DNA from: an uncultured bacterium
Lineage (GTDB): Bacteria; Chloroflexota; UBA5177; JANWHV01
Length of the DNA: 64,000 nucleotides
Direction of reading: 5' to 3'
Assembly: GCA_963827235.1 (NCBI GenBank)
Contig: CAWHAE010000010.1
Coordinates: 32,001-96,000, forward strand
Numbering within the stretch: the first letter of the stretch is position 1; each line of letters opens with the position of its first letter. Position numbers and translations under genes: made by a program. This document shows positions 1 through 64,000 of this stretch, one piece after another. The notes under the pieces are model-generated. The model saw only the letters and a program-made list of their open reading frames with translations. It did no database searches and was not told the DNA's origin.

Positions 1-2
1 TC

Positions 3-1088
3 GTGAGCAGCACTGCGGTTCCCGGCTCGCTGGACGCCGGTCTGGCCGATGATCCGGGCCGTGAGCGCGCCATCGTCGTCTACCAACTCAACAGCGGCCA
101 GACGCGGGACATGACGTACGGGCTCGTCGACACGCGAACCGGTGCGTTCATCACGATCGCCGACCTCAACCAGAATGGGCAGACACCGCTGCTTGATCTG
201 CAGCGTGGCGTCGCCATGATCGTGGACACCGACGAGAGCACCATCCACGTGGTCGACACGCGCAGTGGTGCCGTCCTGCACACCATCGCAGTCGACGCGT
301 TCCCCGAGGCAGGTGCAATCGATCCGCGCACAGGCCTGGGCTATATTGTGTCGCCTGGCAGCGAGGTGCTGGACGGCCGGGCGGTGAACGGCACGTTCAG
401 CACGCTGGACCTGGTGCGAGGCGTGGTGCAGCGCCGGGTCGTGGTCGGCGACGACGTCCTGAACATGGGCCTCAGCGCGAGCGGCGATCGCGCGCTTGTC
501 ACGCTGGGATCGGGGCTGCTTGCCGTCGTGGATACGGAGACGGACCGGGTGCTGCACGCCCTACCGATCGGGATGCCCTGGGGGCCGGCCTTTTCCTCGG
601 ACGGCCTTGCCTACCAGTACAGCGATGTCTGCACGGGTTCGAATGATGCAGACAAGCAGACAACCTGCGCGCGGCTGAACGTGATCGACGCGGAATCCGG
701 CGTGCTGGTGCATACGTTCGACGTCGGCTACCCCTTGAATCCACTGCCGACCGAGGATACGGCGCAGGGAACACTGTTGTTCGTGACGAGCACGCAGCCG
801 GGTCCTCTCGCAGTCTACCCGTCCGGGCCTGGCACCGTGGCGGTGCTCAAGGCAGCAAGCGAGACGCTGCTCGCGCGGATCCCCGTTGGTCTTGGTCCGT
901 ACGCCATCGGCCTCGACACGAGCACAGGTCGCCTGCTTGTGCTCAACGCGGAGGGGGATGGCACTGCTCCACCGTCCACCAACCCTGCTGAGCCGGTTTG
1001 CTCGAACAAGACCCTTACCAATGTGGCGAATCCTCCACCCTGCCGGCTTCCATACGCAAGTCTGAGCATCGTAGCTCTTCCTTCCTGA
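3..1088 (+). CDS. YncE/YVTN-type beta-propeller protein, probably 5'-truncated by the window edge
   Basis: Repeated 'VVDTxxxxVLHTIxV' strands and 'RIPVGLGPYAIGLD' YVTN-like motif; ORF opens at the window edge. Confidence 0.7.
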   Translation: MSSTAVPGSLDAGLADDPGRERAIVVYQLNSGQTRDMTYGLVDTRTGAFITIADLNQNGQTPLLDLQRGVAMIVDTDESTIHVVDTRSGAVLHTIAVDAFPEAGAIDPRTGLGYIVSPGSEVLDGRAVNGTFSTLDLVRGVVQRRVVVGDDVLNMGLSASGDRALVTLGSGLLAVVDTETDRVLHALPIGMPWGPAFSSDGLAYQYSDVCTGSNDADKQTTCARLNVIDAESGVLVHTFDVGYPLNPLPTEDTAQGTLLFVTSTQPGPLAVYPSGPGTVAVLKAASETLLARIPVGLGPYAIGLDTSTGRLLVLNAEGDGTAPPSTNPAEPVCSNKTLTNVANPPPCRLPYASLSIVALPS

Positions 1089-1593
1089 GCGCGGTAGCGC
1101 ACACGTCACGCGGTTTGACGGGAACAGGTGGTCTGTGTGGCCATCGTGGCACCATGAGCAAGGCCCTGCTGGGCACGCTAAAAGTGTTGAAGCGAGCTCC
1201 TTGATGAGGAAGACATGCGCGGTAGCACCGCGACATGCGGGCTATTCTGTCGAATCGGGAGGGAACCAACATATCATGCCCATGCCGGCCAGCCCCTTCA
1301 CCGTTCCGAATCAAGGAAGGCTACTTTGCTGAGCCGGCCGGCGATATTTGCGCGAGCAACGCGTCGTTGGACGTGCCGCCGGCGGCGACCGTGTCACACG
1401 TCGAACGCCGGCAGTGCTCGCTCCGCCGCTCGATCGCGAGAAGCCGAACGGCTCCCGCACCCACTGCCCGAAGTGGGGGGAGCCGCTCAGGCCGAACCTC
1501 TAGGAAGGTTCGCGCCTATGGTAGCACTGTTCCGCTGCTTCGGCATGGTGGCGCGACAGCCGCTCAACCGAGATCGAACGCCGGCGGCCCGCG

Positions 1594-1797
1594 CTACTTC
1601 CAGCGCCGGTTCGCCCGCCACCGGGCCCGACACGAAAGGCGCTTGTGGTAGAGCGGGGTCGCCTGCCAGAGCGCCCGCGCATCCGCAACGCGCAAGATAT
1701 CGCAGAGGCAGTGCTGGCAGATGGCACCTTCTCGACCCCGCACCAGCAAGCCGGTACGCACCTCATATTCGCCGCAGAACAGGCAGCGGTCGATCAT
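1594..1797 (-). CDS. Small stand-alone ClpX-type C4 zinc-finger protein
   Basis: CLFCG...LVRG..GAICQHCL matches the ClpX N-terminal pattern CxFCG...LIxG....ICxxC; GGGAAG precedes the ATG. Confidence 0.5.
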   Translation of the reverse strand: MIDRCLFCGEYEVRTGLLVRGREGAICQHCLCDILRVADARALWQATPLYHKRLSCRARWRANRRWK

Positions 1798-2266
1798 CTT
1801 CCCGGCTCGGCGGCGGCGAGCCGCGGCCGCGGAACGGACAGAATGCGGCCGAGCGAACGGCTCGGCAGCACGCCAAGCGCAGATGCATCATCATTCGCGA
1901 CATTGTGCGTGCCACTGTCGTGTGACCGATCGCTGATAGGGGGCGACGGCGAGCACGAGATGGATGCCTTGAAGCGCTCCAAGCAGTGACCTGGTCGCTC
2001 GTCTTCCCGGCAGCCGCAGGGCGTGCTGCTGCGTACGAGCACCTCGGCGGAATGCACGAGAAAGATTGCCAGGTAGCTGCGAGCCCAGAGACGAGGTATG
2101 ACGCACAGCCGCGTTCCAACTCAACCGAACGGCGGCGGAGTGGCCGAGTGTTGGCGCATCGAATGGCTGGATATTGCCTTGACAAACACAGATGTCTCAC
2201 ATTTCGTGGCTGTGGTTGGATGTCGCGCGAGCGCGGGCCACATTGCCGTCAAAGCGGGAGTAGAGC

Positions 2267-2643
2267 ACGAGGCGCGCCGCGTTATCGGGTAGGAGACACG
2301 CGGTGTAGAACCCGATGGAGTAGTGGCAGCGCATAGGAACGGCACTGCCGGGAGCCTATCGTAGCCGCTCCGGCAACTGTGCACCCTACTGTGCGATTGG
2401 CTGTTCATAGGCGGAGCGCACATGCGGCCCTATAATCGAGCCGTAGTGGATACGCTGACCTGCAGCCCGAAAAAGGGTTCGACGCCTCAAGCACCGCGAG
2501 CGGCGAGGCCGCTCCTCTCTTGCCGACGCCTGCTCTTGCCTGGTCACCCCTGGACTGCAGCGAGCAACTGGTGAACCCGGCCACGCTGGCATGGTCGTGC
2601 GCCGGGCTGCTTGTGCCCGGCGGCGTGCAGGGAGGAGAAGGAC
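2267..2643 (+). repeat. Promoter/leader block, copy 1 (copy 2 at about 5051-5439)
   Basis: About 375 bp nearly identical to 5051-5439, from acgaggcgcgccgcgttatcggg to the ggagaaggac RBS. Confidence 0.9.
2377..2436 (+). promoter_or_regulatory. Putative activator-dependent promoter: three CTGT(G/T)C boxes at 12-bp period, then TATAAT
   Basis: ctgtgc at 2377 and 2389, ctgttc at 2401; perfect -10 TATAAT at 2431-2436; no consensus -35. Confidence 0.55.
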
Positions 2644-3333
2644 ATGCACAGCTCGAGGAGGCTGGTCGCGTTGCTGGTGGTCGTACTCGCCATCCTGGCC
2701 CTGGGACCGGCGCCTGCCGCCCGGGCGGGGAGCGCGCAGCCGTACGTCTACCCGCCCCAGGCGCACCCGTACGGCCACTCGTACAGCGAATGGCTCATCC
2801 GGTACGTCTGGTGGTGGATGGCTATACCTGCGCAGACGAATCCCTTGTTGGACCACAGCGGTGCGCACTGCGCCCTAGGCCAGTCCGGCCCGGTCTGGTA
2901 CGTCGGACCCGACATGATGAGCGGCACCTACAAGCGGGCCTGCACCGTGCCCGCCGGCAAGGCGCTCGTCATCGGGGGCTTTGTCGAGTGTTCGACCGTG
3001 CAAGGAAGCGGCAACACCCTCGCGGAACTGCGCAGTTGCGCCAAGAGCGGTATGGATTCGGCGACAGAAGCTGACGTCACGGTGGATGGGGTGCACCTCA
3101 CGGACCTGCTGACCCGGTACCGGTTCGAGACTCCTCTCTTCACGTTTGCGTATCCCGCTGACAACGTGATGGGCGTGCCTGGGCCCGGGACCACCAAGTC
3201 GGTGGCAGGCGGCCCCCTCGTCATGCTCGCTCCGCTTGCGGTGGGACGGCACACGCTCGACATGCGCTTTCGGTATAGCCCTCCTGACCCGTGGACCACA
3301 CACGTCACCTACCATCTGACGATTCGCCGCTGA
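2644..3333 (+). CDS. Secreted uncharacterised protein, array paralog 1
   Basis: RBS ggagaaggac; signal peptide; family motifs YSEW..WW, HC..GQSGPVWY, CTVPAGK, LAPL..GRHT, YHLT. Confidence 0.85.
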   Translation: MHSSRRLVALLVVVLAILALGPAPAARAGSAQPYVYPPQAHPYGHSYSEWLIRYVWWWMAIPAQTNPLLDHSGAHCALGQSGPVWYVGPDMMSGTYKRACTVPAGKALVIGGFVECSTVQGSGNTLAELRSCAKSGMDSATEADVTVDGVHLTDLLTRYRFETPLFTFAYPADNVMGVPGPGTTKSVAGGPLVMLAPLAVGRHTLDMRFRYSPPDPWTTHVTYHLTIRR

Positions 3334-3383
3334 GCAGCGTGTTCCCGGCGCTGTGCCCGGCGTCGCGCAGGAAGGAGAAGGAC

Positions 3384-4070
3384 ATGCAAAGCTCGAGGAA
3401 ACTGGTCGCGTTGCTGGTGGTCGTGCTCGCCATCCTCGCCCTGGGACCGGCGCCTGCCGCCCAGGCGAGCAGCGCGCAGCCTTACGTCTACCCGCCCCAG
3501 GCGCACCCGTACGGCCACTCGTACGGCGAATGGCTCATCCGGTACGTTCGGTGGTGGATGGCTGCGCCTACGCCGGAGAACCCCGTGTTGGACCGCACCG
3601 GTGCGCACTGCGCCGTAGGCCAGTCCGGCCCGGTCTGGTACCTCACGTCGAACGAGGGCGGCACCGATATCCGGACCTGCACGGTGCCCGCCGGCAAGGC
3701 GTTCCTCATCTTTCCGGCCGGCGATGAGTCTGCGACCGTGATAGGGGGCGGCGACACCTTCGAGGCACTGCGCAGTACCGCCAGCGGCGGCGCTGTGGTG
3801 AGAGAAGCTGACGTGACGGTGGATGGGGTGCACCTCACGAATCTGCTGACCCGGTACCGTTTCGAGACTCCTCTCTTCACCTATAGCTATCCTGCTGACA
3901 ACTTTATGGGCGTGCCAGGGCCTGGGACCACCAAGGCGGTAGCTGATGGCATCCTGGTCATGCTCGCTCCGCTGTCAGCGGGACGGCATACGGTCGACCT
4001 GCGATTTTCGTATGGCCCTCCTGTCTCGATGACTGGAGAAGTCACGTACCACCTGACCGTTCGCCGCTGA
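3384..4070 (+). CDS. Secreted uncharacterised protein, array paralog 2
   Basis: Same RBS, signal peptide and motifs as paralog 1. Confidence 0.85.
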   Translation: MQSSRKLVALLVVVLAILALGPAPAAQASSAQPYVYPPQAHPYGHSYGEWLIRYVRWWMAAPTPENPVLDRTGAHCAVGQSGPVWYLTSNEGGTDIRTCTVPAGKAFLIFPAGDESATVIGGGDTFEALRSTASGGAVVREADVTVDGVHLTNLLTRYRFETPLFTYSYPADNFMGVPGPGTTKAVADGILVMLAPLSAGRHTVDLRFSYGPPVSMTGEVTYHLTVRR

Positions 4071-4120
4071 GCAGCGTGTTCCCGGCGCTGTGCCCGGCGT
4101 CGCGCAGGAAGGAGAAGGAC

Positions 4121-4810
4121 ATGCAAAGCTCGAGGAAACTGGTCGCATTGCTGGTGGTCGTGCTCGCGATCCTCGCCCTGGGACCGGCGCCTGCCGCCCA
4201 GGCGAGCAGCACACAGCCTCAGGTTTACCCGCCCCAGGCGCACCCGTACGGCCACTCGTACGGCGAATGGGTCATCCGGAGCACCCGGTGGGCGTGGAGT
4301 TTGCCTCTAGCGGAGTTCCCAGCGTACGACCACACCGGTGCGCACTGCGCCGCAGGCCAGTCCGGCCCGGTCTGGTACCTCGCAAACAACACCGGAGGCA
4401 CCGATATCCGCACCTGCACGGTGCCCGCCGGCAAGGCGCTCCTCATCACGGCAGCTGGGGTGCTGGCTATGACCGTGTGGGGGAATGGCGACACCTTCGC
4501 GGCACTGAGCCGCACCGCCGGGGGCTGGGAGGACAGTCTGACACAAGCTGACGTGACCGTAGATGGTGTGCACCTCACGAACCTGCTCACGCGCTACCGG
4601 TTCCAGACCCCGCTCTTCACGCTATGGTACAACGCTAGTAACTGGATGGGCATACCGGGGCCCGGGACCACCAAGGCGGTGGCTGATAGCAACAGCGTCA
4701 TGCTGGCTCCGCTGGCAGCAGGACGGCACACGCTCGACCTGCGCTTTTCGTACAATTCTCCTGTGTCGGAGCATGGCGAAGTCATCTACCATCTGACGAT
4801 TCGCCGCTGA
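4121..4810 (+). CDS. Secreted uncharacterised protein, array paralog 3
   Basis: Same RBS, signal peptide and motifs. Confidence 0.85.
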   Translation: MQSSRKLVALLVVVLAILALGPAPAAQASSTQPQVYPPQAHPYGHSYGEWVIRSTRWAWSLPLAEFPAYDHTGAHCAAGQSGPVWYLANNTGGTDIRTCTVPAGKALLITAAGVLAMTVWGNGDTFAALSRTAGGWEDSLTQADVTVDGVHLTNLLTRYRFQTPLFTLWYNASNWMGIPGPGTTKAVADSNSVMLAPLAAGRHTLDLRFSYNSPVSEHGEVIYHLTIRR

Positions 4811-5047
4811 GCGGCATGTTCCCGGCGCTGCTCACCGACCGCCCCGGGGCCTCACCGCACCGCCTGCCGGTGCCGGGCCCTAGGGCGAGTCGGCCGGGAA
4901 GTTGCACGCGATCCTAGCGATGGCTGCCTCCTCGCTGCACTACGGTCAAGACGGGGCAGCGGGCCAGCAGGTCCCCAGAGCGGCTGGACGGACTCGCCGG
5001 CCGTTTCCGTACGGGGCGCCGCACAAGTCCGAAGCCGTGCACCTGCG
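4811..5047 (+). repeat. 3' trailer, copy 1 (copy 2 at 6130-6366)
   Basis: About 237 bp nearly identical downstream of paralogs 3 and 4. Confidence 0.9.
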
Positions 5048-5050
5048 CCC

Positions 5051-5439
5051 ACGAGGCGCGCCGCGTTATCGGGTAGGAGACACGCGGTGTAGAGCCCGAT
5101 GGAGTAGTGGCAGCGCATAGGAACGGCACTGCCGGGAGCCTATCGTGGTCGCTCCGGCAACTGTGCACGCTACTGTGCACGCTACTGTGCGATCGGCTGT
5201 TCATAGGCGGAGCGCACATGCGGCCCTATAATCGAGCCGTAGTGGGTGCGCCGACCTGCAGCCCTAGAAAGGGTTCGACGCCTCAAGCACCGCGAGCGGC
5301 GAGGCCGCTCCTCTCTTGCCGGCGCCTGCTCTTGCCTGGTCACCCCTGGACTGCAGCGAGCAACTGGTGAACCCGGCCACGCTGGCGTGGTCGTGCGCCG
5401 GGTTGCTTGTGCTCGGCGCTGTGCAGGAAGGAGAAGGAC
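5051..5439 (+). repeat. Promoter/leader block, copy 2, with four boxes
   Basis: ctgtgc at 5161, 5173 and 5185, ctgttc at 5197; TATAAT at 5227-5232; one extra 12-bp unit relative to copy 1. Confidence 0.9.
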
Positions 5440-6129
5440 ATGCTAAGCACGAGGAAGCTGGTCGCGTTGCTGGTGGTCATGCTCGCCGTCCTCACCCTGG
5501 GACCGGCGCCTGCCGCCCAGGCGAGCAGCACACAGATTCAGGTATTCCCGCCGCAGTCGCACCCCTACGGCCACTCATACAGCGAATGGCTCATCCGGAT
5601 CGTCCGGTGGGGGTGGAGTTTGCCTCTGGCGGAGGCCCCCTTCAACGACAGCACCGGTGCGTTCTGCGCCGTGGGCCAGTCCGGCCCGGTCTGGTACCTC
5701 GAAAACAACACCGGAGGCACCGATATCCGCACCTGCACGGTGCCCGCCGGCAAGGCGCTCCTCATCATGGCAGCTGGGCTGATGGCTATGACCGTGTCGG
5801 GGAATGGCGACACCTTCGAGGCACTGAGCCGCGCCGCCGGGGGCTGGGAGGACAGTCTGACACAAGCTGACGTGACCGTAGATGGTGTGCACCTCACGAA
5901 CCTGCTCACGCGCTACCGGTTCCAGACCCCGCTCTTCACGCTATGGTATAACGCTAGTAACTGGATGGGCATACCTGGGCCCGGGACCACCAAGGCGGTG
6001 GCTGATTGCAACTGCGTCATGCTGGCTCCGCTGGCAGCAGGACGGCACACGCTCGACCTGCGCTTTTCGTACAATTCTCCTGTGTCGGAGCATGGCGAAG
6101 TCATCTACCATCTGACGATTCGCCGCTGA
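5440..6129 (+). CDS. Secreted uncharacterised protein, array paralog 4
   Basis: Same motifs; 3' two-thirds nearly identical to paralog 3. Confidence 0.85.
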   Translation: MLSTRKLVALLVVMLAVLTLGPAPAAQASSTQIQVFPPQSHPYGHSYSEWLIRIVRWGWSLPLAEAPFNDSTGAFCAVGQSGPVWYLENNTGGTDIRTCTVPAGKALLIMAAGLMAMTVSGNGDTFEALSRAAGGWEDSLTQADVTVDGVHLTNLLTRYRFQTPLFTLWYNASNWMGIPGPGTTKAVADCNCVMLAPLAAGRHTLDLRFSYNSPVSEHGEVIYHLTIRR

Positions 6130-6366
6130 GCGGCATGTTCCCGGCGCTGCGCACCGACCGCCCCGGGGCCTCACCGCACCGCCTGCCGGTGCCGGGCCCT
6201 GGGGCGAGTCGGCTGGGAAGTTGCACGCGATCCTAGCGATGGCTGCCTCCTCGCTGCACTACGGTCAAGACGGGGCAGTGGGCCAGCAGCTCCCCAGAGC
6301 GGCTGGACGGACTCGCCGGCCGTTTCCGTACGGGGCGCCGCACAAGTCCGAAGCCGTGCACCTGGG
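6130..6366 (+). repeat. 3' trailer, copy 2
   Basis: Near-identical to 4811-5047. Confidence 0.9.
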
Positions 6367-6387
6367 CCCATGCGGCTGAACACGCAA

Positions 6388-6548
6388 GAGTCGACGAAGG
6401 GATGGGGCACGGGGCCCGCGGTTGCGATCGCATGGCAGCAGAGGGGGACCGCGGTCCCGGGTGGGGCGGGGGACGGTAGCCTCCAGCCGCGGCAGCCTGC
6501 GGTTGCGATCGCATGGCAGCAGAGGGGGGACTGCGGTCCCGGGTGGAG
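6388..6548. repeat. REP-like dispersed element, two tandem copies (third copy at 59421-59500)
   Basis: gcggttgcgatcgcatggcagcagaggggg..ac(c/t)gcggtcccgggtgg at 6418-6464 and 6499-6546; contains palindrome tgcgatcgca. Confidence 0.75.
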
Positions 6549-6559
6549 GGGCCAGGCAG

Positions 6560-8851
6560 TTATCCTCGCGACTGATGCCACAAGGCGCTGTCAGTCCCTT
6601 CCACGAATACGTCGAGCCGGTTCGGTGCCCAGGAAACCACATTGGGCGGTGACTCCAGTATCCCGCCAAGGGACTCCCAGCCAGCCCAGTGGCTCCCATT
6701 CCACCACCGATGCCACAGGGCACTGTCTGTCCCCACCACGAAGATATCGAGCCGGTTTGGTCCCCAGGCCACGGCACTGGGCGGTGACTCCAGCACCCCG
6801 CCGAGCGATTCCCAGCCTCCCCAGTTGCTCCCATCCCACCAGCGGTGCCAGAGGGCACTATCTGTCCCCACCACGAAGATATCGAGCCGATTCGGTCCCC
6901 AGGCCACGGCACTGGGCGGTGACTCCAGCACCCCGCCGAGCGATTCCCAGCCGCCCCAGTTGCTTCCATCCCACCAGCGGTGCCAGAGGGCGTGATCGGT
7001 CCCGACGGCAAACACATCGAGCCGGTTCGGTCCCCAGGCCACGGCGCTGGGCGGTGACTCCAGCACCCCGCCGAGCGATTGCCAGCCGCCCCAGTTGCTT
7101 CCATCCCACCAGCGGTGCCAGAGGGCATGATCGGTCCCGAGGGCAAACACATCGAGCCGGTTCGGTCCCCAGGCAACCGCGACTGGCGGGGAGGTCAAGA
7201 TCCCGCCGAGCGATTGCCAGCCGCCCCAATTGCTTCCATCCCACCAGCGGTGCCAGAGGGCGTGATCGGTCCCGAGGGCAAACACATCGAGCCGGTTCGG
7301 TCCCCAGGCAACCGCGACTGGCGGGGAGGTCAGAATCCCGCCGAGCGATTGCCAGCCGCCCCAGTTGCTTCCATCCCACCAGCGGTGCCAGAGGGCGCTG
7401 TCCGTCCCCACCACGAAGACATCGAGCCGATTCGGTCCCCAGGCCACGGCGTTGGGTGGTGACTCCAGCACGCCCCCAAGGGATTCCCAGCCTCGCCAAC
7501 CAGTCGAGAAAAAGAACGGGTCGATGGAGGCCACTACCGGCGTCGTGCCATCCACAGCGAGGAGGGTATGTGTCGTGAAATTGGCATTTCGCTGGTACAC
7601 AACGCTCTGAGGGAAGTTCCCCAGATCCGGCGTATTATTCGCGCAGAAGATGCCGTAAAAATCTGGGCCCAGGGCACTCAGATAGACGTAGTCGCCCAGG
7701 TAGGGCTGGAACTGCGGTGCCGGCACGCCTTCAGGAACGGTCGCCAAGACGAGGTCGCCCCAGGTGGCTCCGTCCGAAGACTGACGAAGATGCGTCACCC
7801 ACCGCTGGTTGCCACTCGGGCCCGTGACTTGCTGGTAGAGGAAGCCGATCAGGCCATCAGAGGTGATCGCCAGCGCTGGATTGGTGGCGTTCGTGATGGT
7901 CAGCAGATCCGCACTCCAATTGACACCCCTATTAGTCGAGCGACGGAGGTGCAGCGTATAGCCGGCAGGTTGATGATCAGCAAAGGCCAGATAGACCTCC
8001 GAGCTGCTATTTGGAGTGATCGCAATCGAGAGATCACCGCCCGTACGCTGCTGTCCCATCAGCGCCGACCAGGGGAAGGTGCTGCCAGTCGCGACACGTA
8101 CTCCCGCGATGTTATCGCCAGCGTCGACGAGAGCCGTGAACGGATTCGCGGACGTCCCCCAGCTATCGTCGCGCACGACGACAACGTCGGCGGTGACGAC
8201 GCCGCCGTTGAAGCTCCGCCAACCATAGAATGCTGCGTAGATAGTGCCGTCAGGATGAATGACTGGCCGTACCTGGGGGCCATTCTGGCCCGATGTAGTC
8301 CGTTTCTCAACGCGGGTCGAACTGAATGCGGGTGCCCCAGTCCCGGCATCGAGTGACTGGTCTATCGTCGCGGTTTTCCCACCAGGAGCGTTGAAGTCGT
8401 TGTTGCCGACGTAGATCCGGTCCTTGCCAGCATCCGGACCGCTTGCAACAGTAGCCGCTTGCATCCACGGCTGGTCTTCGTTGCCGCGCCCTTCCAAAGT
8501 CGTCATTGCCGTCGACGCGAGGAAGTTCGTCGTGCGCAAGACGTTCAGTTGCAGGTTATCTCCCCGCAGATCTCCAGCGTACAGAGCGTTGGACGAGGTG
8601 CTGAAGCGCAGGGTAATATCGTCGGTGCCAGAAGACGCATTGCCACCGGGTACAATCGTGTTGAGCGTCCAGCTATGGCCCCCGTCGTTTGATACATAGA
8701 TGGGTGCGTTCGCTCCCCCGAGGGGGTCGGGGGTAAACGCGGTGGCCGCGATTTGCGTGGGCTGCCTTGGGTTGATCGTGAGGTTGGGCTCGCTGTCCTG
8801 GTGGGTTTCACCGCTCAAGGACCGCGGGATAAGATTCACAATGAAGACCAT
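6560..8851 (-). CDS. BNR/sialidase-like beta-propeller fused to a 7-repeat PLL-type (Trp-rich) lectin propeller
   Basis: Asp-box-like [16 protein letters not shown] and SSDGATW; seven 45-aa repeats [31 protein letters not shown]. Confidence 0.8.
6575..7500 (-). repeat. 135-bp coding tandem repeat x7 (lectin blades)
   Basis: Near-identical DNA units encoding the 45-aa repeats. Confidence 0.9.
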
Positions 8852-8890
8852 CTTCGCCTTCTCCTATCTACCAAAGCAGCCGCAGGAAGG

Positions 8891-9679
8891 TCACTGCACG
8901 AGGGCTCGGACGCGAGGCAGTTGGTCTATTGGCTGAAAGTCCTCTGGGTGTAGCAGGACAAAGGCGGAAGCGTCTGGCGTCACCGCGGCGGCACCGGGGG
9001 CCGCATTTGTCGTCATCTCTTGCTGCGGGTGCAGGAGGAAGACTCCAGACATTCCTGGACGGAGTTTTGGCACCTGATACCACCGAACGTCCTGGCTATT
9101 TGGGTATCGCACCGTTATGCTTTTCTGGGCGAGGCTCCCTCTTTCCACGCCCGTTACGTTGACAATGGCGTCGTGCCACTCAGGATCATGCTCGCTTACG
9201 TATGACTGTGTGGGTGATGCGGCAGTGTCCGGCAGACGCGTGGCCGTAACGGTACCGGTGACAACGGTAGGCGTGGAAGCTAGATGCTGTTGCAGATGAA
9301 GATTTGCCCATGTTTGAACCGGATCGCCGGCTGCGGTGGCCAGCGCCGCGCTGGCCACCGCAATATCGTGATGGCCAACCGATTGCACTGCCAGACTCTC
9401 GCCAAAGACCAAGCCATTCGCATAGAAGGTGGCCTGCTCCCCCACCGTCACCTGCTCGTTGTCAGCCAATTGAACGGTGATGGTCTGACCGGCGTAGCCT
9501 ACGAGGGAGTTCGGCGCCGAGAGCACCTCGTCGACTTTGACCAAAGCGGTGCTCGCTGAGGCGGGAACCGAGGGCACCGTGCTAGCGTTGACCCGTAACA
9601 CAGTACCCCTAAATATGAAGTTGGCCCGGTTGCTGAGATCTTCAGTGCTGGCGGTCGGCTGGGACGTACTAACTGGCAT
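8891..9679 (-). CDS. Hypothetical protein (two related beta-rich halves), upstream partner of the lectin gene
   Basis: RBS ggggagac; 40 bp from the lectin gene; FIFRGTV and VVTGTV halves resemble each other. Confidence 0.7.
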   Translation of the reverse strand: MPVSTSQPTASTEDLSNRANFIFRGTVLRVNASTVPSVPASASTALVKVDEVLSAPNSLVGYAGQTITVQLADNEQVTVGEQATFYANGLVFGESLAVQSVGHHDIAVASAALATAAGDPVQTWANLHLQQHLASTPTVVTGTVTATRLPDTAASPTQSYVSEHDPEWHDAIVNVTGVERGSLAQKSITVRYPNSQDVRWYQVPKLRPGMSGVFLLHPQQEMTTNAAPGAAAVTPDASAFVLLHPEDFQPIDQLPRVRALVQ

Positions 9680-9753
9680 CGTTGTCTCCCCGCGGAGCTC
9701 ACTGGTCGCTAATCGGCGTAGCTGTGGTGGCGCCCCTTTGTGTCACTGAGGGA

Positions 9754-9993
9754 TCATGCCGGTAGTGCAGCCACCTTTCGCCAGTCGTAGCTGGCGAGTG
9801 CGAAGAATACGATCGAGGCTGCACATGACGCCACGACGATCAGCCATTCAGCGGCACCACTGCCATTGTCTGGATCGACTTGGAAAACGAGCTCAATCCA
9901 GTTGCTCCATACCACTGTCAATAAGAGCAGGGCCATGCTGACCAGACCGAGGGCCAACTCAATCCAGAATCGGTGCGGTAGCTGCTTTCTCAC
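9754..9993 (-). CDS. Small two-TM membrane protein
   Basis: GTG start with RBS gaggaaagga; two hydrophobic helices around WIELVFQVDPDNGSG. Confidence 0.65.
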   Translation of the reverse strand: MRKQLPHRFWIELALGLVSMALLLLTVVWSNWIELVFQVDPDNGSGAAEWLIVVASCAASIVFFALASYDWRKVAALPA

Positions 9994-10185
9994 GTTTGCT
10001 CCTTTCCTCGATTTGCCTGCAGGACATGATGGGATTTACGGTAGAGATGAGGTGAGACCATCAGTGATCGGGTTGCAGTGAGAGCACAGGATTCAGCAGA
10101 TGCTGATAACGGGCTTTCGACCATTATGATGCTGAAGCGAGATTCATTGCGGCAGAGTCCGCAGCCGGTCGCTCTGTCTTTTCAG

Positions 10186-10344
10186 CTACGGCGCCTGCAG
10201 ACGGCTCTCGAGCGTTGCCTGATCCAGTGGGAAACGAACATCCTCGTGTGCTTCACTCACGCGCGAGCGAGCACTTACGGGATAGGTTAATCCATCGCTG
10301 GCACCTATCTCCAGATCAAAGTCAAGATAGCCTCGCCGCTGCAT
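10186..10344 (-). pseudogene. Remnant resembling the N-terminus of CHAT (caspase-like) domain proteins
   Basis: YLDFDLEIG..YPV...EA.E.VRFPLD..TLESRLQ recalls the CHAT-protein N-terminus; stops after about 52 aa. Confidence 0.4.
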
Positions 10345-11064
10345 GGCAGCGCCTCGCACGGCACCAGCGCACTCCACCGCTTCTACGTTATGCCGGATTG
10401 CCCGATTACGAGTTGGCAAAAGCGCGACTCGGGTTATCTTCCCGGAATGGCGCAGAGAACAGCGATATTCCGTTCAGCTAGGAGCCCGACTGGGGCGCTA
10501 CCATCTTGCGCCACGAACACATACGAGGGGCAGAATCTCCGGAAGCATCACTTTCCTGACGCCTCCATATGCCAGCTCCATACCGCGTCACGAGCTTGCG
10601 CCTGTCCAGCGCATCGGAACCAATAGACAACGGAAGCGGACCCGCGCAGAGATGCAGGAGCAGCTCGAACTCAAAGCCCGATCTGGAAGCCCTGCAGACT
10701 CGATTGAACGAGCCATGCCTGAGCTTCTTGTTGCGCTCCAATGCGGCCCAATGCACAGTGTGAACAGAATATAGTGCCATTATAGACGCATCAGCGTATT
10801 TCGCAAGACCCTGCCGTCAAGTGGCTGACAGCAGTACAGGCTCAGGCTGATGGTGACTCGACCGAGCATGTCGATGGTGTTGGCAAGGGCATTCAACGTC
10901 CCGTATGATCATGCGGTGCTCAACACGATCGGCCGTAGGACCCGTCAGGCGCACTGAAGCCGTGGCACGACAGAAGCGATGGACGCTCTCTGTTAAGGTG
11001 GGAATGAGCCTCGAGCGGGGGGGACTGACAGGTATCTGGTGTGCAGTTGCTCAGCGAGGTGGGG

Positions 11065-12009
11065 CTAGCGATACAGCAGGGCCATGTGCTCGGCCTGGGC
11101 ACGGATGGCGGCCGTGAGCGCGGGCGGCGATTCCACGACGACGTCGGGCCCGATAGCTAACAACTGGCCTGCGAACCAGGCCACTTCGGACTGTGGGATG
11201 GTGCCATCGATCACGCCGCCGCCATGCCCATCCGGCCGCGGTGCGCCAAACAACGCCCGCAGGTCGTAGTTCAGCATGCCTCGCGCAGTGACCTGTGCAC
11301 GTAACGGGAGGCCACGCCCATCGTCGCGCTCGACCAGGTCCAGCCAGTGCGCCATCGGGATGTGCGGCGGTGGCTCCCGCCCGTCCTGCACCCGCGACAC
11401 TGCCCGGACACGGTCGGCCCGCAACGACAACTTGACACCCCGCAGGTCGTCATGGCAGGCGCAATACCAGCACCCACCCCGTGCGTAGACACCGAACGGG
11501 AAGATGGTGCGCTCCGACTTGCCGGCTTTCGAGTCGTACACGATGCGCAGATGTGCCCGGTCGAGTGCCGCCTGCAGCAGGTCACCCAGCAAGGGCGCGG
11601 GGTCACCCACGGGGCGTGCGATGATCGCCACATGCTCGCTGAGCCGTTCCAGATCGCGCACCGCCTCGGGCGACAGGGCCGCGCGCAGCTTGGTGGCCGC
11701 AGAGGGTCCTGCGCCACCGCCGGCAAACGGCGTCCCGGCGGAGCGCAGGAACGCGTCATAGGCCAGGAGCACACCAAGCGCCTCGTCGACTGAGAGTGTG
11801 AGCGGCGCCAGGCGTTGCTCGCGCGCGAGCATATAGCCGCCGCCCGGTCCCGGCGTGGCATCCAGGCGGACGCCCAGATCCGCGAGCGCCTGCAGGTCCC
11901 GTTGCATCGTCCGGCGCGAGACCCCGAACTCGTCCGCCCACTGCTGTGCGGTGAGGCGGGGCGTCCCGCGCAGGCGGATGAGCATTTCCAGCAGCCGTGC
12001 CGCACGCAT
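11065..12009 (-). CDS. HTH_11-WYL transcriptional regulator (YafY/PafB-like)
   Basis: TAQQWADEFGVSRRTMQRDL HTH; GPGGGY; WYL region 'ERTIFPFGV...WYCAC..LRADRV'; C-terminal 'VVVESPPAL'. Confidence 0.9.
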   Translation of the reverse strand: MRAARLLEMLIRLRGTPRLTAQQWADEFGVSRRTMQRDLQALADLGVRLDATPGPGGGYMLAREQRLAPLTLSVDEALGVLLAYDAFLRSAGTPFAGGGAGPSAATKLRAALSPEAVRDLERLSEHVAIIARPVGDPAPLLGDLLQAALDRAHLRIVYDSKAGKSERTIFPFGVYARGGCWYCACHDDLRGVKLSLRADRVRAVSRVQDGREPPPHIPMAHWLDLVERDDGRGLPLRAQVTARGMLNYDLRALFGAPRPDGHGGGVIDGTIPQSEVAWFAGQLLAIGPDVVVESPPALTAAIRAQAEHMALLYR

Positions 12010-12038
12010 GACACTTCCGATCACAGCCTGAGAACGAC

Positions 12039-12069
12039 GACATAATCTGTCACCATTCTACGCTAGACT
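12039..12069 (+). promoter_or_regulatory. WYL-type operator/promoter: GACA-N5-TGTC palindrome overlapping TGTCAC-N10-TAGACT
   Basis: Both motifs visible in the 103-bp divergent intergenic region. Confidence 0.55.
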
Positions 12070-12112
12070 GCAGAGGTAAGCATACTGCTACGCAGGCGTG
12101 AAGGGAGGAGTC

Positions 12113-12454
12113 ATGAAGCTGGTACACGACCAGACAGATATGGTGGAGGCACGACGCGAAGCCGCCGGCCGACTGCAGGCGATCCCCAATGTCGGGCCAG
12201 CAATGGCCGAGGACTTGCTGCGGCTGGGCATTCTGCGTCTGGAGGACGCTGCCGGTCAGGATCCAGATGCGCTCTACCGGGCGCTTTGCGTGCTGGACGG
12301 AGTACGCCAGGATCCGTGTGTGCGGGATGTCTTCGCGGCGGTGGTGGCCTACGCAAACGGCGAGGAGGCCCGGCCGTGGTGGGCGTTCACGCCGGCGCGC
12401 AAGGCCCGGGATGGGCAGGCGACCGGAAGAGGCCGAAGAGGGAGGACGAGATGA
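12113..12454 (+). CDS. Helix-hairpin-helix protein (Cdd1 / mitomycin-resistance McrB-like)
   Basis: LQAIPNVGPAMAEDL..LGI, GQDPDALYRALC..DG..QDPCVRDVF, PWWAF; RBS ggaggag. Confidence 0.85.
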   Translation: MKLVHDQTDMVEARREAAGRLQAIPNVGPAMAEDLLRLGILRLEDAAGQDPDALYRALCVLDGVRQDPCVRDVFAAVVAYANGEEARPWWAFTPARKARDGQATGRGRRGRTR

Positions 12455-12528
12455 ATGTGCTCTTCATTGCTGGCTTCGGCCCGATCGTGCCGGAGATGGA
12501 CACCGAGCAATACAGCACCGTGTGCTGA
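12451..12528 (+). pseudogene. Truncated N-terminus of a probable glyoxalase/VOC protein
   Basis: ATGA overlap with the HhH gene and an RBS; MNVLFIAGFGPIV, then an abrupt junction. Confidence 0.45.
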
Positions 12529-12604
12529 CCCGCTGACAGCGGAGCGAGGATGGCCAAGAAGCCGTCGGCCACCGCCTGGGAGATCCCGTGCCCGGGAGGC
12601 ACAG
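12514..12604 (-). pseudogene. Internal fragment of a fifth paralog of the secreted array family
   Basis: PPGHGISQAVADGFLAILAPLSAGQHTV aligns to PGPGTTKAVADGILVMLAPLSAGRHTV. Confidence 0.7.
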
Positions 12605-12634
12605 GCGAGTTAAGAGTCCGTTCGCTCCTCTTTG

Positions 12635-13924
12635 TCAGGCGACCAGCAGCCAGGAGTCAGCGTGGGTGCCAGCGCTGCCGTGAGCTGCGAGGATATGCCT
12701 GCCAGGGGCAGGTCGGATGTTGTGCGCGCTGACAGGGCTGTGCTGGTGGTCGTACAACTCCAGGCTCCACGTGCCATCCGAAAGCGCGGTGACGTAGCCG
12801 TGATAGCGGCTGTCCCAGAACAGGGCGACCGTCTCATTCGGCTGGAATCCGGTACCGGACACGGCGAGCTCTTCGCCGTTGGCCAGGACGGCTCGGTGTG
12901 GCTGCGGCGCGCCGTCACGCAGCACGGTCGCGGTGATGGTCGGGTACGCCGCGAGTGCCGCGTGCATCGCAGGGGCAGCCGTGATGCGCAGGGCGTCGGC
13001 CGTGATGATGGCACTGGTATTGGCTTCCAGATACGGCCAGGAGATCTCCGCATAGCCGTTCAGGCCCCAGCTTGTGCCCCAGGAGTTCTCGACCCAAGCG
13101 CCGGCGTTGTCGTAGCCCATCACAACCAGCTCGTGGCCGCCCAGGGAGGCGGCTGGATCCGCCGGCACCGGCGCAATCCACGCGCTCGTGGCGGTCGCAT
13201 TGTAGAGATTGGGATATACGGTGAGGCCGATAAGCGCCGGATGGCCGGCGGCCAGCGCGGTCTCGATGACGGTACGCACCCTGCTGGGGTTTGTGTCCCA
13301 GTCGCGCGGGTCGCCGATTTGGGCGGCGCGACCGGGGAAATACGTGATGCCGGCGAGGGCATAATGCCGGGCCAGGGCGCGCTGAGCAGCGGTAGGCCGG
13401 CTGCGCCAGGCGTAGTTGCCTTGCTGGTAATCGGCCAGGGGCAGCATGCCCTGCTGCGCAGCCGCGAGGACCTGTGACTCCCAGCTTCCTGCATCCTGGT
13501 GGCCGTCGACCTGGCCATAGGTGAAGAGCGGTGCGAAGTAGCCGGTGGGGAGGTGCTGCTTGTCGACGTACCAGCCGGCGAGCGTGTAGACGGCAGCCCA
13601 GGCCACGCAGTCGCTCACCCAGCCCTGGTCGCCCACGGGTGGCGCGTTGCGGCTGAGATCGACGCTGGTCGGGAATATGGTTGTCTGGCCGAGCAGGGTG
13701 AGGGGTGGCAGCGGCCCGTAGTCGGTGCTTCGTGTGCCCGGCAGGAGGTGCAGACCTCTCCGTGGCGCTATCGGCGCGGACCAAGCGGGCCCCGCGGCGC
13801 GTGCTACGAGGCCGCCTGCGCTCAACAAGGCGCTTCCCAGGGGGAGCAGAGCGAGAAGACCCGCTCCTACCAGCAGCAGGGAGTTCGATCCTAACGGACC
13901 GCGGCGTGCGCGATGCGCGTTCAT
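12635..13924 (-). CDS. Secreted papain-like C1 cysteine peptidase with a C-terminal Ig-like domain
   Basis: VDLS...PPVGDQGWVSDCVAWA (Gln/Cys), GGHELVVMGYD (His), ENSWGTSWGLNGY (Asn); N-terminal hydrophobic segment. Confidence 0.85.
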   Translation of the reverse strand: MNAHRARRGPLGSNSLLLVGAGLLALLPLGSALLSAGGLVARAAGPAWSAPIAPRRGLHLLPGTRSTDYGPLPPLTLLGQTTIFPTSVDLSRNAPPVGDQGWVSDCVAWAAVYTLAGWYVDKQHLPTGYFAPLFTYGQVDGHQDAGSWESQVLAAAQQGMLPLADYQQGNYAWRSRPTAAQRALARHYALAGITYFPGRAAQIGDPRDWDTNPSRVRTVIETALAAGHPALIGLTVYPNLYNATATSAWIAPVPADPAASLGGHELVVMGYDNAGAWVENSWGTSWGLNGYAEISWPYLEANTSAIITADALRITAAPAMHAALAAYPTITATVLRDGAPQPHRAVLANGEELAVSGTGFQPNETVALFWDSRYHGYVTALSDGTWSLELYDHQHSPVSAHNIRPAPGRHILAAHGSAGTHADSWLLVA

Positions 13925-14050
13925 CGACGATTCGCCAGACGGCGGTGTGCTGAGGGCCAGCGCGTGTCTGGCAGGCCTCCTCTCTCCTGGTGCAGCGGGC
14001 TGCGATCTTCGAACGCCTCCAGCTTGGGCGCCGATGCTCCGGCGGGCCAC

Positions 14051-14089
14051 GCACAAGACGCTCAAGTAGTCGCACAACCTGCCGCACAA
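14051..14089 (-). promoter_or_regulatory. TTG(T/A)GC direct repeats at 12-bp period upstream of the peptidase
   Basis: Plus strand shows gcacaa at 14084 and 14072, gctcaa at 14060 and gcacaa at 14051. Confidence 0.4.
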
Positions 14090-14413
14090 CCGGCTGTAGA
14101 GGCGGGAGAGTGCGCACGTGACAGACGACCTCAGGTACCACCCACATGGGATGCACGGAGCCGGCGTCGACGGCGCATGGACTGGGCGTTGCGCTGCGTA
14201 CCTCTCCGCCCGGGCATGCAGGTTCCACCGCGGCGCCGGCATCAGCGCGTGGCAGCCTCTGGGCGAGCACGATGCGTGCGCCGAGGTAGGCCGGCCGTCT
14301 AGAGACTGCTCAGGCCGATGTGGTAGAGTGGTACCGGTGACCTCGCGCACGGTCCAGCTCACCCGTGCCGGCGTGCTGGGGCGTGCCCGAGGGAAGGGAC
14401 TCGGGTGCCTGCC

Positions 14414-17400
14414 ATGGCCCAAGCGCCGTTGTTCGGCGAGCTGCTGCGACGCGCCCGCGTGGCGGCCGGCCTGACCCAGGAGGCACTGGCCGAACGGGCA
14501 GGGCTGAGCGCCACGGCGATCAGCGCTCTCGAACGGGGCGTCCGCCAAACACCGCAGGGCGAGACGCTGCGCCTGCTGACCAACGCGCTCGCCCTTCCCG
14601 ATAGTGAGCAAGCGCGGCTGGCGGCAGCGGCGCGCCGGCTCGACGCCCGCAGCGGAACGATCCCGGCAGCGAGTTCTCTGGCTGCCACTGGGGCGGTCGA
14701 GCCGCACGCCGGATGCGGCGTCGCGGGTGCCCCTCTGTCCGAAGCGGAGGCCCCGGTCGTCTACCTCGCACACGCGCGTGCCGATCGCGCGCTGGTAGCC
14801 CGCCTCGGCGCCGAGCTGCTTGCGCACGGCATCCGCCCGTGGCGCGGTGCGCAGGAACTCCAGCCTGGCAGCCCAGGGTGGGAGCAAGACGCACGTGATG
14901 CCATCCGCGCTGCCAGAGCAATCCTCTATCTCGGCTCGCCTGAGGCTCGAGCCTCCCGCTACGTGGCGGACGAGCTGCGCGTCGCCGAACTCTACCGGCG
15001 GCCGATCTACCCGCTGTGGCTGGCGGGCGAGGCGTGGCTGGAGTGCGTGCCCCTGGGCTGGGGCGGCATGCAGTACCTGGACGCGCGCGGCGGACGCTCT
15101 GCCGCCGCGCTCGACGAGGTCGCGGCGCTGCTGCGCGGTGACCAGGCGCCGGCGGCACCGTCCGGGGCGTTACCAAACGACGAGGCGCAGGGCACGCCCC
15201 GCAACCCCTACAAGGGGCTGCGCGCCTTTGATGCCGCGGATGCCGGCGACTTCTTCGGTCGCGAGTCGGCGGTCGGCAGCCTGCTCGCGGCGCTGGCCGG
15301 CGAGAATGAGCAGGCGCCGCGCTTTCTGGCCGTCGTGGGGCCGAGCGGGTCGGGCAAGTCCAGCCTGGTCCTGGCCGGCCTACTGCCCCGGCTGCGGCGC
15401 GGCGCGCTGCCGGGCAGTGCCGGATGGATTGACTTGCCGCCGGTCGTGCCAGGCGCGCATCCGCTCGAAGCGCTGAGCGTGGCGCTGGCTGCTTCCCTCC
15501 CTGCCTCGCCCGTTCAGGCTGTGCACGCCGATCTGGAGGCATCGGCGCGCGGGCTGCATCTGCTCGGCCAGCGGCTGGCACCCGAGAGCGGCAGGCGTGT
15601 CGTGCTCGTGGCCGATCAGTTCGAGGAACTGTTCACGCTGGCGGTCGACGAGGCGGAGCGGCAGCACTGCATCGACCTCCTGGTCACGGCGGCGACCGAG
15701 TCCAGGGGACCGGTCCTTGTCATACTCACCCTGCGCGCCGACTTCTTCGACCGGCCGCTGGCCTATCCTGAATTGGCGGCGTTGTTCGACGGGCAGAGCA
15801 AGGCGGTGCTGCCCATGACGTCGGCCGACCTCCGTGCCGCCATCGAAGGCCCGGCTGCCTTGACCGACGTGCAGCTCACCTTTGAAGGAGATCTCGTGGG
15901 CGATCTGCTCTTCGAGGTGCGCGGCCAGGCGGGCGCGCTGCCGCTGCTCGAGTTCACCCTGGAGCAATTGGTGCTGCGCCGCGACGGGCACCGCCTGACA
16001 CTCGCCGCCTACCAGGCGCTGGGCGGGGTGCGCGGCGCCCTGGCCCGGCACGCAGAGGCGGTGTTCGCGGGCCTGCCAAGCGAGGAGCAGCGGCATCTGT
16101 GCCGCGCCCTGTTCTTGCGCTTGATTACGCCCGGAGCCAGTGAACAGGAGACGATGAGGCGGCGAGCCGGGGTGCAGGAGCTGGTGCTGGAGGATGCCGA
16201 GCAGACCCGCCTGCTGCAAGCGACCGCCGAGGCCTTCATCGCGGCCCGCCTGCTGAGCACGTCCGACGGCAGCGGCGGTGCCACGATCGAGGTCAGCCAC
16301 GAGGCATTGCTGCGGGAGTGGGAGCGGCTTGGCGCCTGGCTGCAGCAGGCGTGGGGGGACATCAGACTGCAGCAGTCCGTCAGCGCCGACGCGGCGGAGT
16401 GGGAGCGACAGGGCTGGGATCCCGATTACCTCTATCGCGGCGCGCTGCTGCTGGAGGCGCGCGGCTGGGCGGCGCGGAATCTGCCGAGCGTTAGCGAGGC
16501 GGCGTTCGTGGCGGCGGGCGTGGCGGCGGAGGCGCAGCGGGCCGCGGCGGAACGGGAGCGCCAGGCGCACGAGCTGGCCCTCGAACGGCGCGCCGCTTCC
16601 CGGCTACGGGTACTGACGGGGGCCTTACTGGCCTTCCTCGCGGTAGCAGCCGGGCTGGCGACCGTGGCGATCAACGCGGCCAACACCGCACGGACGAGCG
16701 AGCGTCAGGAAGCCGCCGCCAAAGCCACGGCGCTCGCCCGGCGAGATCTGGCATTGTCGACCACCCTCGCGTTGCAGTCCGTGAGTCATCTGGACGATCA
16801 GACGACGCTCGCGCTGCTGTTGAGCGTGCAAGCCAATCGCCTGGCGAGCACAGTAGAAGCCCGGGGCGCGCTGCTGCAGAGCTTCCAGCACCAGCACAGC
16901 CGGTTGGTCGCAGTGCTGCGGGGCGATCCCGTGGGTGCAGCGGGCGTCAGCTTCAGTCCCGATGGCCGGCGCCTGAGCGCGGTCGGCGTTGGCGGGACCG
17001 TCCGGCAGTGGGACGTGGCAACCCTGCGGCAGCAGAGCCTCTCGGTCACGGTCCCCGGCGTTACGAGCACGCTCGCCGCCGTAACCATCAGCGCCGACGG
17101 CACTCTGATGGCATGCAGTAGCGCCGGGGCGCCGGTCGTCTGGGACCTGCTGCACGGGCACCGCATCGGCGACTTCAGCACCGGCAGCCCAGCCGGTGCC
17201 GTGACGGCGCTCGCTTTCAACGCCGACGGTACCGTCCTCGTCGCGGCCTACACGCCAAATGTGATCAGGCTGTGGGATGTCGCCCATCAGCGCCTGATCG
17301 GTAGTTTCGTTGCGAGCCAGCAAGGCGCCATTGACAGCATGGCGTTCAGCCCAGACGGCAGAACCCTGGCCGTGGGCAGCGATGACGGCTCGCTGTGGCT

Positions 17401-18850
17401 GTGGGACGCGCCACGGCGCCGGGCGATCGCCGGGCTGCTCGAAAACGCCGCGCTGGCTGCCGTGTCTTCTGTGACGTTCAGCCCCGACGGCTCGATCCTG
17501 GCGTCGAACGCGAACGGACGGGTGCAGCTCTGGGACGTGGCACACCGGCGGCCGTTCGGCCAATCGCTCGCGCAAGGGCCGCAGGCCGTCTACAGCGTGG
17601 CTTTCAGCCATGATGGCGCCATCCTGGCGTCGGCCAGCACCGACGGCAGTGTCCAGCTCTGGAGCATGCCGCGCGGGCAGCCCCTCGGCGCACCGCTCAC
17701 GGGCTCCGCGGCCGGCATGGCGGCCGGTCTCGGCTACGGCAATGGCCTGGCCGACCTGGCGTTCAGTCCGGATGACGGCCTGCTTGCCTCGGGCGGCCAG
17801 TCGGACGCGGTGAGACTGTGGGATGTCTCCGCCGCCCATACCCTGGGTCTTCCCCTGCCCGGAAGCGCCAATCCCGCCGCCGGCGTCGCCATGAGCCCGG
17901 ACGGCTCGCTGGCAGCCTCCGCAGGAGCAAACAAGACGATTCTCGTGTGGGACCTGGCCGGACGCCGGCTGCGCTGCAGCCCGCTGGCCGGCCACACCGA
18001 CTACGTCAACAGCCTGGCCTTCAGCCCGGACGGCAGGATTCTGGCGTCCGGCGCTGACGACGCGACAATCAGGCTCTGGGACGTGGCCCACTGCCGGCCG
18101 CTGGGCGCACCGCTCGCCGATCCGGCAGGGGCCGCCGTCGAGAGCCTGGCGTTTGGCGGCGATGGCCGGGTACTGGTCGCGGGCAACGCAGACGCGAGCG
18201 TCCGCTTGTGGGATGTGTCTCGGCGGCAGGTGATCGGTCTGCCGCTCGTCGGGCCCGCCATGCGGGCCTGGAGCGTGGCCGTCAGCCGCGACGGCAGGAT
18301 GGTGGCCAGCGGGAACCTGGACGGCAGCGTGTGGCTGTGGCACCTGTGGAGCGGCGACCGCCCGGGACTGCTGCTGTCGGGGCACACGGGCGCCGTCTAC
18401 AGCGTGGCCTGCAGTCCCGACGGCCGCACGCTCGCCACAGGCGGCGCCGATGGGACGATCCGCCTGTGGGACACGGCGACGGCGCGCGCAATCGGCGCAC
18501 CGCTGGTCGCCAACGCCGTGGTGCGCAGCGTCGCGTTCAGCCCAGACGGCGCCACACTGGCCTCGGCCGGCGACGACGAGTCCATCCGCCTGTGGGATGT
18601 GGCGACCCAGCTGGCGGTGGGGCCGTCGCTCACCGGCCACACGGGCGGTGTGTGGGGCGTGGCCTTTGGGCCAGGTGGCAAGACGCTGGTGTCGGTGGGC
18701 ACGGACCAGACGCTCAGGACCTGGACCATCGATCCGGCGGTGCTGGAACGGCGTGTCTGCCAGATAGCAGGGCGCAACCTGACTCCCGGCGAGTGGCAGC
18801 ACTACCTGGGAGGCCTGCCGTATCAGAAGACTTGCGCGGCCTACCCATAA
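14414..18850 (+). CDS. XRE-HTH - TIR - nSTAND1 NTPase - TM - 14xWD40 protein (sensor A)
   Basis: GLTQEALAERAG HTH; TIR 'YLAHARAD..SRYVADEL'; NPYKGLRAF..FFGR; GPSGSGKSS; DQFEELF; LRADF; LPLLEFTL; HEALLREW; TM helix; 14 WD repeats. Confidence 0.9.
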   Translation: MAQAPLFGELLRRARVAAGLTQEALAERAGLSATAISALERGVRQTPQGETLRLLTNALALPDSEQARLAAAARRLDARSGTIPAASSLAATGAVEPHAGCGVAGAPLSEAEAPVVYLAHARADRALVARLGAELLAHGIRPWRGAQELQPGSPGWEQDARDAIRAARAILYLGSPEARASRYVADELRVAELYRRPIYPLWLAGEAWLECVPLGWGGMQYLDARGGRSAAALDEVAALLRGDQAPAAPSGALPNDEAQGTPRNPYKGLRAFDAADAGDFFGRESAVGSLLAALAGENEQAPRFLAVVGPSGSGKSSLVLAGLLPRLRRGALPGSAGWIDLPPVVPGAHPLEALSVALAASLPASPVQAVHADLEASARGLHLLGQRLAPESGRRVVLVADQFEELFTLAVDEAERQHCIDLLVTAATESRGPVLVILTLRADFFDRPLAYPELAALFDGQSKAVLPMTSADLRAAIEGPAALTDVQLTFEGDLVGDLLFEVRGQAGALPLLEFTLEQLVLRRDGHRLTLAAYQALGGVRGALARHAEAVFAGLPSEEQRHLCRALFLRLITPGASEQETMRRRAGVQELVLEDAEQTRLLQATAEAFIAARLLSTSDGSGGATIEVSHEALLREWERLGAWLQQAWGDIRLQQSVSADAAEWERQGWDPDYLYRGALLLEARGWAARNLPSVSEAAFVAAGVAAEAQRAAAERERQAHELALERRAASRLRVLTGALLAFLAVAAGLATVAINAANTARTSERQEAAAKATALARRDLALSTTLALQSVSHLDDQTTLALLLSVQANRLASTVEARGALLQSFQHQHSRLVAVLRGDPVGAAGVSFSPDGRRLSAVGVGGTVRQWDVATLRQQSLSVTVPGVTSTLAAVTISADGTLMACSSAGAPVVWDLLHGHRIGDFSTGSPAGAVTALAFNADGTVLVAAYTPNVIRLWDVAHQRLIGSFVASQQGAIDSMAFSPDGRTLAVGSDDGSLWLWDAPRRRAIAGLLENAALAAVSSVTFSPDGSILASNANGRVQLWDVAHRRPFGQSLAQGPQAVYSVAFSHDGAILASASTDGSVQLWSMPRGQPLGAPLTGSAAGMAAGLGYGNGLADLAFSPDDGLLASGGQSDAVRLWDVSAAHTLGLPLPGSANPAAGVAMSPDGSLAASAGANKTILVWDLAGRRLRCSPLAGHTDYVNSLAFSPDGRILASGADDATIRLWDVAHCRPLGAPLADPAGAAVESLAFGGDGRVLVAGNADASVRLWDVSRRQVIGLPLVGPAMRAWSVAVSRDGRMVASGNLDGSVWLWHLWSGDRPGLLLSGHTGAVYSVACSPDGRTLATGGADGTIRLWDTATARAIGAPLVANAVVRSVAFSPDGATLASAGDDESIRLWDVATQLAVGPSLTGHTGGVWGVAFGPGGKTLVSVGTDQTLRTWTIDPAVLERRVCQIAGRNLTPGEWQHYLGGLPYQKTCAAYP

Positions 18851-18884
18851 CTCGCGACGCACGATGGGCAGAGGAGGACGAGAG

Positions 18885-20129
18885 ATGAGACGAAGCCTGC
18901 TCGGAGTTGTGGCAATGGTGCTGGCTGCCGCGCCGTCCGCGGGCGGCGCGGGCGCGGTATCTCAGCGTGCCGGCGCGACCATCACCGTGTGGGAAGACCT
19001 GAACTCCATTCCGGCGGTGGATGGGCTTACCGCGCTGGCGGACAGGTGGGGCGCCGCCAACGGACTGAGCGTGAAGTTCGTCACCTTCGGCCAGCCCGGG
19101 GGTACCAACTGCATTCCCTGTCAGTTCCCGCCCAAGGCGAAGAGCAAAGACGGCCCGGACATCATCTATTTTCCGGAGGACGAGCAGGGCGGCTACGCGG
19201 TAGCCAAGCTGATCGCGCCACGGCCGGCCGGCGTGCTCAGTGCGTCCGACCTGGCAAGGTACCAGCCGTTTGCGCAGGCCGCGACCTTGGTCGACGGCGT
19301 GCCGTACTCGATTCCACACGACGAAGACGGCCTGCTGCTGTTCTACAACAAGCGGCTGGTGCACGATCCTCCCGCCACCTGGACACAGCTGATCGCCAGC
19401 GCCAGCAGGCTGACGAAAGGCAACCAGTCCGGCTTTCTCTACTGGATCTCGGGTGGTCTCTACTACAACTACTGGGCGTACGGCGGCTACGGCGCCTACG
19501 TCTTCGGGAGCAAAGGCGGGAAGGTCGACATCAGAGACATCGGGCTCGACAATGCCGCCGCCGTGCAGGCTCTCACCTTCATCCGATCGCTCACCGCGAT
19601 CGTGCCGAAGAGCGTCGACTATTCATTTGTCAGCCAAGCGTTCCAGGCCGGCCGGGCGGCGATGATCCTGGACGGCCCGTGGAATCTCGACTCCTATGCC
19701 GGGTCATTGGGGCCGGACCTGGGCGCCGCCGACATCCCGGCCCTGCCGGGCGGCTACGTGAGCAGGCCGTTCGTCGGCATTCGCGTCTGGGCGGTCAACC
19801 GCTACAGCGCGCACCAGGCTGCCGCCTGGGATCTGGCACGGTACCTGAGCCTGAACGGCCAGGCGATCACCGCCAGGTACGAGGATCGCCTGCCGACGCT
19901 CCGAGTCGCGCCCGGCTTTACGCCGAACGCGCTGCAACTGGCCGCCGAGCGGCAGTTCAGCGCAGGCATCCTGATGCCGAACTCGCCGGCCATGTCCCAG
20001 GTCTGGGACCCAGAGTACAACGCTATCAACCTCGTGCTGCAGGGGAAAGCGTCGCCACGGCAGGCCCTCAAGACGGCTGTTCAGAAGATCAAGAAGTCGT
20101 ACGCGACGTGCCGGTGTCTCGGCCGTTGA
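18885..20129 (+). CDS. Sugar ABC-type extracellular solute-binding protein (MalE-like), no permeases nearby
   Basis: Signal peptide; GPDII, LFYNKRL..PPATW..LI, FQAGRAAMILDGPWN, MPNSPAMSQVW. Confidence 0.85.
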   Translation: MRRSLLGVVAMVLAAAPSAGGAGAVSQRAGATITVWEDLNSIPAVDGLTALADRWGAANGLSVKFVTFGQPGGTNCIPCQFPPKAKSKDGPDIIYFPEDEQGGYAVAKLIAPRPAGVLSASDLARYQPFAQAATLVDGVPYSIPHDEDGLLLFYNKRLVHDPPATWTQLIASASRLTKGNQSGFLYWISGGLYYNYWAYGGYGAYVFGSKGGKVDIRDIGLDNAAAVQALTFIRSLTAIVPKSVDYSFVSQAFQAGRAAMILDGPWNLDSYAGSLGPDLGAADIPALPGGYVSRPFVGIRVWAVNRYSAHQAAAWDLARYLSLNGQAITARYEDRLPTLRVAPGFTPNALQLAAERQFSAGILMPNSPAMSQVWDPEYNAINLVLQGKASPRQALKTAVQKIKKSYATCRCLGR

Positions 20130-20431
20130 TCGGCCGACTGCCGCGGCGCTGCGTGACAATGCCGACTACGGCGGCGTGTCTTCGGATGCTGCTCTGCCGC
20201 CTGCGCATACTCACGAATGGCGCCGACATCAGTGCCGAACGTTGTCATGGTTAGCCGCCTGTTCGGTGCTGCTTGCGGTCGAGTTGTTCCGGGCAGGCAC
20301 CTGTTGCACACGGTTGTAGACTCCAGCCTGTCACTCGCCGGGCTGTCCGCGCCGGCGTGAGCGCAGGTCCCGGGAGGCTTGGGCACATATCACGCAGCGG
20401 GGGGAGCGTAGCTCGAGACTTCGCGCCACAG

Positions 20432-21709
20432 TCACGCCGCGGACACGCGCGTAAACACGCAGACAACGCCTCTGGCGCGGTCCTTGAAGCCGGCACCAAC
20501 CAGGACCGCGCCGCCGCTTTCGGCCACAGAGCCGCCAAACCAGTCGCCGGAGCCGCCGTCACCCGCGGTAAGCCTGGCCTGCTGGGCCCAGCGGCCGGCT
20601 GCGCGGGTGAAGACGTACACGGCGCCTGCCTGGTCGTCGGCGTACCACGCTCCGACCAGCGCGGTATTACCGCTCAGGGCCACCGCGTGACCGAACCGGT
20701 CGCGGCAGGCGCCGTCTGCGGCCCTCAGCCTAGCCTGCTGCGTCCACTCCTGCTCAGTGCGCACGAAGATGTAGGCTGCTCCTCGCTGGCAGTCGGCGTC
20801 TCCCGCGCCGACCAGCGCAGTGCTATCGGTAAGCGCGACGGCCATGCCGAAAACATCGCCCGGCATGCCATCGCTCGCGCTGAGCCGAGCCTGCTGCTTC
20901 CAGGTGACGCCTTGCCGCGTGAAAATGAAAGCACTTCCGGTGTTGGCAACCACCCCGGCGGCGCCGACCAGTGCCATGTCGGCGTGCAAGGCGACGGAGG
21001 TGCCGAAGTAGTCCTCCGGCTCGCCCTTGTCCGCGGTGAGCATGGCCTGCTGACTCCAGCGGCCGGCAGTCCGCGTGAAGACGTAGGCTGCACCGGCGTG
21101 GTCATGTGCGTACCAGGCGCCCACCAGCGCGCTGTCCCCATACAGCGCCACGGCACGGCCGAACCAGTCACCGGGAGCACCGTCGCGGGACGATAGCCTG
21201 GCCTGCTCCGTCCACTGCCGTCCGTGCCGCACGAAGATGTACGCTTCCCCGGTGTGGCCGGCCATCGGTGCACCGATCAAGGCAGTATCGCCGCTGAGCG
21301 CCACCGAAACGCCGAACCAGTGATCGGGATTGCCGCTATCGGCCGCAAGCGTGGCCTGTTGAGTCCAGCCACTCGTCGTGCGCACGAAGACGTAGGCGGC
21401 GCCCGCGCCGTGGTGGGCGTTCCAGGCGCCGACCACGGCCGTGTCCCCGCTCAGGGCGACCGGCCCGCCGAAGTGGTCGCCGGCCTGCCCGTCGCCGGCG
21501 GAGAGCTGTGTCTCCTCCTGCCAGCGGGACGAAGTGCCGGCCGACCCGCCACTCCGTAGCTGGGGTCGGCCGGCCTGCAGCGTGGTGAGACGGGGTCGTG
21601 CACCCTGATGGCCGGGTGCTGCCGAACCGGCGAGACAGCGCGGCGGGGCCACGCTGACGGCGAGCAGGGCGGACAGCAGGAGAGTGCAGAGCGTGCGGCG
21701 CGGGGTCAT
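20432..21709 (-). CDS. Secreted FG-GAP (integrin-alpha-like) beta-propeller protein
   Basis: Signal peptide; seven repeats of D.FG..VALSGD.ALVGA......GAAYVF.R....W.QQA.L. Confidence 0.85.
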   Translation of the reverse strand: MTPRRTLCTLLLSALLAVSVAPPRCLAGSAAPGHQGARPRLTTLQAGRPQLRSGGSAGTSSRWQEETQLSAGDGQAGDHFGGPVALSGDTAVVGAWNAHHGAGAAYVFVRTTSGWTQQATLAADSGNPDHWFGVSVALSGDTALIGAPMAGHTGEAYIFVRHGRQWTEQARLSSRDGAPGDWFGRAVALYGDSALVGAWYAHDHAGAAYVFTRTAGRWSQQAMLTADKGEPEDYFGTSVALHADMALVGAAGVVANTGSAFIFTRQGVTWKQQARLSASDGMPGDVFGMAVALTDSTALVGAGDADCQRGAAYIFVRTEQEWTQQARLRAADGACRDRFGHAVALSGNTALVGAWYADDQAGAVYVFTRAAGRWAQQARLTAGDGGSGDWFGGSVAESGGAVLVGAGFKDRARGVVCVFTRVSAA

Positions 21710-22003
21710 GAGCGTGCTCCTTTCAGGTCGATGGCCACTGCCCGAGGTCGGACCACCGTGGCCGGTGCGGTCCATGCGCGGTGCCCGCATCGCTCGCGGC
21801 TGATCCCTCCTGCCGGCGAGCCCGGGCACTGCTCACCGCCACTCTGCGCCTGGAGTGCTGCCGGCACCACACAGGCCGGCACAGGAAGGTCACAGGTGGG
21901 CCCACATCGTGCTCCCTGTGACCGCCGGCCTCGGCTCCAGCACGGCCAGACCACAGTGCGCGGTCGAGATCGGGCGGCGCGCTGCGGAGGGGGCGGTGCG
22001 CCG

Positions 22004-22032
22004 TTGCGCCGGGCGGGCAGGTGGACTATGCT
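22004..22032 (+). promoter_or_regulatory. Sigma70-type promoter TTGCGC-N17-TATGCT
   Basis: Exact 17-bp spacing; same boxes conserved at 42417-42445. Confidence 0.6.
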
Positions 22033-22135
22033 CAGAGAGAACGAGAACCCGGCGCCGTGCCCGCCGTTCCTGCGGAGGATGGTTGTGCGCTCAGCGCGTG
22101 GGCCGCGCTGCCGGGCCCGTCCGCGTGGAGGCGCT

Positions 22136-25100
22136 GTGCAGCGCAGGGATCCCGGTCCCGCCTTCGGGGTGCTGCTGCGACGCTACCGGGAGGCTGCCGG
22201 CCTGACCCAAGAGGGGCTGGCCGAGCGGGCAGGGGTGAGCGCGCGTGCCGTCAGCGACCTGGAGCGCGGGGTCAACCGCGCCCCGCGCGCGGACACGCTG
22301 GGACTGCTGGCCAAGGCGCTCCAGCTGCCGCCGGAGGACCGCACCCGGCTGGAAGCCGCTGGGCGCCGCGTGGACGAGTCCGAGATCACCCCCAGCGTGT
22401 TCGACGCGCCGGCGACAATGTCCTCCAAGGACGTTGGGGTGCGGCTGCCGATCGAAGACCGGACCCCCTCCGTCGTCCTGTCGTACACGGCAGAGGACGG
22501 CGAGTTCGCGGCGCGCTTGCTGAACGACCTGGCCGCGCGCGGCATCGCCGGGTGGCCGGAGCGCACGGAATTGCGGCGCGGGGCCGGCGGGCCGGAGGGT
22601 TTGCGGACCGCGATGCGCGCCTGCCGCGCGGTAGCGCTGGTGGTCTCGCCCGCGGCGCGTGCGTCGCGCCTGGTCACCATGGAGCTGGGCCTGGCCGAAA
22701 TGTACGGCCGTGCCATCGTGCCCGTCTGGGCGGCGGGGGATCGGTGGCTCGAGTGCGCGCCGGCGGAGCTGGCGGGCGTGCCCTGCGTGGACGCGCGCGG
22801 GGCGCGCTATCCCGAGGCCGTCGCCGCCCTCGTGGCCGCGCTCGGCGCGATCTCTCCCGGCTGGCCACTGGAGCACTCCGTGCCCGCACCTGCCGCGCCG
22901 GCTGCGCCGCGCAACCCGTACAAGGGCCTGCGCGCCTTCGTCGAGGAGGACGCGGGGGACTTCTTCGGGAGGACCGCCTTTGTGCAGACTCTGCTGGAGA
23001 TTGTAGCTGCCACCCTAGCAGGCGGGCCGCCCGCACCGGCCCGCCTGCTGGCGGTAGTAGGGCCGAGCGGCTCGGGCAAGTCCAGCCTGGTACGCGCCGG
23101 ACTCCTCACCCGCCTCAAGGCCGGCGCCGTGCCGGGCAGCGAGGGCTGGGTCTACCTCGATCCGGTGCTCCCCGGTGCGCATCCCCTGGAGGCGCTGGCC
23201 GTGAGCTTGGCGGGCAGGCTGGACCGCAGCATACACACCCTGCGCGAGGACTTGAGCGGCGATGACGCCCGTGGGCTGCACCTGTGGGCCCGGCAGCTGG
23301 CGGCGCGTCTCGAGCAGCGAGTGGTGCTGCTCGTCGACCAGTTCGAAGAGCTGTTCACCCTCACCACGGACGAGCAAGAGCGCCGCCAGTTCATCGACCT
23401 GCTGCTCACGGCGACCACCGAGTCGCGCGGGTCGCTGTTGGTCATGTTGACGCTGCGAGCCGACTTCTACGACCGGCCGCTGGCCTATCCGGCATTCGGC
23501 GCCCTTCTACAGAGCCATGGCCAAGTGGTGCTGCCGATGTCCACTGCCGAACTGCGCGAAGCCATCGAGCGGCCTGCCGGCCTGCCCGACGTACAGCTGA
23601 GCTTTGAGAGCGGACTGGTGGGCGACCTGCTCTACGAGGTGGCAGGGCAGGCGGGCGCGCTGCCCCTGCTGGAGTTCACCCTCGAGCAGCTCGCGGACCG
23701 CCGGCAGGGACGCCTGTTGACCGCAGCCGTCTACCAGGAGATCGGCGGGGTGCGCGGCGCGTTGAGCCGGCAAGCGGAGGCGACGTTCGCTGCGCTGCCC
23801 TCCGACGCGCACCGCGACCTGGCTCGGGCGCTGTTTCTGCGCCTGATCGACCCGGGTGCAACAGAGCAGGACACCACGCGCCGCCGGGCGGCGCTGGAGG
23901 AGATGACCCTCCCCGATTCCCACCAGAGCGCGCTGATGCAGGACGTGGCAGACGCCTTCGTGGCGGCGCGGCTGCTGACCTCCGGCGAGCATGCCGGTGT
24001 GACTACCCTGGACGTAAGCCACGAGGCCCTGATCAGCGCCTGGAGCCGCCTCGCGGGCTGGCTGCGCGAGGCGCGCGAGGACGTGCGGCTCCAGCAGACG
24101 ATCAGCGCGGACGCCGCGGCATGGGCGCGGCGCGGTCGGCAGGCCGACCACCTGTATCGGGGGAGTGTCCTGGAGGAGGCGCAGGCGTGGGCGGCGCGGA
24201 ACGTTCCGAGCGCCTGGGAGGTGGCCTTCCTGGAAGCGGGCGTCGCCGAGGCGCAGCGGCAGGAGGCGGCTCAGCGCGAGGCGCAGGCGCGCGAGCTTGG
24301 GCTCGCGCAAGCGGCGGTAAGCGCTAACCGGCGCGCGGCCGGGCGGTTGCGGGCGCTGGCCGTGGTGCTGGCGTTGTTCCTGGTGGTGGCGGCGGGCTTG
24401 AGCGTGGCCGCGCTCAACAATGCCTCTGACGCCTCACGGGCCCGGACCCGTGCTGCGGCCAATGCCTCTGCCGCGCTGAGCGCGCTCTCTCGCGTGTTGG
24501 CCTTGCAGGCCGGCACACTCCTCAACAGCCAGTTGCAGGTCGCGTTGCTCCTGAGTGTGGAAGCCGACCGGCTGAACAGCTCGCCACAGACTCGTGCCAG
24601 CTTGGTTCGCGCGGTCAACTCCAACCCGCGGCTGCTCGCCTTTCTGGCCACGCTGGCCAGTCCCGTGGAGAGCGTGGCCTTCAGTCCGAACGGAGCGATC
24701 CTGGCATCCGGCAGCGGCGACGGCACCGTGCGCCTGTGGGATGTGGCACACCGAGGGGCTCTCGGCCCGCCCCTCGCCGGCCACTCTGATGCCGTGAACA
24801 GCGTGGTCTTCAGCCCCGACGGCAAGACACTGGCCTCGGCCAGCAACGACGGCACAGTACGGCTGTGGGACGTGGTTCGCCGCCAGCCCCTTGGTCCCTC
24901 CCTGACCGGGCAGCCGGGTTTCCTGAACAGCGTGGCCTTCAGCCCCGACGGCCGTATTCTGGCGTGCGGCGGCAGCGCCGGCACGATCCAGCTGTGGGAC
25001 GTGACAGGCCACCGGCCGCTCGGTGCGCCGCTGGGCGGGCAGGCTGGGTTCGTCTATGGCCTGGCCTTCAGCCCGGATGGCAGGCTGCTGGCCGCAGGCA

Positions 25101-26575
25101 GCGGCGACGGCACAATCCGGCTGTGGGACGTGGCCCGCCGCCGGACAATCGGGCCAGCGCTCAGTGGACACAGCGGTGAGGTGCATAGCCTGACCTTCAG
25201 TCCCGATGGCCGGACGCTCGCCGCCGGCGGGGGCACGGGCACCATCGTGCTGTGGGACGTGGCGAGCGGGCGCGTGTCCGGGGCGTCACTGACCGGGCAC
25301 ACCGGTCCGGTGTACAGTGTGGCCTTCAGCTCAGACGGCACGACACTGGCGTCTGGAGGCGAGGACGGCACCATCCGGCTCTGGGACGTGGCGACCCGGC
25401 TGCCCGTCGGTTCGCCGTACCCGGGACATGGCGGCCCGGTGTATGGGGTAGCCTTCAGCCCAGACGGCACGACGCTGGCGTCGGGAGGCGAGGACGGCAC
25501 AATTCGCCTCTGGGACGCGGCGGCCAGCCCGGCCAGCCCGGCCAGCCCGGCCAGCCGGGTGCTCGCCGGGCACAGTGACCAAGTGAATAGCGTGGCCTTC
25601 AGCCCGGACGGACGGATCCTGGCCTCCAGTAGCAACGACGCGACCATCCGGCTCTGGAACGTGTCGACCGGCCGGCTGCTCGGCCCGCCGCTTGCCGCGC
25701 ACGCCGGCCCTGTGCTGGACGAGGCGTTCAGCCCGGACGGGCGCACCCTGGTCTCGCACAGTTACGACGGTGAGACCGCCGTATCGACCATCCGCTTCTG
25801 GAGCGTGCCCACCGGCCGCCCGCTCGGGACGCCCAACATCGCGCATACCGGCACAGTGGACAGTGAGGCTCTCAGTGCCGACGGCAAGATCGTGGCCTTG
25901 GGCGGTGAGGACGGCACAATCTGGCTGTGGGATGTCGCGCGCCGGCGGCCGCCCCGCCCGTGGCTCACCACGGGGGGCGCTGTCGGCCTGCTAGCCTTCA
26001 GCCGCGACGGCACCGTCCTGGCCTCCGGCGGGGCGGACAATACCATCCGCCTGTGGAGCACGGCCAGCGGCCGGGCGCTCGGTCCTTCCATCATCGGGCC
26101 AGCGCTGTGGGCCATGGCCTTCAGCCCCGACGGCACGATCCTGGCCGCGGGGGGCACCGGCACCGTCTTCCTGTGGGACGTGGCGAGCGGACGGGCGCTG
26201 GTTTCGCCGCACACGTGGTATACCGCATGTGGCTATTGCGACACGAGCAGTGTGGCCTTCAGCCCCGGTAGCACCACATTGGCTGCCGGCGACGCCGAGG
26301 GCACCGTCTCGCTCTGGGACGTGGCGAGCGGGCAGGCGCTCGGCCCGGCTCTCGCCGGGCAAGAAAGCGATATCGCAAGCCTTGCTTTCAGCCCCGATGG
26401 GGGGCTGCTGGCCTCCGGCAGCTACGACGCTACGGTCCGCCTGTGGCCCATGCCGACGCGGCAGTCGCCTGTGCAGCGTGCCTGCGCGATCGCCAATCGC
26501 AACCTGACGCCCCAGGAATGGCGGCAGTACCTCAGCGATCTGCCCTACCACAAGACGTGCGGGGACGTTCCTTGA
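22136..26575 (+). CDS. XRE-HTH - TIR - nSTAND1 NTPase - TM - 14xWD40 protein (sensor B)
   Basis: GTG after ggagg; same domain motifs as sensor A; TIR 'SRLVTMEL'; C-terminal C.IA.RNLT..EW..YL..LPY.KTC. Confidence 0.9.
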   Translation: MQRRDPGPAFGVLLRRYREAAGLTQEGLAERAGVSARAVSDLERGVNRAPRADTLGLLAKALQLPPEDRTRLEAAGRRVDESEITPSVFDAPATMSSKDVGVRLPIEDRTPSVVLSYTAEDGEFAARLLNDLAARGIAGWPERTELRRGAGGPEGLRTAMRACRAVALVVSPAARASRLVTMELGLAEMYGRAIVPVWAAGDRWLECAPAELAGVPCVDARGARYPEAVAALVAALGAISPGWPLEHSVPAPAAPAAPRNPYKGLRAFVEEDAGDFFGRTAFVQTLLEIVAATLAGGPPAPARLLAVVGPSGSGKSSLVRAGLLTRLKAGAVPGSEGWVYLDPVLPGAHPLEALAVSLAGRLDRSIHTLREDLSGDDARGLHLWARQLAARLEQRVVLLVDQFEELFTLTTDEQERRQFIDLLLTATTESRGSLLVMLTLRADFYDRPLAYPAFGALLQSHGQVVLPMSTAELREAIERPAGLPDVQLSFESGLVGDLLYEVAGQAGALPLLEFTLEQLADRRQGRLLTAAVYQEIGGVRGALSRQAEATFAALPSDAHRDLARALFLRLIDPGATEQDTTRRRAALEEMTLPDSHQSALMQDVADAFVAARLLTSGEHAGVTTLDVSHEALISAWSRLAGWLREAREDVRLQQTISADAAAWARRGRQADHLYRGSVLEEAQAWAARNVPSAWEVAFLEAGVAEAQRQEAAQREAQARELGLAQAAVSANRRAAGRLRALAVVLALFLVVAAGLSVAALNNASDASRARTRAAANASAALSALSRVLALQAGTLLNSQLQVALLLSVEADRLNSSPQTRASLVRAVNSNPRLLAFLATLASPVESVAFSPNGAILASGSGDGTVRLWDVAHRGALGPPLAGHSDAVNSVVFSPDGKTLASASNDGTVRLWDVVRRQPLGPSLTGQPGFLNSVAFSPDGRILACGGSAGTIQLWDVTGHRPLGAPLGGQAGFVYGLAFSPDGRLLAAGSGDGTIRLWDVARRRTIGPALSGHSGEVHSLTFSPDGRTLAAGGGTGTIVLWDVASGRVSGASLTGHTGPVYSVAFSSDGTTLASGGEDGTIRLWDVATRLPVGSPYPGHGGPVYGVAFSPDGTTLASGGEDGTIRLWDAAASPASPASPASRVLAGHSDQVNSVAFSPDGRILASSSNDATIRLWNVSTGRLLGPPLAAHAGPVLDEAFSPDGRTLVSHSYDGETAVSTIRFWSVPTGRPLGTPNIAHTGTVDSEALSADGKIVALGGEDGTIWLWDVARRRPPRPWLTTGGAVGLLAFSRDGTVLASGGADNTIRLWSTASGRALGPSIIGPALWAMAFSPDGTILAAGGTGTVFLWDVASGRALVSPHTWYTACGYCDTSSVAFSPGSTTLAAGDAEGTVSLWDVASGQALGPALAGQESDIASLAFSPDGGLLASGSYDATVRLWPMPTRQSPVQRACAIANRNLTPQEWRQYLSDLPYHKTCGDVP
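25521..25556 (+). repeat. 9-bp microsatellite (cggccagcc)x4 in the inter-propeller linker
   Basis: Encodes ASPASPASPAS between WD repeats 7 and 8. Confidence 0.85.
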
Positions 26576-26788
26576 AGCCCGTTGAGACGGTATGCTCTGC
26601 CACGTAGCAGGCGCGTCCCGAGAGGGCGGAGATATTGCAGCAGCGGGCTGGGGCGAGACGCTGATCCGCGGTGTCCACGCCAAGAAGGGTGGCACGCCGG
26701 CACTGGGCGCATGTGTCACGCACACCATTCACGGCTGCGAAGAGTCTACGTGGGACTCTGCGCACCCTGCACGCACTCGGGCTACACC

Positions 26789-27373
26789 TCAGTACTGCAC
26801 GAGGACTTCCTCGGCATGGACGCCGGCGGTGCTGGGGCCGAGGTCCAGCATGTCGTCACGGTAGTACCCCGGCCAGGCCGGAATTGGCCACATCTCCGGA
26901 TACGCCATGCCCCCCGCTACCATCGGGTTGTGTACGTCGCGCACCACCCTCGAGCCATCGAACGTCACCCACTCGTCGGAAACATAGAAGTTCCACGCAC
27001 AAGGGCTAAAGTAGCCCTTGCCATGTGCCGCCAGGTGGCAGAGACCCGTGAAAGCCGTGCTCCCCCACAGCTTGGCGTCGCATTGCGGGCTGACGTCACT
27101 GCCGCTGCCTGCGAGCGTCGCCTCATACGAGAATGTGGCGCTGCCCGCGGCAGTACTCACGATATCCACCGTGACGGCCAGCGTGACGGCGCCCGGCGCA
27201 TGGTCGGCCAGGGCGCAGACTTCACCGGGACCGTGGCCGGGCTCGCAGCTCCAAAACAGCTGAGCCAGCCAGTGACCGGCCAGCGACGGGGTACCGGCCG
27301 CCGCCGCGGTGTGTACCGGTAGGCAGGCCAGCACCAACAAGAGGCTTGCGAACAGCTGATGTGTGACGCGCAT
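26789..27373 (-). CDS. Secreted Cys-containing hypothetical protein
   Basis: RBS aaggag; signal peptide ending in an Ala-rich cleavage region; several Cys. Confidence 0.7.
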   Translation of the reverse strand: MRVTHQLFASLLLVLACLPVHTAAAAGTPSLAGHWLAQLFWSCEPGHGPGEVCALADHAPGAVTLAVTVDIVSTAAGSATFSYEATLAGSGSDVSPQCDAKLWGSTAFTGLCHLAAHGKGYFSPCAWNFYVSDEWVTFDGSRVVRDVHNPMVAGGMAYPEMWPIPAWPGYYRDDMLDLGPSTAGVHAEEVLVQY

Positions 27374-27741
27374 CGTCTATGCTCCTTTCGGCCCTTCCCT
27401 CGTGTCACACGGCGTGTCGTGCGGCGCCGCTGGCTGCCCCAGTCCGTCGGCGGGCTGGCTGTCTCCACGAGCCTCCAGTCCTCAGCCGACCGATCGTCCC
27501 GATTTCATCGATACGGGCAGCGTAGGCCGTCCAGGAGCCGCCGGCCACGCAGACCGGAAGCGGTACCCGCAGGTCTGTGCCAACCGGCGAAACCTGTGCC
27601 TAACGCTTCGCCATCCAGGCTCGCCGCCCACGCAGCGCTCATGCTCGGCGCAGTGCTATGATCACGACGAGCGCCCTCGCGTGGCGGAAGCGCAGATGCA
27701 CACGGCGAGCTTGACACCCACGACGGGGACCGCGCACAGAC

Positions 27742-30700
27742 GTGGAGACCACCCAATCCTTCGGTGAGCAGCTGCGGGAGGGGCGGCTGGCGGCAGGGCT
27801 GACGCAGGAAGCCCTGGCCGAGCGGGCCGGGGTGAGTGCGCGCGGCATCCAGGCCCTGGAAGGGAGCGAGAGCAAGCCGCAACGGGAGACGGCCAGGCGG
27901 CTGGCTGCGGCGTTGGGCCTGCCCGCGTCTGCGCACCCGGCGTTTCTGGCCGCCGCGGGACCGGCACCGCGTCGCCGGACGGTCGCTGCGCCCGAGGCGC
28001 CCGCCGCGCCTCTGCCACCCACGGTCGGGCCACCCGACCTCGGCAGCCGGCCACCCCTGGTCGGGCGCCAGCGGGAGGTGGCGGCGCTGGAGGCGCACTT
28101 GGCCGGCAAGGGACCGCCCCTGCTGCTGTTCGCCGGCGAGCCGGGTATCGGCAAGACTCGCCTGCTGCAGGAGGCAGCACCCCGGGCCATCCCGCGGGGC
28201 TGGGCGGTGCTGGCAGGCGGGTGCAGCCGTGGCACGGGCGAGCCCTTTGCGCCGCTGCTGCAGGCCCTGGAGCGGCATGTGGCGAGCCGGGCGGTGGCGG
28301 CCTTGCGCGCGGAGCTGGCGGGCTGCGCCTGGCTGGTCCGCCTGCTCCCCGACCTGCCTGCCGATGCCATCGAGCCGCTGCCGCACTGGGTGCTGCAGCC
28401 CGAGCAGGAGCGACACCTGCTGTTCAAGTCGGTCAGCCGCTTCCTGACCAACCTGGCGGGAGCGGCCGGAACGCTGCTGCTGCTGGACGACCTGCAGTGG
28501 GCGGGCGCCGATGCCTGCGACCTGCTCGCCAGTCTGCTCCGCCAGCCGCAAGATGTGCCGTTGCGCTTGGTGGGCGCCTACCGAGATACGGACGTCGGGC
28601 CCGCGCACCCGCTCGTGCTAGCCCTGGCCGAGCTGGGCGAAGCGCAACTGGCAACCGAGCACACGCTGGGTCCCCTGGCGCCAGCCGAGGCCCAGGCGCT
28701 CTTCCTGCAGGCCCTGGGCGAGCCTGGACAGGACAGCGAGGCTCTGGCGGCGCAGGTTGCGTCGCGCGCCGCCGGCGTCCCCTTCTACCTGGTGAGCTAT
28801 GCGCGGAGCGTGCAGAGCCGGCAGACCGAGGGGCCGACTGCACCGGGCGTGCCCTGGGACCTGCGGCAGAGCATCCGGCGCCGGGTGCAGGCCCTGCCGG
28901 AGGCCACACGGACGCTGCTGGGCACGGCGGCGGTGCTGGGCCGTGTGGTGCCCCGCACGCGGCTGCTCGCGGTGATGGGACTGCCCGAGGGTGAAGTCCT
29001 CGATGCCGTGCAGCACGCCTGCCGCGCCGGGCTGCTGGAGGAGACGGCGGACGACGCCTATGCCTTCGTGCACGACCTGATCCGCGAGGTGGTGGAAGCG
29101 GACCTGGCGCTGGGGCGCCGCCGCCTGCTGCACCAGCAGGTGGCCGAAGCCCTGGAACGCGCACCCGGCAAGCCGCCCGTGGAGGCGCTGGCCTACCACT
29201 TCCGGGAGGCGGGCGATGCGGCGCGGGCGGCGATCTACCTGGAGCAGGCCGGCGATCAGGCGGCGGCCCGGTTCGCTGACACGGCGGCGGCGGAGCGCTA
29301 CCGGCATCTGGTGGCGTGCCTCGAGGGACTGGGCGGCGCCGAGGCCGACCTCCTGCGCGCCCGTGAGAAGCTGGGCATTGTCCTGGCATGGCGCTTGGGG
29401 CAGTTCGGCGCCGCGCTGGCGGTGCTGGACCAGGCCGCGAGCATGCTCCGCCTGGCGGGCGACCAGGCAGGCATGGCCAGAGTGGAAACGCTCATCGCTG
29501 GGATCTACGGAGACAGAGGTCCCTTTCCGGCGGGGATAGCGCGCCTGCAGCCGATCGTGGCCACACTGGAGTCCCGCGGCCCCTCCGGCGAGCTGGCCAA
29601 GGTGTACTTGAGGCTGGCCAACCTCCACGCGTCGAATGGGCAGCCGGACTACGCGTTGGACTATGGCAGCCGCGGGGAGAAGATCGCCCGTGCGCTGAGC
29701 GACCAGGCTCTGCTGCTCTGGGCACTCACGAACCACGCCTACGTCTGCATCATGGCGAGCCGCGCCGATGAAGCGCTCCGGGCGGCCCAGGAGGCCGCAG
29801 CTTTGGCGGGACCGGAGGACGATGAGCCATGGGGCATACTGGCCTGGACCCTCGAGGAGCGCGGCGAGACCCGAGGACTCATGGGGGCCCTACGGGGGCC
29901 CTACCACCAACTGGCCTGGATCCATGAGGAGCGGGGCGAGTACGAGCAGGGCAGGCAGGCCGCCGAGCACATGCTCGCGATCGCGGAGGGGGCACGGGAT
30001 CCGGCCGGCATCATCACCGCCATGAGCCGGCTGGGGCTAGACGCTTTCCTGAGCGGTGATTGGGTCGCCGGCCGTGCCTACCTGGAGCGCGGCCTGGCCC
30101 TCGCGGACGAGATGGGCTTCAGGGACGGATTTAACTACACTGGCCCGCGCGTCGACCTGGGGCGACTCCTGCATGCCGCGGGCGCCTGGGACGAGGCGGC
30201 GCAGTACTTCGAAGCGGTGCTGGCAGTCTCAGGAGGAACGGGCGAGCGTTTGCACGCGCTCATCGCTCGTGCCCTCCTGGCCGAGCGCGAGGCGGTCGCC
30301 GGCCATCCCGAGGCGGCCTGTGCGCGCCTACTCCCGCTCCGCGACCAGCCGGGTCAGGAGGAGCGTATCGTGACGCAGTACGTGCTGCCCGTGCTGGCCT
30401 GGGCGCAGCTCGAAGCGGGCCAGATCGATCAGGCTGCCGGTACGGTGCGCGAGGCACTTGAGCGGGCGCGGCGCGGCACCTGCCGGCTGGCATGGGCAGA
30501 GGACCTGCGGGTGCAGGCCCTTGTGCTGTTGGCGCAGGGGTGCTGGGACGAGGCAGAGCAGGCGCTGGCGGAGGGTCTGGCCCTGACGCGGAGCATGCCC
30601 TACCCGCACGGCGAGGGACGGCTGCTGGCGGTCTACGGCCGCCTGCACCTGGCCCGCGGCGACGCTGCGGCCGCGCCGAGCCTGCCTGGAGGACGCGCTG

Positions 30701-30772
30701 ACTATCTTCCGGCGGCTGGGGGCGCGCGCGGATATTGAGAGTGCCGAGCAGCTGCTGGCCACGCTCGGCTGA
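27742..30772 (+). CDS. XRE-HTH - AAA_16 STAND ATPase - TPR regulator (sensor C), with a +1 frameshift near 30676
   Basis: GEPGIGKTRL, LLLDDLQWA, GVPFYL, FVHDLIRE, LAYH; the shifted frame gives RACLEDALTIFRRLGARADIESAEQLLATLG*, matching the C-terminus of paralog D. Confidence 0.85.
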
Positions 30773-31053
30773 CGAGCAGTAAGACCGACCCCAGTGTCCA
30801 CGCGTTATGGCAGGCCCTGATCGCTACGCGCCAGCGTTTGAGACATCGGCGCAATGATCGCGCCGGGCCTGTGGCTGCGCCGCGTTGCACCTGCAAAGTG
30901 AGCAAGCTGGTCAGTGCATTTCTCTGCAAGAGTCCGGTATGGGCCGCGAACAGTCAAGCCACCTCAGCGTAGGGTGTGTCAGCGAGAACTGAAGAGCACG
31001 CCGCGGGCGCAAGTGTGAGGTGAGCTTGCCGTGGCGCGCTACGGAGAGGGTGC

Positions 31054-31131
31054 TTGCCACTGACTCTGCTTCGGCACGTACCACACCCGCCAACATGTTT
31101 GCCCCGACTGCTCGGGACGGGTCAGCGAGCG
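31054..31131. repeat. 78-bp dispersed element (second copy at 50556-50633)
   Basis: ttgcca.tg.ctctgcttcggc.cgtaccacacc.gccaacatgtttgccccgactgctcgggacgggtcagcgagcg. Confidence 0.85.
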
Positions 31132-31440
31132 GAAGACCCACGGCCATGGGTCTTCCGCTCGGAGGTGAGCACACCCACACCGCTGGGGGCGCGCTAGCCT
31201 GTCCTGCAACTGCTTGGCGGCGACCCACTGGCGGCGGCAGGTAGTGGACAGCGATGCCGGGGACGTTCGTCCTCGCGCAGGACGGTGTAGTGCGCCTGGC
31301 CTTCGTGGACGCCGACTGGACCGAGCGGCTGGAGCCGGCAGCGATCCTGGAGACCTTGCACCAGATCGCCGGCCAGTAGGCGAGACCGGGCCGTGCTTCG
31401 GCGGGTACGTTGTGCCTCGCGAGGGTCGCAGTCACGCCGG

Positions 31441-31818
31441 CTACTTCAGGCTACTCAGAAAGGCTGCAAGGTCGTCTGACTGGCCGGCTGGAGTAGGAGG
31501 TCGCAGGGAGCTAGGGAAGCGAATCTCGTGTTGCAGCCAGGCCAGGCTTCGCCTGCTCCCTTCGTGTGTGAGATCGATAGCGCCGCCCGCCGAGGAGATT
31601 GGATAGAGTGCATGACAGGAGATGCAGGAGCCCGTGGCGAAGTCGTACCGGCCGCGTGCGACAGCTGCCTGCCACGCTCGGTGGTTGTGCCGCGACCACT
31701 GCATCTGGACCAGGATCCCGCCTGCCAGGATAATCGCCGCCAACACCACGACGAGCAGTCGGCGGGCGGTCCTGGCACTCGCACGCCGACCGGTGCGCGC
31801 CGCGTTCGGGCGATCCAT
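31441..31818 (-). CDS. Membrane-anchored monoheme c-type cytochrome
   Basis: N-terminal TM; CISCH heme motif; DLTHEGSRRSLAWL; DDLAAFLSSLK. Confidence 0.75.
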   Translation of the reverse strand: MDRPNAARTGRRASARTARRLLVVVLAAIILAGGILVQMQWSRHNHRAWQAAVARGRYDFATGSCISCHALYPISSAGGAIDLTHEGSRRSLAWLQHEIRFPSSLRPPTPAGQSDDLAAFLSSLK

Positions 31819-32020
31819 GCAGTCTGTCTCCCTGGCACGCCTGGGTCGTGTTTCCGGCGTGGGACGAGGGGAATTCCTTTCCGCTGGCGTATTGAGGATA
31901 CTGTAGCGGGAGGGACGAAGTCATGGTTGGCGTGACTGCCGTCGTGGAGCCAATGGGCCCTCGTCGGCTCGGTGCGGCGAAGCTCGCCACCGGGGTCCTG
32001 CTCGTTTTGTTGGGTCAGCC

Positions 32021-34462
32021 ATGACCAACCAGCGCCGCATGGCGGTCGCGCCGCCCGTCCTTGCGCTGTTGCTCGTGCTGGCCGCCTCGTTGCCCGGGGA
32101 CGCTCGCGCCGGGGCGGTCGGGCGCGGCGTGCAGGTGCGCCAGATCGGTCGCGAGCTGCTGATCGCCAGTCCGGCGCTACACATCAGCGTCGTCATTGGC
32201 GGTACACCCCTGCAGATCGGCGTGATTGGCGCCGGGAATCGGCCGCTGATTCACGGGGCGGTCGGCGTTGCCACACTGACCTTCGGCCTGGATCGGCAGA
32301 CGCTCGCGCGTCTTCTGCCGCGCCGGCGGTTCGCCGGATCCTCAAGCACCCCAATAGTAGTCCACGTGCTCCGGTTACAGGGCTGGCACGCAGATCCCGT
32401 GGGCGCGTCGCTGCTCGCGGCGACGGATGACCCGCTCGGTAGGATGGCACAGCTCACCGTGCAGCTGCGAGCTGCAGGCATGGCGCGGCTGGAAGCGCGG
32501 CTGGCAGATAGTCGCGCCGTCCTCTCCGCCACTCTGACCGTACCCTCCGGCGGCGACGAGCATTTCTTCGGCCTGGGCGAGCAGTTCGGTGGCGTCGACC
32601 AACGGGGCAAGCAGGTGGGAGTGCTGGTTCAGGACGGTATGACCACCATCCGCCCATTGGGCGGCTACGCGCCGGCGCCCTTCTTCGTCAGCACGCGTGG
32701 CTATGGCTTCTTGCTGGCGAGCTTTCGGCCGAGCCGATTCGCGCTCGATGCGGCGCCAGAGACGAACATCTGGCACGTCACGTCTCAGTCCGCGTCATTG
32801 GCCTGGTACGTGCTCGATGGGCCTCTGCCGTCCGACGTCCTGGCACGCTACGCCGATCTGACCGGCCATCCGCCGATGCCCCTGCCCTGGACACTGGGCG
32901 TCTGGAAGACGGCCATCGGTGGCCAGGCACGCGTCCTGGCCGAAGCGCAACGCCTGCGCCAGATGCATATCCCGGTCAGCGTGATCTGGACCTACGACGC
33001 CGTGGACGAGGCGGTCGATCTGGGCTGGCCGTACCCCAACTTCGCGCGCATCCCGCCCGGTCCGTATCCCACCCTGCCGGGCTTCATGGCCGCCCTGCAT
33101 CGCGAAGGCTTCAAGGTACTGGGCTACCTGGCGCCGGAGTTCACACGCAGCCGGCCCGGCTTCACGTACCCGGCGCAACACGGTTATTTCGTCCACGCCT
33201 CGGGCGGCCACATCTACCTGCTCGATTTGACCAATCCCGCCGCACGTGCCTGGTGGGAGGGGAATGAGCGGCAGATACTCAGCACCCTGGGCTTTGACGG
33301 CTGGCTGCTCGACCTGGGGGATAGACTGCCGCCCGACGCCCGCTTCTTCAATGGTCAGGGCGCCGCGGACATGGCCAATCGCTATCCCTTGCTCCTGGCG
33401 CAGTCCGCCCAGGACGCGGTGCGGTCGGTCAAGCCCGATGCCCTCTTCGTGATGCGCTCCGGCTTTTCGGGTGTGCAGTCCCTGCAGCCCGCGGTCTGGC
33501 CCGGCGATCAGCGCGCCAACTGGTCTACCAGCCAAGGCCTGCCGACGGCCATTTCGGCCGGGCTCAGCTGGGGCATCTCCGGTGCGCCGTTCTGGGGCTC
33601 GGACATCGGCGGCTATTTGGACGGCGGCTTGCCGCAGAGTCAACGGGAAGAACTCTGGATGCGCTGGCTGGAGTTCGGCGCTTTCAGCCCTATCATGCGT
33701 GACCAGCTCGGCAACATGGGCTACGGCGCCATCTACCTGTGGAGCAACGCTCGCACGGAAGCAGCCTTCCGCTTCTACGCCCAGCTACACCAATCCTTCT
33801 TCCCCTACCTGTACAGTGCAGCGCGCACCGCTCACCTGACCGGTCTGCCGATCATGCGCCACCTGTTCCTGGCCTATCCGCACGACCCGCGCGTCTATGG
33901 CCTGAACGACGAGTATCTGCTGGGGCCGGACCTGCTGGTGGCGCCAGTCATCACACCGGCTTCCACCAGCCGCCGGGTCTACCTGCCTGCCGGCACGTGG
34001 GTGGACTACTGGACCGGCGCGGTCGCGACCGGCGGCCGCACGCTCAGCGTCGCAGCTCCGATCGACCGGATCCCGCTGTTCGTGCGCGGCGGTGCGCTGC
34101 TGCCGACGCTCGCGGATCCGGGCGATACTCTGGTCCCGGCCGGTGACGCGATGGTGCGGGAAGCCGGTGCCGGCCTGCGCGTCCGGCTCTACGCGGGTGG
34201 ATCGGGAGAGACTGTCACCCTGGCAGACGGCAGCCGCTTGAGCGGGACTCGTACCGCGAGCGGCTACATGTTGCGTGTCACGGGCCCGACCCGCTCGTAC
34301 ATCGTCGAGTTGCCGCTTGTCACAGCGCCACTCTGTGTGCAGGTCGACGGCCATGATCTGGCGCCCGCATCCGGCTGGCGCTTCGAACCGCAGACAGGCT
34401 TGCTGCAGGTGACCATGCGCATGGGCAACGGCACACTCGGCGTCACGGGCGAGGTGCGCTAG
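32021..34462 (+). CDS. Secreted GH31 glycoside hydrolase
   Basis: FFGLGEQF, PFFVSTRGYG, LDLTNPAARAWW, GFDGWLLDLGD (nucleophile), WPGDQ (acid/base), GSDIGGY, YLLGPDLLVAPV. Confidence 0.9.
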   Translation: MTNQRRMAVAPPVLALLLVLAASLPGDARAGAVGRGVQVRQIGRELLIASPALHISVVIGGTPLQIGVIGAGNRPLIHGAVGVATLTFGLDRQTLARLLPRRRFAGSSSTPIVVHVLRLQGWHADPVGASLLAATDDPLGRMAQLTVQLRAAGMARLEARLADSRAVLSATLTVPSGGDEHFFGLGEQFGGVDQRGKQVGVLVQDGMTTIRPLGGYAPAPFFVSTRGYGFLLASFRPSRFALDAAPETNIWHVTSQSASLAWYVLDGPLPSDVLARYADLTGHPPMPLPWTLGVWKTAIGGQARVLAEAQRLRQMHIPVSVIWTYDAVDEAVDLGWPYPNFARIPPGPYPTLPGFMAALHREGFKVLGYLAPEFTRSRPGFTYPAQHGYFVHASGGHIYLLDLTNPAARAWWEGNERQILSTLGFDGWLLDLGDRLPPDARFFNGQGAADMANRYPLLLAQSAQDAVRSVKPDALFVMRSGFSGVQSLQPAVWPGDQRANWSTSQGLPTAISAGLSWGISGAPFWGSDIGGYLDGGLPQSQREELWMRWLEFGAFSPIMRDQLGNMGYGAIYLWSNARTEAAFRFYAQLHQSFFPYLYSAARTAHLTGLPIMRHLFLAYPHDPRVYGLNDEYLLGPDLLVAPVITPASTSRRVYLPAGTWVDYWTGAVATGGRTLSVAAPIDRIPLFVRGGALLPTLADPGDTLVPAGDAMVREAGAGLRVRLYAGGSGETVTLADGSRLSGTRTASGYMLRVTGPTRSYIVELPLVTAPLCVQVDGHDLAPASGWRFEPQTGLLQVTMRMGNGTLGVTGEVR

Positions 34463-36184
34463 GTGTTGCTCGAGCACCGGCGCCGTAAGCCGGAGAAAGC
34501 CGCGGTGCCCGATTCGGAAGACGTCGCGGCCGATCCGGGCGTCGCCGGGCTATCCACCGCCCCTACGGCCGACTGCGACCTTGGCTGGGTTGCGCCGCGT
34601 CGCGCTCGATATCCCTTTGCCGTGGCGCTGGGGCCAATCCTGTGCCTCTCTGCATTCCTGCAGTTCTACCGGTTGGACAGCCTGCAGAGCTTTCACGGCG
34701 ACGAGGGCAGCTTGGTCCTGGCCGCACGGGCCCTGGTTGTGCAGCACCAGTTCCCCGTCTACGGCCTGGCACTGGCGGTCGGGAGCGCACACCTGGGTCC
34801 GCTTTTCGACTACCTGATCGCCGTACCACTCTGGCTATCCGGCTTCAATCCCACGGCCGCGGTGGCGCTGAACGGGGTCTGCCAGGTGGTCGCAGTGGGA
34901 CTGTGCTATGCACTGCTGGCCCGCTACGGCGAGGGGTACGTGGCCGGGCTGGTAGGAGCGCTGGTGCTGGCCACGGCGCAGGAGGTCGTCTACTACTCTC
35001 GCTTCCTTTGGCCGAATATGCTGCCCTGCATGGTGTTGTTGATGTTCTGGAGCTTGCTGGCTTTGCGCGAGGGGCGCCAGTTTCACCTGGCGCTGCTGGG
35101 AATCTGGCTTGGCATCGCGCTGCAGCTGCAGCCTACCGCCATCCTGCTTCTTCCTTTCCTGGCGCTCTATCTTGGCGTGTTCGGACCACCGATCCGTAGC
35201 CGACGATACGCCCTGCTCGGTCTGCTGGCCTTCCTGCGTCCTCTTCGCACCCTCGATCATCCACGACGTCACGCACGGGTTGGTGGAGACGCGGGCCTGG
35301 CTGGCCTATAGTCGCCACAGCAACGGCGGCACGCACGCCCTCGGACCGACCGTTGCCCGCGTGCTCCTGTTGCTGCAGCGCCTGGTGGGTGTTCAGCAGG
35401 CTACGGTGGCGGCCCTGCTCGGCGTGATTCTGCTGAGCGGCGTGTGCGCCCAGGCGATCCTGCCATCCAACGGCTCGCCAGCACCCGGGACGGGTGCTGC
35501 TGCCCTGACGGCGGCAGCCTGCTGGCACGGCTGCTGCTGCTGTACGGTGGAGTCTTCCTTGCAGGCTACCTCCTCTTCGGCTCCCAATTGCGCCCGCACT
35601 ATGCGATGCCGCTCTTCCCGGTGCCGGCGCTCGCGCTGGGACTGCTCGCCGGACGCCGACCGGCTCCCAGCGTCCCGGCGAGGCAGCGAGCGAATCTGCA
35701 GCGCGTGGTGCGCGGAGCAGCGGTGATGATCGCGCTGATGCTGGCCGGCAGCAACGTCCTACACACCTGGCAGGCGAGCTTCCTTCCTGATCGCTACCAG
35801 ATCACGCTGCAGCCGGATCGCTCGAACCTGATCACCCTGGTGCAAATGCGGCAAGTGAGCTCTTACATCGTCCGGCAGGCGGGCAATCAACGCTTCAACC
35901 TGCTCTTTACCGCCCCAGACGACTCAGTCGACGCTTATGCGGCACTACTGCTGGCCGCGGGCGGGCATCTCAGCGGTCATCCGGCACCGCTCCGCTTCGT
36001 CGTTGTGCAGCCGCCAGGCTGGCCCACAGCACAGTGGCCCAGTTGGGTGCGACGGCTGACGGCCTGCGCGGGCCAACCACCGGTGCGATTCCCCGCGGCC
36101 CTCGTGTGGACTGAGCGCGGTCCTGCGAACTGTCCCGCCCACCAGCCGGCATTGGCCGGCAATCTTCGCCGTGTGCATAGCTAA
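34463..36184 (+). pseudogene. ArnT/GT39-like membrane glycosyltransferase split by two compensating frameshifts (possibly sequencing errors)
   Basis: FYRLD..SFHGDEG, HLGPLFDYL, YSRFLWPN, LQLQP; coding signal switches frame at about 35235 and back at about 35470-35515. Confidence 0.7.
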
Positions 36185-36209
36185 AACGAGATACGAAAGG
36201 CATATCGTC

Positions 36210-36924
36210 ATGCAGGCACGACTCCACGTGGTGGCAGTGATCCCGGCGCGCAACGAGGAGCAGGCCATCGCGAAGGTGATCGCGGCACTGCCGTGCAGCA
36301 CTGTGCAGAAGGTGATAGTGGTCGACAACGGAAGCGCCGACGGCACGGCTGCCGTGGCGCGGGCTGCAGGCGCGCTGGTGGTAGAGGAGCCACGTCCAGG
36401 CTATGGCCGGGCCTGTGCAGCCGGTGTCGCCGCCGCGAGCGGTGCTGACGTGCTGCTGTTCCTGGATGGCGACTATAGCGACTTCCCCGAGGAGGCGCCG
36501 CGAGTCCTGGAGCCGATTCTGTGCGGAGCGGCCGACCTGGTGATCGGGTCGCGGCTGCGTGGGCGGCGCGAGCCCGGTGCCCTGGCGCCGCATCAGCTGT
36601 TCGGCAACTGGCTCGTTTCCCGTCTGATGCGCCTGCTCTACGGCTTGCGGATCACGGACTTGGGACCGTTCCGCGCCATCCGAGCCGAATTGCTCGGCGA
36701 CCTGGGGATGCGGGAGATGACCTATGGCTGGCCAACCGAGATGATGGTGAAGGCGGCGCGACGCGGCGCGCGGGTGGTCGAGGTACCGGTCAGCTACCGC
36801 CGGCGCATTGGGCAGTCCAAGATTCTCAGGCACCGTCCGCGGCAGCGTGCTTGCCACCTACTACATCCTGGGCGTCACCGTGCGCTATGCCTTCGGCCGC
36901 CGGCCGGCGAAGGGACGACGCTGA
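36210..36924 (+). CDS. GT2 (DPM1-like) glycosyltransferase, +1 frameshift near 36826
   Basis: VIPARNEE, VVDNGSADGT, GYGRAC, FLDGDYSD, TDLGPFRAIR; the shifted frame restores SKISGTVRGSVLATYYIL. Confidence 0.85.
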
Positions 36925-37165
36925 TCGTTGCCGCGTCCGCTTGCTCAGGACAACGGCCGGAGCGGCGGACGGGAGTGTGTAGGGGGCCCCATACTGCTCC
37001 TAGGTCATGGATCCAGAACCGGGCAGCCGGCCGTAGCTTCTATCAACGATCGCGCTGCGCCGTCTCCATCGCACGATAAGCGCCCCAATCTCCCTATCAT
37101 GGAGAGGGCAAGAATGATTGAGCAGGTACAGGGGTAAGAACCGTCAACACGAGAGAGGAAAGCAC

Positions 37166-38329
37166 ATGAAACGGCGTTTGCTCGCCCTGATAGGGGTGTG
37201 TCTGCTGCTGAGTCTGGCATCGTGGCCCGGTCTGGCCACTCCGACGAGGCAGGCCCGTGCCGCCGAACCCGTCTGGGTGCGCTGGGACCCGGCGAGCAAG
37301 ACGGCGAACGTGACCATCGCCGCCGCGTACAACGAGGTCGGCTCCGGCTTCAACTTCGACGGGTACAACCAGGGGCATCTCACGATCGTCGTGCCGGTGG
37401 GCGCGAAGGTGATCGTCGGCTTTACCAACAGGTCTGCCGTGCCGCACAGCGTGGTGATCACGGCGTATGCCCTGCGAAACAGCGTTGGTCCGTTTCCTCC
37501 AGCCTTCCTCGGCGCATCCATCCCCAATCCGAGCGCGGGCGTAGCCAACCTCAAGGTGCCCGAGGTCTTCTCCTTCACGGCCGGCAAGGTAGGCACGTAC
37601 GCCATGGTTTGCGGCGTGCCGGGGCACGCCGTGGGCGGCATGTGGGACGTGTTCCAGGTCGCCAACGTGGCCACTGCCTCCGCGCAGACGACGGGAACCG
37701 GCTCGACGGGCGCGCCCGTGATGACCATGCCGATCCCCGGTGACGGCACCATGGGCGCCGTCGAGGGGACAGTGACCGATGCCACCAGCGGCAAGCCGAT
37801 CGCCCATGCCTTCATGGTCTTGGGATGGACTACACTGAAGCGAGTGGGCGAGACCGATGCCACCGGCCACTACCGTATCGACCACGTACCGCCGGTGGCG
37901 CTGACCGACGCCTACGGTTTTGCCGAGGGCTACGTGTATTACCACGGCCATCCCATCCCGATCAAGGCCGGCCAGGTGACCGAATACTCCTTCAAGATGC
38001 CCCGTGAGACCTTCCCAAAGGATCTCCTGCCCACGGTCGCCGGCGCAACGATCTCCACGACCACCGCCAAGGCCGGGGATACCATCACCTTTTCGGCGCA
38101 CATCCGGCCCGGAAAGGGCGGGCCGATGTCGGCAGAGGACTTCGCGGTGGACGGCCCGCTCGGCATTTCCGTGCTGCTCGCGCATGTAGGCAGCGATGTC
38201 TACCGAGGCACCTGGCAGGTACCGGCCGGTGTGAAGCCAGGCAGTTATGACTTCGCCGTCTTTGGCGCCATGGAGAATTGCCTGGAGAACCAACCCTACC
38301 AGCACGTGACCCTGACGATTACGGGCTGA
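37166..38329 (+). CDS. Secreted sulfocyanin-like blue copper domain fused to carboxypeptidase-regulatory/Ig-like domains
   Basis: FNFDGY, PHS (His), CGVPGH...GMW (Cys/His/Met); GAVEGTVTDATSGKPI..TDATGHY. Confidence 0.8.
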   Translation: MKRRLLALIGVCLLLSLASWPGLATPTRQARAAEPVWVRWDPASKTANVTIAAAYNEVGSGFNFDGYNQGHLTIVVPVGAKVIVGFTNRSAVPHSVVITAYALRNSVGPFPPAFLGASIPNPSAGVANLKVPEVFSFTAGKVGTYAMVCGVPGHAVGGMWDVFQVANVATASAQTTGTGSTGAPVMTMPIPGDGTMGAVEGTVTDATSGKPIAHAFMVLGWTTLKRVGETDATGHYRIDHVPPVALTDAYGFAEGYVYYHGHPIPIKAGQVTEYSFKMPRETFPKDLLPTVAGATISTTTAKAGDTITFSAHIRPGKGGPMSAEDFAVDGPLGISVLLAHVGSDVYRGTWQVPAGVKPGSYDFAVFGAMENCLENQPYQHVTLTITG

Positions 38330-38600
38330 CGCACCGGCAGAACCTGTTGACGCTGAACACCGGTGAGCATGCATGAGGCTTGGAGGCGGTCAGCTGCACT
38401 CTGCTGCCGAGGGGGCCGTGCGGGTCAGGCCGAGGCCGGCGCTGTGATGCTATGGGTCCGGTCACAGCCTTCCCTGGGTTTGCCGCTGGCACCAACGCGA
38501 CCTGCGTGGACGCCGCACTACTTTGCCTCGGGGCTGATCAGCCTCGCCCGATTCCTGGCCCGACGCTCGGCCGCTCGCGTGTTGTATGCAAGGCCGGGCG

Positions 38601-39509
38601 TCAGAGTGATGCGAGTTCCAGCTGGGGGACGTCATTGGCAACGTCTTCAGTGGTCGCCTGTGCAGGGCCACAGCGGTACACCGATGCTCGGTCTTTGCCG
38701 CTGATCGTGTGCCACAGGCGGGCAAGTTGCTCCGCGGCGCTCCGCAAGGGGAATATAGTGTCCGTGAGGCGCAAATCCTCGCCCATGATCGGGTGCCAGT
38801 AGACCCCGTTCACGTCGACCGTCATCTCGGGCACGATATCCTCGCCCGTGAGCACAGCCCCTTCGCTGGACTGGCCGCGCGCCACCAGGTCGCGCACCAG
38901 CCAATACTCGGATGTGATGCCCAGCGTTTCCAGGAAAGAGGACAACTCCGCCAGGTCGCGTTCAGACTGCGCCGAGGTAGTCGCTGCGACGCGTACGCGG
39001 AAACCACGTTCGCGCAGCAGCCGGATGCCGGCAACCGTCTTGGCCCAGGTCCCCGCTCCGCGGTTGCGATCGTGGATCTCCGGGCTGCCGCTATCCAGGC
39101 TGGTCTGCAGGGTCAAGCCACTACTTTCCGGCAGCCGCAACAGCGACTCGAGGCGTGCCAGGCGCGCACCCTTCCACAGCATGCCGTTCGTCATCAGCGT
39201 CACGGGCATTCGGAGGAGCGCGCAGCGGACCATATCCGTGATTTCCGGCAGCAGGGCCGGCTCGCCGCCCGTGAGGAACACTTCCTCGAAGCCGATATCC
39301 GCTGCCTCATCGATCAGGCGCTCGAAGTCGCCGCGCGGCAGGCCCCGGCGCTCCGCCTGTGGGCTGGATGAGACCAGGCAGTAGGAGCAAGAGAGATTGC
39401 AGTTGTAGTTGGTGTAGACCCACAGGCGAGAGAAGATTCGGCGGCCGTCTGGCCCTTCATGGATCCGGCCACAGACGGGACAACGATCGATCGACGACTG
39501 CACGCTCAT
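38601..39509 (-). CDS. Radical SAM protein (resembles the Rv1681 family)
   Basis: RLWVYTNYNCNLSCSYC (CxxxCxxC), LTGGEP, MTNG, SLDSG..HDRNRGAGTW, PEMTV..GVYWHP; N-terminal CPVC. Confidence 0.85.
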   Translation of the reverse strand: MSVQSSIDRCPVCGRIHEGPDGRRIFSRLWVYTNYNCNLSCSYCLVSSSPQAERRGLPRGDFERLIDEAADIGFEEVFLTGGEPALLPEITDMVRCALLRMPVTLMTNGMLWKGARLARLESLLRLPESSGLTLQTSLDSGSPEIHDRNRGAGTWAKTVAGIRLLRERGFRVRVAATTSAQSERDLAELSSFLETLGITSEYWLVRDLVARGQSSEGAVLTGEDIVPEMTVDVNGVYWHPIMGEDLRLTDTIFPLRSAAEQLARLWHTISGKDRASVYRCGPAQATTEDVANDVPQLELASL

Positions 39510-39702
39510 CTCCTCCTGGCCGGGGCTAACTCGTGCGACACGGCACATGGTACCATAGCGCCGACCGCAAAACCGCCGCGGGCAAACGAATGCAGCGGAC
39601 ATCGTTGGTGGTGCGGCAATCCGGCCGGCCTCGCGTTCCGAAGTCCCGTGCGCGGGAGCTGACGGGCCAGCCGGCCCAGAGTGAGAGGAGGCTTCGGACA
39701 GT

Positions 39703-39969
39703 ATGCATCCACACGAACTCGGCGCCACCGGTACAACTCGATCGCGCCTCGGCGCCGACGCCTTTTACGACGCCGGCAACAAGGGCTGCGGCGACGGGCC
39801 GCTGGACGATATTGCCATGCTGATCCGTAAGATGACGCCGGGCCAGACCGTGGAGATCCGCGCCACCGAGCCGAGCGTGGCCGTCGACCTGCCGGCCTGG
39901 TGCCGTCTGACCGGCCATACCTTGATACAACACGAGGACGACCGCTATTTGGTGCGTCGTAAGGGCTAA
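39703..39969 (+). CDS. TusA/SirA-family sulfur carrier
   Basis: DAGNKGCG, GQTVEIRATEP...DLPAWCRLTGH. Confidence 0.85.
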   Translation: MHPHELGATGTTRSRLGADAFYDAGNKGCGDGPLDDIAMLIRKMTPGQTVEIRATEPSVAVDLPAWCRLTGHTLIQHEDDRYLVRRKG

Positions 39970-39991
39970 TCTCAAGCGAGGGAGTGCGATC

Positions 39992-40351
39992 ATGGGCAAG
40001 GTGCTGATCAACAACACCAACGGCAAGGATAACCTGGAAAGAGCCACGCTCAGCTTCGTCATCGCGAACGCCGCGCTCAGCTCCGACCAGGAAGCGATCG
40101 TGCTGCTGAGCATCGATGGTCCCTGGGTAGCGACGAAGGGCTATGCCGAGGGACTGCAGGCAGAGGGATACCCGCCGCTCAAGGAACTGATTGAAAAGTT
40201 CGTCGCCAACGGCGGCAAGCTGTGGGTCTGCGGCGCCTGCATCAAGCCGCGCAATATCGCGGCCGAGCAGCTGATCGAGGGAGCGCAAATCGTTGGTGCC
40301 GCCAAAGCCGTGGAGGAAATGGTCACCGGCGCGCAGACGCTGTCCTTCTGA
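39992..40351 (+). CDS. DsrE/DsrF-family protein
   Basis: ERATLSFVIANAA, LLSIDG, GGKLWVCGAC..R, LIEGAQIVGA. Confidence 0.85.
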   Translation: MGKVLINNTNGKDNLERATLSFVIANAALSSDQEAIVLLSIDGPWVATKGYAEGLQAEGYPPLKELIEKFVANGGKLWVCGACIKPRNIAAEQLIEGAQIVGAAKAVEEMVTGAQTLSF

Positions 40352-40376
40352 GGCGCACGGCGAGCACATAGTGGCG

Positions 40377-40919
40377 ATGCACGAGCAGCCCTGGGTGACG
40401 CTGAGCACGCGCGAGATCTACCAGAATCCCTGGACCCGGGTGCGCGAAGATGTGGTGCAGTTGCCCGATGGCCGCACCACCCTCTACGGAGTGGTGACCT
40501 TCGGCGAGTGCGTGGGCATGTTGCCGCTGGCGGATGACGGGCGGGTGTTGCTGGTGCAGCAATACCGCTACGTGCAGGGGGCCGTGACCTGGGAGATGCC
40601 GACCGGCGGCGTCAAGGCAGGTGAGGGGATCGAGAAGGCCGCGCGCCGCGAGCTGCTCGAGGAGGGCGGGCTCCAGGCCGGCCGGATGACTCATATCTCG
40701 ACCTTCCACACCAGCAAGAGCGTCGTGCGCGAGACCGCTCATCTATTCCTGGCTCAGGAGTTGACTGCCGTCGAGGCGCATGAGCGCGACGAGACTGAGT
40801 TCATCGCCACCGCCTGGAGGCCGTTCGAGGAGGTGCTCCAGATGGTGCTTGCCAACGAGATCGTGGACAGCATGACCGTGATCGCCGTGCTCACGGCCGC
40901 CCGCCGGCTGGGAATCTGA
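40377..40919 (+). CDS. Nudix hydrolase (ADP-ribose/NDP-sugar pyrophosphatase type)
   Basis: QYRY, WEMPTGG...GE..EKAARRELLEEGG Nudix box. Confidence 0.9.
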   Translation: MHEQPWVTLSTREIYQNPWTRVREDVVQLPDGRTTLYGVVTFGECVGMLPLADDGRVLLVQQYRYVQGAVTWEMPTGGVKAGEGIEKAARRELLEEGGLQAGRMTHISTFHTSKSVVRETAHLFLAQELTAVEAHERDETEFIATAWRPFEEVLQMVLANEIVDSMTVIAVLTAARRLGI

Positions 40920-40921
40920 CG

Positions 40922-41650
40922 ATGTGTGAAGAGGCGCGTCGGCTGCTGGTCATCGTCTGCCGGAATCCGCAGGCAGGCCGGGTCAAGACACGGCTGATCC
41001 CAGCTCTGGGGGAGGAAGGTGCGCGCGCGCTCTACCGGGCGTTTCTCCAGGATATCGGCACGCGGTTTGCAGGGCATGCGTACGAGCTGGTCTGGGCGTA
41101 TACGCCCGAGGGCGGCGCTCCGCCGGCCGCACTCACGCCCGGATCGGTGCTCGTGCAGGAAGGGCCGGACCTGGGCCACCGTCTGCTCCACATCTTCAGC
41201 TGGGCGATCGATGCCGGCTTCGCTCCAGTGGTGGTGATCAGCTCGGATGTGCCGCACCTGCCGTCTGAGGTGGTAGAGAGCGCGTTCGCGGCGCTTGCCG
41301 CGAGCGATGTCGTGCTCGCGCCGTCGGATGATGGAGGGTACCACTTGGTCGGCATGTCCGCCGCGCACGATATCTTCACGATGGTGCCGATGAGCACCTC
41401 GTCCGTGCTTGCCCAAACACTCCGAGTGATCGCGCAGCGCGGGCTGTCGCTGCAGCTGCTCGCCGGCGATTTCGACGTCGATCTCCCCGAAGATTTGCCT
41501 CGGCTGGCCGCGCGCCTTGAGCGGGATGTGACATTGTGCGACGGCTATTCCGCGCGGCTCCTCCGCGACGCTCTGACGCTCCGCGCCGCTCAGGCCGTCA
41601 CGGGCACAGCCGGAGAACTCCCCGGGAGGAGTGTGTTGGGGGCAGGGTAG
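40922..41650 (+). CDS. DUF2064 / TIGR04282-type nucleotidyl- or glycosyltransferase
   Basis: P.AGRVKTRL, QEGPDLGHRL, SDVPHL, LAPSDDGGYHLVG, MST..V...T, DVDLPEDL. Confidence 0.85.
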   Translation: MCEEARRLLVIVCRNPQAGRVKTRLIPALGEEGARALYRAFLQDIGTRFAGHAYELVWAYTPEGGAPPAALTPGSVLVQEGPDLGHRLLHIFSWAIDAGFAPVVVISSDVPHLPSEVVESAFAALAASDVVLAPSDDGGYHLVGMSAAHDIFTMVPMSTSSVLAQTLRVIAQRGLSLQLLAGDFDVDLPEDLPRLAARLERDVTLCDGYSARLLRDALTLRAAQAVTGTAGELPGRSVLGAG

Positions 41651-41954
41651 CCTATGGCCAGTTGCGCGTGCAGACCGCCCACGATACCGCAGCTGGAACG
41701 CGAGGTATCGCGGCTGTCGGCTGCTCGCCATGCGCCCTTTGATGTGCGGCCGCGGCATCGGCCGTGCGCTCGCTAGAACGCTTCCAGTTGGTCCGCGTCC
41801 GGCACGAGGCACGGCGCCGGAGAACGCGACCGCGCCTACACGCTGCCTGGCATCTTCCATCCGCGATCGTCGCCGCACGCCAGCACACTGGCGTTCGCTG
41901 CGTGCCAAGAATCGCTGAGCTTGCCTGCAGTGCTCCGTAGCAGACGCCCTGTGG

Positions 41955-42074
41955 CATGGCGTATGCCACAGCTTCTTCCAGGCTCATTGCTGCGCCCAGC
42001 GCCCATGCGGCCGAGAACGCGTCCTCTCCCAGGGCTGCTCGCGTCTCGACCAGAGCGCGAACGCAGAGCTGCAC
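41955..42074 (-). pseudogene. C-terminal remnant of an NB-ARC/TPR-type regulator
   Basis: RAALGEDAFSAAWALGAAMSLEEAVAYA is the typical tail of ATPase-TPR regulators. Confidence 0.55.
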
Positions 42075-42131
42075 CGATTGCCGTGCGAGGTTTTCGCCTG
42101 ATTCTACTTGGAATAGTGGTCAATGCAAGCC

Positions 42132-42218
42132 ATCGGCGCCGTGATCGAGCCGGGCACAGCATCCGCCGAGTCTGAAGTCGGCTGATGCGACCGAGCCCGA
42201 CCGCATAGACATACAGTG
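42132..42218. repeat. 87-bp direct repeat, left copy
   Basis: Two mismatches versus 45539-45625. Confidence 0.9.
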
Positions 42219-42416
42219 AGTATTGCAGCGAGTTGCTGCCTACACGCTGGGTTTCGCCGCTCGTCGTCGCCACAATCCTTGGGCGCATGTCGGGCACGGG
42301 GTAGTTTGAGTCTGCCGCTACCGTCCCTTCGCCTTGCCAATCGACAATGGGTTCACGATGATGCCGCAGCCTATGGCCGCGATCAGGCGGTGCGGCGCGG
42401 AGTGGACCGCGTGCTG

Positions 42417-42445
42417 TTGCGCCGGGCGGGCAGGTGCACTATGCT
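42417..42445 (+). promoter_or_regulatory. Sigma70-type promoter TTGCGC-N17-TATGCT
   Basis: Near-identical to 22004-22032. Confidence 0.6.
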
Positions 42446-42535
42446 CAGAGCGAACGAGAACCCGGCGCCGTGCGCGCGACTGCCGTCCGCCTGGCACGTG
42501 GGCGGTGGTGCCGGGCCCGTGGGCGTGGAGGCGCT

Positions 42536-45466
42536 GTGCAGCGCAGGGACCCCGACCCACCCTTCGGGGTGCTGCTACGACACTATCGGGAGGCTGCCGG
42601 CCTGACGCAGGAAGCGCTGGCCGAGCGGTCGGGGGTGAGCGCGCGTGCGGTCAGCGACCTGGAGCGCGGCGTCAACCGCGCTCCGCGCGCGGACACGCTC
42701 GGGCTGCTGGTGGGCGCCCTCGGTCTGGCGCCGGCGGAGCGGCGCGGGCTAGAGGCAGCCGCGCATGGGCATGACGACGCCAGTGCGGCGCCACCGGCTG
42801 CCGGCGAGCGGATACAGGAAGAGGCGCCGCCGCTGGTGGGCCGGGCGGCCGAGCTGGCCCTGCTCGAGCGGCACCTGGCGGGTCGGGGCCCGCCGGTGCT
42901 GCTGCTGGCCGGCGAGCCTGGTATCGGCAAGACCCGGCTGCTGCAGCACGCCGCGCAGCAGGCCCCAGCCGCAGGCTGGCGGGTGCTGGCGGGAGGCTGC
43001 CATCGACTGGGCGGTCAGGCGCCCTATGCCCCGCTGCTCGAGGCGCTGGAGCAGCACCTGAGGAGCCGGGCACCGGTCCAGGTGCGCGCGGACCTGCAGG
43101 GCTGTGCCTGGCTGGTCCGCTTGCTGCCGGAGCTGGCCGATGGGCTGATCGAGCCGTTGCCGGGCTGGGTCGTCACGCCTGAGCAGGAGCGCCGGCTGCT
43201 GTTCCGGGCGGTAGCCAGGTTCGTGGCCAACGTGGCGGGCCCGGCAGGGACCGTGCTGTTGCTGGACGACCTGCAGTGGGCAGGCGCCGACGCGCTGGAC
43301 CTGCTGGTCACGCTCGTGCGCGCCACCGGCACGCCGTTGCGGGTGATCGGCGCTTACCGGACCACGGACATCACCGCGGACCATCCCCTCGCGCTCACCT
43401 GTGCCGAGCTGGCCGAGACGCAACTGGCGACCCTGCAGACACTCGGGCCGCTGGCCGACCATGAGGCAGAGGAGCTATTCGCGCACCTGCGCAGTGGCCG
43501 GGAGGCGGTGGCGTCGTCGGCGCAGGTGGTGCGGCGGGTGGGTGGCGTGCCCTTTTTCCTGGTCAGCTATGCCAGGAGCCTTGATGGCGAGGGCGGTGTG
43601 GAGGCTGCCCGGCTCGGGCTGCCCTGGGACGTGCGGCAGAGCCTGCAGCGGCGGGTGCGGGCGCTGCCGGAAGCAGCGCAGGCGCTGCTGGCCGCGGCAG
43701 CGGTAGCCGGGCGGGTGACGCCGCGCTTGCTGTTGCTGGCCGTGCTGGCGCGCCCGCAACCGGAGGTGATCGAGGCCCTGGAGCAGGCCTGCCGGGCCGG
43801 CCTGCTGGTGGAGGTAGGCGACGACGCCTACGGGTTCGTGCACGACGTGATTCGCGAGGTGGCGGAGAGCGACCTGGGGCAGGCGCGGCGGCGATTGTTG
43901 CACGGGCAGATAGCCGAAGCGCTGGAGGGGCCTGCCGGTGCAGCGCCCGCTGAGCTACTGGCCTACCACTATGGGCGCAGCGACGCGCCGGACCGAGCCC
44001 TGCCGTACCTGGAGCAGGCCGGTGACGCGGCGCGGGACCAGGCGGCGCATGGTGCCGCGGAGGGATATTACCGGGAGGCGATTACCCGCCTGGATGGGCT
44101 GGGCCGGGCGGTCGACGCGGCGCGCATACGGGAGAAGCTAGGCGCGGTCCTGTATACGACAGTGCACTATTCTCAGGCGCTGGAGCTGCTGGAGCAGGCG
44201 GCGACGGCGCTGCGGCTGGCGGGCGACATGGAGGGCCTGGGCCGCGCGGTGGCACGCATCGGCAACGTGCACGATCGCCAGGGAACGCTGGAGGAGGGGG
44301 TCGAGCGCCTCCTGCCACAGCTGGAGCGGCTCGAGGCGTGTGGACCGTCCCCCAGCCTGGCCGCGCTCTACCGTGCTCTGGCCGGTCTCTACATAGATCA
44401 GGGGCAGTATCGTGCGGGGCTGGCGTCGGCCACGCGGGCGGCGGAAGTTGCTCGCCTGGTCGGTGACCGAGGGCTGCTCGCCCGGGCGGAACAGGCGCGC
44501 GCTTACACGCTCTTACTGATGGGGCGCGTCGAGGAGGCCCTGGCGGCGTACCGCCATGCGAGTGTGGTGGCCGAGGCGGAGGGCGATCTCGGAGTACTCG
44601 GCTCTGTGGCCACGAGTCTGGCATGGCTTGCCGAAGAACGGGGCGAGCTTGACCGAGCCAGGCAGCACGCGACCCGCGCACGCGCGCTCGGTGAACGGCT
44701 CGGCGATCCCGTGATGACGCTTCTAGCCCTGTGCAAGTATGCGGCTCAAGCCTTCTTCAGCGGCGCGTGGGGCGAGGCACACGCCTATATCGAGCGTTTC
44801 CAGCAGCTTCCTGAGCAGGCCCCCTCCGCTGATGCCGCGGCGCCGATCGAACCCGGCCGGCTGCTGCTGGCGGAAGGGGAATGGGAGCATGCGGCCCGCT
44901 ATCTGGAGCAGTGCAGCGCCACCGCGCGGCACGCGAGCGATTTCCTCCTGGTACGGGTTGCGCAGAGTTTCCTGGCTGAGCTGGACCTGATGGAGGGGCG
45001 ACCCGAGTCGGCACTTGCGCGCCTGCTGCCGCTGCTGGACCGCGACGGCATGGAGGAGTGGATTGTGACCATCCACGTGCTGCCGGTCCTGGCCTGGACC
45101 TACCTGGAGTTGGGCGAGACCGAGCAGGCCGCGCGCACGATAGCGGAGGCGCTGCGGCGGCAGCGTGCAGGGCAGCTCCGGCGCGTACTGGTGGACACGC
45201 TGCGGGTGCAGGCGCTGGTGGCGCTGCGGCAGGGCGCGGTGCAGACCGTGGCGGAGGCTCTGGAGGAGGGGCTGACCCTGGCCCAGGCCATGCCGTATCC
45301 GCACGGCGAGGGACGACTGCTGGCGGTCTACGGCCGGCTGCACCTGGAGCGCGGCGATGTCACCTCTGCACGAGAACGGCTGAGGGCGGCGCAGGCCATC
45401 TTCCAACATCTGGGTGCGCGCAAGGACCTCGAGCAGACAGAGCAGCTGCTGGCGACGGTCGGCTGA
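42536..45466 (+). CDS. XRE-HTH - AAA_16 STAND ATPase - TPR regulator (sensor D)
   Basis: GTG after ggagg; HTH nearly identical to sensor B; ATPase/TPR body paralogous to sensor C. Confidence 0.9.
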   Translation: MQRRDPDPPFGVLLRHYREAAGLTQEALAERSGVSARAVSDLERGVNRAPRADTLGLLVGALGLAPAERRGLEAAAHGHDDASAAPPAAGERIQEEAPPLVGRAAELALLERHLAGRGPPVLLLAGEPGIGKTRLLQHAAQQAPAAGWRVLAGGCHRLGGQAPYAPLLEALEQHLRSRAPVQVRADLQGCAWLVRLLPELADGLIEPLPGWVVTPEQERRLLFRAVARFVANVAGPAGTVLLLDDLQWAGADALDLLVTLVRATGTPLRVIGAYRTTDITADHPLALTCAELAETQLATLQTLGPLADHEAEELFAHLRSGREAVASSAQVVRRVGGVPFFLVSYARSLDGEGGVEAARLGLPWDVRQSLQRRVRALPEAAQALLAAAAVAGRVTPRLLLLAVLARPQPEVIEALEQACRAGLLVEVGDDAYGFVHDVIREVAESDLGQARRRLLHGQIAEALEGPAGAAPAELLAYHYGRSDAPDRALPYLEQAGDAARDQAAHGAAEGYYREAITRLDGLGRAVDAARIREKLGAVLYTTVHYSQALELLEQAATALRLAGDMEGLGRAVARIGNVHDRQGTLEEGVERLLPQLERLEACGPSPSLAALYRALAGLYIDQGQYRAGLASATRAAEVARLVGDRGLLARAEQARAYTLLLMGRVEEALAAYRHASVVAEAEGDLGVLGSVATSLAWLAEERGELDRARQHATRARALGERLGDPVMTLLALCKYAAQAFFSGAWGEAHAYIERFQQLPEQAPSADAAAPIEPGRLLLAEGEWEHAARYLEQCSATARHASDFLLVRVAQSFLAELDLMEGRPESALARLLPLLDRDGMEEWIVTIHVLPVLAWTYLELGETEQAARTIAEALRRQRAGQLRRVLVDTLRVQALVALRQGAVQTVAEALEEGLTLAQAMPYPHGEGRLLAVYGRLHLERGDVTSARERLRAAQAIFQHLGARKDLEQTEQLLATVG

Positions 45467-45538
45467 CGAGTGCCAGTGCCAGTCAGCTGTGCTCGAGTGG
45501 TTGCGGGTGCTGATGGCTGCACGCGAAGCACTCGAGAT

Positions 45539-45625
45539 ATCGGCGCCGTGATCGCGCCGGGCACAGCATCCGCCGAGTCTGAAGTCGGCTGACGCGACCG
45601 AGCCCGACCGCATAGACATACAGTG
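45539..45625. repeat. 87-bp direct repeat, right copy
   Basis: Matches 42132-42218. Confidence 0.9.
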
Positions 45626-45797
45626 CTGTCCTGAAAGAACCCCACGATATCTTCCTTGCTGGTTGATGCCCCACAACTCGGTGCCCTTGCCCTTCACTCC
45701 CTCGCAGCAGGGGCAATTGAATCACCGTGTCCTGTCGTCGCTGACCTGGGTTCTCTCCGCCGATGGGGGGATGATCCGAGTCCACTGCATCAGGCTG

Positions 45798-47627
45798 CTA
45801 GCCGTTCTGTGATCCAACTTCACCTTGATTGGGGGCGGTCGGCAACCGCAGACGAAAGATGCTGCCCTGCGGCCCGCTGGTTTCCAGGTCCAGATCGCCG
45901 CCCATCTCCTCCACCAGACGGCGGCTGAGGAACAACCCCAGTCCGGTTGCCACGCGGCCTGCTCGCGTGCGGCTGCCCGCCACCCGGCCAAACCGCGTGA
46001 AGAGGACCTCGCGCCCCTGGGCCGGAATCCCGGGCCCACGATCCCGCACCCGAATCACACCCATCCCGTCTTCCACGCTGCAACTGACGGCGATAGGACT
46101 GCCCGCAGGCGAATACTTGGCAGCATTGTCGATCAGATTGACGAGCACCCGAACCACGCGGCCGCGGTCAGCTAGCACCTGGATCGCACCTTGGTCGTCG
46201 AGCGCAATGTCCTGATCCTCGTAGCTGGCCTGGACTTCGTCCCTCGCCTGGCGCAGTACGTCGGTGACGCCGATCGGGACCGCGGTCGGTGGCAATGCTG
46301 CTCGCTCGAGGCTGCTGAGCAAGAGCAGATCCTCCACCACAAGACGCTGCCGGTGGGCGGCGACCACGATCTTGTGCAGCTGATCCACGCGGCGCATGTC
46401 ATCAAGCTCTGTCCATCGTGCCTCGAGCAGATCGCTGTAGCCGATCATTGCGGTGAGCGGTGTGCGCAACTCGTGGCTGACCGAAGCCACGAAGTCATCC
46501 TTCAGGCGGGCCACCTCTTCCGCGATACGCGCGCGTTCCTGCTCCAGCTGAAACAGGCGGGCATTGCGCGATACCTGAGCAAGAGCCTGCGCGTGAAGTT
46601 GCCTGTTATCGAGCATCACCACCGCCTGACGCGCCAGCAAAAGCAATACGACGAGAACCGACGCCGTGACAACGCCGGCAGCCAGCGCCTGCGAGGGATG
46701 GGCAAGCGGTATCTGCAGCAGGAGCATGGCGAGAGGCGGCAGCGCCGCGTAGGGAAGGAACAGCCGCCACAGGGAGAACCTGCCACCGGTGTCGTTGCCG
46801 CCTGGTGCGGGGTTCGTCGATGACTGTCGCAGGATGAGGAATCCGTAGCCGACCAGGAGCGTTGCTGTCGGCACCGTCACATCCTGGATGTTGCCGAAGC
46901 TCAAGGGATGGTGAAGCGTATAGAAGCCGACAATCGAGTCCCCGACGCTGAGGGTGAGCAGGCCAGCGACGAACAGGCGCCTGACCGGCACCAACTGCGA
47001 AGACAACGGTGACAGACACAACAGCGCCACGGGGAATATCATCACCAGGTCGAAGAGTGGTGCCGTCGCCTCCACCACCTGATTCGTCGCACCGCCGGTA
47101 CTCCCCAGCACGGCCGGACCGAGCAGATAGTACCAGCTGCATGCCGCCGCGGCCGTGAAGAGCAGCAGGCTGTCAAACAGCAACTGCTCGCGCGCGTACC
47201 AGGACGACGGATAGCCGACAACACCGAGGGCGGCGATCAGCATGCAGCCATAGCTCAGCGCAAAGAGCACGCCGCTGGCGGCGGGCATCTGCAGCGAGGC
47301 GTGACCGTCACGAAGCAGGTCGGGCACATAGCTGGCCGCCACGAATGTATACCCCAGCGCGGCAGCGGCGAAGCCGACGCCTCCGATCTGCACCACCCGT
47401 CGGTAGGCATCGGTATCCCGTATCCGCCTTCCGCCGCCGAAACAGAACAGGACCGCCACGAGTGGCGCGAGCACTTGCATCAGCGCATCGACCGAGAGTA
47501 CGAACGTCGACGGTACGGGACGCAGGAGCAGGCAGAGCGAAAACAGCGCCATGACCGCGAGTGTCGCTGCCACGAGGGCAGACAGTCGGACTGGGTTATC
47601 GGAGCGAAGCACGGTAGGCATGCTCAT
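45798..47627 (-). CDS. Multi-TM sensor histidine kinase (no adjacent response regulator)
   Basis: FVASVSHELRTPL H-box, NLIDNAAKYS, DRGPGIP, TGLGL; many N-terminal TM helices. Confidence 0.9.
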   Translation of the reverse strand: MSMPTVLRSDNPVRLSALVAATLAVMALFSLCLLLRPVPSTFVLSVDALMQVLAPLVAVLFCFGGGRRIRDTDAYRRVVQIGGVGFAAAALGYTFVAASYVPDLLRDGHASLQMPAASGVLFALSYGCMLIAALGVVGYPSSWYAREQLLFDSLLLFTAAAACSWYYLLGPAVLGSTGGATNQVVEATAPLFDLVMIFPVALLCLSPLSSQLVPVRRLFVAGLLTLSVGDSIVGFYTLHHPLSFGNIQDVTVPTATLLVGYGFLILRQSSTNPAPGGNDTGGRFSLWRLFLPYAALPPLAMLLLQIPLAHPSQALAAGVVTASVLVVLLLLARQAVVMLDNRQLHAQALAQVSRNARLFQLEQERARIAEEVARLKDDFVASVSHELRTPLTAMIGYSDLLEARWTELDDMRRVDQLHKIVVAAHRQRLVVEDLLLLSSLERAALPPTAVPIGVTDVLRQARDEVQASYEDQDIALDDQGAIQVLADRGRVVRVLVNLIDNAAKYSPAGSPIAVSCSVEDGMGVIRVRDRGPGIPAQGREVLFTRFGRVAGSRTRAGRVATGLGLFLSRRLVEEMGGDLDLETSGPQGSIFRLRLPTAPNQGEVGSQNG

Positions 47628-47786
47628 CAGCGGCGGTCGCACCCTCGGCTATCGCGGTCGTCCCGGCTGAATACGCTTCTTCAGAGAACCAGCGAGTGGA
47701 CACCATTCTAGCATGGTGTAGGCGGGATGTTGTTGCAAGAGGCCATTATGGGGTTTTCTGCACATCCCCTCAAGATGGTGCACCAA

Positions 47787-48050
47787 TACTACAGCGACAC
47801 TTAGGCAGCGGCCTCCTCGCTCTGGTCGCTGATCTGGTCAGCCAGGGCGGCGCGGATCTGTGCCCAAAGGCCGCTCCGGTGCCAGCGCTGGTAGCGACTG
47901 TGCACGGTCTTCCAGGGACCGCAGTGCCGGGGCACGGCGGACCACGCGCAGCCGGTCTGCTCGACCCAGAGCATGGCGGCGACCGTGACCGCTCCTGGCT
48001 GGCCACAAACGTCGTGATCAGTGCCCACCCGCCTGCGCCACCGGGCCAGA
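47787..48050 (-). mobile_element. IS5-family (DUF4096-type) transposase remnant with a possible element end
   Basis: AMLWVEQTGCAWSAVP..CGPWKTVHSRYQRW..SGLW; stop followed by gtgtcgctgtagta. Confidence 0.7.
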
Positions 48051-48574
48051 AGCAACTGCCGCCTGGTACGAGGGCGCACCCTCCATAGCGTGTGCGGATG
48101 CCGGACGAACGGGACGGTGCCGGCAGCCCCGCCGGCGAGTTCCAAGAGCGGGGCTGCGTTTGCGAACGGGCCTGCGTCAGTGTCTTGATCGTGAGCAACG
48201 TGGTAGTCACTTGCGCCGGATTGAAGCAGTCATGCGTGTGCGTCATCGGTGCCCGGCACGCGGGCATACGCCGCCAGCAGACAGATTACCCCCCGCGCTC
48301 GTAAACCAGCCAGTGTGCTCGCCGTGCCAAAATCGGCAGATTTGCAATATGCTCTTGACAGAGAAGCATTATGCAGGACGCGGCCGGCCCCGGAGTGCCC
48401 TTCTTGGTCTGGCAGAGGTAGCGCGGGCGATCACGTGATCGGGGCGCAGGTGTTAGCGTTGTTTCGTGTGCCTTTGGAGGGTCGAGAAACATCCTGGCCG
48501 CACTGGTCTAAATAGGGAACGATTGGCGGTCCATAGCGATAAGGACAGGCGGTCCAAAGTGGTACGCTAGAGGC

Positions 48575-49816
48575 ATGGCTGCGTATGTTTCCCGGCTTGC
48601 CGACGCTGTACTGACCCAACTGCTCGCCTCCCTGCCGGCGCTCCTACTGGTCGGGCCGCGCGCCACGGGCAAGACCACCACGGCGCGCCGCCACGCGGCG
48701 AGCGTCGTGCGTCTTGACCGGCCCGCTGAGGCTGCGGCCTTTATCGCCGACCCTGACGCCGCGCTGCGGGTCTTGGCCGAACCGGTCCTGCTCGACGAGT
48801 GGCAGGTCGTGCCCGGTGTGCTCGGGGCCGTGAAGCGTGCGGTTGACGACAATCCAGGTCCGGGTCGCTTTCTGCTCACGGGCAGCGTGACCGCCGACCT
48901 GTACGCTGCCACCTGGCCAGGAACCGGTCGGCTGGTGCGCATTCCCATGTACGGGCTGACCATGCGGGAACTGACCGGTCACCCTGCTGGTCTGAGCTTC
49001 ATCGACCTGCTGGCGACCGGCAGCCTCGGCCTGCTGCCACTGCCGCCAGCACTGCCCGACCTTGCCGGGTATGTGGACCTGGCGCTCCAGGGTGGCTTTC
49101 CCGAGGCGGTGGTCGGATCTGCAGCGGACGTCCGCACGACGTGGCTGGACGGGTATCTCGAGCAGCTCCTCACCCGCGACGCCGCGGGCATTGCGGCGCG
49201 TGACCCGGCCAGACTGCGGCGCTATTTCGAGGTGTTGGCCCTGAATTCCGCTGGGCTTGCGGAGCAGAAGACCTTGTATGATGCCGCCGGGATTGATCGC
49301 AAGACCGCTGATGCCTACGAACAGCTGCTGATCAATCTGCTGGTCCTTGAGCTTGTGCCTGCCTGGATGACCAATCGCCTCGCCCGCCTGGTGAAGAGCG
49401 CCAAGCGCTATTTGGTCGATCCTTCGCTCATGGCCGCGGCGCTGCGCCTGGACCGTGCCGCGGTGCTGGCGGACGGCAACCTCCTGGGGCGCATCCTTGA
49501 CACGCTCGTTGCGGCCCAACTGCGTCCGGAGCTGGCCTTGAGTCCCACGCGCGCACGGCTTTACCATCTACGGGAGAAGAACGAACGGCGGGAGGTCGAT
49601 CTCGTGGCGGAGCTGAGGGCAGAGCGGATAGTGGCGATCGAAGTGAAGGCCACCGCAGCGCCCACACCGGGTGACGCACAGCACCTGACCTGGTTGCGTG
49701 CCGTGCTGGGTGATCGCTTCGCGGCTGGGGCCGTGCTCCACACCGGACCCGGCCAGTTCGTGCTGGGCGAGCGCATCATGGCGCTGCCCATCGCCACCAT
49801 CTGGGGACCGCGCTGA
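48575..49816 (+). CDS. AAA_14 ATPase with DUF4143 (PD-(D/E)xK-like) C-terminal domain
   Basis: GPRATGKTT, LLDEWQ, FLLTGS, GGFPE, REVDLV, AIEVKA. Confidence 0.9.
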   Translation: MAAYVSRLADAVLTQLLASLPALLLVGPRATGKTTTARRHAASVVRLDRPAEAAAFIADPDAALRVLAEPVLLDEWQVVPGVLGAVKRAVDDNPGPGRFLLTGSVTADLYAATWPGTGRLVRIPMYGLTMRELTGHPAGLSFIDLLATGSLGLLPLPPALPDLAGYVDLALQGGFPEAVVGSAADVRTTWLDGYLEQLLTRDAAGIAARDPARLRRYFEVLALNSAGLAEQKTLYDAAGIDRKTADAYEQLLINLLVLELVPAWMTNRLARLVKSAKRYLVDPSLMAAALRLDRAAVLADGNLLGRILDTLVAAQLRPELALSPTRARLYHLREKNERREVDLVAELRAERIVAIEVKATAAPTPGDAQHLTWLRAVLGDRFAAGAVLHTGPGQFVLGERIMALPIATIWGPR

Positions 49817-50025
49817 GTGCCTTTCGGGCCATCTGCAGCAGCAGACGGGAACCAGCCGCCAAACCGGCGCGGCGTTGGCATTCGTCCGCACACCGTGTGA
49901 GAGTCGCGGGCAAACGCCCAGACTCGTGGACAACGCTGCTGTACCGGCGCGAGCCGTGCCCATACGCCGCGGGCACTGTGACCACATCGACCATGGTGTG
50001 GCGCATACAGCAGAAAGGCCCGCAG

Positions 50026-50555
50026 ATGTCTGTCAATCGTGCTGGTACTGCCCTGGTTCCGTACTTCGGTGCTGGCGATGACGGGGCGCTCGCCTGGCTA
50101 CGGCTCTCCCGCTCGGAGCGGCGTCGGACCGCCATGCAGGCGGCGCACGAGCACGACGTGCGCACGCTCTGGAGCTTGACCGAAGCCTGGCTGCGCTCCT
50201 ATGGCAGCGCTGGCGCGTCGGTCTCGGCCAACACTGTCCGCAACTATCACACCGGTGTCCGGCTGTTTCTGGAGGCGTGGGTGCGGATCGATCTCTTGCA
50301 TCCCGACCTCGATGCGGCGACGTCCTACCTGCGGCAGCCGGAGCGGCGCGGGTTGGCGCCGGCGACCACCCAGGGGCGGCTGACTGCCGCGCGCGGGCTC
50401 TACGCGGCGTTGCGCTGGGCGCATGCGGTGAGCGTGGACCCCTTCACCGAATGCCGACCGCCACGCGATATGACGCCAGCCTGGGAGAAGCGGATGCCCT
50501 ATGCCGACGACGAAGTAGCCGCCCTCCTGCAGGCCGCGACCGACCCGGCCGATCA
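50026..50555 (+). pseudogene. Tyrosine recombinase/integrase N-terminal remnant, catalytic domain missing
   Basis: SANTVRNY..GVRLF, GLAPAT...RL.AARGLY.ALRW, PY.DDEVAALL; breaks at the 78-bp element. Confidence 0.65.
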
Positions 50556-50633
50556 TTGCCATTGGCTCTGCTTCGGCCCGTACCACACCGGCCAACATGT
50601 TTGCCCCGACTGCTCGGGACGGGTCAGCGAGCG
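50556..50633. repeat. 78-bp dispersed element, copy 2
   Basis: Matches 31054-31131. Confidence 0.85.
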
Positions 50634-50878
50634 CTCCGCGAGTCTGAGCGCCAATACCATCGCCAAAGGCGAGCAGGGACGCAACCGCTCCCTGCCGGCG
50701 GCCACTCGTCGCCCTGACCGCTGCGCTCCGTGCCGGACGGAGCGCAGCGCGCTACTCCATGCCGCGCGTGCCGGAATGGCCCTGGCGCCGCGTGGCCCGC
50801 GAATCTTCCCGCCGGCGCCGACTCGCTGCGGCCGGTGCCGTACCCGCGTGGTGACGCCGGCCGGCCCTGGTGGTGCGG

Positions 50879-51613
50879 TCAGAGGACGTCGCGGCGGGTG
50901 ATCAGCGGGAGGGCAATGAGCGCGAGGACAGCCGGCCAGGCGATGAGCACCATGGCGCCGATCTCCGGTGCGATGAGGTTCTTGTCCGTCACCCCGATGA
51001 GGGCGTCCGCGGCACGCTCCGGCGTGAAGCGACCGACGGAGGGGACAAGGCTGAAGAGCAGGTTGTCGATGAATAAACCCCAGGCAAGGAGGGTGATGAC
51101 TGCGCCGACCTGATTGCGGATGATCGTGCCGAGCCCGACGCCCATGACGCCCCAGACAGCGGCCGAGGCAAGCGTTCCGAGCAGGAGTTGGGCGATGTCG
51201 CCGCCACCGAGTGAGAGCGCTATGCCGCGCCCGGACAGAATCGCGTAGCCGATCGCGAAGCCCACTCCCTCGCCAAGAGTGCCGAAGAGCAGACCGGCGA
51301 GCGCGCCGGCGGCGAGCTTCGCTGCGAGTACGCGTGGTCGCCTCGGCGTGAACAGGAATGTTGGGCGGATCGTCCCGTAGCGATACTCGCTGGTCACCAG
51401 CAGGACCCCGGCGAGCCCCGAGAAGATGCCAGCCAGACTGCCGAGACCGAGCAGCTGCCGCTGATTCTCGGCGCCGGAGAGTGTGCCGGCATGGCTCAGC
51501 AGCCCGGTCAGGGCGGAAACGAGGATCATGAGCGCGATCATGCCGAGCAGCAGGCCGAACGCCGTGCGTGTTGAGCGCAACTTGAGGAGCTCCGCCTTGG
51601 TCAGCGCAATCAT
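50879..51613 (-). CDS. ABC-2 type permease
   Basis: AELLKLRSTR, TSEYRYGTIRPTFLFTPRR..LAAK, ITRRDV; six TM helices. Confidence 0.9.
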   Translation of the reverse strand: MIALTKAELLKLRSTRTAFGLLLGMIALMILVSALTGLLSHAGTLSGAENQRQLLGLGSLAGIFSGLAGVLLVTSEYRYGTIRPTFLFTPRRPRVLAAKLAAGALAGLLFGTLGEGVGFAIGYAILSGRGIALSLGGGDIAQLLLGTLASAAVWGVMGVGLGTIIRNQVGAVITLLAWGLFIDNLLFSLVPSVGRFTPERAADALIGVTDKNLIAPEIGAMVLIAWPAVLALIALPLITRRDVL

Positions 51614-51920
51614 GGCCGTGCTCCAGTGGTCAGTTCAAGGAAGACCTCCTCGAGCGAGGAACCTTCGGTGAACAGTTCGTAAATCGGGATCCCTGCGGCG
51701 AACGCGATGTCGCCGACGCGGTCGCTGGTGGCACCGTGGACGAGCAGGACATGGGGGTCGCCAGCCCGAGCAGCATACGGAGCGTCGTCGTTTTGCCTGC
51801 GCCATTCGGCCCGAGAAATCCGGTGATCGTGCCGGCTTGCAGCGTGAATGAGAGGTCGGCCACGGCCAGGACCTCGCCAAAGCGCTTCGTCAGTGACTCA
51901 GCGCGCACGACTGCGCTCAC
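51610..51920 (-). pseudogene. ABC ATP-binding protein with a large internal out-of-frame deletion
   Basis: Walker [18 protein letters not shown] joined at about 51753 to the C-terminal [26 protein letters not shown] in another frame. Confidence 0.85.
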
Positions 51921-53005
51921 GTGCATCCTCCTGTCCCGGTGCCTGGCAGCGAGGGTGTCGTGTCGGCCCGCCGATAGAAGTCGGCCACTGCTTTGAACGA
52001 CTCCTTGGGCTCCCACGTCATATCGGGATAGGTGGTGCCATGTTTGCCGCCAGTATAGCTTTTCACCAGGCTGGGGCTCTCCCGGTCGAGGTCGTATTGC
52101 GGATCGTCGTCGTACGGCCTGACCGGATAGATGAATGTGCTGACGAACGCGCCATCCACGCCCGCGCGGTCGAGCAGTTGCAACTGCTCGACCAGCCTGC
52201 TCGCCTGTACGCCCTCGTCGCGTTCGTCAATCTGCGCCAGACGCGTCCGGACGAAGCGCCCCACAACGGGCAATCGGTGCAGGGTGAAGCTCCACCCATC
52301 GATATGCCCTATCGCCAGGACTCCTGACACCACTGGCGCCGAGGTGGTGGGGAAACCGAACTCCGTCACGACCACCGGTTTGTTGAAGGCGAAGAGCGGC
52401 GTGAGCATATCGAGGTAGCGATCTTTGATCCGCTCAGCCCAGTAATGGTCAACGCCCACGACGTCGAAGATGCTCCAGTCGACGTGCTCCCAAATGAGCG
52501 ACGCATAGGTGACGGGTCCGTGAAAGACCTGGCGCACGGCGGCAGTCGACCGAGCCAGATGGTCGTTGAGCGGCTTGTTATGCCGGCCGCTCTTCACGGT
52601 GTCTCCAGCCATCATCTGTTGCAGACGCTTCATGAGCCGCCTGCCCGGGATGATGCCCTGCATAAACAACGTGAGCTCCGAGCCAACGCTGAAGACGAGC
52701 TGGCCCGGATACCGCGCGCGCACCCGTTCGGCCGCCACCGCGGCTCTGGTGACGTAGTCGAGCGTCTGCCGCGGGCGCTTATCCCACAATAGCGGCGAGA
52801 GCCAGACCTCGAGACCCAGCTGCGCGGCTGCCTCGGCCGTGTCTATCAAGCGACCAAGGTCCCGGCCAGTAATGCGCACCGCGGTGCAGTGCAGATCGCG
52901 GCCGATGATCTCCAGTTCGCGCCGCACGATCCGCGGATCATAATCCGGGCGCCAATTGCCGCCCATCACGCTCCCCACGTCGTAGCTCACTCCTCTTCGA
53001 TGCAT
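51917..53005 (-). CDS. Glycoside-hydrolase-like TIM-barrel protein (family often auto-annotated 'abortive infection protein')
   Basis: [55 protein letters not shown]. Confidence 0.65.
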
Positions 53006-53009
53006 GGCG

Positions 53010-53627
53010 TCATTCCTCCATGTTCTGCGCCGATGGCAGGAGTAGCCCAAGGACAATACGGGCATCAGGGAAGTGCTGGTGAAACCGGTCTGGGTTGAAG
53101 ACCGCCAGCCTGCTCAGGCCGTCCAGCGTCGCAAGGATGGCCGTCACCAGTTGGTCTGGATCGGCAGCGCGGACCTCGCCCACAGCCTGGCCCTCCACGA
53201 TCAGCTGCCTGAGCAGGTCCTGAAACCTGCGACCGATCTGGACGGCCTGTTCCCGCAGGTCGGTCGGCGTGTCCGCGTCGCCAAGCACTTGCGCGAATAG
53301 TTGCGCGAGCTCGGGGCGCGAGCGTCGCGTGTTCACCAACCCTGAGATCAGGGCGACCAGGCGTTCCCTCGGCGTTCCCGATTGCGCCACGAAGCGCTCA
53401 GCGGCGGCTGCGCTTGCTTGCAGGCTCTCCTCGACCAACGCCTGATAGAGTGCCTCTTTGTTGGCGAAGTAGCGATAGGCGAGCCCGTAGCTGACCTCGG
53501 CAGCCGCCGCCACATCGGCCATGGTGGTCGCCCGCCCTTTCTGGGCGAAGACCGTCCAGGCAGATTCCAATATGCGCGCGCGTTGCGCGTCGCGAATCTG
53601 TTGATTGGCTGCAGCCGTCCGCGGCAT
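53010..53627 (-). CDS. TetR-family regulator
   Basis: RARILESA..VFAQKG..TMADVAAAAEVSYGLAYRYFANKEAL. Confidence 0.9.
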   Translation of the reverse strand: MPRTAAANQQIRDAQRARILESAWTVFAQKGRATTMADVAAAAEVSYGLAYRYFANKEALYQALVEESLQASAAAAERFVAQSGTPRERLVALISGLVNTRRSRPELAQLFAQVLGDADTPTDLREQAVQIGRRFQDLLRQLIVEGQAVGEVRAADPDQLVTAILATLDGLSRLAVFNPDRFHQHFPDARIVLGLLLPSAQNMEE

Positions 53628-53638
53628 GTCTGTCCTCC

Positions 53639-53667
53639 AGTGATGACTGATGAAATCAGTCATCACT
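53639..53667. promoter_or_regulatory. TetR operator: perfect 13-bp inverted repeat
   Basis: agtgatgactgat-gaa-atcagtcatcact directly upstream of the tetR RBS. Confidence 0.8.
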
Positions 53668-54089
53668 AACATGAGCATATGCGCTCGGCTGTGCGCCGTC
53701 AAGGGCCAGACCAAACAGCCAGCCCGCAGTCAGGGGCAGAACGCCGATGCACGTGTCGGTTAGGCAGCGCGCAGTTTTTCAACTGCTCGTTTCGAGCACA
53801 GTCAGCCGGCTCTGCCAGACAGATGTCGCCATGCACTCGGGTAGCGCTTGCTAGAGCGTACATCGAGCTTCGTGCGTGAACTTCATCTACCCTTTCGATG
53901 ACGGCGACCACGGGCGCGTCGATTGCGGGTCAAGCGTCCGCCGCGCTCAGCGCGAAGAACTTGGGGCGCGGTGGCAACCCACCACGGTGTTGCACGTAGT
54001 CTGTCTAGGGCTCGCATGCCGGTGCCTGGTAGCACACAGGCAGGTACGTGGCTCACTATCGGTTACAACATGACCGGGAGAACATCACC

Positions 54090-54533
54090 ATGAACAAGAC
54101 GAACGCGAGCTACAGCATCGTTTTGCACGGCAAGCGGACGACGGAGCACTACTACCGAGACCAATCTGGCTGGTTGAAGGTGAGCACTCGCGGCCGTGTC
54201 TTCCGGGCGACGGCCGAGCAGGTGCTCAACCACCTTCTTCCTGCCTTGGCGCTCGGTGGGGAACTGGGGTTGACCATACAGGTCCAGCACTACGACTCTC
54301 CCTACTGGCAGACCGTTGCCGATCTCGATGCAGCCGGAGAGCGAGAGCAGATCCCGCTCCAACACCGCCACAAACGCGCGGTAGGCGCGGTAGCATCGCC
54401 GGAACCCATCCAAGGTCGCGGCGAAGCAGGAGCTGTTTGCCGCGACGCTGTCCGCACCACGGCCTCCTCGGCAGCAGCGGCACCGCAGCGCAGGGCTAAA
54501 TGCGTCTCCGCCGGATGCCGCAAGCCCGAGTAG
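54090..54533 (+). CDS. Hypothetical protein (3' end may be spurious)
   Basis: RBS gggag; protein-like N-terminal half GRVFRATAEQVLNHLLPALA. Confidence 0.5.
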   Translation: MNKTNASYSIVLHGKRTTEHYYRDQSGWLKVSTRGRVFRATAEQVLNHLLPALALGGELGLTIQVQHYDSPYWQTVADLDAAGEREQIPLQHRHKRAVGAVASPEPIQGRGEAGAVCRDAVRTTASSAAAAPQRRAKCVSAGCRKPE

Positions 54534-54781
54534 ATCTGGCTGAGATTGTCGCGCTCATCGCGCGTGACGATCCCAACGCCGCAGAGCGAGTCTACGACCG
54601 CATCTTTGCGACCGCCGCGCTGCTCCTCGAGCAGCGGGCGCTGGGGCGACCAGGGTGCGTGGACGGTACACGCGAGCTTGTTGTACCGAACACCCCATAC
54701 GTTGTGCCCTATCGCAGGCGCAAGGGCGTGGTACAACTCCTCGCCGTCATCCACTCAAAACGTGCCTTTGCTGCGGGCTGA
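54500..54781 (+). CDS. RelE/ParE-family type II toxin
   Basis: A..DLAEI...IARDDPNAAERV..RI, GRPG.VDGTRELVV..TPYVVPYR, LAVIH. Confidence 0.8.
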   Translation: MRLRRMPQARVDLAEIVALIARDDPNAAERVYDRIFATAALLLEQRALGRPGCVDGTRELVVPNTPYVVPYRRRKGVVQLLAVIHSKRAFAAG

Positions 54782-55157
54782 CCTTTCGGACATGCGGCGC
54801 AGGCCCGCGGTCGCCGTCAGTTGGACGATACGCCAGCGTGCCAGAGGTCCGCGATCCGCTCGTTGGCGCGTCCCGGTACAGGCCGCCGTGATAGCAGATG
54901 ACCGAGGCGACATCGAATGGAGCCAGGCGGCCGAGTGATGCACGCGCCTGTTGGACATCGAGGCTCTGGGCGGGCACGGAGGAGCGCAGCACACCTTCAT
55001 GCACATTCAGGGCATCGCCGGCGATCAGCGTCCGGCCCTGCGCGAGATAGAGGCAGACATGCCCGACCGTGTGACCCGGTGTGGGGATCACGGTGATGCC
55101 GCCGCACAAAAGGAGCGTCTCGCCGCCTGCGAGCGAGCGCGTCACCCGCACGTGCTG
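54747..55157 (-). pseudogene. MBL-fold hydrolase C-terminal fragment
   Basis: GGITVIPTPGHTVGHVCLY, LIAGDAL, VICYHGG; HxHxDH N-terminus absent. Confidence 0.7.
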
Positions 55158-55628
55158 GCCTACGAGGCAATTCGCGACGTCATGCTGCATGACGCGACGA
55201 TCGCTGAGCGGAGCCGTGAGACTGGGATGGACCGCGGGAGCGTAGCGGAGAAGGCCCGCCGCTTCGTGCAGCACGCCATGCGCGGTCTGATTGACCAGCG
55301 GATCGGGCCCAAGGAGAGCCAACTGCCCTACCCAGCGTTGGTCGCCGGGTACATTCTGTATCTGAAGCAGCTCTACCCCGCGATACATGACCGCGAAAGC
55401 GTGCGCATTGTCGGGCGCAAGTACGGGTGCAAGACGAACCACCACACCGTCCGGTTGTTTCTTCGACGCCATCCTATCCCCGTGCGATTGCCGCTGCCAA
55501 TCACACGCTTCCACGCATTCGAGGATGCCTATCAGGCGAGCTGGACGGTCGTCCGCCTCTTCTTATGAGGGCTGGCATCAGCAGAACATCGCCAACTTCC
55601 TCGGGCTCTCGCGGCAACATGTGAGCGA
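55158..55628 (+). mobile_element. HTH region remnant of a transposase-like gene
   Basis: YEAIRDVML..AERSRETG..EKARRFVQ..M.GL, ILYLKQLYP; frameshift near 55563, then YEGWHQQNIANFLGLSRQHV. Confidence 0.5.
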
Positions 55629-57156
55629 GCCCGCTTCCCTCGCGCTCCACCGGCGATGACCCTGCCTGTTGCGCGGCCGTGGTGCCGGGCGGAGAGTCGA
55701 GCGAGCCGGTTTCCTGCGTGCAATCGGTGTAGAGATAGGTGGTAGCCGCGGCGGTGCGCCGCGCCCACGGACTCGTGATGACCAGGGCAAGCACGACGAC
55801 AGCCGCGCCGTAGCCGGCAGTGACCCACCAGCTCGGGTGACTCGCCGCGGCAAGGCCCGTGCGTAACGGCCCGTGCAGATTGGAGGCGAGCACGGAGCCG
55901 GAGATGGCGACGCCGAGAGCCATGCCCACCTGACGGCCGGTCGAGACGATCGCCGCTGCCACACCTGCCTGCGTGCGCGGCATGCCGGCAAGAGCCGTGG
56001 TGTTCACGGGGGCGCTGACCAGGCCGAAGCCCAGGCCAAAGACCGCATACGAGGCGAGGAGCAGGCCGATGGGCGTGCTTGCGGTCAATGCGGTGAGCAG
56101 CACGGCGCTCAGTGCCAGCGCCAGGCCGGACCCCAGCAGCGACAGGCGCGGCCCGCGCCAGGCTACCAGCCGGCCGGAGAGCGGTCCGGCGATCAGGGTT
56201 GCGACTGCCACCGGCAGGGTCAGCAAGCCGGCATGCAACGCGGAGTAGCCGCGCACCTCCTGCAAATAGAGGGTATTGACCAGCGCAAAACCGCCGATTG
56301 CCGCGAAGGCGGCAAGCGCGATCGCCGTGGCTCCGGAGAACGGCACGCCGGCGAAGTAGCGCACATCGAGCAGAGGCTCGACCTGCCGTGGCTCGTAGAC
56401 GACAAGCGCGATGAGACCGGCGGCGGAGAAGGCGAAGCAGCCGAGGATCAGCGCCGAGGTCCACCCGTCCTGCGGTCCCTGGATGATCGCGTAGGTCAGC
56501 GTGACGAGCGTCGCGATAACCAGCACCTGGCCCACGGGATCGATGCGCCGCGGGTGAGGCGCCCTGGATTCTGGCACGAAGCGGACGACGAGAATGAGTG
56601 CGGCCAGCCCGACGGGCAGGTTGATCCAGAAGACGGATCGCCAGCCCAGCGATGCCCCGATGAGCAATCCGCCGATCACCGGCCCGAGCGCCATGCTGAG
56701 CCCGAACACGCCGGCCCAGACGCCGATGGCGCGGGCGCGCGCCTTCTGATCGGTGAACACGTTGCTGATGATGGACAGGGCCACCGGGTTGAGCATGGAG
56801 CCGCCGATGCCCTGGATCATGCGGAAGGCGATCAGCCAGCCCACGCTGGGGGCCAGGCTGCACAGCACCGATCCGGCGGTGAACACGGCCAGGCCGGCCT
56901 GGAAGACCAGTCGTCGCCCAAAGCGGTCCGCCATCGACCCGGCCAGAATCAGCAAGCTGCCCAGGACCAGGGCGTAGGCGTCGATCGTCCATTGCAGCGA
57001 AGAGACGCCGGCGTGCAGATCCTGCTGGATGGTCGGCAGGGCGATGTTGACGATCGTGCTGTCCATGCCCACGACGAAGAGGCTCACACAGCAGATCGCC
57101 AGGATGAAAAGCCGCCGTCGATCACTGAGCTCCGGTTGCGGCGCACCACCGATCAT
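55501..57156 (-). CDS. DHA2/EmrB-QacA family MFS efflux pump; C-terminus reads into the transposase remnant
   Basis: DSTIVNIALP, WTIDAY, MADRFGRR, FRMIQGIGG, GPVIGG, WRSVFWINLP. Confidence 0.9.
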   Translation of the reverse strand: MIGGAPQPELSDRRRLFILAICCVSLFVVGMDSTIVNIALPTIQQDLHAGVSSLQWTIDAYALVLGSLLILAGSMADRFGRRLVFQAGLAVFTAGSVLCSLAPSVGWLIAFRMIQGIGGSMLNPVALSIISNVFTDQKARARAIGVWAGVFGLSMALGPVIGGLLIGASLGWRSVFWINLPVGLAALILVVRFVPESRAPHPRRIDPVGQVLVIATLVTLTYAIIQGPQDGWTSALILGCFAFSAAGLIALVVYEPRQVEPLLDVRYFAGVPFSGATAIALAAFAAIGGFALVNTLYLQEVRGYSALHAGLLTLPVAVATLIAGPLSGRLVAWRGPRLSLLGSGLALALSAVLLTALTASTPIGLLLASYAVFGLGFGLVSAPVNTTALAGMPRTQAGVAAAIVSTGRQVGMALGVAISGSVLASNLHGPLRTGLAAASHPSWWVTAGYGAAVVVLALVITSPWARRTAAATTYLYTDCTQETGSLDSPPGTTAAQQAGSSPVEREGSGLAHMLPREPEEVGDVLLMPALIRRGGRPSSSPDRHPRMRGSV

Positions 57157-57869
57157 CGCACTATCCTCCGCCTGTTGGCCGGGCGGCCCGAGCGAGGCGC
57201 AAGAGCGGGCTGAGGCGAAAGGTACCCGCGAGCCAGCGCCATGCTCGCTGTGATCCAGCGGTCGCGATCCCCGCCGGCCAGTACGGCGTCGGCGGCCGCG
57301 TGCACAGCGGCAAAGAGCAGCACGCCGCCGGCCACGGCGTCCACGGGGCCGAAGCAGTCTTCGGTGATGCCGCGGGCGATCAGCGCCGCGAGCAGCGCGG
57401 GACCCGCCTGCGCTTCTTCGACCGGCCGCTCCGGCAGGGGTGAGTGGAAGATGAGCGCGTGGTGCCGCTTGAAGGCAAGCGAGATGTCGATGAACCGGCC
57501 GCACTGCTCTTCGAGCACGGCCCAGTAGTCAAGCGGACCCGGGGCGGCGAGTGCGGTCCGGATCGGTGCGCTGCACTCCTCTATCAGGTGGTCGCGCACG
57601 GTGGCCAGCATGTGCTCCCAGGAAGGGAAGTAGACATAGAAGGTGCCCTTGGCAGCATCCGCCTCCCTGGTGACGTCCGCGACCCAGTTGCCCTCGTCGA
57701 CGCCGGCGCGCAGCAGCCGGACGGCGGCATCGACGAGTTCTGCACGCCGCGCGTCGGGCAGCAGCCGCCGGCGGTGTCTGGCGCTCGAAGCTGCTGCCGA
57801 TCCGCTCCCGCACGTGGTGGCCGCGGCGTGCGACGATGTGTGCCCGTCCGTGTGCGTGATGTCGTTCAT
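57153..57869 (-). CDS. TetR-family regulator
   Basis: RRAELVDAA, VADVTREADAAKGTFYVYF; ATGA overlap with the MFS gene. Confidence 0.85.
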   Translation of the reverse strand: MNDITHTDGHTSSHAAATTCGSGSAAASSARHRRRLLPDARRAELVDAAVRLLRAGVDEGNWVADVTREADAAKGTFYVYFPSWEHMLATVRDHLIEECSAPIRTALAAPGPLDYWAVLEEQCGRFIDISLAFKRHHALIFHSPLPERPVEEAQAGPALLAALIARGITEDCFGPVDAVAGGVLLFAAVHAAADAVLAGGDRDRWITASMALARGYLSPQPALAPRSGRPANRRRIVR

Positions 57870-57897
57870 TCCCGTGTCTTCCGCAAAGGGGTATGAC

Positions 57898-57934
57898 TAA
57901 TGACCTTGAGTCATTATATACTGACCCCAGGTCA
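57898..57934. promoter_or_regulatory. Two TGAC-N5-GTCA palindromes (probable TetR operators)
   Basis: taatgac-cttga-gtcatta and tgac-cccag-gtca. Confidence 0.65.
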
Positions 57935-58164
57935 CTTCGCAAGAGAGACCAAAGGCGCTGCTCGGGGTGTGTCATGCTCAATATGCCGGGGGATGTCAAC
58001 CGTCCCACCTCTGGATTGGCCACGAGCGCTGAAGAGGTTTGGGTCTCGGAGTTGCGAGCAACCTCGTCGATATCGTGCTTGGCAGCCCGGCCCGATCCAG
58101 GTTCTACTTGGTGAGTACGAGTGTGCTATTTGACAGGCATGACAACTGCCAGGGGGAGTGTACT

Positions 58165-58437
58165 ATGCGATATCTCGTGAAGGTTCGCGTTGACGTAGCG
58201 AAGATGGCCGAATTCGGACGTGCACTCCAGAGTGGTGAGCTGGACCGAAGCTGCATTCGGGGAGAGACCCACTGTCTCTTGGAGGACCCGGCGGTCGGAT
58301 TCAGCGTATGGGAAGCTGAAAGCAGAGACGAGTTTGAGCGGCGATTTACTGGATGGCGTCCTTTCTATTCCGAAGTAGACTTCCGCCAAGTCGTGAGTCC
58401 TGGCGAGGCGATGGTCCTGCTCATGAAGCCTGACTAG
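58165..58437 (+). CDS. Small hypothetical protein (possible ferredoxin-like alpha/beta barrel)
   Basis: RBS ggggag; MRYLVKV..GFSVWEAESRDEF. Confidence 0.6.
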   Translation: MRYLVKVRVDVAKMAEFGRALQSGELDRSCIRGETHCLLEDPAVGFSVWEAESRDEFERRFTGWRPFYSEVDFRQVVSPGEAMVLLMKPD

Positions 58438-58920
58438 GAGACGCAGTCTGGCAAGTAATCCGAGGTCGCAGTTTGCCGCCAGTGCATCGCCGTGCCACTT
58501 GCGCTCGGCGCGGGCGCCTTGCTGAGCTTGGTCGGAGCGCTACCGACTCGGCGGTCCATGCGCTGCGCGTGAACTAACAACCGGCAATTGCACACGTTAG
58601 CCTGCCTGATTCTCCGCCGCCGGGTCAGCGTCGGAATCGAGGAGACACACCGACACCTGGATTGTGCATCCCGACGGGTCCCGCGGCCGAAACGGGCCCA
58701 AAGAGCCACTATAGTCTGACCATTTCCTAGAGGCCATCGCCCGGGCTGGGGAGCCCGATACGCATGGGGAACGCCTGGATACGCGCGTCTCAGGATCGTG
58801 TGCACCCACGTGGAAGGCGGTTGCGGCGGAGCGTCGACGCTAGACCTGCTCAGCGTGCGGCGGACCGTACACCGCTATAGTGCAGTTGCATAGTTGGCCA
58901 AATGCCGATCAAGGTGACAG

Positions 58921-59154
58921 TGCGCACTCTCACCGGCAGAGACCAGCGCCGTACTTGGGCTGGCAGCGACCGCGGCCCGGGGGCTAGCAGTGCCCTTTTT
59001 GGTGCCCGACATTGACCAACTTGAATCCTTTGAGTGGGTGGTGATCGAAGTGGGCGACGCGCAGTTTGCCGGGCACAACGATATCTCAACCTTGGCGCTG
59101 TGGAATGCACTGCTGGATGCCGCGACCACCCAGCACGTTCGAGAGATCAGGTGA
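58921..59154 (+). pseudogene. C-terminal remnant of an R2K-type ATP-grasp protein
   Basis: VLGLAATAARGLAVPFLVPDIDQLESFEWVVIEVGDAQFAG; upstream frame is closed. Confidence 0.4.
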
Positions 59155-59326
59155 CTCGCAAGTCAAGTCGGCTTCGCCAGCAACATCCAATCATCTGAGC
59201 GGGTCCAATACGTCGGGCGGGCGGCGAGCAGGTGCCACCACGGCTCGGCCGGATGGCTGCCGGCCAGATGCAGGGAGAGTTCTAGCTGCGCAACCGCTCC
59301 TTCGGCTGCCAGCCTCCGGCTTCAGC

Positions 59327-59563
59327 CCAAGGCGGTTCAGATAAGCGGGAAACAGGCTCGGGCCAGGGGACGGGCGGGCTCTAGTTGGAAACGTTCTATG
59401 GCATGGCGCTGCAGCCGGGCGAGTCGACGAAGGGATGGGGCACAGGGCCTGCGGTTGCGATCGCATGGCAGCAGCGGGGGGACTGCGGTCCCGGGTGGAG
59501 CGCCAAGACGGTACGGATAGGCGGGAAACAGGCTCGGCCCACGGGACGAGCGGGCTGAGTTGG
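59327..59563. repeat. Composite (BIME-like) repeat: about 60-bp imperfect direct repeats flanking a REP-like element
   Basis: 59327-59388 resembles 59503-59563; 59421-59500 resembles 6388-6464. Confidence 0.75.
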
Positions 59564-60108
59564 CGCACCTGATGGAGCGTAATGCCGTCGAGGACCTTCT
59601 TGTGTCAGTTGATGGAAAGTCCGTAGGCGAGATCGCGCGGGAGGTGTTGGTGCGCACGTACTGGCTTGACGAACCGCAGCGTCGATAGACACCGCCGCTT
59701 CCACAGCGGTGCAGGTCGAGCAGGCTGCGAAGACACCGCGTACCGCCCGTGACACGAGCACAGCATGATCTGTGTACTGCCCGATGCCATCGCATGGGGA
59801 CGGCGCCCGCGCGGGCACAAGCGCCTGAGCGGCGCAGGAGGAGCGATCGTGCGCCGCTTGGCCTGCCAGGCGATGACACGCACGGGATCGCTGAGCTATC
59901 TCATGGGAATCAACCATACTGCAACGAGAACACAGTCACCAGCGCCGATTTCTGCCTTTTTCGTTCCGTTGACTATTACAGATGGCGTGCTAGTATGCGA
60001 TATGACTCGTCCCAATGCGTGATTCGACAGTCCATCACCGGGATTGCATTGGGTTGGTGAGCGAGCCTCACGCTTACGTCAAGGTTTCCGATCAGGAGGG
60101 TACCTCGT

Positions 60109-60447
60109 ATGAGCGAGAAACAAGAGACAGAACCGAAAGGACGCAGGACGGAGCCACAACGACATGACGTCGACGAACTCTTTGAGGTTGGCGGACGGGA
60201 GGTGGTTCTGAAGGGAACGTCGGGGTTAGCGAAGGAACCGCCCCGTGTTGTCGAAGGCCGGCCCATTCGGCACGATATCGTCGTCGGGGGTCGAACCATC
60301 TCCGCAGCAGGGACATCCGGGGCCAGCCAGGTAGAAGCTCGTACAGCCTCAGGGCGACCGCTTCAGCACAGACCCGCCGCTCAGGACCGTGCGGTCGCAC
60401 CCACCGGGAGCGGCAATATCATCGGTGGCCCGATCCGCCGCGCCTGA
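60109..60447 (+). CDS. Hypothetical, probably disordered protein
   Basis: RBS aggaggg; 112-aa ORF upstream of the next gene. Confidence 0.5.
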   Translation: MSEKQETEPKGRRTEPQRHDVDELFEVGGREVVLKGTSGLAKEPPRVVEGRPIRHDIVVGGRTISAAGTSGASQVEARTASGRPLQHRPAAQDRAVAPTGSGNIIGGPIRRA

Positions 60448-60475
60448 TTACCACTAGAGCACTCGGAGGAAGGCG

Positions 60476-60748
60476 ATGCAAGTATGGACATGGGACGGCT
60501 GGGGCAGTGGAACGTTCGATATCGCATTCCCTTTCGGGACGAACGTTATCAACCGTCATTCCCATTGCGTCGTTTCGCTTTGTGAGCTTTCGCAGCCGCA
60601 AGGTGAACCGCTCGACTACCCCTTCATGGGCGCGGCGACGATGACGGTGCACAACGTCGTGCCCGGGGACGATGGTGTGCTAAAGGTGCGATTCGAGATT
60701 GATTGGGGCAGCACGCTGCAATGGCGTGCCACGTTTTTCATCGACTGA
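60476..60748 (+). CDS. Small beta-rich hypothetical protein
   Basis: RBS ggagga; SLCEL...PFMGAA.MTVHNVVP..G....R.EIDW. Confidence 0.7.
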   Translation: MQVWTWDGWGSGTFDIAFPFGTNVINRHSHCVVSLCELSQPQGEPLDYPFMGAATMTVHNVVPGDDGVLKVRFEIDWGSTLQWRATFFID

Positions 60749-60941
60749 CTCTGTTGGCACATTGCTAGGGGCAACCCAATCCGTCGGGGCGCAGACACGT
60801 GGCGGTGCCGCTCGGGAACGCCGTCGGCTTTTGCCGGAACTCGTGGATAGCGCTCCACGATCTACTGAGCCAACAGCGCACAAGATTACCCCAGCAGTAG
60901 GTTTCTGACGCGGAGCTGATGGAGCCGTCGAGCGCCATCAG

Positions 60942-60981
60942 CGCCCCCGCCGCCGCCGGTCCGACGGCGGCGGCGGGGGCG
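60942..60981. terminator. Perfect 17-bp GC hairpin between convergent units (no U-tract)
   Basis: cgcccccgccgccgccg-gtccga-cggcggcggcgggggcg. Confidence 0.5.
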
Positions 60982-61190
60982 GGACTGATGCTCATCACGT
61001 GTAGTCTCCGAGGGCGGACACTTCCGGCGCGAAGCTGCCGGCACCGCGGGAGCAGCACGGCCGGATGACGCCGGGGCAAACATGCCGTCGACGCGACCGC
61101 TGGACTCGCACCCAACGGCGCTGCGCTACGCGGTGAAACACGCACGGGCGGAATGAATTCCGCACTTGGCGGGCGGTGAGGCTCCCCGCG

Positions 61191-61375
61191 CTGAAGCGCA
61201 GGGCATCGGGAGCAGCGGCGTCGCGGTGAAGCGCAGGGCATCGGGAGCAGCGGTGTCGCAGTGATGGGCGGGGCATCAGGAGCAGCGGTGTCGTGGTGAC
61301 GGGCGGGGTATCGGAAGCGGCGGCGTGGCGGCGAAGCGCGGGGCATCGGGAGCGGCGGCGTGGCGCGGGGCATCG
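61191..61375. repeat. 35-bp intergenic tandem repeat, five copies plus a partial
   Basis: Units start at 61191, 61226, 61261, 61296 and 61331; consensus gtgaagcgcagggcatcgggagcagcggtgtcgcg. Confidence 0.85.
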
Positions 61376-61468
61376 TCGCGGCGTGTGGATCTCGTGGTGG
61401 CCTCACTACAGGACGGCACCCAAACCGCGCGACGATGGCTGGTGGGTGAGGCACGGCCGGCGGCCGCC

Positions 61469-62089
61469 TCAAGTCTGGTAGTACTTGACGCCGCGCCGCC
61501 GGCGAGAATCCTCGACGATGACCTGCAGATCATCAGGCGAGTAGTCGTTTTCGTGCAATCCCGAGAACATCTCCTGCTTGCTCACGTCCAGGCGAATGTA
61601 GCCCGGCAGGGGCAGTGCGTACCGCACGAGCATCGTCGCTTCCCGCTCCACGATCATGATCGTGCGCGCCCGCTGGTCCTCCAGCTTGTTGCCGACCGAT
61701 CGCAGCGTCTCCTCATAGCCGAGCGGGCAGATCGGGTGCAGTGTTTTCTCATCGACCACCGGTTCTGCCACTGCCTCACGGCGGTGAAAAGGATTGAGGC
61801 GCAGCCGCCTTGCGGCCGCCGCACGCTGCTCCTGTTCCAGTAGCTCGGACTGGCGCGCCTGCTTCATTGCCTTGATGGATTCGACCAGGGCAGGTATCTG
61901 CTTGAACTCGATGGTACCGCTCATCGCATGGGCCGGGTCGTCGAGCTTGAAACACTGCCAGACGAAGCCGTCCTCCACTTCGGCGATCGTGATGTAGCGT
62001 GCCGACAGCGTGTCGAGATGGGCGCCGATAGGCCGCAAGAGATGCCCGTACCGTTTGTGTCCGTCCGGCCGCACGCCAAACTCAGGCAC
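61469..62089 (-). CDS. Hypothetical protein, paralog of the adjacent gene
   Basis: YGHLLRPIGAHLD...PICPLGYEETLRSVGNKLE. Confidence 0.75.
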   Translation of the reverse strand: MPEFGVRPDGHKRYGHLLRPIGAHLDTLSARYITIAEVEDGFVWQCFKLDDPAHAMSGTIEFKQIPALVESIKAMKQARQSELLEQEQRAAAARRLRLNPFHRREAVAEPVVDEKTLHPICPLGYEETLRSVGNKLEDQRARTIMIVEREATMLVRYALPLPGYIRLDVSKQEMFSGLHENDYSPDDLQVIVEDSRRRRGVKYYQT

Positions 62090-62092
62090 TTC

Positions 62093-62656
62093 TCACCGTC
62101 CTTTGCGGTCCAGGATCGGCCCACCGGCCGAGTCCGCGACGTCCCGGGCGGCGATGCGCCGCATAGCTAGCGGCAAGTCTTGCAGGGACTTCGGCCCGAC
62201 CCGGCGCCCATAGGCCCTGGCGAGGGCGACCTCGATGGCGTCCGGTGTGTAGAACGCCTCGAAGCGCCGCACCACGTTGTCGTCGTTGTAGGCGCTGTAC
62301 GAGACGAGGATGCCGGCGCTGAGCTCCACGATACGGACCAGAATGGCGCCCGCCATGTCCAGCTCGTAGCCCAGGGCGCGGAAGAAGTCCTCGTAACCCG
62401 TCGGGCAGAGCGGCGGGCGGGGCGGCTCCTTTTGCTCGGTGCTGCGATGCTCACGGTAGCGATCGATCAACGCCGCCACGTCGTCGAGCGGCACCTCGAT
62501 GGCATCCGGTGCCAGGTCTCCGCTCGCGCCTTGAAGGGCCCGGACCACGAACCCCTCGGGCATCTCGTACAAGAGGACGTGACGGTAGACCTGCCCGTCG
62601 AGGAAGTGCCCGATCGCTCGCAGCGATTCCTGGTAGGTTGGCCGTTGCTCGTCCAT
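62093..62656 (-). CDS. Hypothetical protein with an internal duplication
   Basis: YQESLRAIGHFLD...PLCPTGYEDFFRALGYELD. Confidence 0.75.
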   Translation of the reverse strand: MDEQRPTYQESLRAIGHFLDGQVYRHVLLYEMPEGFVVRALQGASGDLAPDAIEVPLDDVAALIDRYREHRSTEQKEPPRPPLCPTGYEDFFRALGYELDMAGAILVRIVELSAGILVSYSAYNDDNVVRRFEAFYTPDAIEVALARAYGRRVGPKSLQDLPLAMRRIAARDVADSAGGPILDRKGR

Positions 62657-63336
62657 CTGCGATGCTCACCGTGGACTCCGCCCTTCGCGGGCAACGTCGA
62701 TCGACGCGCACGACGGTGTACGCGTCAGCTCCATTTCTATACTGTATCGTGTAGAATGCCACTCATTTGCGTTCGCGTCGAACAGCGACCGCAGATGATC
62801 GGCAAAGGTCGCGGTCGAAGCGCTCGCATCTCACTTTTGGGCTCGCCTGGATTGATGGCAGGCGTCGTCCGGCCGAGGCCGGGCGTATGGCGGGAGGCGT
62901 CTTGGGCTCGCCTGGATTGACGACTATGCCCTCGCCGTGCATGAGTTCAGGCAGTGCCAGGCGATCATGCCGCCCAAGGAGTGAGCAGAACGAAGCAAGC
63001 CCCCGGCCAGTGATGACCGGTGGCTTCTTGTTGTCAAGTGCGCGCGCCCAGTATGCGGATAGTATATGGAGCGCGTACGGATGACAGCGGGTTGGAGGCC
63101 AATCCGGGTAGCGCGCTCGGCTTGAGCGGGTTGCGGCAGCCCTCCGTCCTTGACGATTATTGGCCCAGTGCTGTTACAGACGGCCAAGCTTGATGGTAGA
63201 ACGCCTCCAGCTGCGGATGGGAGGGACGGGCCGGCTGCGGCCGGTTGAATCGGGGCGAGCGTCAATACACCGGCGCGCTCTCACGAAACCTCGACGGCCA
63301 ACTTCGCTCGGTGCCGTACGGCACGCGGGAGGAAAA

Positions 63337-63798
63337 TCAGGCGACGCCGGTCAGGCGGTCCAGAGCGCCCCGCCAGCGACGCGAGATCTCGGGCAGAATG
63401 GCGATCGCCATCTCGGGATGCGACTCCAGCTGCACGCGGAAGTGCCACTTATAGAGCGTCAGGCACAGCGTATCCTCGAGCGCGACCACCGTCGCCGTGC
63501 GCGGGCGATCGTCCAGCAGCGCCATCTCGCCGACGAACTGCCCGGGGCCTAGCTCGTTGAGTACTATCGACTCGCGGCCCGGCCGCTCGCGGCGGACCTC
63601 GACGCGCCCGGACACGATGATGCTGAGGTGGTTGCCTTCCTCTCCTTGCCGGATGATCACGTCCCCGGCCCGGTACCGGCTAGTGCCGGTGCACCTCGCC
63701 AGGTAGGACCGATGACTCTCATTCAGGCTGCGGAAGAGATCGACCTGCGATATCATCGCCATGATATCCACCGGCTCTGCCTTTTCGTCCACTCCCAT
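63337..63798 (-). CDS. Stand-alone cyclic-nucleotide-binding domain protein
   Basis: GDVIIRQGEEG, IIVSGRVEV, GQFVGEMALLDDRPRTATVVA. Confidence 0.9.
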   Translation of the reverse strand: MGVDEKAEPVDIMAMISQVDLFRSLNESHRSYLARCTGTSRYRAGDVIIRQGEEGNHLSIIVSGRVEVRRERPGRESIVLNELGPGQFVGEMALLDDRPRTATVVALEDTLCLTLYKWHFRVQLESHPEMAIAILPEISRRWRGALDRLTGVA

Positions 63799-64000
63799 CC
63801 TCCCCGCGACGCACCGCACCCACCCTGGCGAGAGGCGCCGGTCGCCGTGGCGGCACCTGCATACTCCGCCGCCGGGCCAGACCTCTCACCAGTACCATAC
63901 CTGCCGATCGGGCAGTGGACAAATCTGTCGCGAAACCGCAGGGCACGCCCATGCACGGCTGTGCCGCCACGCATCTCCGGTGCGCGCGGTGCGCCTGGAG

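Follow-up and report, generated by a model that had tools for sequence, protein, structure and literature searches.

Back-to-back XRE-STAND genes in a Chloroflexota genome as likely dedicated gene switches

A stretch of 64,000 nucleotides from the genome of an uncultured Chloroflexota bacterium (hereafter, the window) contains three genes for large STAND proteins with an XRE-type helix-turn-helix (HTH) head, each transcribed away from a neighboring gene for a secreted protein, and this arrangement raises the question of whether the STAND protein controls its neighbor, listens to it, fights independently of it or merely lies beside it. The first-pass annotation of this DNA had favored a family of sense-and-secrete modules, possibly an undescribed system for surveillance, antagonism or predation. 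Genes were called here with our own crude GC3 scripts and signal peptides with our own hydropathy scripts, rather than with Prodigal or SignalP; the six genes and domain assignments of the annotation were all borne out by Pfam searches and an ORF check.

In the first pair, gene A (12635..13924, minus strand) encodes a secreted papain-like (C1) cysteine peptidase of 429 amino acids with an additional C-terminal domain. Its signal peptide, as placed by the hydropathy script, begins with MNAH, 321 codons inside the longest ORF; the Peptidase_C1 match exceeds the Pfam cut-off (E 9e-5, 23.1 bits against 20.7), and alignment with PDB entry 3ois shows that the Cys, His and Asn motifs (DQG..C, GGH..GYD and NSWG) are kept. 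Paralogues and orthologues of gene A adjoin three other STAND genes. On the other side of intergenic region 1 (13925..14404, 480 nt), gene B (14405..18850, plus strand) encodes a protein of 1481 amino acids, which according to Pfam comprises an XRE HTH (HTH_3/HTH_31, residues 10-72), a TIR domain (TIR_2, 119-237) and an nSTAND1 NTPase (268-673, E 7.7e-111; Walker A GPSGSGKSS and DQFEE in the translation), followed by approximately 14 WD40 blades beyond a single transmembrane (TM) helix (residues ~736-754, KD19 2.26, Arg-rich on its N-terminal side). In the second pair, gene D (20432..21709, minus strand; 425 amino acids) encodes a secreted seven-bladed FG-GAP propeller (FG-GAP_2 seven times, E 4.8e-102) with a signal peptide that starts MTPRRTLCTLLL according to the hydropathy script, and is separated by intergenic region 2 (21710..22096) from gene E (22097..26575, plus strand, starting at ATG 22097 or GTG 22103), which encodes a protein of ~1490 amino acids with the Pfam architecture of gene B and a TM helix of KD19 2.76.

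The third pair differs in both members. Gene F (26789..27373, minus strand) encodes a secreted all-beta protein of 194 amino acids, with a signal peptide and five Cys residues in the mature part, for which Pfam and NCBIfam searches gave no family and a search of 5.8 billion proteins returned only the protein itself and one orthologue of 73% identity; the family (family IV) is, on these searches, lineage-restricted, and its paralogues, 41-42% identical, adjoin nSTAND1 genes at loci L086 and L102. The AF2 model of this protein was not usable because its pLDDT was 47. Beyond intergenic region 3 (27374..27741), gene G (27742..30738, plus strand) encodes a protein of 998 amino acids with HTH_31, AAA_16 (a MalT/LAL-type STAND NTPase; Walker A GEPGIGKT and LLLDDLQW in the translation) and TPR matches by Pfam, TPR_MalT included; its sole match in the PDB was an HTH protein of 69 amino acids, and a hydropathy scan found no TM helix (maximum KD19 1.67). 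A fourth gene, H (42434..45466, plus strand), outside the three pairs, is of the same XRE-AAA_16-TPR type by Pfam. The start of this contig is a hotspot with six XRE-STAND genes inside 78 kb; remnants of transposase and integrase genes are present at 47801-50901, and gene debris lies upstream of gene H.

The three pairs had been described as consecutive, and the layout stands; strict contiguity does not, since the previously overlooked gene C (18885..20129, or from an alternative start at 18864, plus strand) lies directly after gene B. It encodes an orphan MalE-like solute-binding protein (SBP) with a signal peptide (SBP_bac_1 in Pfam, E 8.6e-29; matches to the MalE and GanS models fall under the cut-offs of those models). 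Depending on the start chosen, gene C begins 13-35 nt past the stop codon of gene B; a GGAGGA ribosome-binding site precedes ATG 18885, a search for a terminator between the two genes found none, and they are probably co-transcribed. An SBP gene of this type is found directly downstream of a STAND gene at two further loci (L081 and L107); the triad of divergent peptidase, STAND and SBP genes occurs three times, and a peptidase gene adjoins a STAND gene a fourth time.

Is the pairing itself more than chance? The 8 Mb genome contains 37 ORFs of at least 600 codons with this XRE HTH (8 nSTAND1, 10 AAA16-TPR and 19 mostly NB-ARC/AAA_22-TPR), and the pairing, as a property of this family, reaches far past three cassettes: the upstream neighbor is divergent for 33/37, versus 2438/6425 genes overall (38%; binomial 1.4e-10), and is both divergent and provided with a signal-peptide- or TM-like N-terminus for 20/37 by script, or 21 counting gene A, versus 686/6425 (10.7%; ~1e-10), with significance inflated in these comparisons because paralogues and orthologues, which are not independent, were counted separately. 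The layout is thus more than chance, and the enrichment of divergent signal-peptide genes that the first-pass annotation had anticipated is found in this genome, the pairing itself recurring in relatives. A divergent signal-peptide/TM partner accompanies 13 of the 16 HTH-bearing nSTAND1 genes (in G000, G003 and the congener G004) but none of 11 TIR-only nSTAND1 genes (hypergeometric 2.8e-5, computed by hand); that is, the pairing tracks the DNA-binding head. It is kept at the orthologous loci of G004, and among 20 XRE-AAA16-TPR loci of 11 other Chloroflexota genomes the neighbor is divergent at 14 and has in addition a signal peptide or TM segment at 8. Co-directional neighbors occur at five HTH-nSTAND1 loci, three in congeners (L100, L105 and L106) and two in Streptomyces (L051 and L054).

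These figures bear on the simplest alternative, in which large accessory genes pile up in a rearranging hotspot without any functional link and the head-to-head orientation is a by-product. The crowding at the contig start, the transposase and integrase remnants and the debris near gene H would fit it, and the background figures rest on a crude gene caller, but it is very improbable given the excess of divergent (33/37 vs 38%) and secreted (20-21/37 vs 10.7%) neighbors, the conservation of the pairing in G004 and at 14/20 loci of other families, its absence from the TIR-only relatives (0/11), and the recurrence of the same partner families across regulator classes.

The partners are not all alike. 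Those of the nSTAND1 class are nearly always secreted (papain-like peptidases, FG-GAP propellers or small orphan secreted proteins), and secreted families III, IV and V recur beside both nSTAND1 and TPR sensors; the partners of 16-17/37 ORFs are, however, not secreted, and include an aldo-keto reductase, a methyltransferase, a cupin, ABM proteins, an MFS transporter and a GGDEF protein. Given this heterogeneity, the sense-and-secrete notion is supported in part only. The secreted partner and the SBP might instead be a ligand or co-sensor of the receptor rather than its output, in an autocrine, quorum or kin-recognition loop comparable to RRNPP receptor-propeptide pairs. The WD40 sensor is predicted to be extracellular and could read its own secreted partner, nSTAND1-class partners include small, lineage-restricted secreted proteins, and the orphan SBP is kept directly downstream of the sensor at three loci, orphan SBPs being known co-sensors for membrane receptors. 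We nevertheless regard this reading as unlikely: families III, IV and V are also paired with cytoplasmic TPR-type regulators, which would be unable to meet a secreted protein, enzymes and cytoplasmic proteins are common among the partners, and the divergent layout is the classical one of a regulator and its target. A ligand role would also be compatible, as a feedback loop, with regulation of the partner gene, and the MalE-like protein of the peptidase module is a candidate extracellular co-sensor.

Intergenic region 1 contains phased CGCACAA repeats at 14050-14093 (CGCACAA-N5-CGCACAA occurs once within the window and in 0/100 shuffles) and a -10-like TGGTAGAGT at 14321-14329, and has an insertion of ~200 nt relative to a paralogous locus on contig C1. 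In region 2, CACAGG repeats with a period of 10-11 nt (21867-21904) are accompanied by a promoter-like TTGCGC-17-TATGCT at ~22004-22032 and by a 17-mer common to loci L085 and L103, and in region 3 the word GGCACAG occurs twice on the minus strand (27575-27600), ahead of an extended -10, TGCTATGAT, at 27654-27662. The latter is found 50-90 nt upstream of many XRE-STAND genes, which account for 6/23 of its occurrences in the genome; at such promoters (L086, L102, L091, L101 and L084) a TTGACA-like -35 is absent, and 3-4 direct repeats with a period of 10-12 nt abut the -10. TRF arrays of period 10-12 were detected at 11/37 XRE-STAND promoters versus 579/6427 in the background (p 3e-4), and chains of exact 5-mers at 9/37 versus 300/6427 (p 4e-5), arrays being detected at only one in three or four of these promoters; a first automated pass had found 1/14, and in other genomes the TRF frequency at XRE-AAA16-TPR loci (2/20) equals the 9% background. 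The position of the array also varies, from abutting the -10 at some loci to 120-270 nt upstream for the first two pairs. Gene H shares its promoter, leader and HTH (42375-42759) with gene E (21962-22359) at 80% identity over 398 nt (blastn), these parts having moved between the two genes as a single module; despite this E-like promoter and HTH, the region upstream of gene H has neither a repeat array nor a divergent partner.

Dozens of XRE-STAND sensors stand nearly all back-to-back with another gene, often for a secreted protein, and most likely they therefore serve as switches dedicated to particular genes rather than as a new weapon system. We consider it reasonably probable that the proteins are STAND-type one-component transcription factors resembling GutR, MalT and AfsR, and that the region contains three members (four with gene H) of a lineage-specific expansion of such regulators. 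Class 1 proteins (HTH-TIR-nSTAND1-TM-WD40; B and E) share a single conserved TM helix, and hydropathy and the positive-inside pattern predict that they are membrane-anchored, with head, TIR and NTPase in the cytoplasm and two WD40 propellers outside; class 2 proteins (HTH-AAA_16/NB-ARC-TPR; G and H) would be fully cytoplasmic. Binding of a ligand to the repeat sensor would release autoinhibition, and nucleotide-dependent oligomerization, helped in class 1 by the TIR domains, would gather several HTH heads, which could then sit on short direct repeats spaced by a helical turn in the intergenic region that the two genes share. Their occupancy would switch, in whichever direction, the divergent partner gene as a local, dedicated target, and often the promoter of the regulator as well. 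Binding of chromosomal DNA by a membrane-tethered protein of ~1,500 amino acids is plausible, and ToxR is a precedent for it.

The TIR domain invites a different reading, in which B and E would belong among the NLR-like proteins of conflict or anti-phage defense, with a TIR NADase, leading to cell suicide or signaling, as the real output, the XRE head serving only autoregulation and the divergent genes not being targets. A glutamate that we take to be the catalytic one is kept in 7/8 HTH-bearing paralogues, so that an enzymatic, defense-like output may exist; several repeat arrays are located on the promoter of the STAND gene itself, promoter and HTH travel jointly (E/H), and the N-terminal module is exchanged between proteins (HTH, Pkinase or just TIR) in a manner resembling effector shuffling. 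For multicellular bacteria, TIR-nSTAND1 proteins have moreover been described as conflict-system effectors (excerpts of PMC8195603 and PMC10907252). This reading is nonetheless improbable, because it leaves unexplained both the divergent secreted partner of HTH-bearing genes (13/16 vs 0/11 for TIR-only genes) and the common partner families beside TIR-less TPR-type regulators; a predicted extracytoplasmic WD40 domain is ill-suited to sensing intracellular phage proteins, and no trace of fast concerted diversification is seen in the DNA repeats that encode WD40 (a single array, 71% identity). PADLOC gave no system-specific match on this DNA, only generic HTH and TIR matches, and nothing points to the surveillance, antagonism or predation system once proposed.

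Compared with known systems, class 1 has parts in common with two kinds of membrane receptor. ToxR and CadC are membrane-bound one-component regulators in which a single TM helix joins a DNA-binding head in the cytoplasm to a sensor beyond the membrane, and in Toll-like receptors a TM helix lies between extracellular repeats and a TIR domain in the cytoplasm. The order of head, TM and sensor in the former and the TIR, TM and repeat parts of the latter recur here, with a topology that is predicted only; unlike class 1, neither has a STAND NTPase, and the chain polarity of Toll-like receptors is opposite. GutR of Bacillus subtilis consists of an N-terminal HTH, an NTPase and TPRs, and its gene is divergent from its target gutB, a likeness in architecture and gene layout. 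Gene G shares with MalT of E. coli the MalT-type AAA_16 and a TPR_MalT match, whereas the HTH of MalT is C-terminal and of LuxR type; neither GutR nor MalT has TIR, TM or WD40, and each is a single gene in its genome, in contrast to the 37-member expansion here. The two are described as STAND transcription regulators activated by inducer and ATP (PMC10936776, in excerpt) and cited as non-immune STANDs (PMC13581612, in excerpt). With the TIR-nSTAND1 conflict proteins of Kaur, Burroughs, Iyer and Aravind (2020/2021), taken together with Avs and bNACHT as anti-phage STANDs, class 1 shares the TIR-nSTAND1 core (PF20703 full length, E 1e-111), a C-terminal WD40 sensor and swappable N-terminal modules; the available excerpts mention no XRE head, TM helix between NTPase and sensor or conserved divergent secreted partner, and no PADLOC system is matched here. 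PH0952 of Pyrococcus horikoshii, a predicted transcription factor solved in its resting form (PMC6468293, in excerpt), likewise has an N-terminal DNA-binding effector domain, a NOD and a TPR sensor, but it is archaeal, has an ArsR-type head and is absent from the PDB matches of gene G. Since MalT, GutR, AfsR and PH0952 are established STAND transcription factors, the earlier term "undescribed system" overstates the case. AfsR of Streptomyces coelicolor (SARP-NOD-TPR) differs in its head, XRE HTH being found here and Pfam searches for Trans_reg_C/BTAD giving no match, in having no counterpart to the TIR, TM helix and WD40 of class 1, and in governing a pleiotropic regulon rather than local divergent genes. 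It nevertheless has the same order of N-terminal DNA-binding domain, STAND NTPase and TPR sensor, and it binds two 11-bp direct repeats overlapping a poor -35 (PMC10936776, in excerpt), just as several promoters here combine a strong -10 and no -35 with 3-4 abutting repeats of period 10-12 nt.

The genome that contains the window comprises 8.0 Mb on 21 contigs with a GC content of about 65%, and a GC3-based gene call combined with a Pfam search defined seven genes (A to G) between positions 12635 and 30738. The six-gene layout proposed in the first-pass annotation, three consecutive cassettes in which a cargo gene is divergent from an XRE-STAND sensor gene, was borne out by this analysis, which added a seventh gene (C). 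In cassette 1, gene A (12635–13924, minus strand), encoding a secreted papain-like peptidase whose start (MNAH..) lies 321 codons inside the longest open reading frame (ORF), is paired with gene B (14405–18850, plus strand), which encodes HTH_3/HTH_31, TIR_2, nSTAND1 (E-value 7.7e-111) and WD40 domains. Gene C (18864/18885–20129, plus strand), encoding a MalE-like SBP_bac_1 protein with a signal peptide, starts 13–35 nt past the stop codon of B, behind a GGAGGA site, and no terminator was found between B and C. Cassette 2 consists of gene D (20432–21709, minus strand), for a secreted propeller with seven FG-GAP_2 repeats, and gene E (~22097–26575, plus strand), with the same architecture as B; cassette 3 consists of gene F (26789–27373, minus strand), for a 194-aa secreted Cys-containing protein without a family, and gene G (27742–30738, plus strand), with HTH_31, AAA_16 and TPR domains. 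The nearest public relative of gene B was found in a Ktedonobacterales MAG, and close protein relatives carry Chloroflexota annotations. The stretch 11065–12454, immediately upstream of cassette 1, holds a divergent pair formed by a minus-strand gene for an HTH_11-WYL-WCX regulator and a Cdd1 (PF11731) gene.

A fourth regulator gene, H (42434–45466, plus strand), is of the G type. The ORF fragment 5′ of H (41652–42074, minus strand) ends in ..SLEEAVAYA.., which we presume to resemble the C-terminus of a TPR-type regulator, and looks like gene debris of a rearrangement. Remnants of mobile elements at positions 47801–50901 comprise part of a DUF4096 IS4/5 transposase, an AAA_14-DUF4143 gene and an integrase gene whose only match is to the N-terminal SAM-like domain. 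The first 180 kb of the contig form an XRE-STAND hotspot, with six such genes within 78 kb (at 6.5, 18.5, 46.4, 53.6, 59.7 and 74.4 kb) and three more, one of them broken, at 152–180 kb.

The nSTAND1 profile (PF20703) matched B and E with 371.8 and 380.6 bits against a cut-off of 27.1, covering positions 1–378 of 379, and the Walker motifs of this NTPase (GPSGSGKSS and DQFEELF) are present. TIR_2 (PF13676) scored 58.6 and 50.6 bits in B and E, respectively (cut-off 28), and the Glu of S..(W/Y)...E, which we take to be the putative catalytic position of the TIR domain, is kept in seven of eight HTH-bearing paralogues and is Asp in one. An N-terminal XRE HTH (PF01381/PF13560) was detected above cut-off in all four regulators (48.8/49.7 bits in B, 56.5/54.5 in E, 39/42.3 in G and 48.5/47.9 in H), and AAA_16 scored 78.6 bits in G and 83.4 bits in H. 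The four proteins therefore have the domain anatomy of STAND transcription factors (a type exemplified by MalT, GutR and AfsR), in which a DNA-binding domain is fused to a NOD and a repeat sensor; the Trans_reg_C and BTAD domains of the AfsR-type SARP regulators were absent from B, E, G and H in the Pfam search. Assignment of G and H to the LAL/MalT regulators was rejected, because there was no LuxR/GerE match and an XRE-type HTH lies at the N-terminus instead, and assignment to the RRNPP-type XRE-TPR quorum receptors was rejected because an NTPase is present and the partners, that is, the genes upstream of and divergent from the sensors, encode proteins of 94–750 aa, many of them enzymes. Among the other products, gene A gave a partial match to Peptidase_C1 (23.1 bits against a cut-off of 20.7), and its residues 84–302 were aligned with PDB 3ois_A with conservation of the Cys, His and Asn motifs (DQG..C, GGH..GYD and NSWG). 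Gene C was rejected as a MalE equivalog (NF007011; 157.9 bits against a cut-off of 291) and is an SBP_bac_1 protein only, with no permease genes adjoining it.

To survey the pairing genome-wide, an HMM of the four HTH heads encoded in the window was run on all six-frame ORFs, and ORFs of at least 600 aa scoring at least 45 bits were kept. A total of 37 ORFs with this XRE head were identified, comprising 8 HTH-TIR-nSTAND1, 10 G-like HTH-AAA16-TPR and 19 other proteins, mostly HTH-NB-ARC/AAA_22-TPR, the last class including an HTH-WD40 protein and two proteins in which no NTPase was recognised. The nearest upstream gene is divergent for 33 of the 37 compared with 2438 of 6425 for all genes (binomial p 1.4e-10, a statistic that, like the other pairing statistics here, treats paralogues as independent, which they are not). 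The divergent gene also has a signal-peptide/TM-like N-terminus at 20 of the 37 loci, compared with 686/6425 genome-wide (binomial p about 1e-10), as judged with a home-made gene caller and signal-peptide heuristic that also flags first TM helices (as in an MFS transporter and a GGDEF protein); the count rises to 21 with gene A, which was added by hand because its signal peptide falls outside the 150-codon scan of the script. Divergent genes with such an N-terminus are thus enriched beside XRE-STAND homologues across the genome, which is the enrichment that the first-pass annotation had proposed to test. At G-class loci of other Chloroflexota (20 loci in 11 genomes), 14 have a divergent neighbor, 8 of these with a signal peptide or TM segment.

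The association of the nSTAND1 proteins with secreted partners depends on the DNA-binding head. Sixteen nSTAND1 loci with a verified HTH were compared, nine in this genome, six in a congener with orthologous loci (G004) and one in a further genome (G003); L104 and L112, both broken, were excluded, as their HTH was not verifiable; L104 has the peptidase partner. A divergent gene with a signal peptide or TM segment is present at 13 of the 16 (all but L100, L105 and L106); one of these 13 partners is an MFS transporter, with a secreted protein encoded by the next gene, and two others form a DUF3224-like pair in which the hydrophobic segment begins to appear only at a distance of 87 codons inside the ORF. 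By contrast, a divergent signal-peptide gene was found at none of 11 HTH-less TIR-nSTAND1 loci (those on contigs C16 and C18 of this genome, L108–L111, L118 and L121–L124), a difference with a hypergeometric p of 2.8e-5, calculated by hand. The nSTAND1 proteins of other Chloroflexota have as their N-terminal module either a Ser/Thr kinase, in some cases together with TIR, or just TIR, and the relatives of B residues 1–700 are mostly HTH-less nSTAND1 proteins of other phyla, with an HTH in only 2 of the 80 matches listed, both from Streptomyces genes located in co-directional operons (L051 and L054). The Pkinase-(TIR)-nSTAND1-WD40 genes of one Chloroflexota genus (g59, family f22; L113–L115, L120, L125 and L126) are consistently divergent from a gene for a secreted 867–914-aa GH15 glucodextranase-CBM protein.

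All nSTAND1-WD40 paralogues of the genome, with or without an HTH, contain a single very hydrophobic segment of 19 residues that links the NTPase to the WD40 part (hydropathy over 19 residues, 2.07–2.92) and is preceded by an Arg-rich segment; the maximum in the AAA16-TPR proteins is only 1.6–1.7. With a cytoplasmic HTH and a single helix, the hydropathy profile predicts that the WD40 propellers lie outside the cell. The strong bias to secreted partners is confined to this membrane-anchored subclass. Taken over the full set of 37 loci, the partners are diverse and include secreted orphans, a DUF346 lectin-like protein, a BNR propeller, YceI, a BBE oxidase and a GHL6 glycosidase, as well as an aldo-keto reductase, a methyltransferase, cupin and ABM proteins, an MFS transporter and a GGDEF protein, so the XRE-STAND proteins look like a family of local regulators whose targets vary. 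On contig C12, an XRE-STAND gene has as its divergent partner a gene for a secreted DUF346/fucose-lectin-like protein (L129:1867–3021), and a 763-aa DUF346-repeat protein is encoded in the window at 6560–8851 (minus strand).

An all-against-all blastp comparison grouped partners into families. The papain-like peptidases (family I) occur at four loci; the ~230-aa secreted proteins (family II) occur as seven copies beside four sensors; the ~176-aa secreted proteins (family III) lie beside two nSTAND1 genes and one AAA16-TPR gene; the F-like proteins (family IV) lie beside G in the window and beside nSTAND1 genes at L086 and L102; a 473-aa secreted protein (family V) is encoded near one sensor of each class; and the DUF3224-like proteins (family VI) lie beside two nSTAND1 genes of this genome, one intact and one broken (L082 and L087). 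Families III–V are common to both sensor classes, which argues for a functional module over simple tandem duplication. F itself is lineage-restricted: a search of 5.8 billion proteins returned only F and one 73% orthologue, an ESM Atlas search assigned no family (best score 0.87), and an AF2 model from a four-sequence alignment was all-beta with a pLDDT of 46.9, too poor for a fold search. In three of the family I loci, the same orphan MalE-like solute-binding protein (SBP) gene, without permease genes, lies directly 3′ of the sensor gene (18864–20129, plus strand, in the window; L081:10336–11613; L107:1692–2933). Its conservation behind peptidase-type sensors suggests an extracellular co-sensor, and the SBP may serve the WD40 domain in this role.

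A scan of the region for consensus promoters and terminators gave nothing above shuffled sequences, and a search of 17 intergenic regions for shared 12–16-mers yielded only a −10 box. This extended −10, TGCTATGAT or a near variant, lies 50–90 nt 5′ of the start of many XRE-STAND genes, which account for 6 of its 23 genomic occurrences. About 18 of the 23 are intergenic, several with a TTGACA-like −35 at 17 nt, and the box looks like the strong extended −10 consensus of the organism. A TTGACA-like −35 is present in the non-XRE-STAND promoters with this box; in its place, several XRE-STAND promoters carry three to four direct repeats with a 10–12-nt period that reach the −10, namely GGCACA-N5 in four copies (L086 and L102), and GGACCAGTAG (L091), GGGTNAAGTTG (L101) and CGGCAAG (L084) in three copies each. 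In the window, CGCACAA repeats were found at 14050–14093 (cassette 1), CACAGG repeats at 21867–21904 (cassette 2) and two GGCACAG words on the strand of the partner at 27575–27600 (cassette 3). With promoter windows anchored on the HTH (earlier longest-ORF starts had engulfed the intergenic regions, giving arrays in 1/14), TRF arrays of period 10–12 were detected in 11 of 37 XRE-STAND promoters against 579/6427 (9% background; p 3e-4), and exact 5-mer chains in 9 of 37 against 300/6427 (p 4e-5). Clusters of at least three GCACA words in 60 nt are enriched but rare (2/37 against 11/6427; in other genomes, 2/20 against 1/140 control windows).

The position of the arrays is variable: in cassettes 1 and 2 they lie 120–270 nt from the −10 of the regulator, and comparison of cassette 1 with an 82%-identical paralogous module on contig C1 (13925–14404 with L081:5597–5890) revealed an insertion of ~200 nt between array and −10. 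The promoter, leader and HTH of E (21962–22359) and H (42375–42759) form a block of 398 nt with 80% identity, and yet H has neither an array nor a partner; judged from such sequence comparisons, heads and promoters appear to have been swapped as a module between the nSTAND1-WD40 and AAA16-TPR classes. In other genomes, period 10–12 arrays were found at 2 of 20 loci, which equals background, although both (L146 and L150) are striking, with CACGCAA and GCGCACAA words near that of cassette 1. Given this frequency elsewhere, the variable position and the lack of an array at H, the repeats are a lead for the operator and not proof of it. A strict genome scan for four units with perfect columns identified 27 intergenic arrays, only two of them at XRE-STAND promoters. 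Intergenic four-unit 11-nt direct-repeat arrays elsewhere in the genome (C8:203024, C12:231784, C16:1055034, C18:11904 and C9:560360), with words including TCGTAA, GGTCA and CTTCTT, may be operators of other regulators. A comparison of HTH recognition helices with repeat words was uninformative, as similar heads had similar words only among wholly related loci, and concerted evolution of WD40-encoding DNA was not seen (a single 129-nt array with 71% identity).

The first-pass annotation had further read the cassettes as a possible surveillance, antagonism or predation system. A search with PADLOC-DB 2.0 gave no system-specific match, only generic HTH (capH, RmrA and control protein), partial SAVED-TIR and P-loop matches, and no match at all for the three cargo genes. 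The regulator-partner modules are real and HTH-dependent, and a role in such a system is unsupported.

As their anatomy is that of established STAND transcription factors, B, E, G and H are read as sensor-gated oligomerising transcription factors, and this best-supported reading is, in our estimation, somewhat probable. The proteins would oligomerise under the control of their sensors and regulate the divergent partners, and often themselves too; the TIR domain of B and E, between head and NTPase, may aid oligomerisation, provide a second enzymatic output, or both. A wider and rather doubtful reading would make B and E single-polypeptide pathways in the style of Toll-like receptors, in which an extracellular propeller, maybe with a binding protein, triggers NLR oligomerisation across the membrane, and the same chain has two outputs, the TIR domain and a DNA-binding head that directly switches on the neighboring secreted effector (a propeller or protease); B and E and the ~30 cytoplasmic XRE-STAND paralogues, which have heads and target families in common, would form a modular NLR-based network controlling the secretome of a filamentous Chloroflexota without cell suicide.

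Bacterial NLR-like STAND proteins are now mostly seen as intracellular phage sensors that kill the cell, and the classical STAND transcription factors are few in number and encoded by single genes. The genome analysed here encodes ~37 STAND proteins with a common DNA-binding head, each paired with a local candidate target gene, and one subclass combines TIR with a WD40 sensor predicted to be extracellular. Should the regulatory link hold, the TIR-nSTAND1 scaffold can be converted from a role in defence to one in transcriptional signalling, the sensor-promoter pairs constitute a tractable modular collection, and several orphan secreted-protein families gain a first functional handle.

TIR-nSTAND1 proteins have been described as effectors of conflict systems, with the HTH only as a generic effector module, and neither an XRE-TIR-nSTAND1-TM-WD40 protein nor its pairing with secreted-protein genes is described in the passages on these proteins in the reports concerned, whose supplementary tables could list such architectures (PMC10907252, PMC7159879, PMC8195603, PMC12224297, PMC13581612). 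The architecture is already in databases, as indicated by automatic JGI names such as ‘WD40 repeat protein/transcriptional regulator with XRE-family HTH domain’. Regulators of the STAND transcription factor type were placed by a 2026 survey in non-defence STAND clades interspersed with defence clades (PMC13581612), and PH0952 likewise has an N-terminal DNA-binding domain followed by NOD and TPR (PMC6468293). The transcription-factor reading would make B and E a variant of this type, built on a TIR-nSTAND1 scaffold to which a TM helix and a WD40 sensor, predicted to be external, are added. The sites bound by AfsR (SARP-NOD-TPR) are two direct repeats of 11 bp overlapping a weak −35 (PMC10936776), and the modules reported here would, if the regulatory link is true, offer a natural system for studying how phased direct repeats of the AfsR kind translate NLR oligomerisation into a read-out on DNA.
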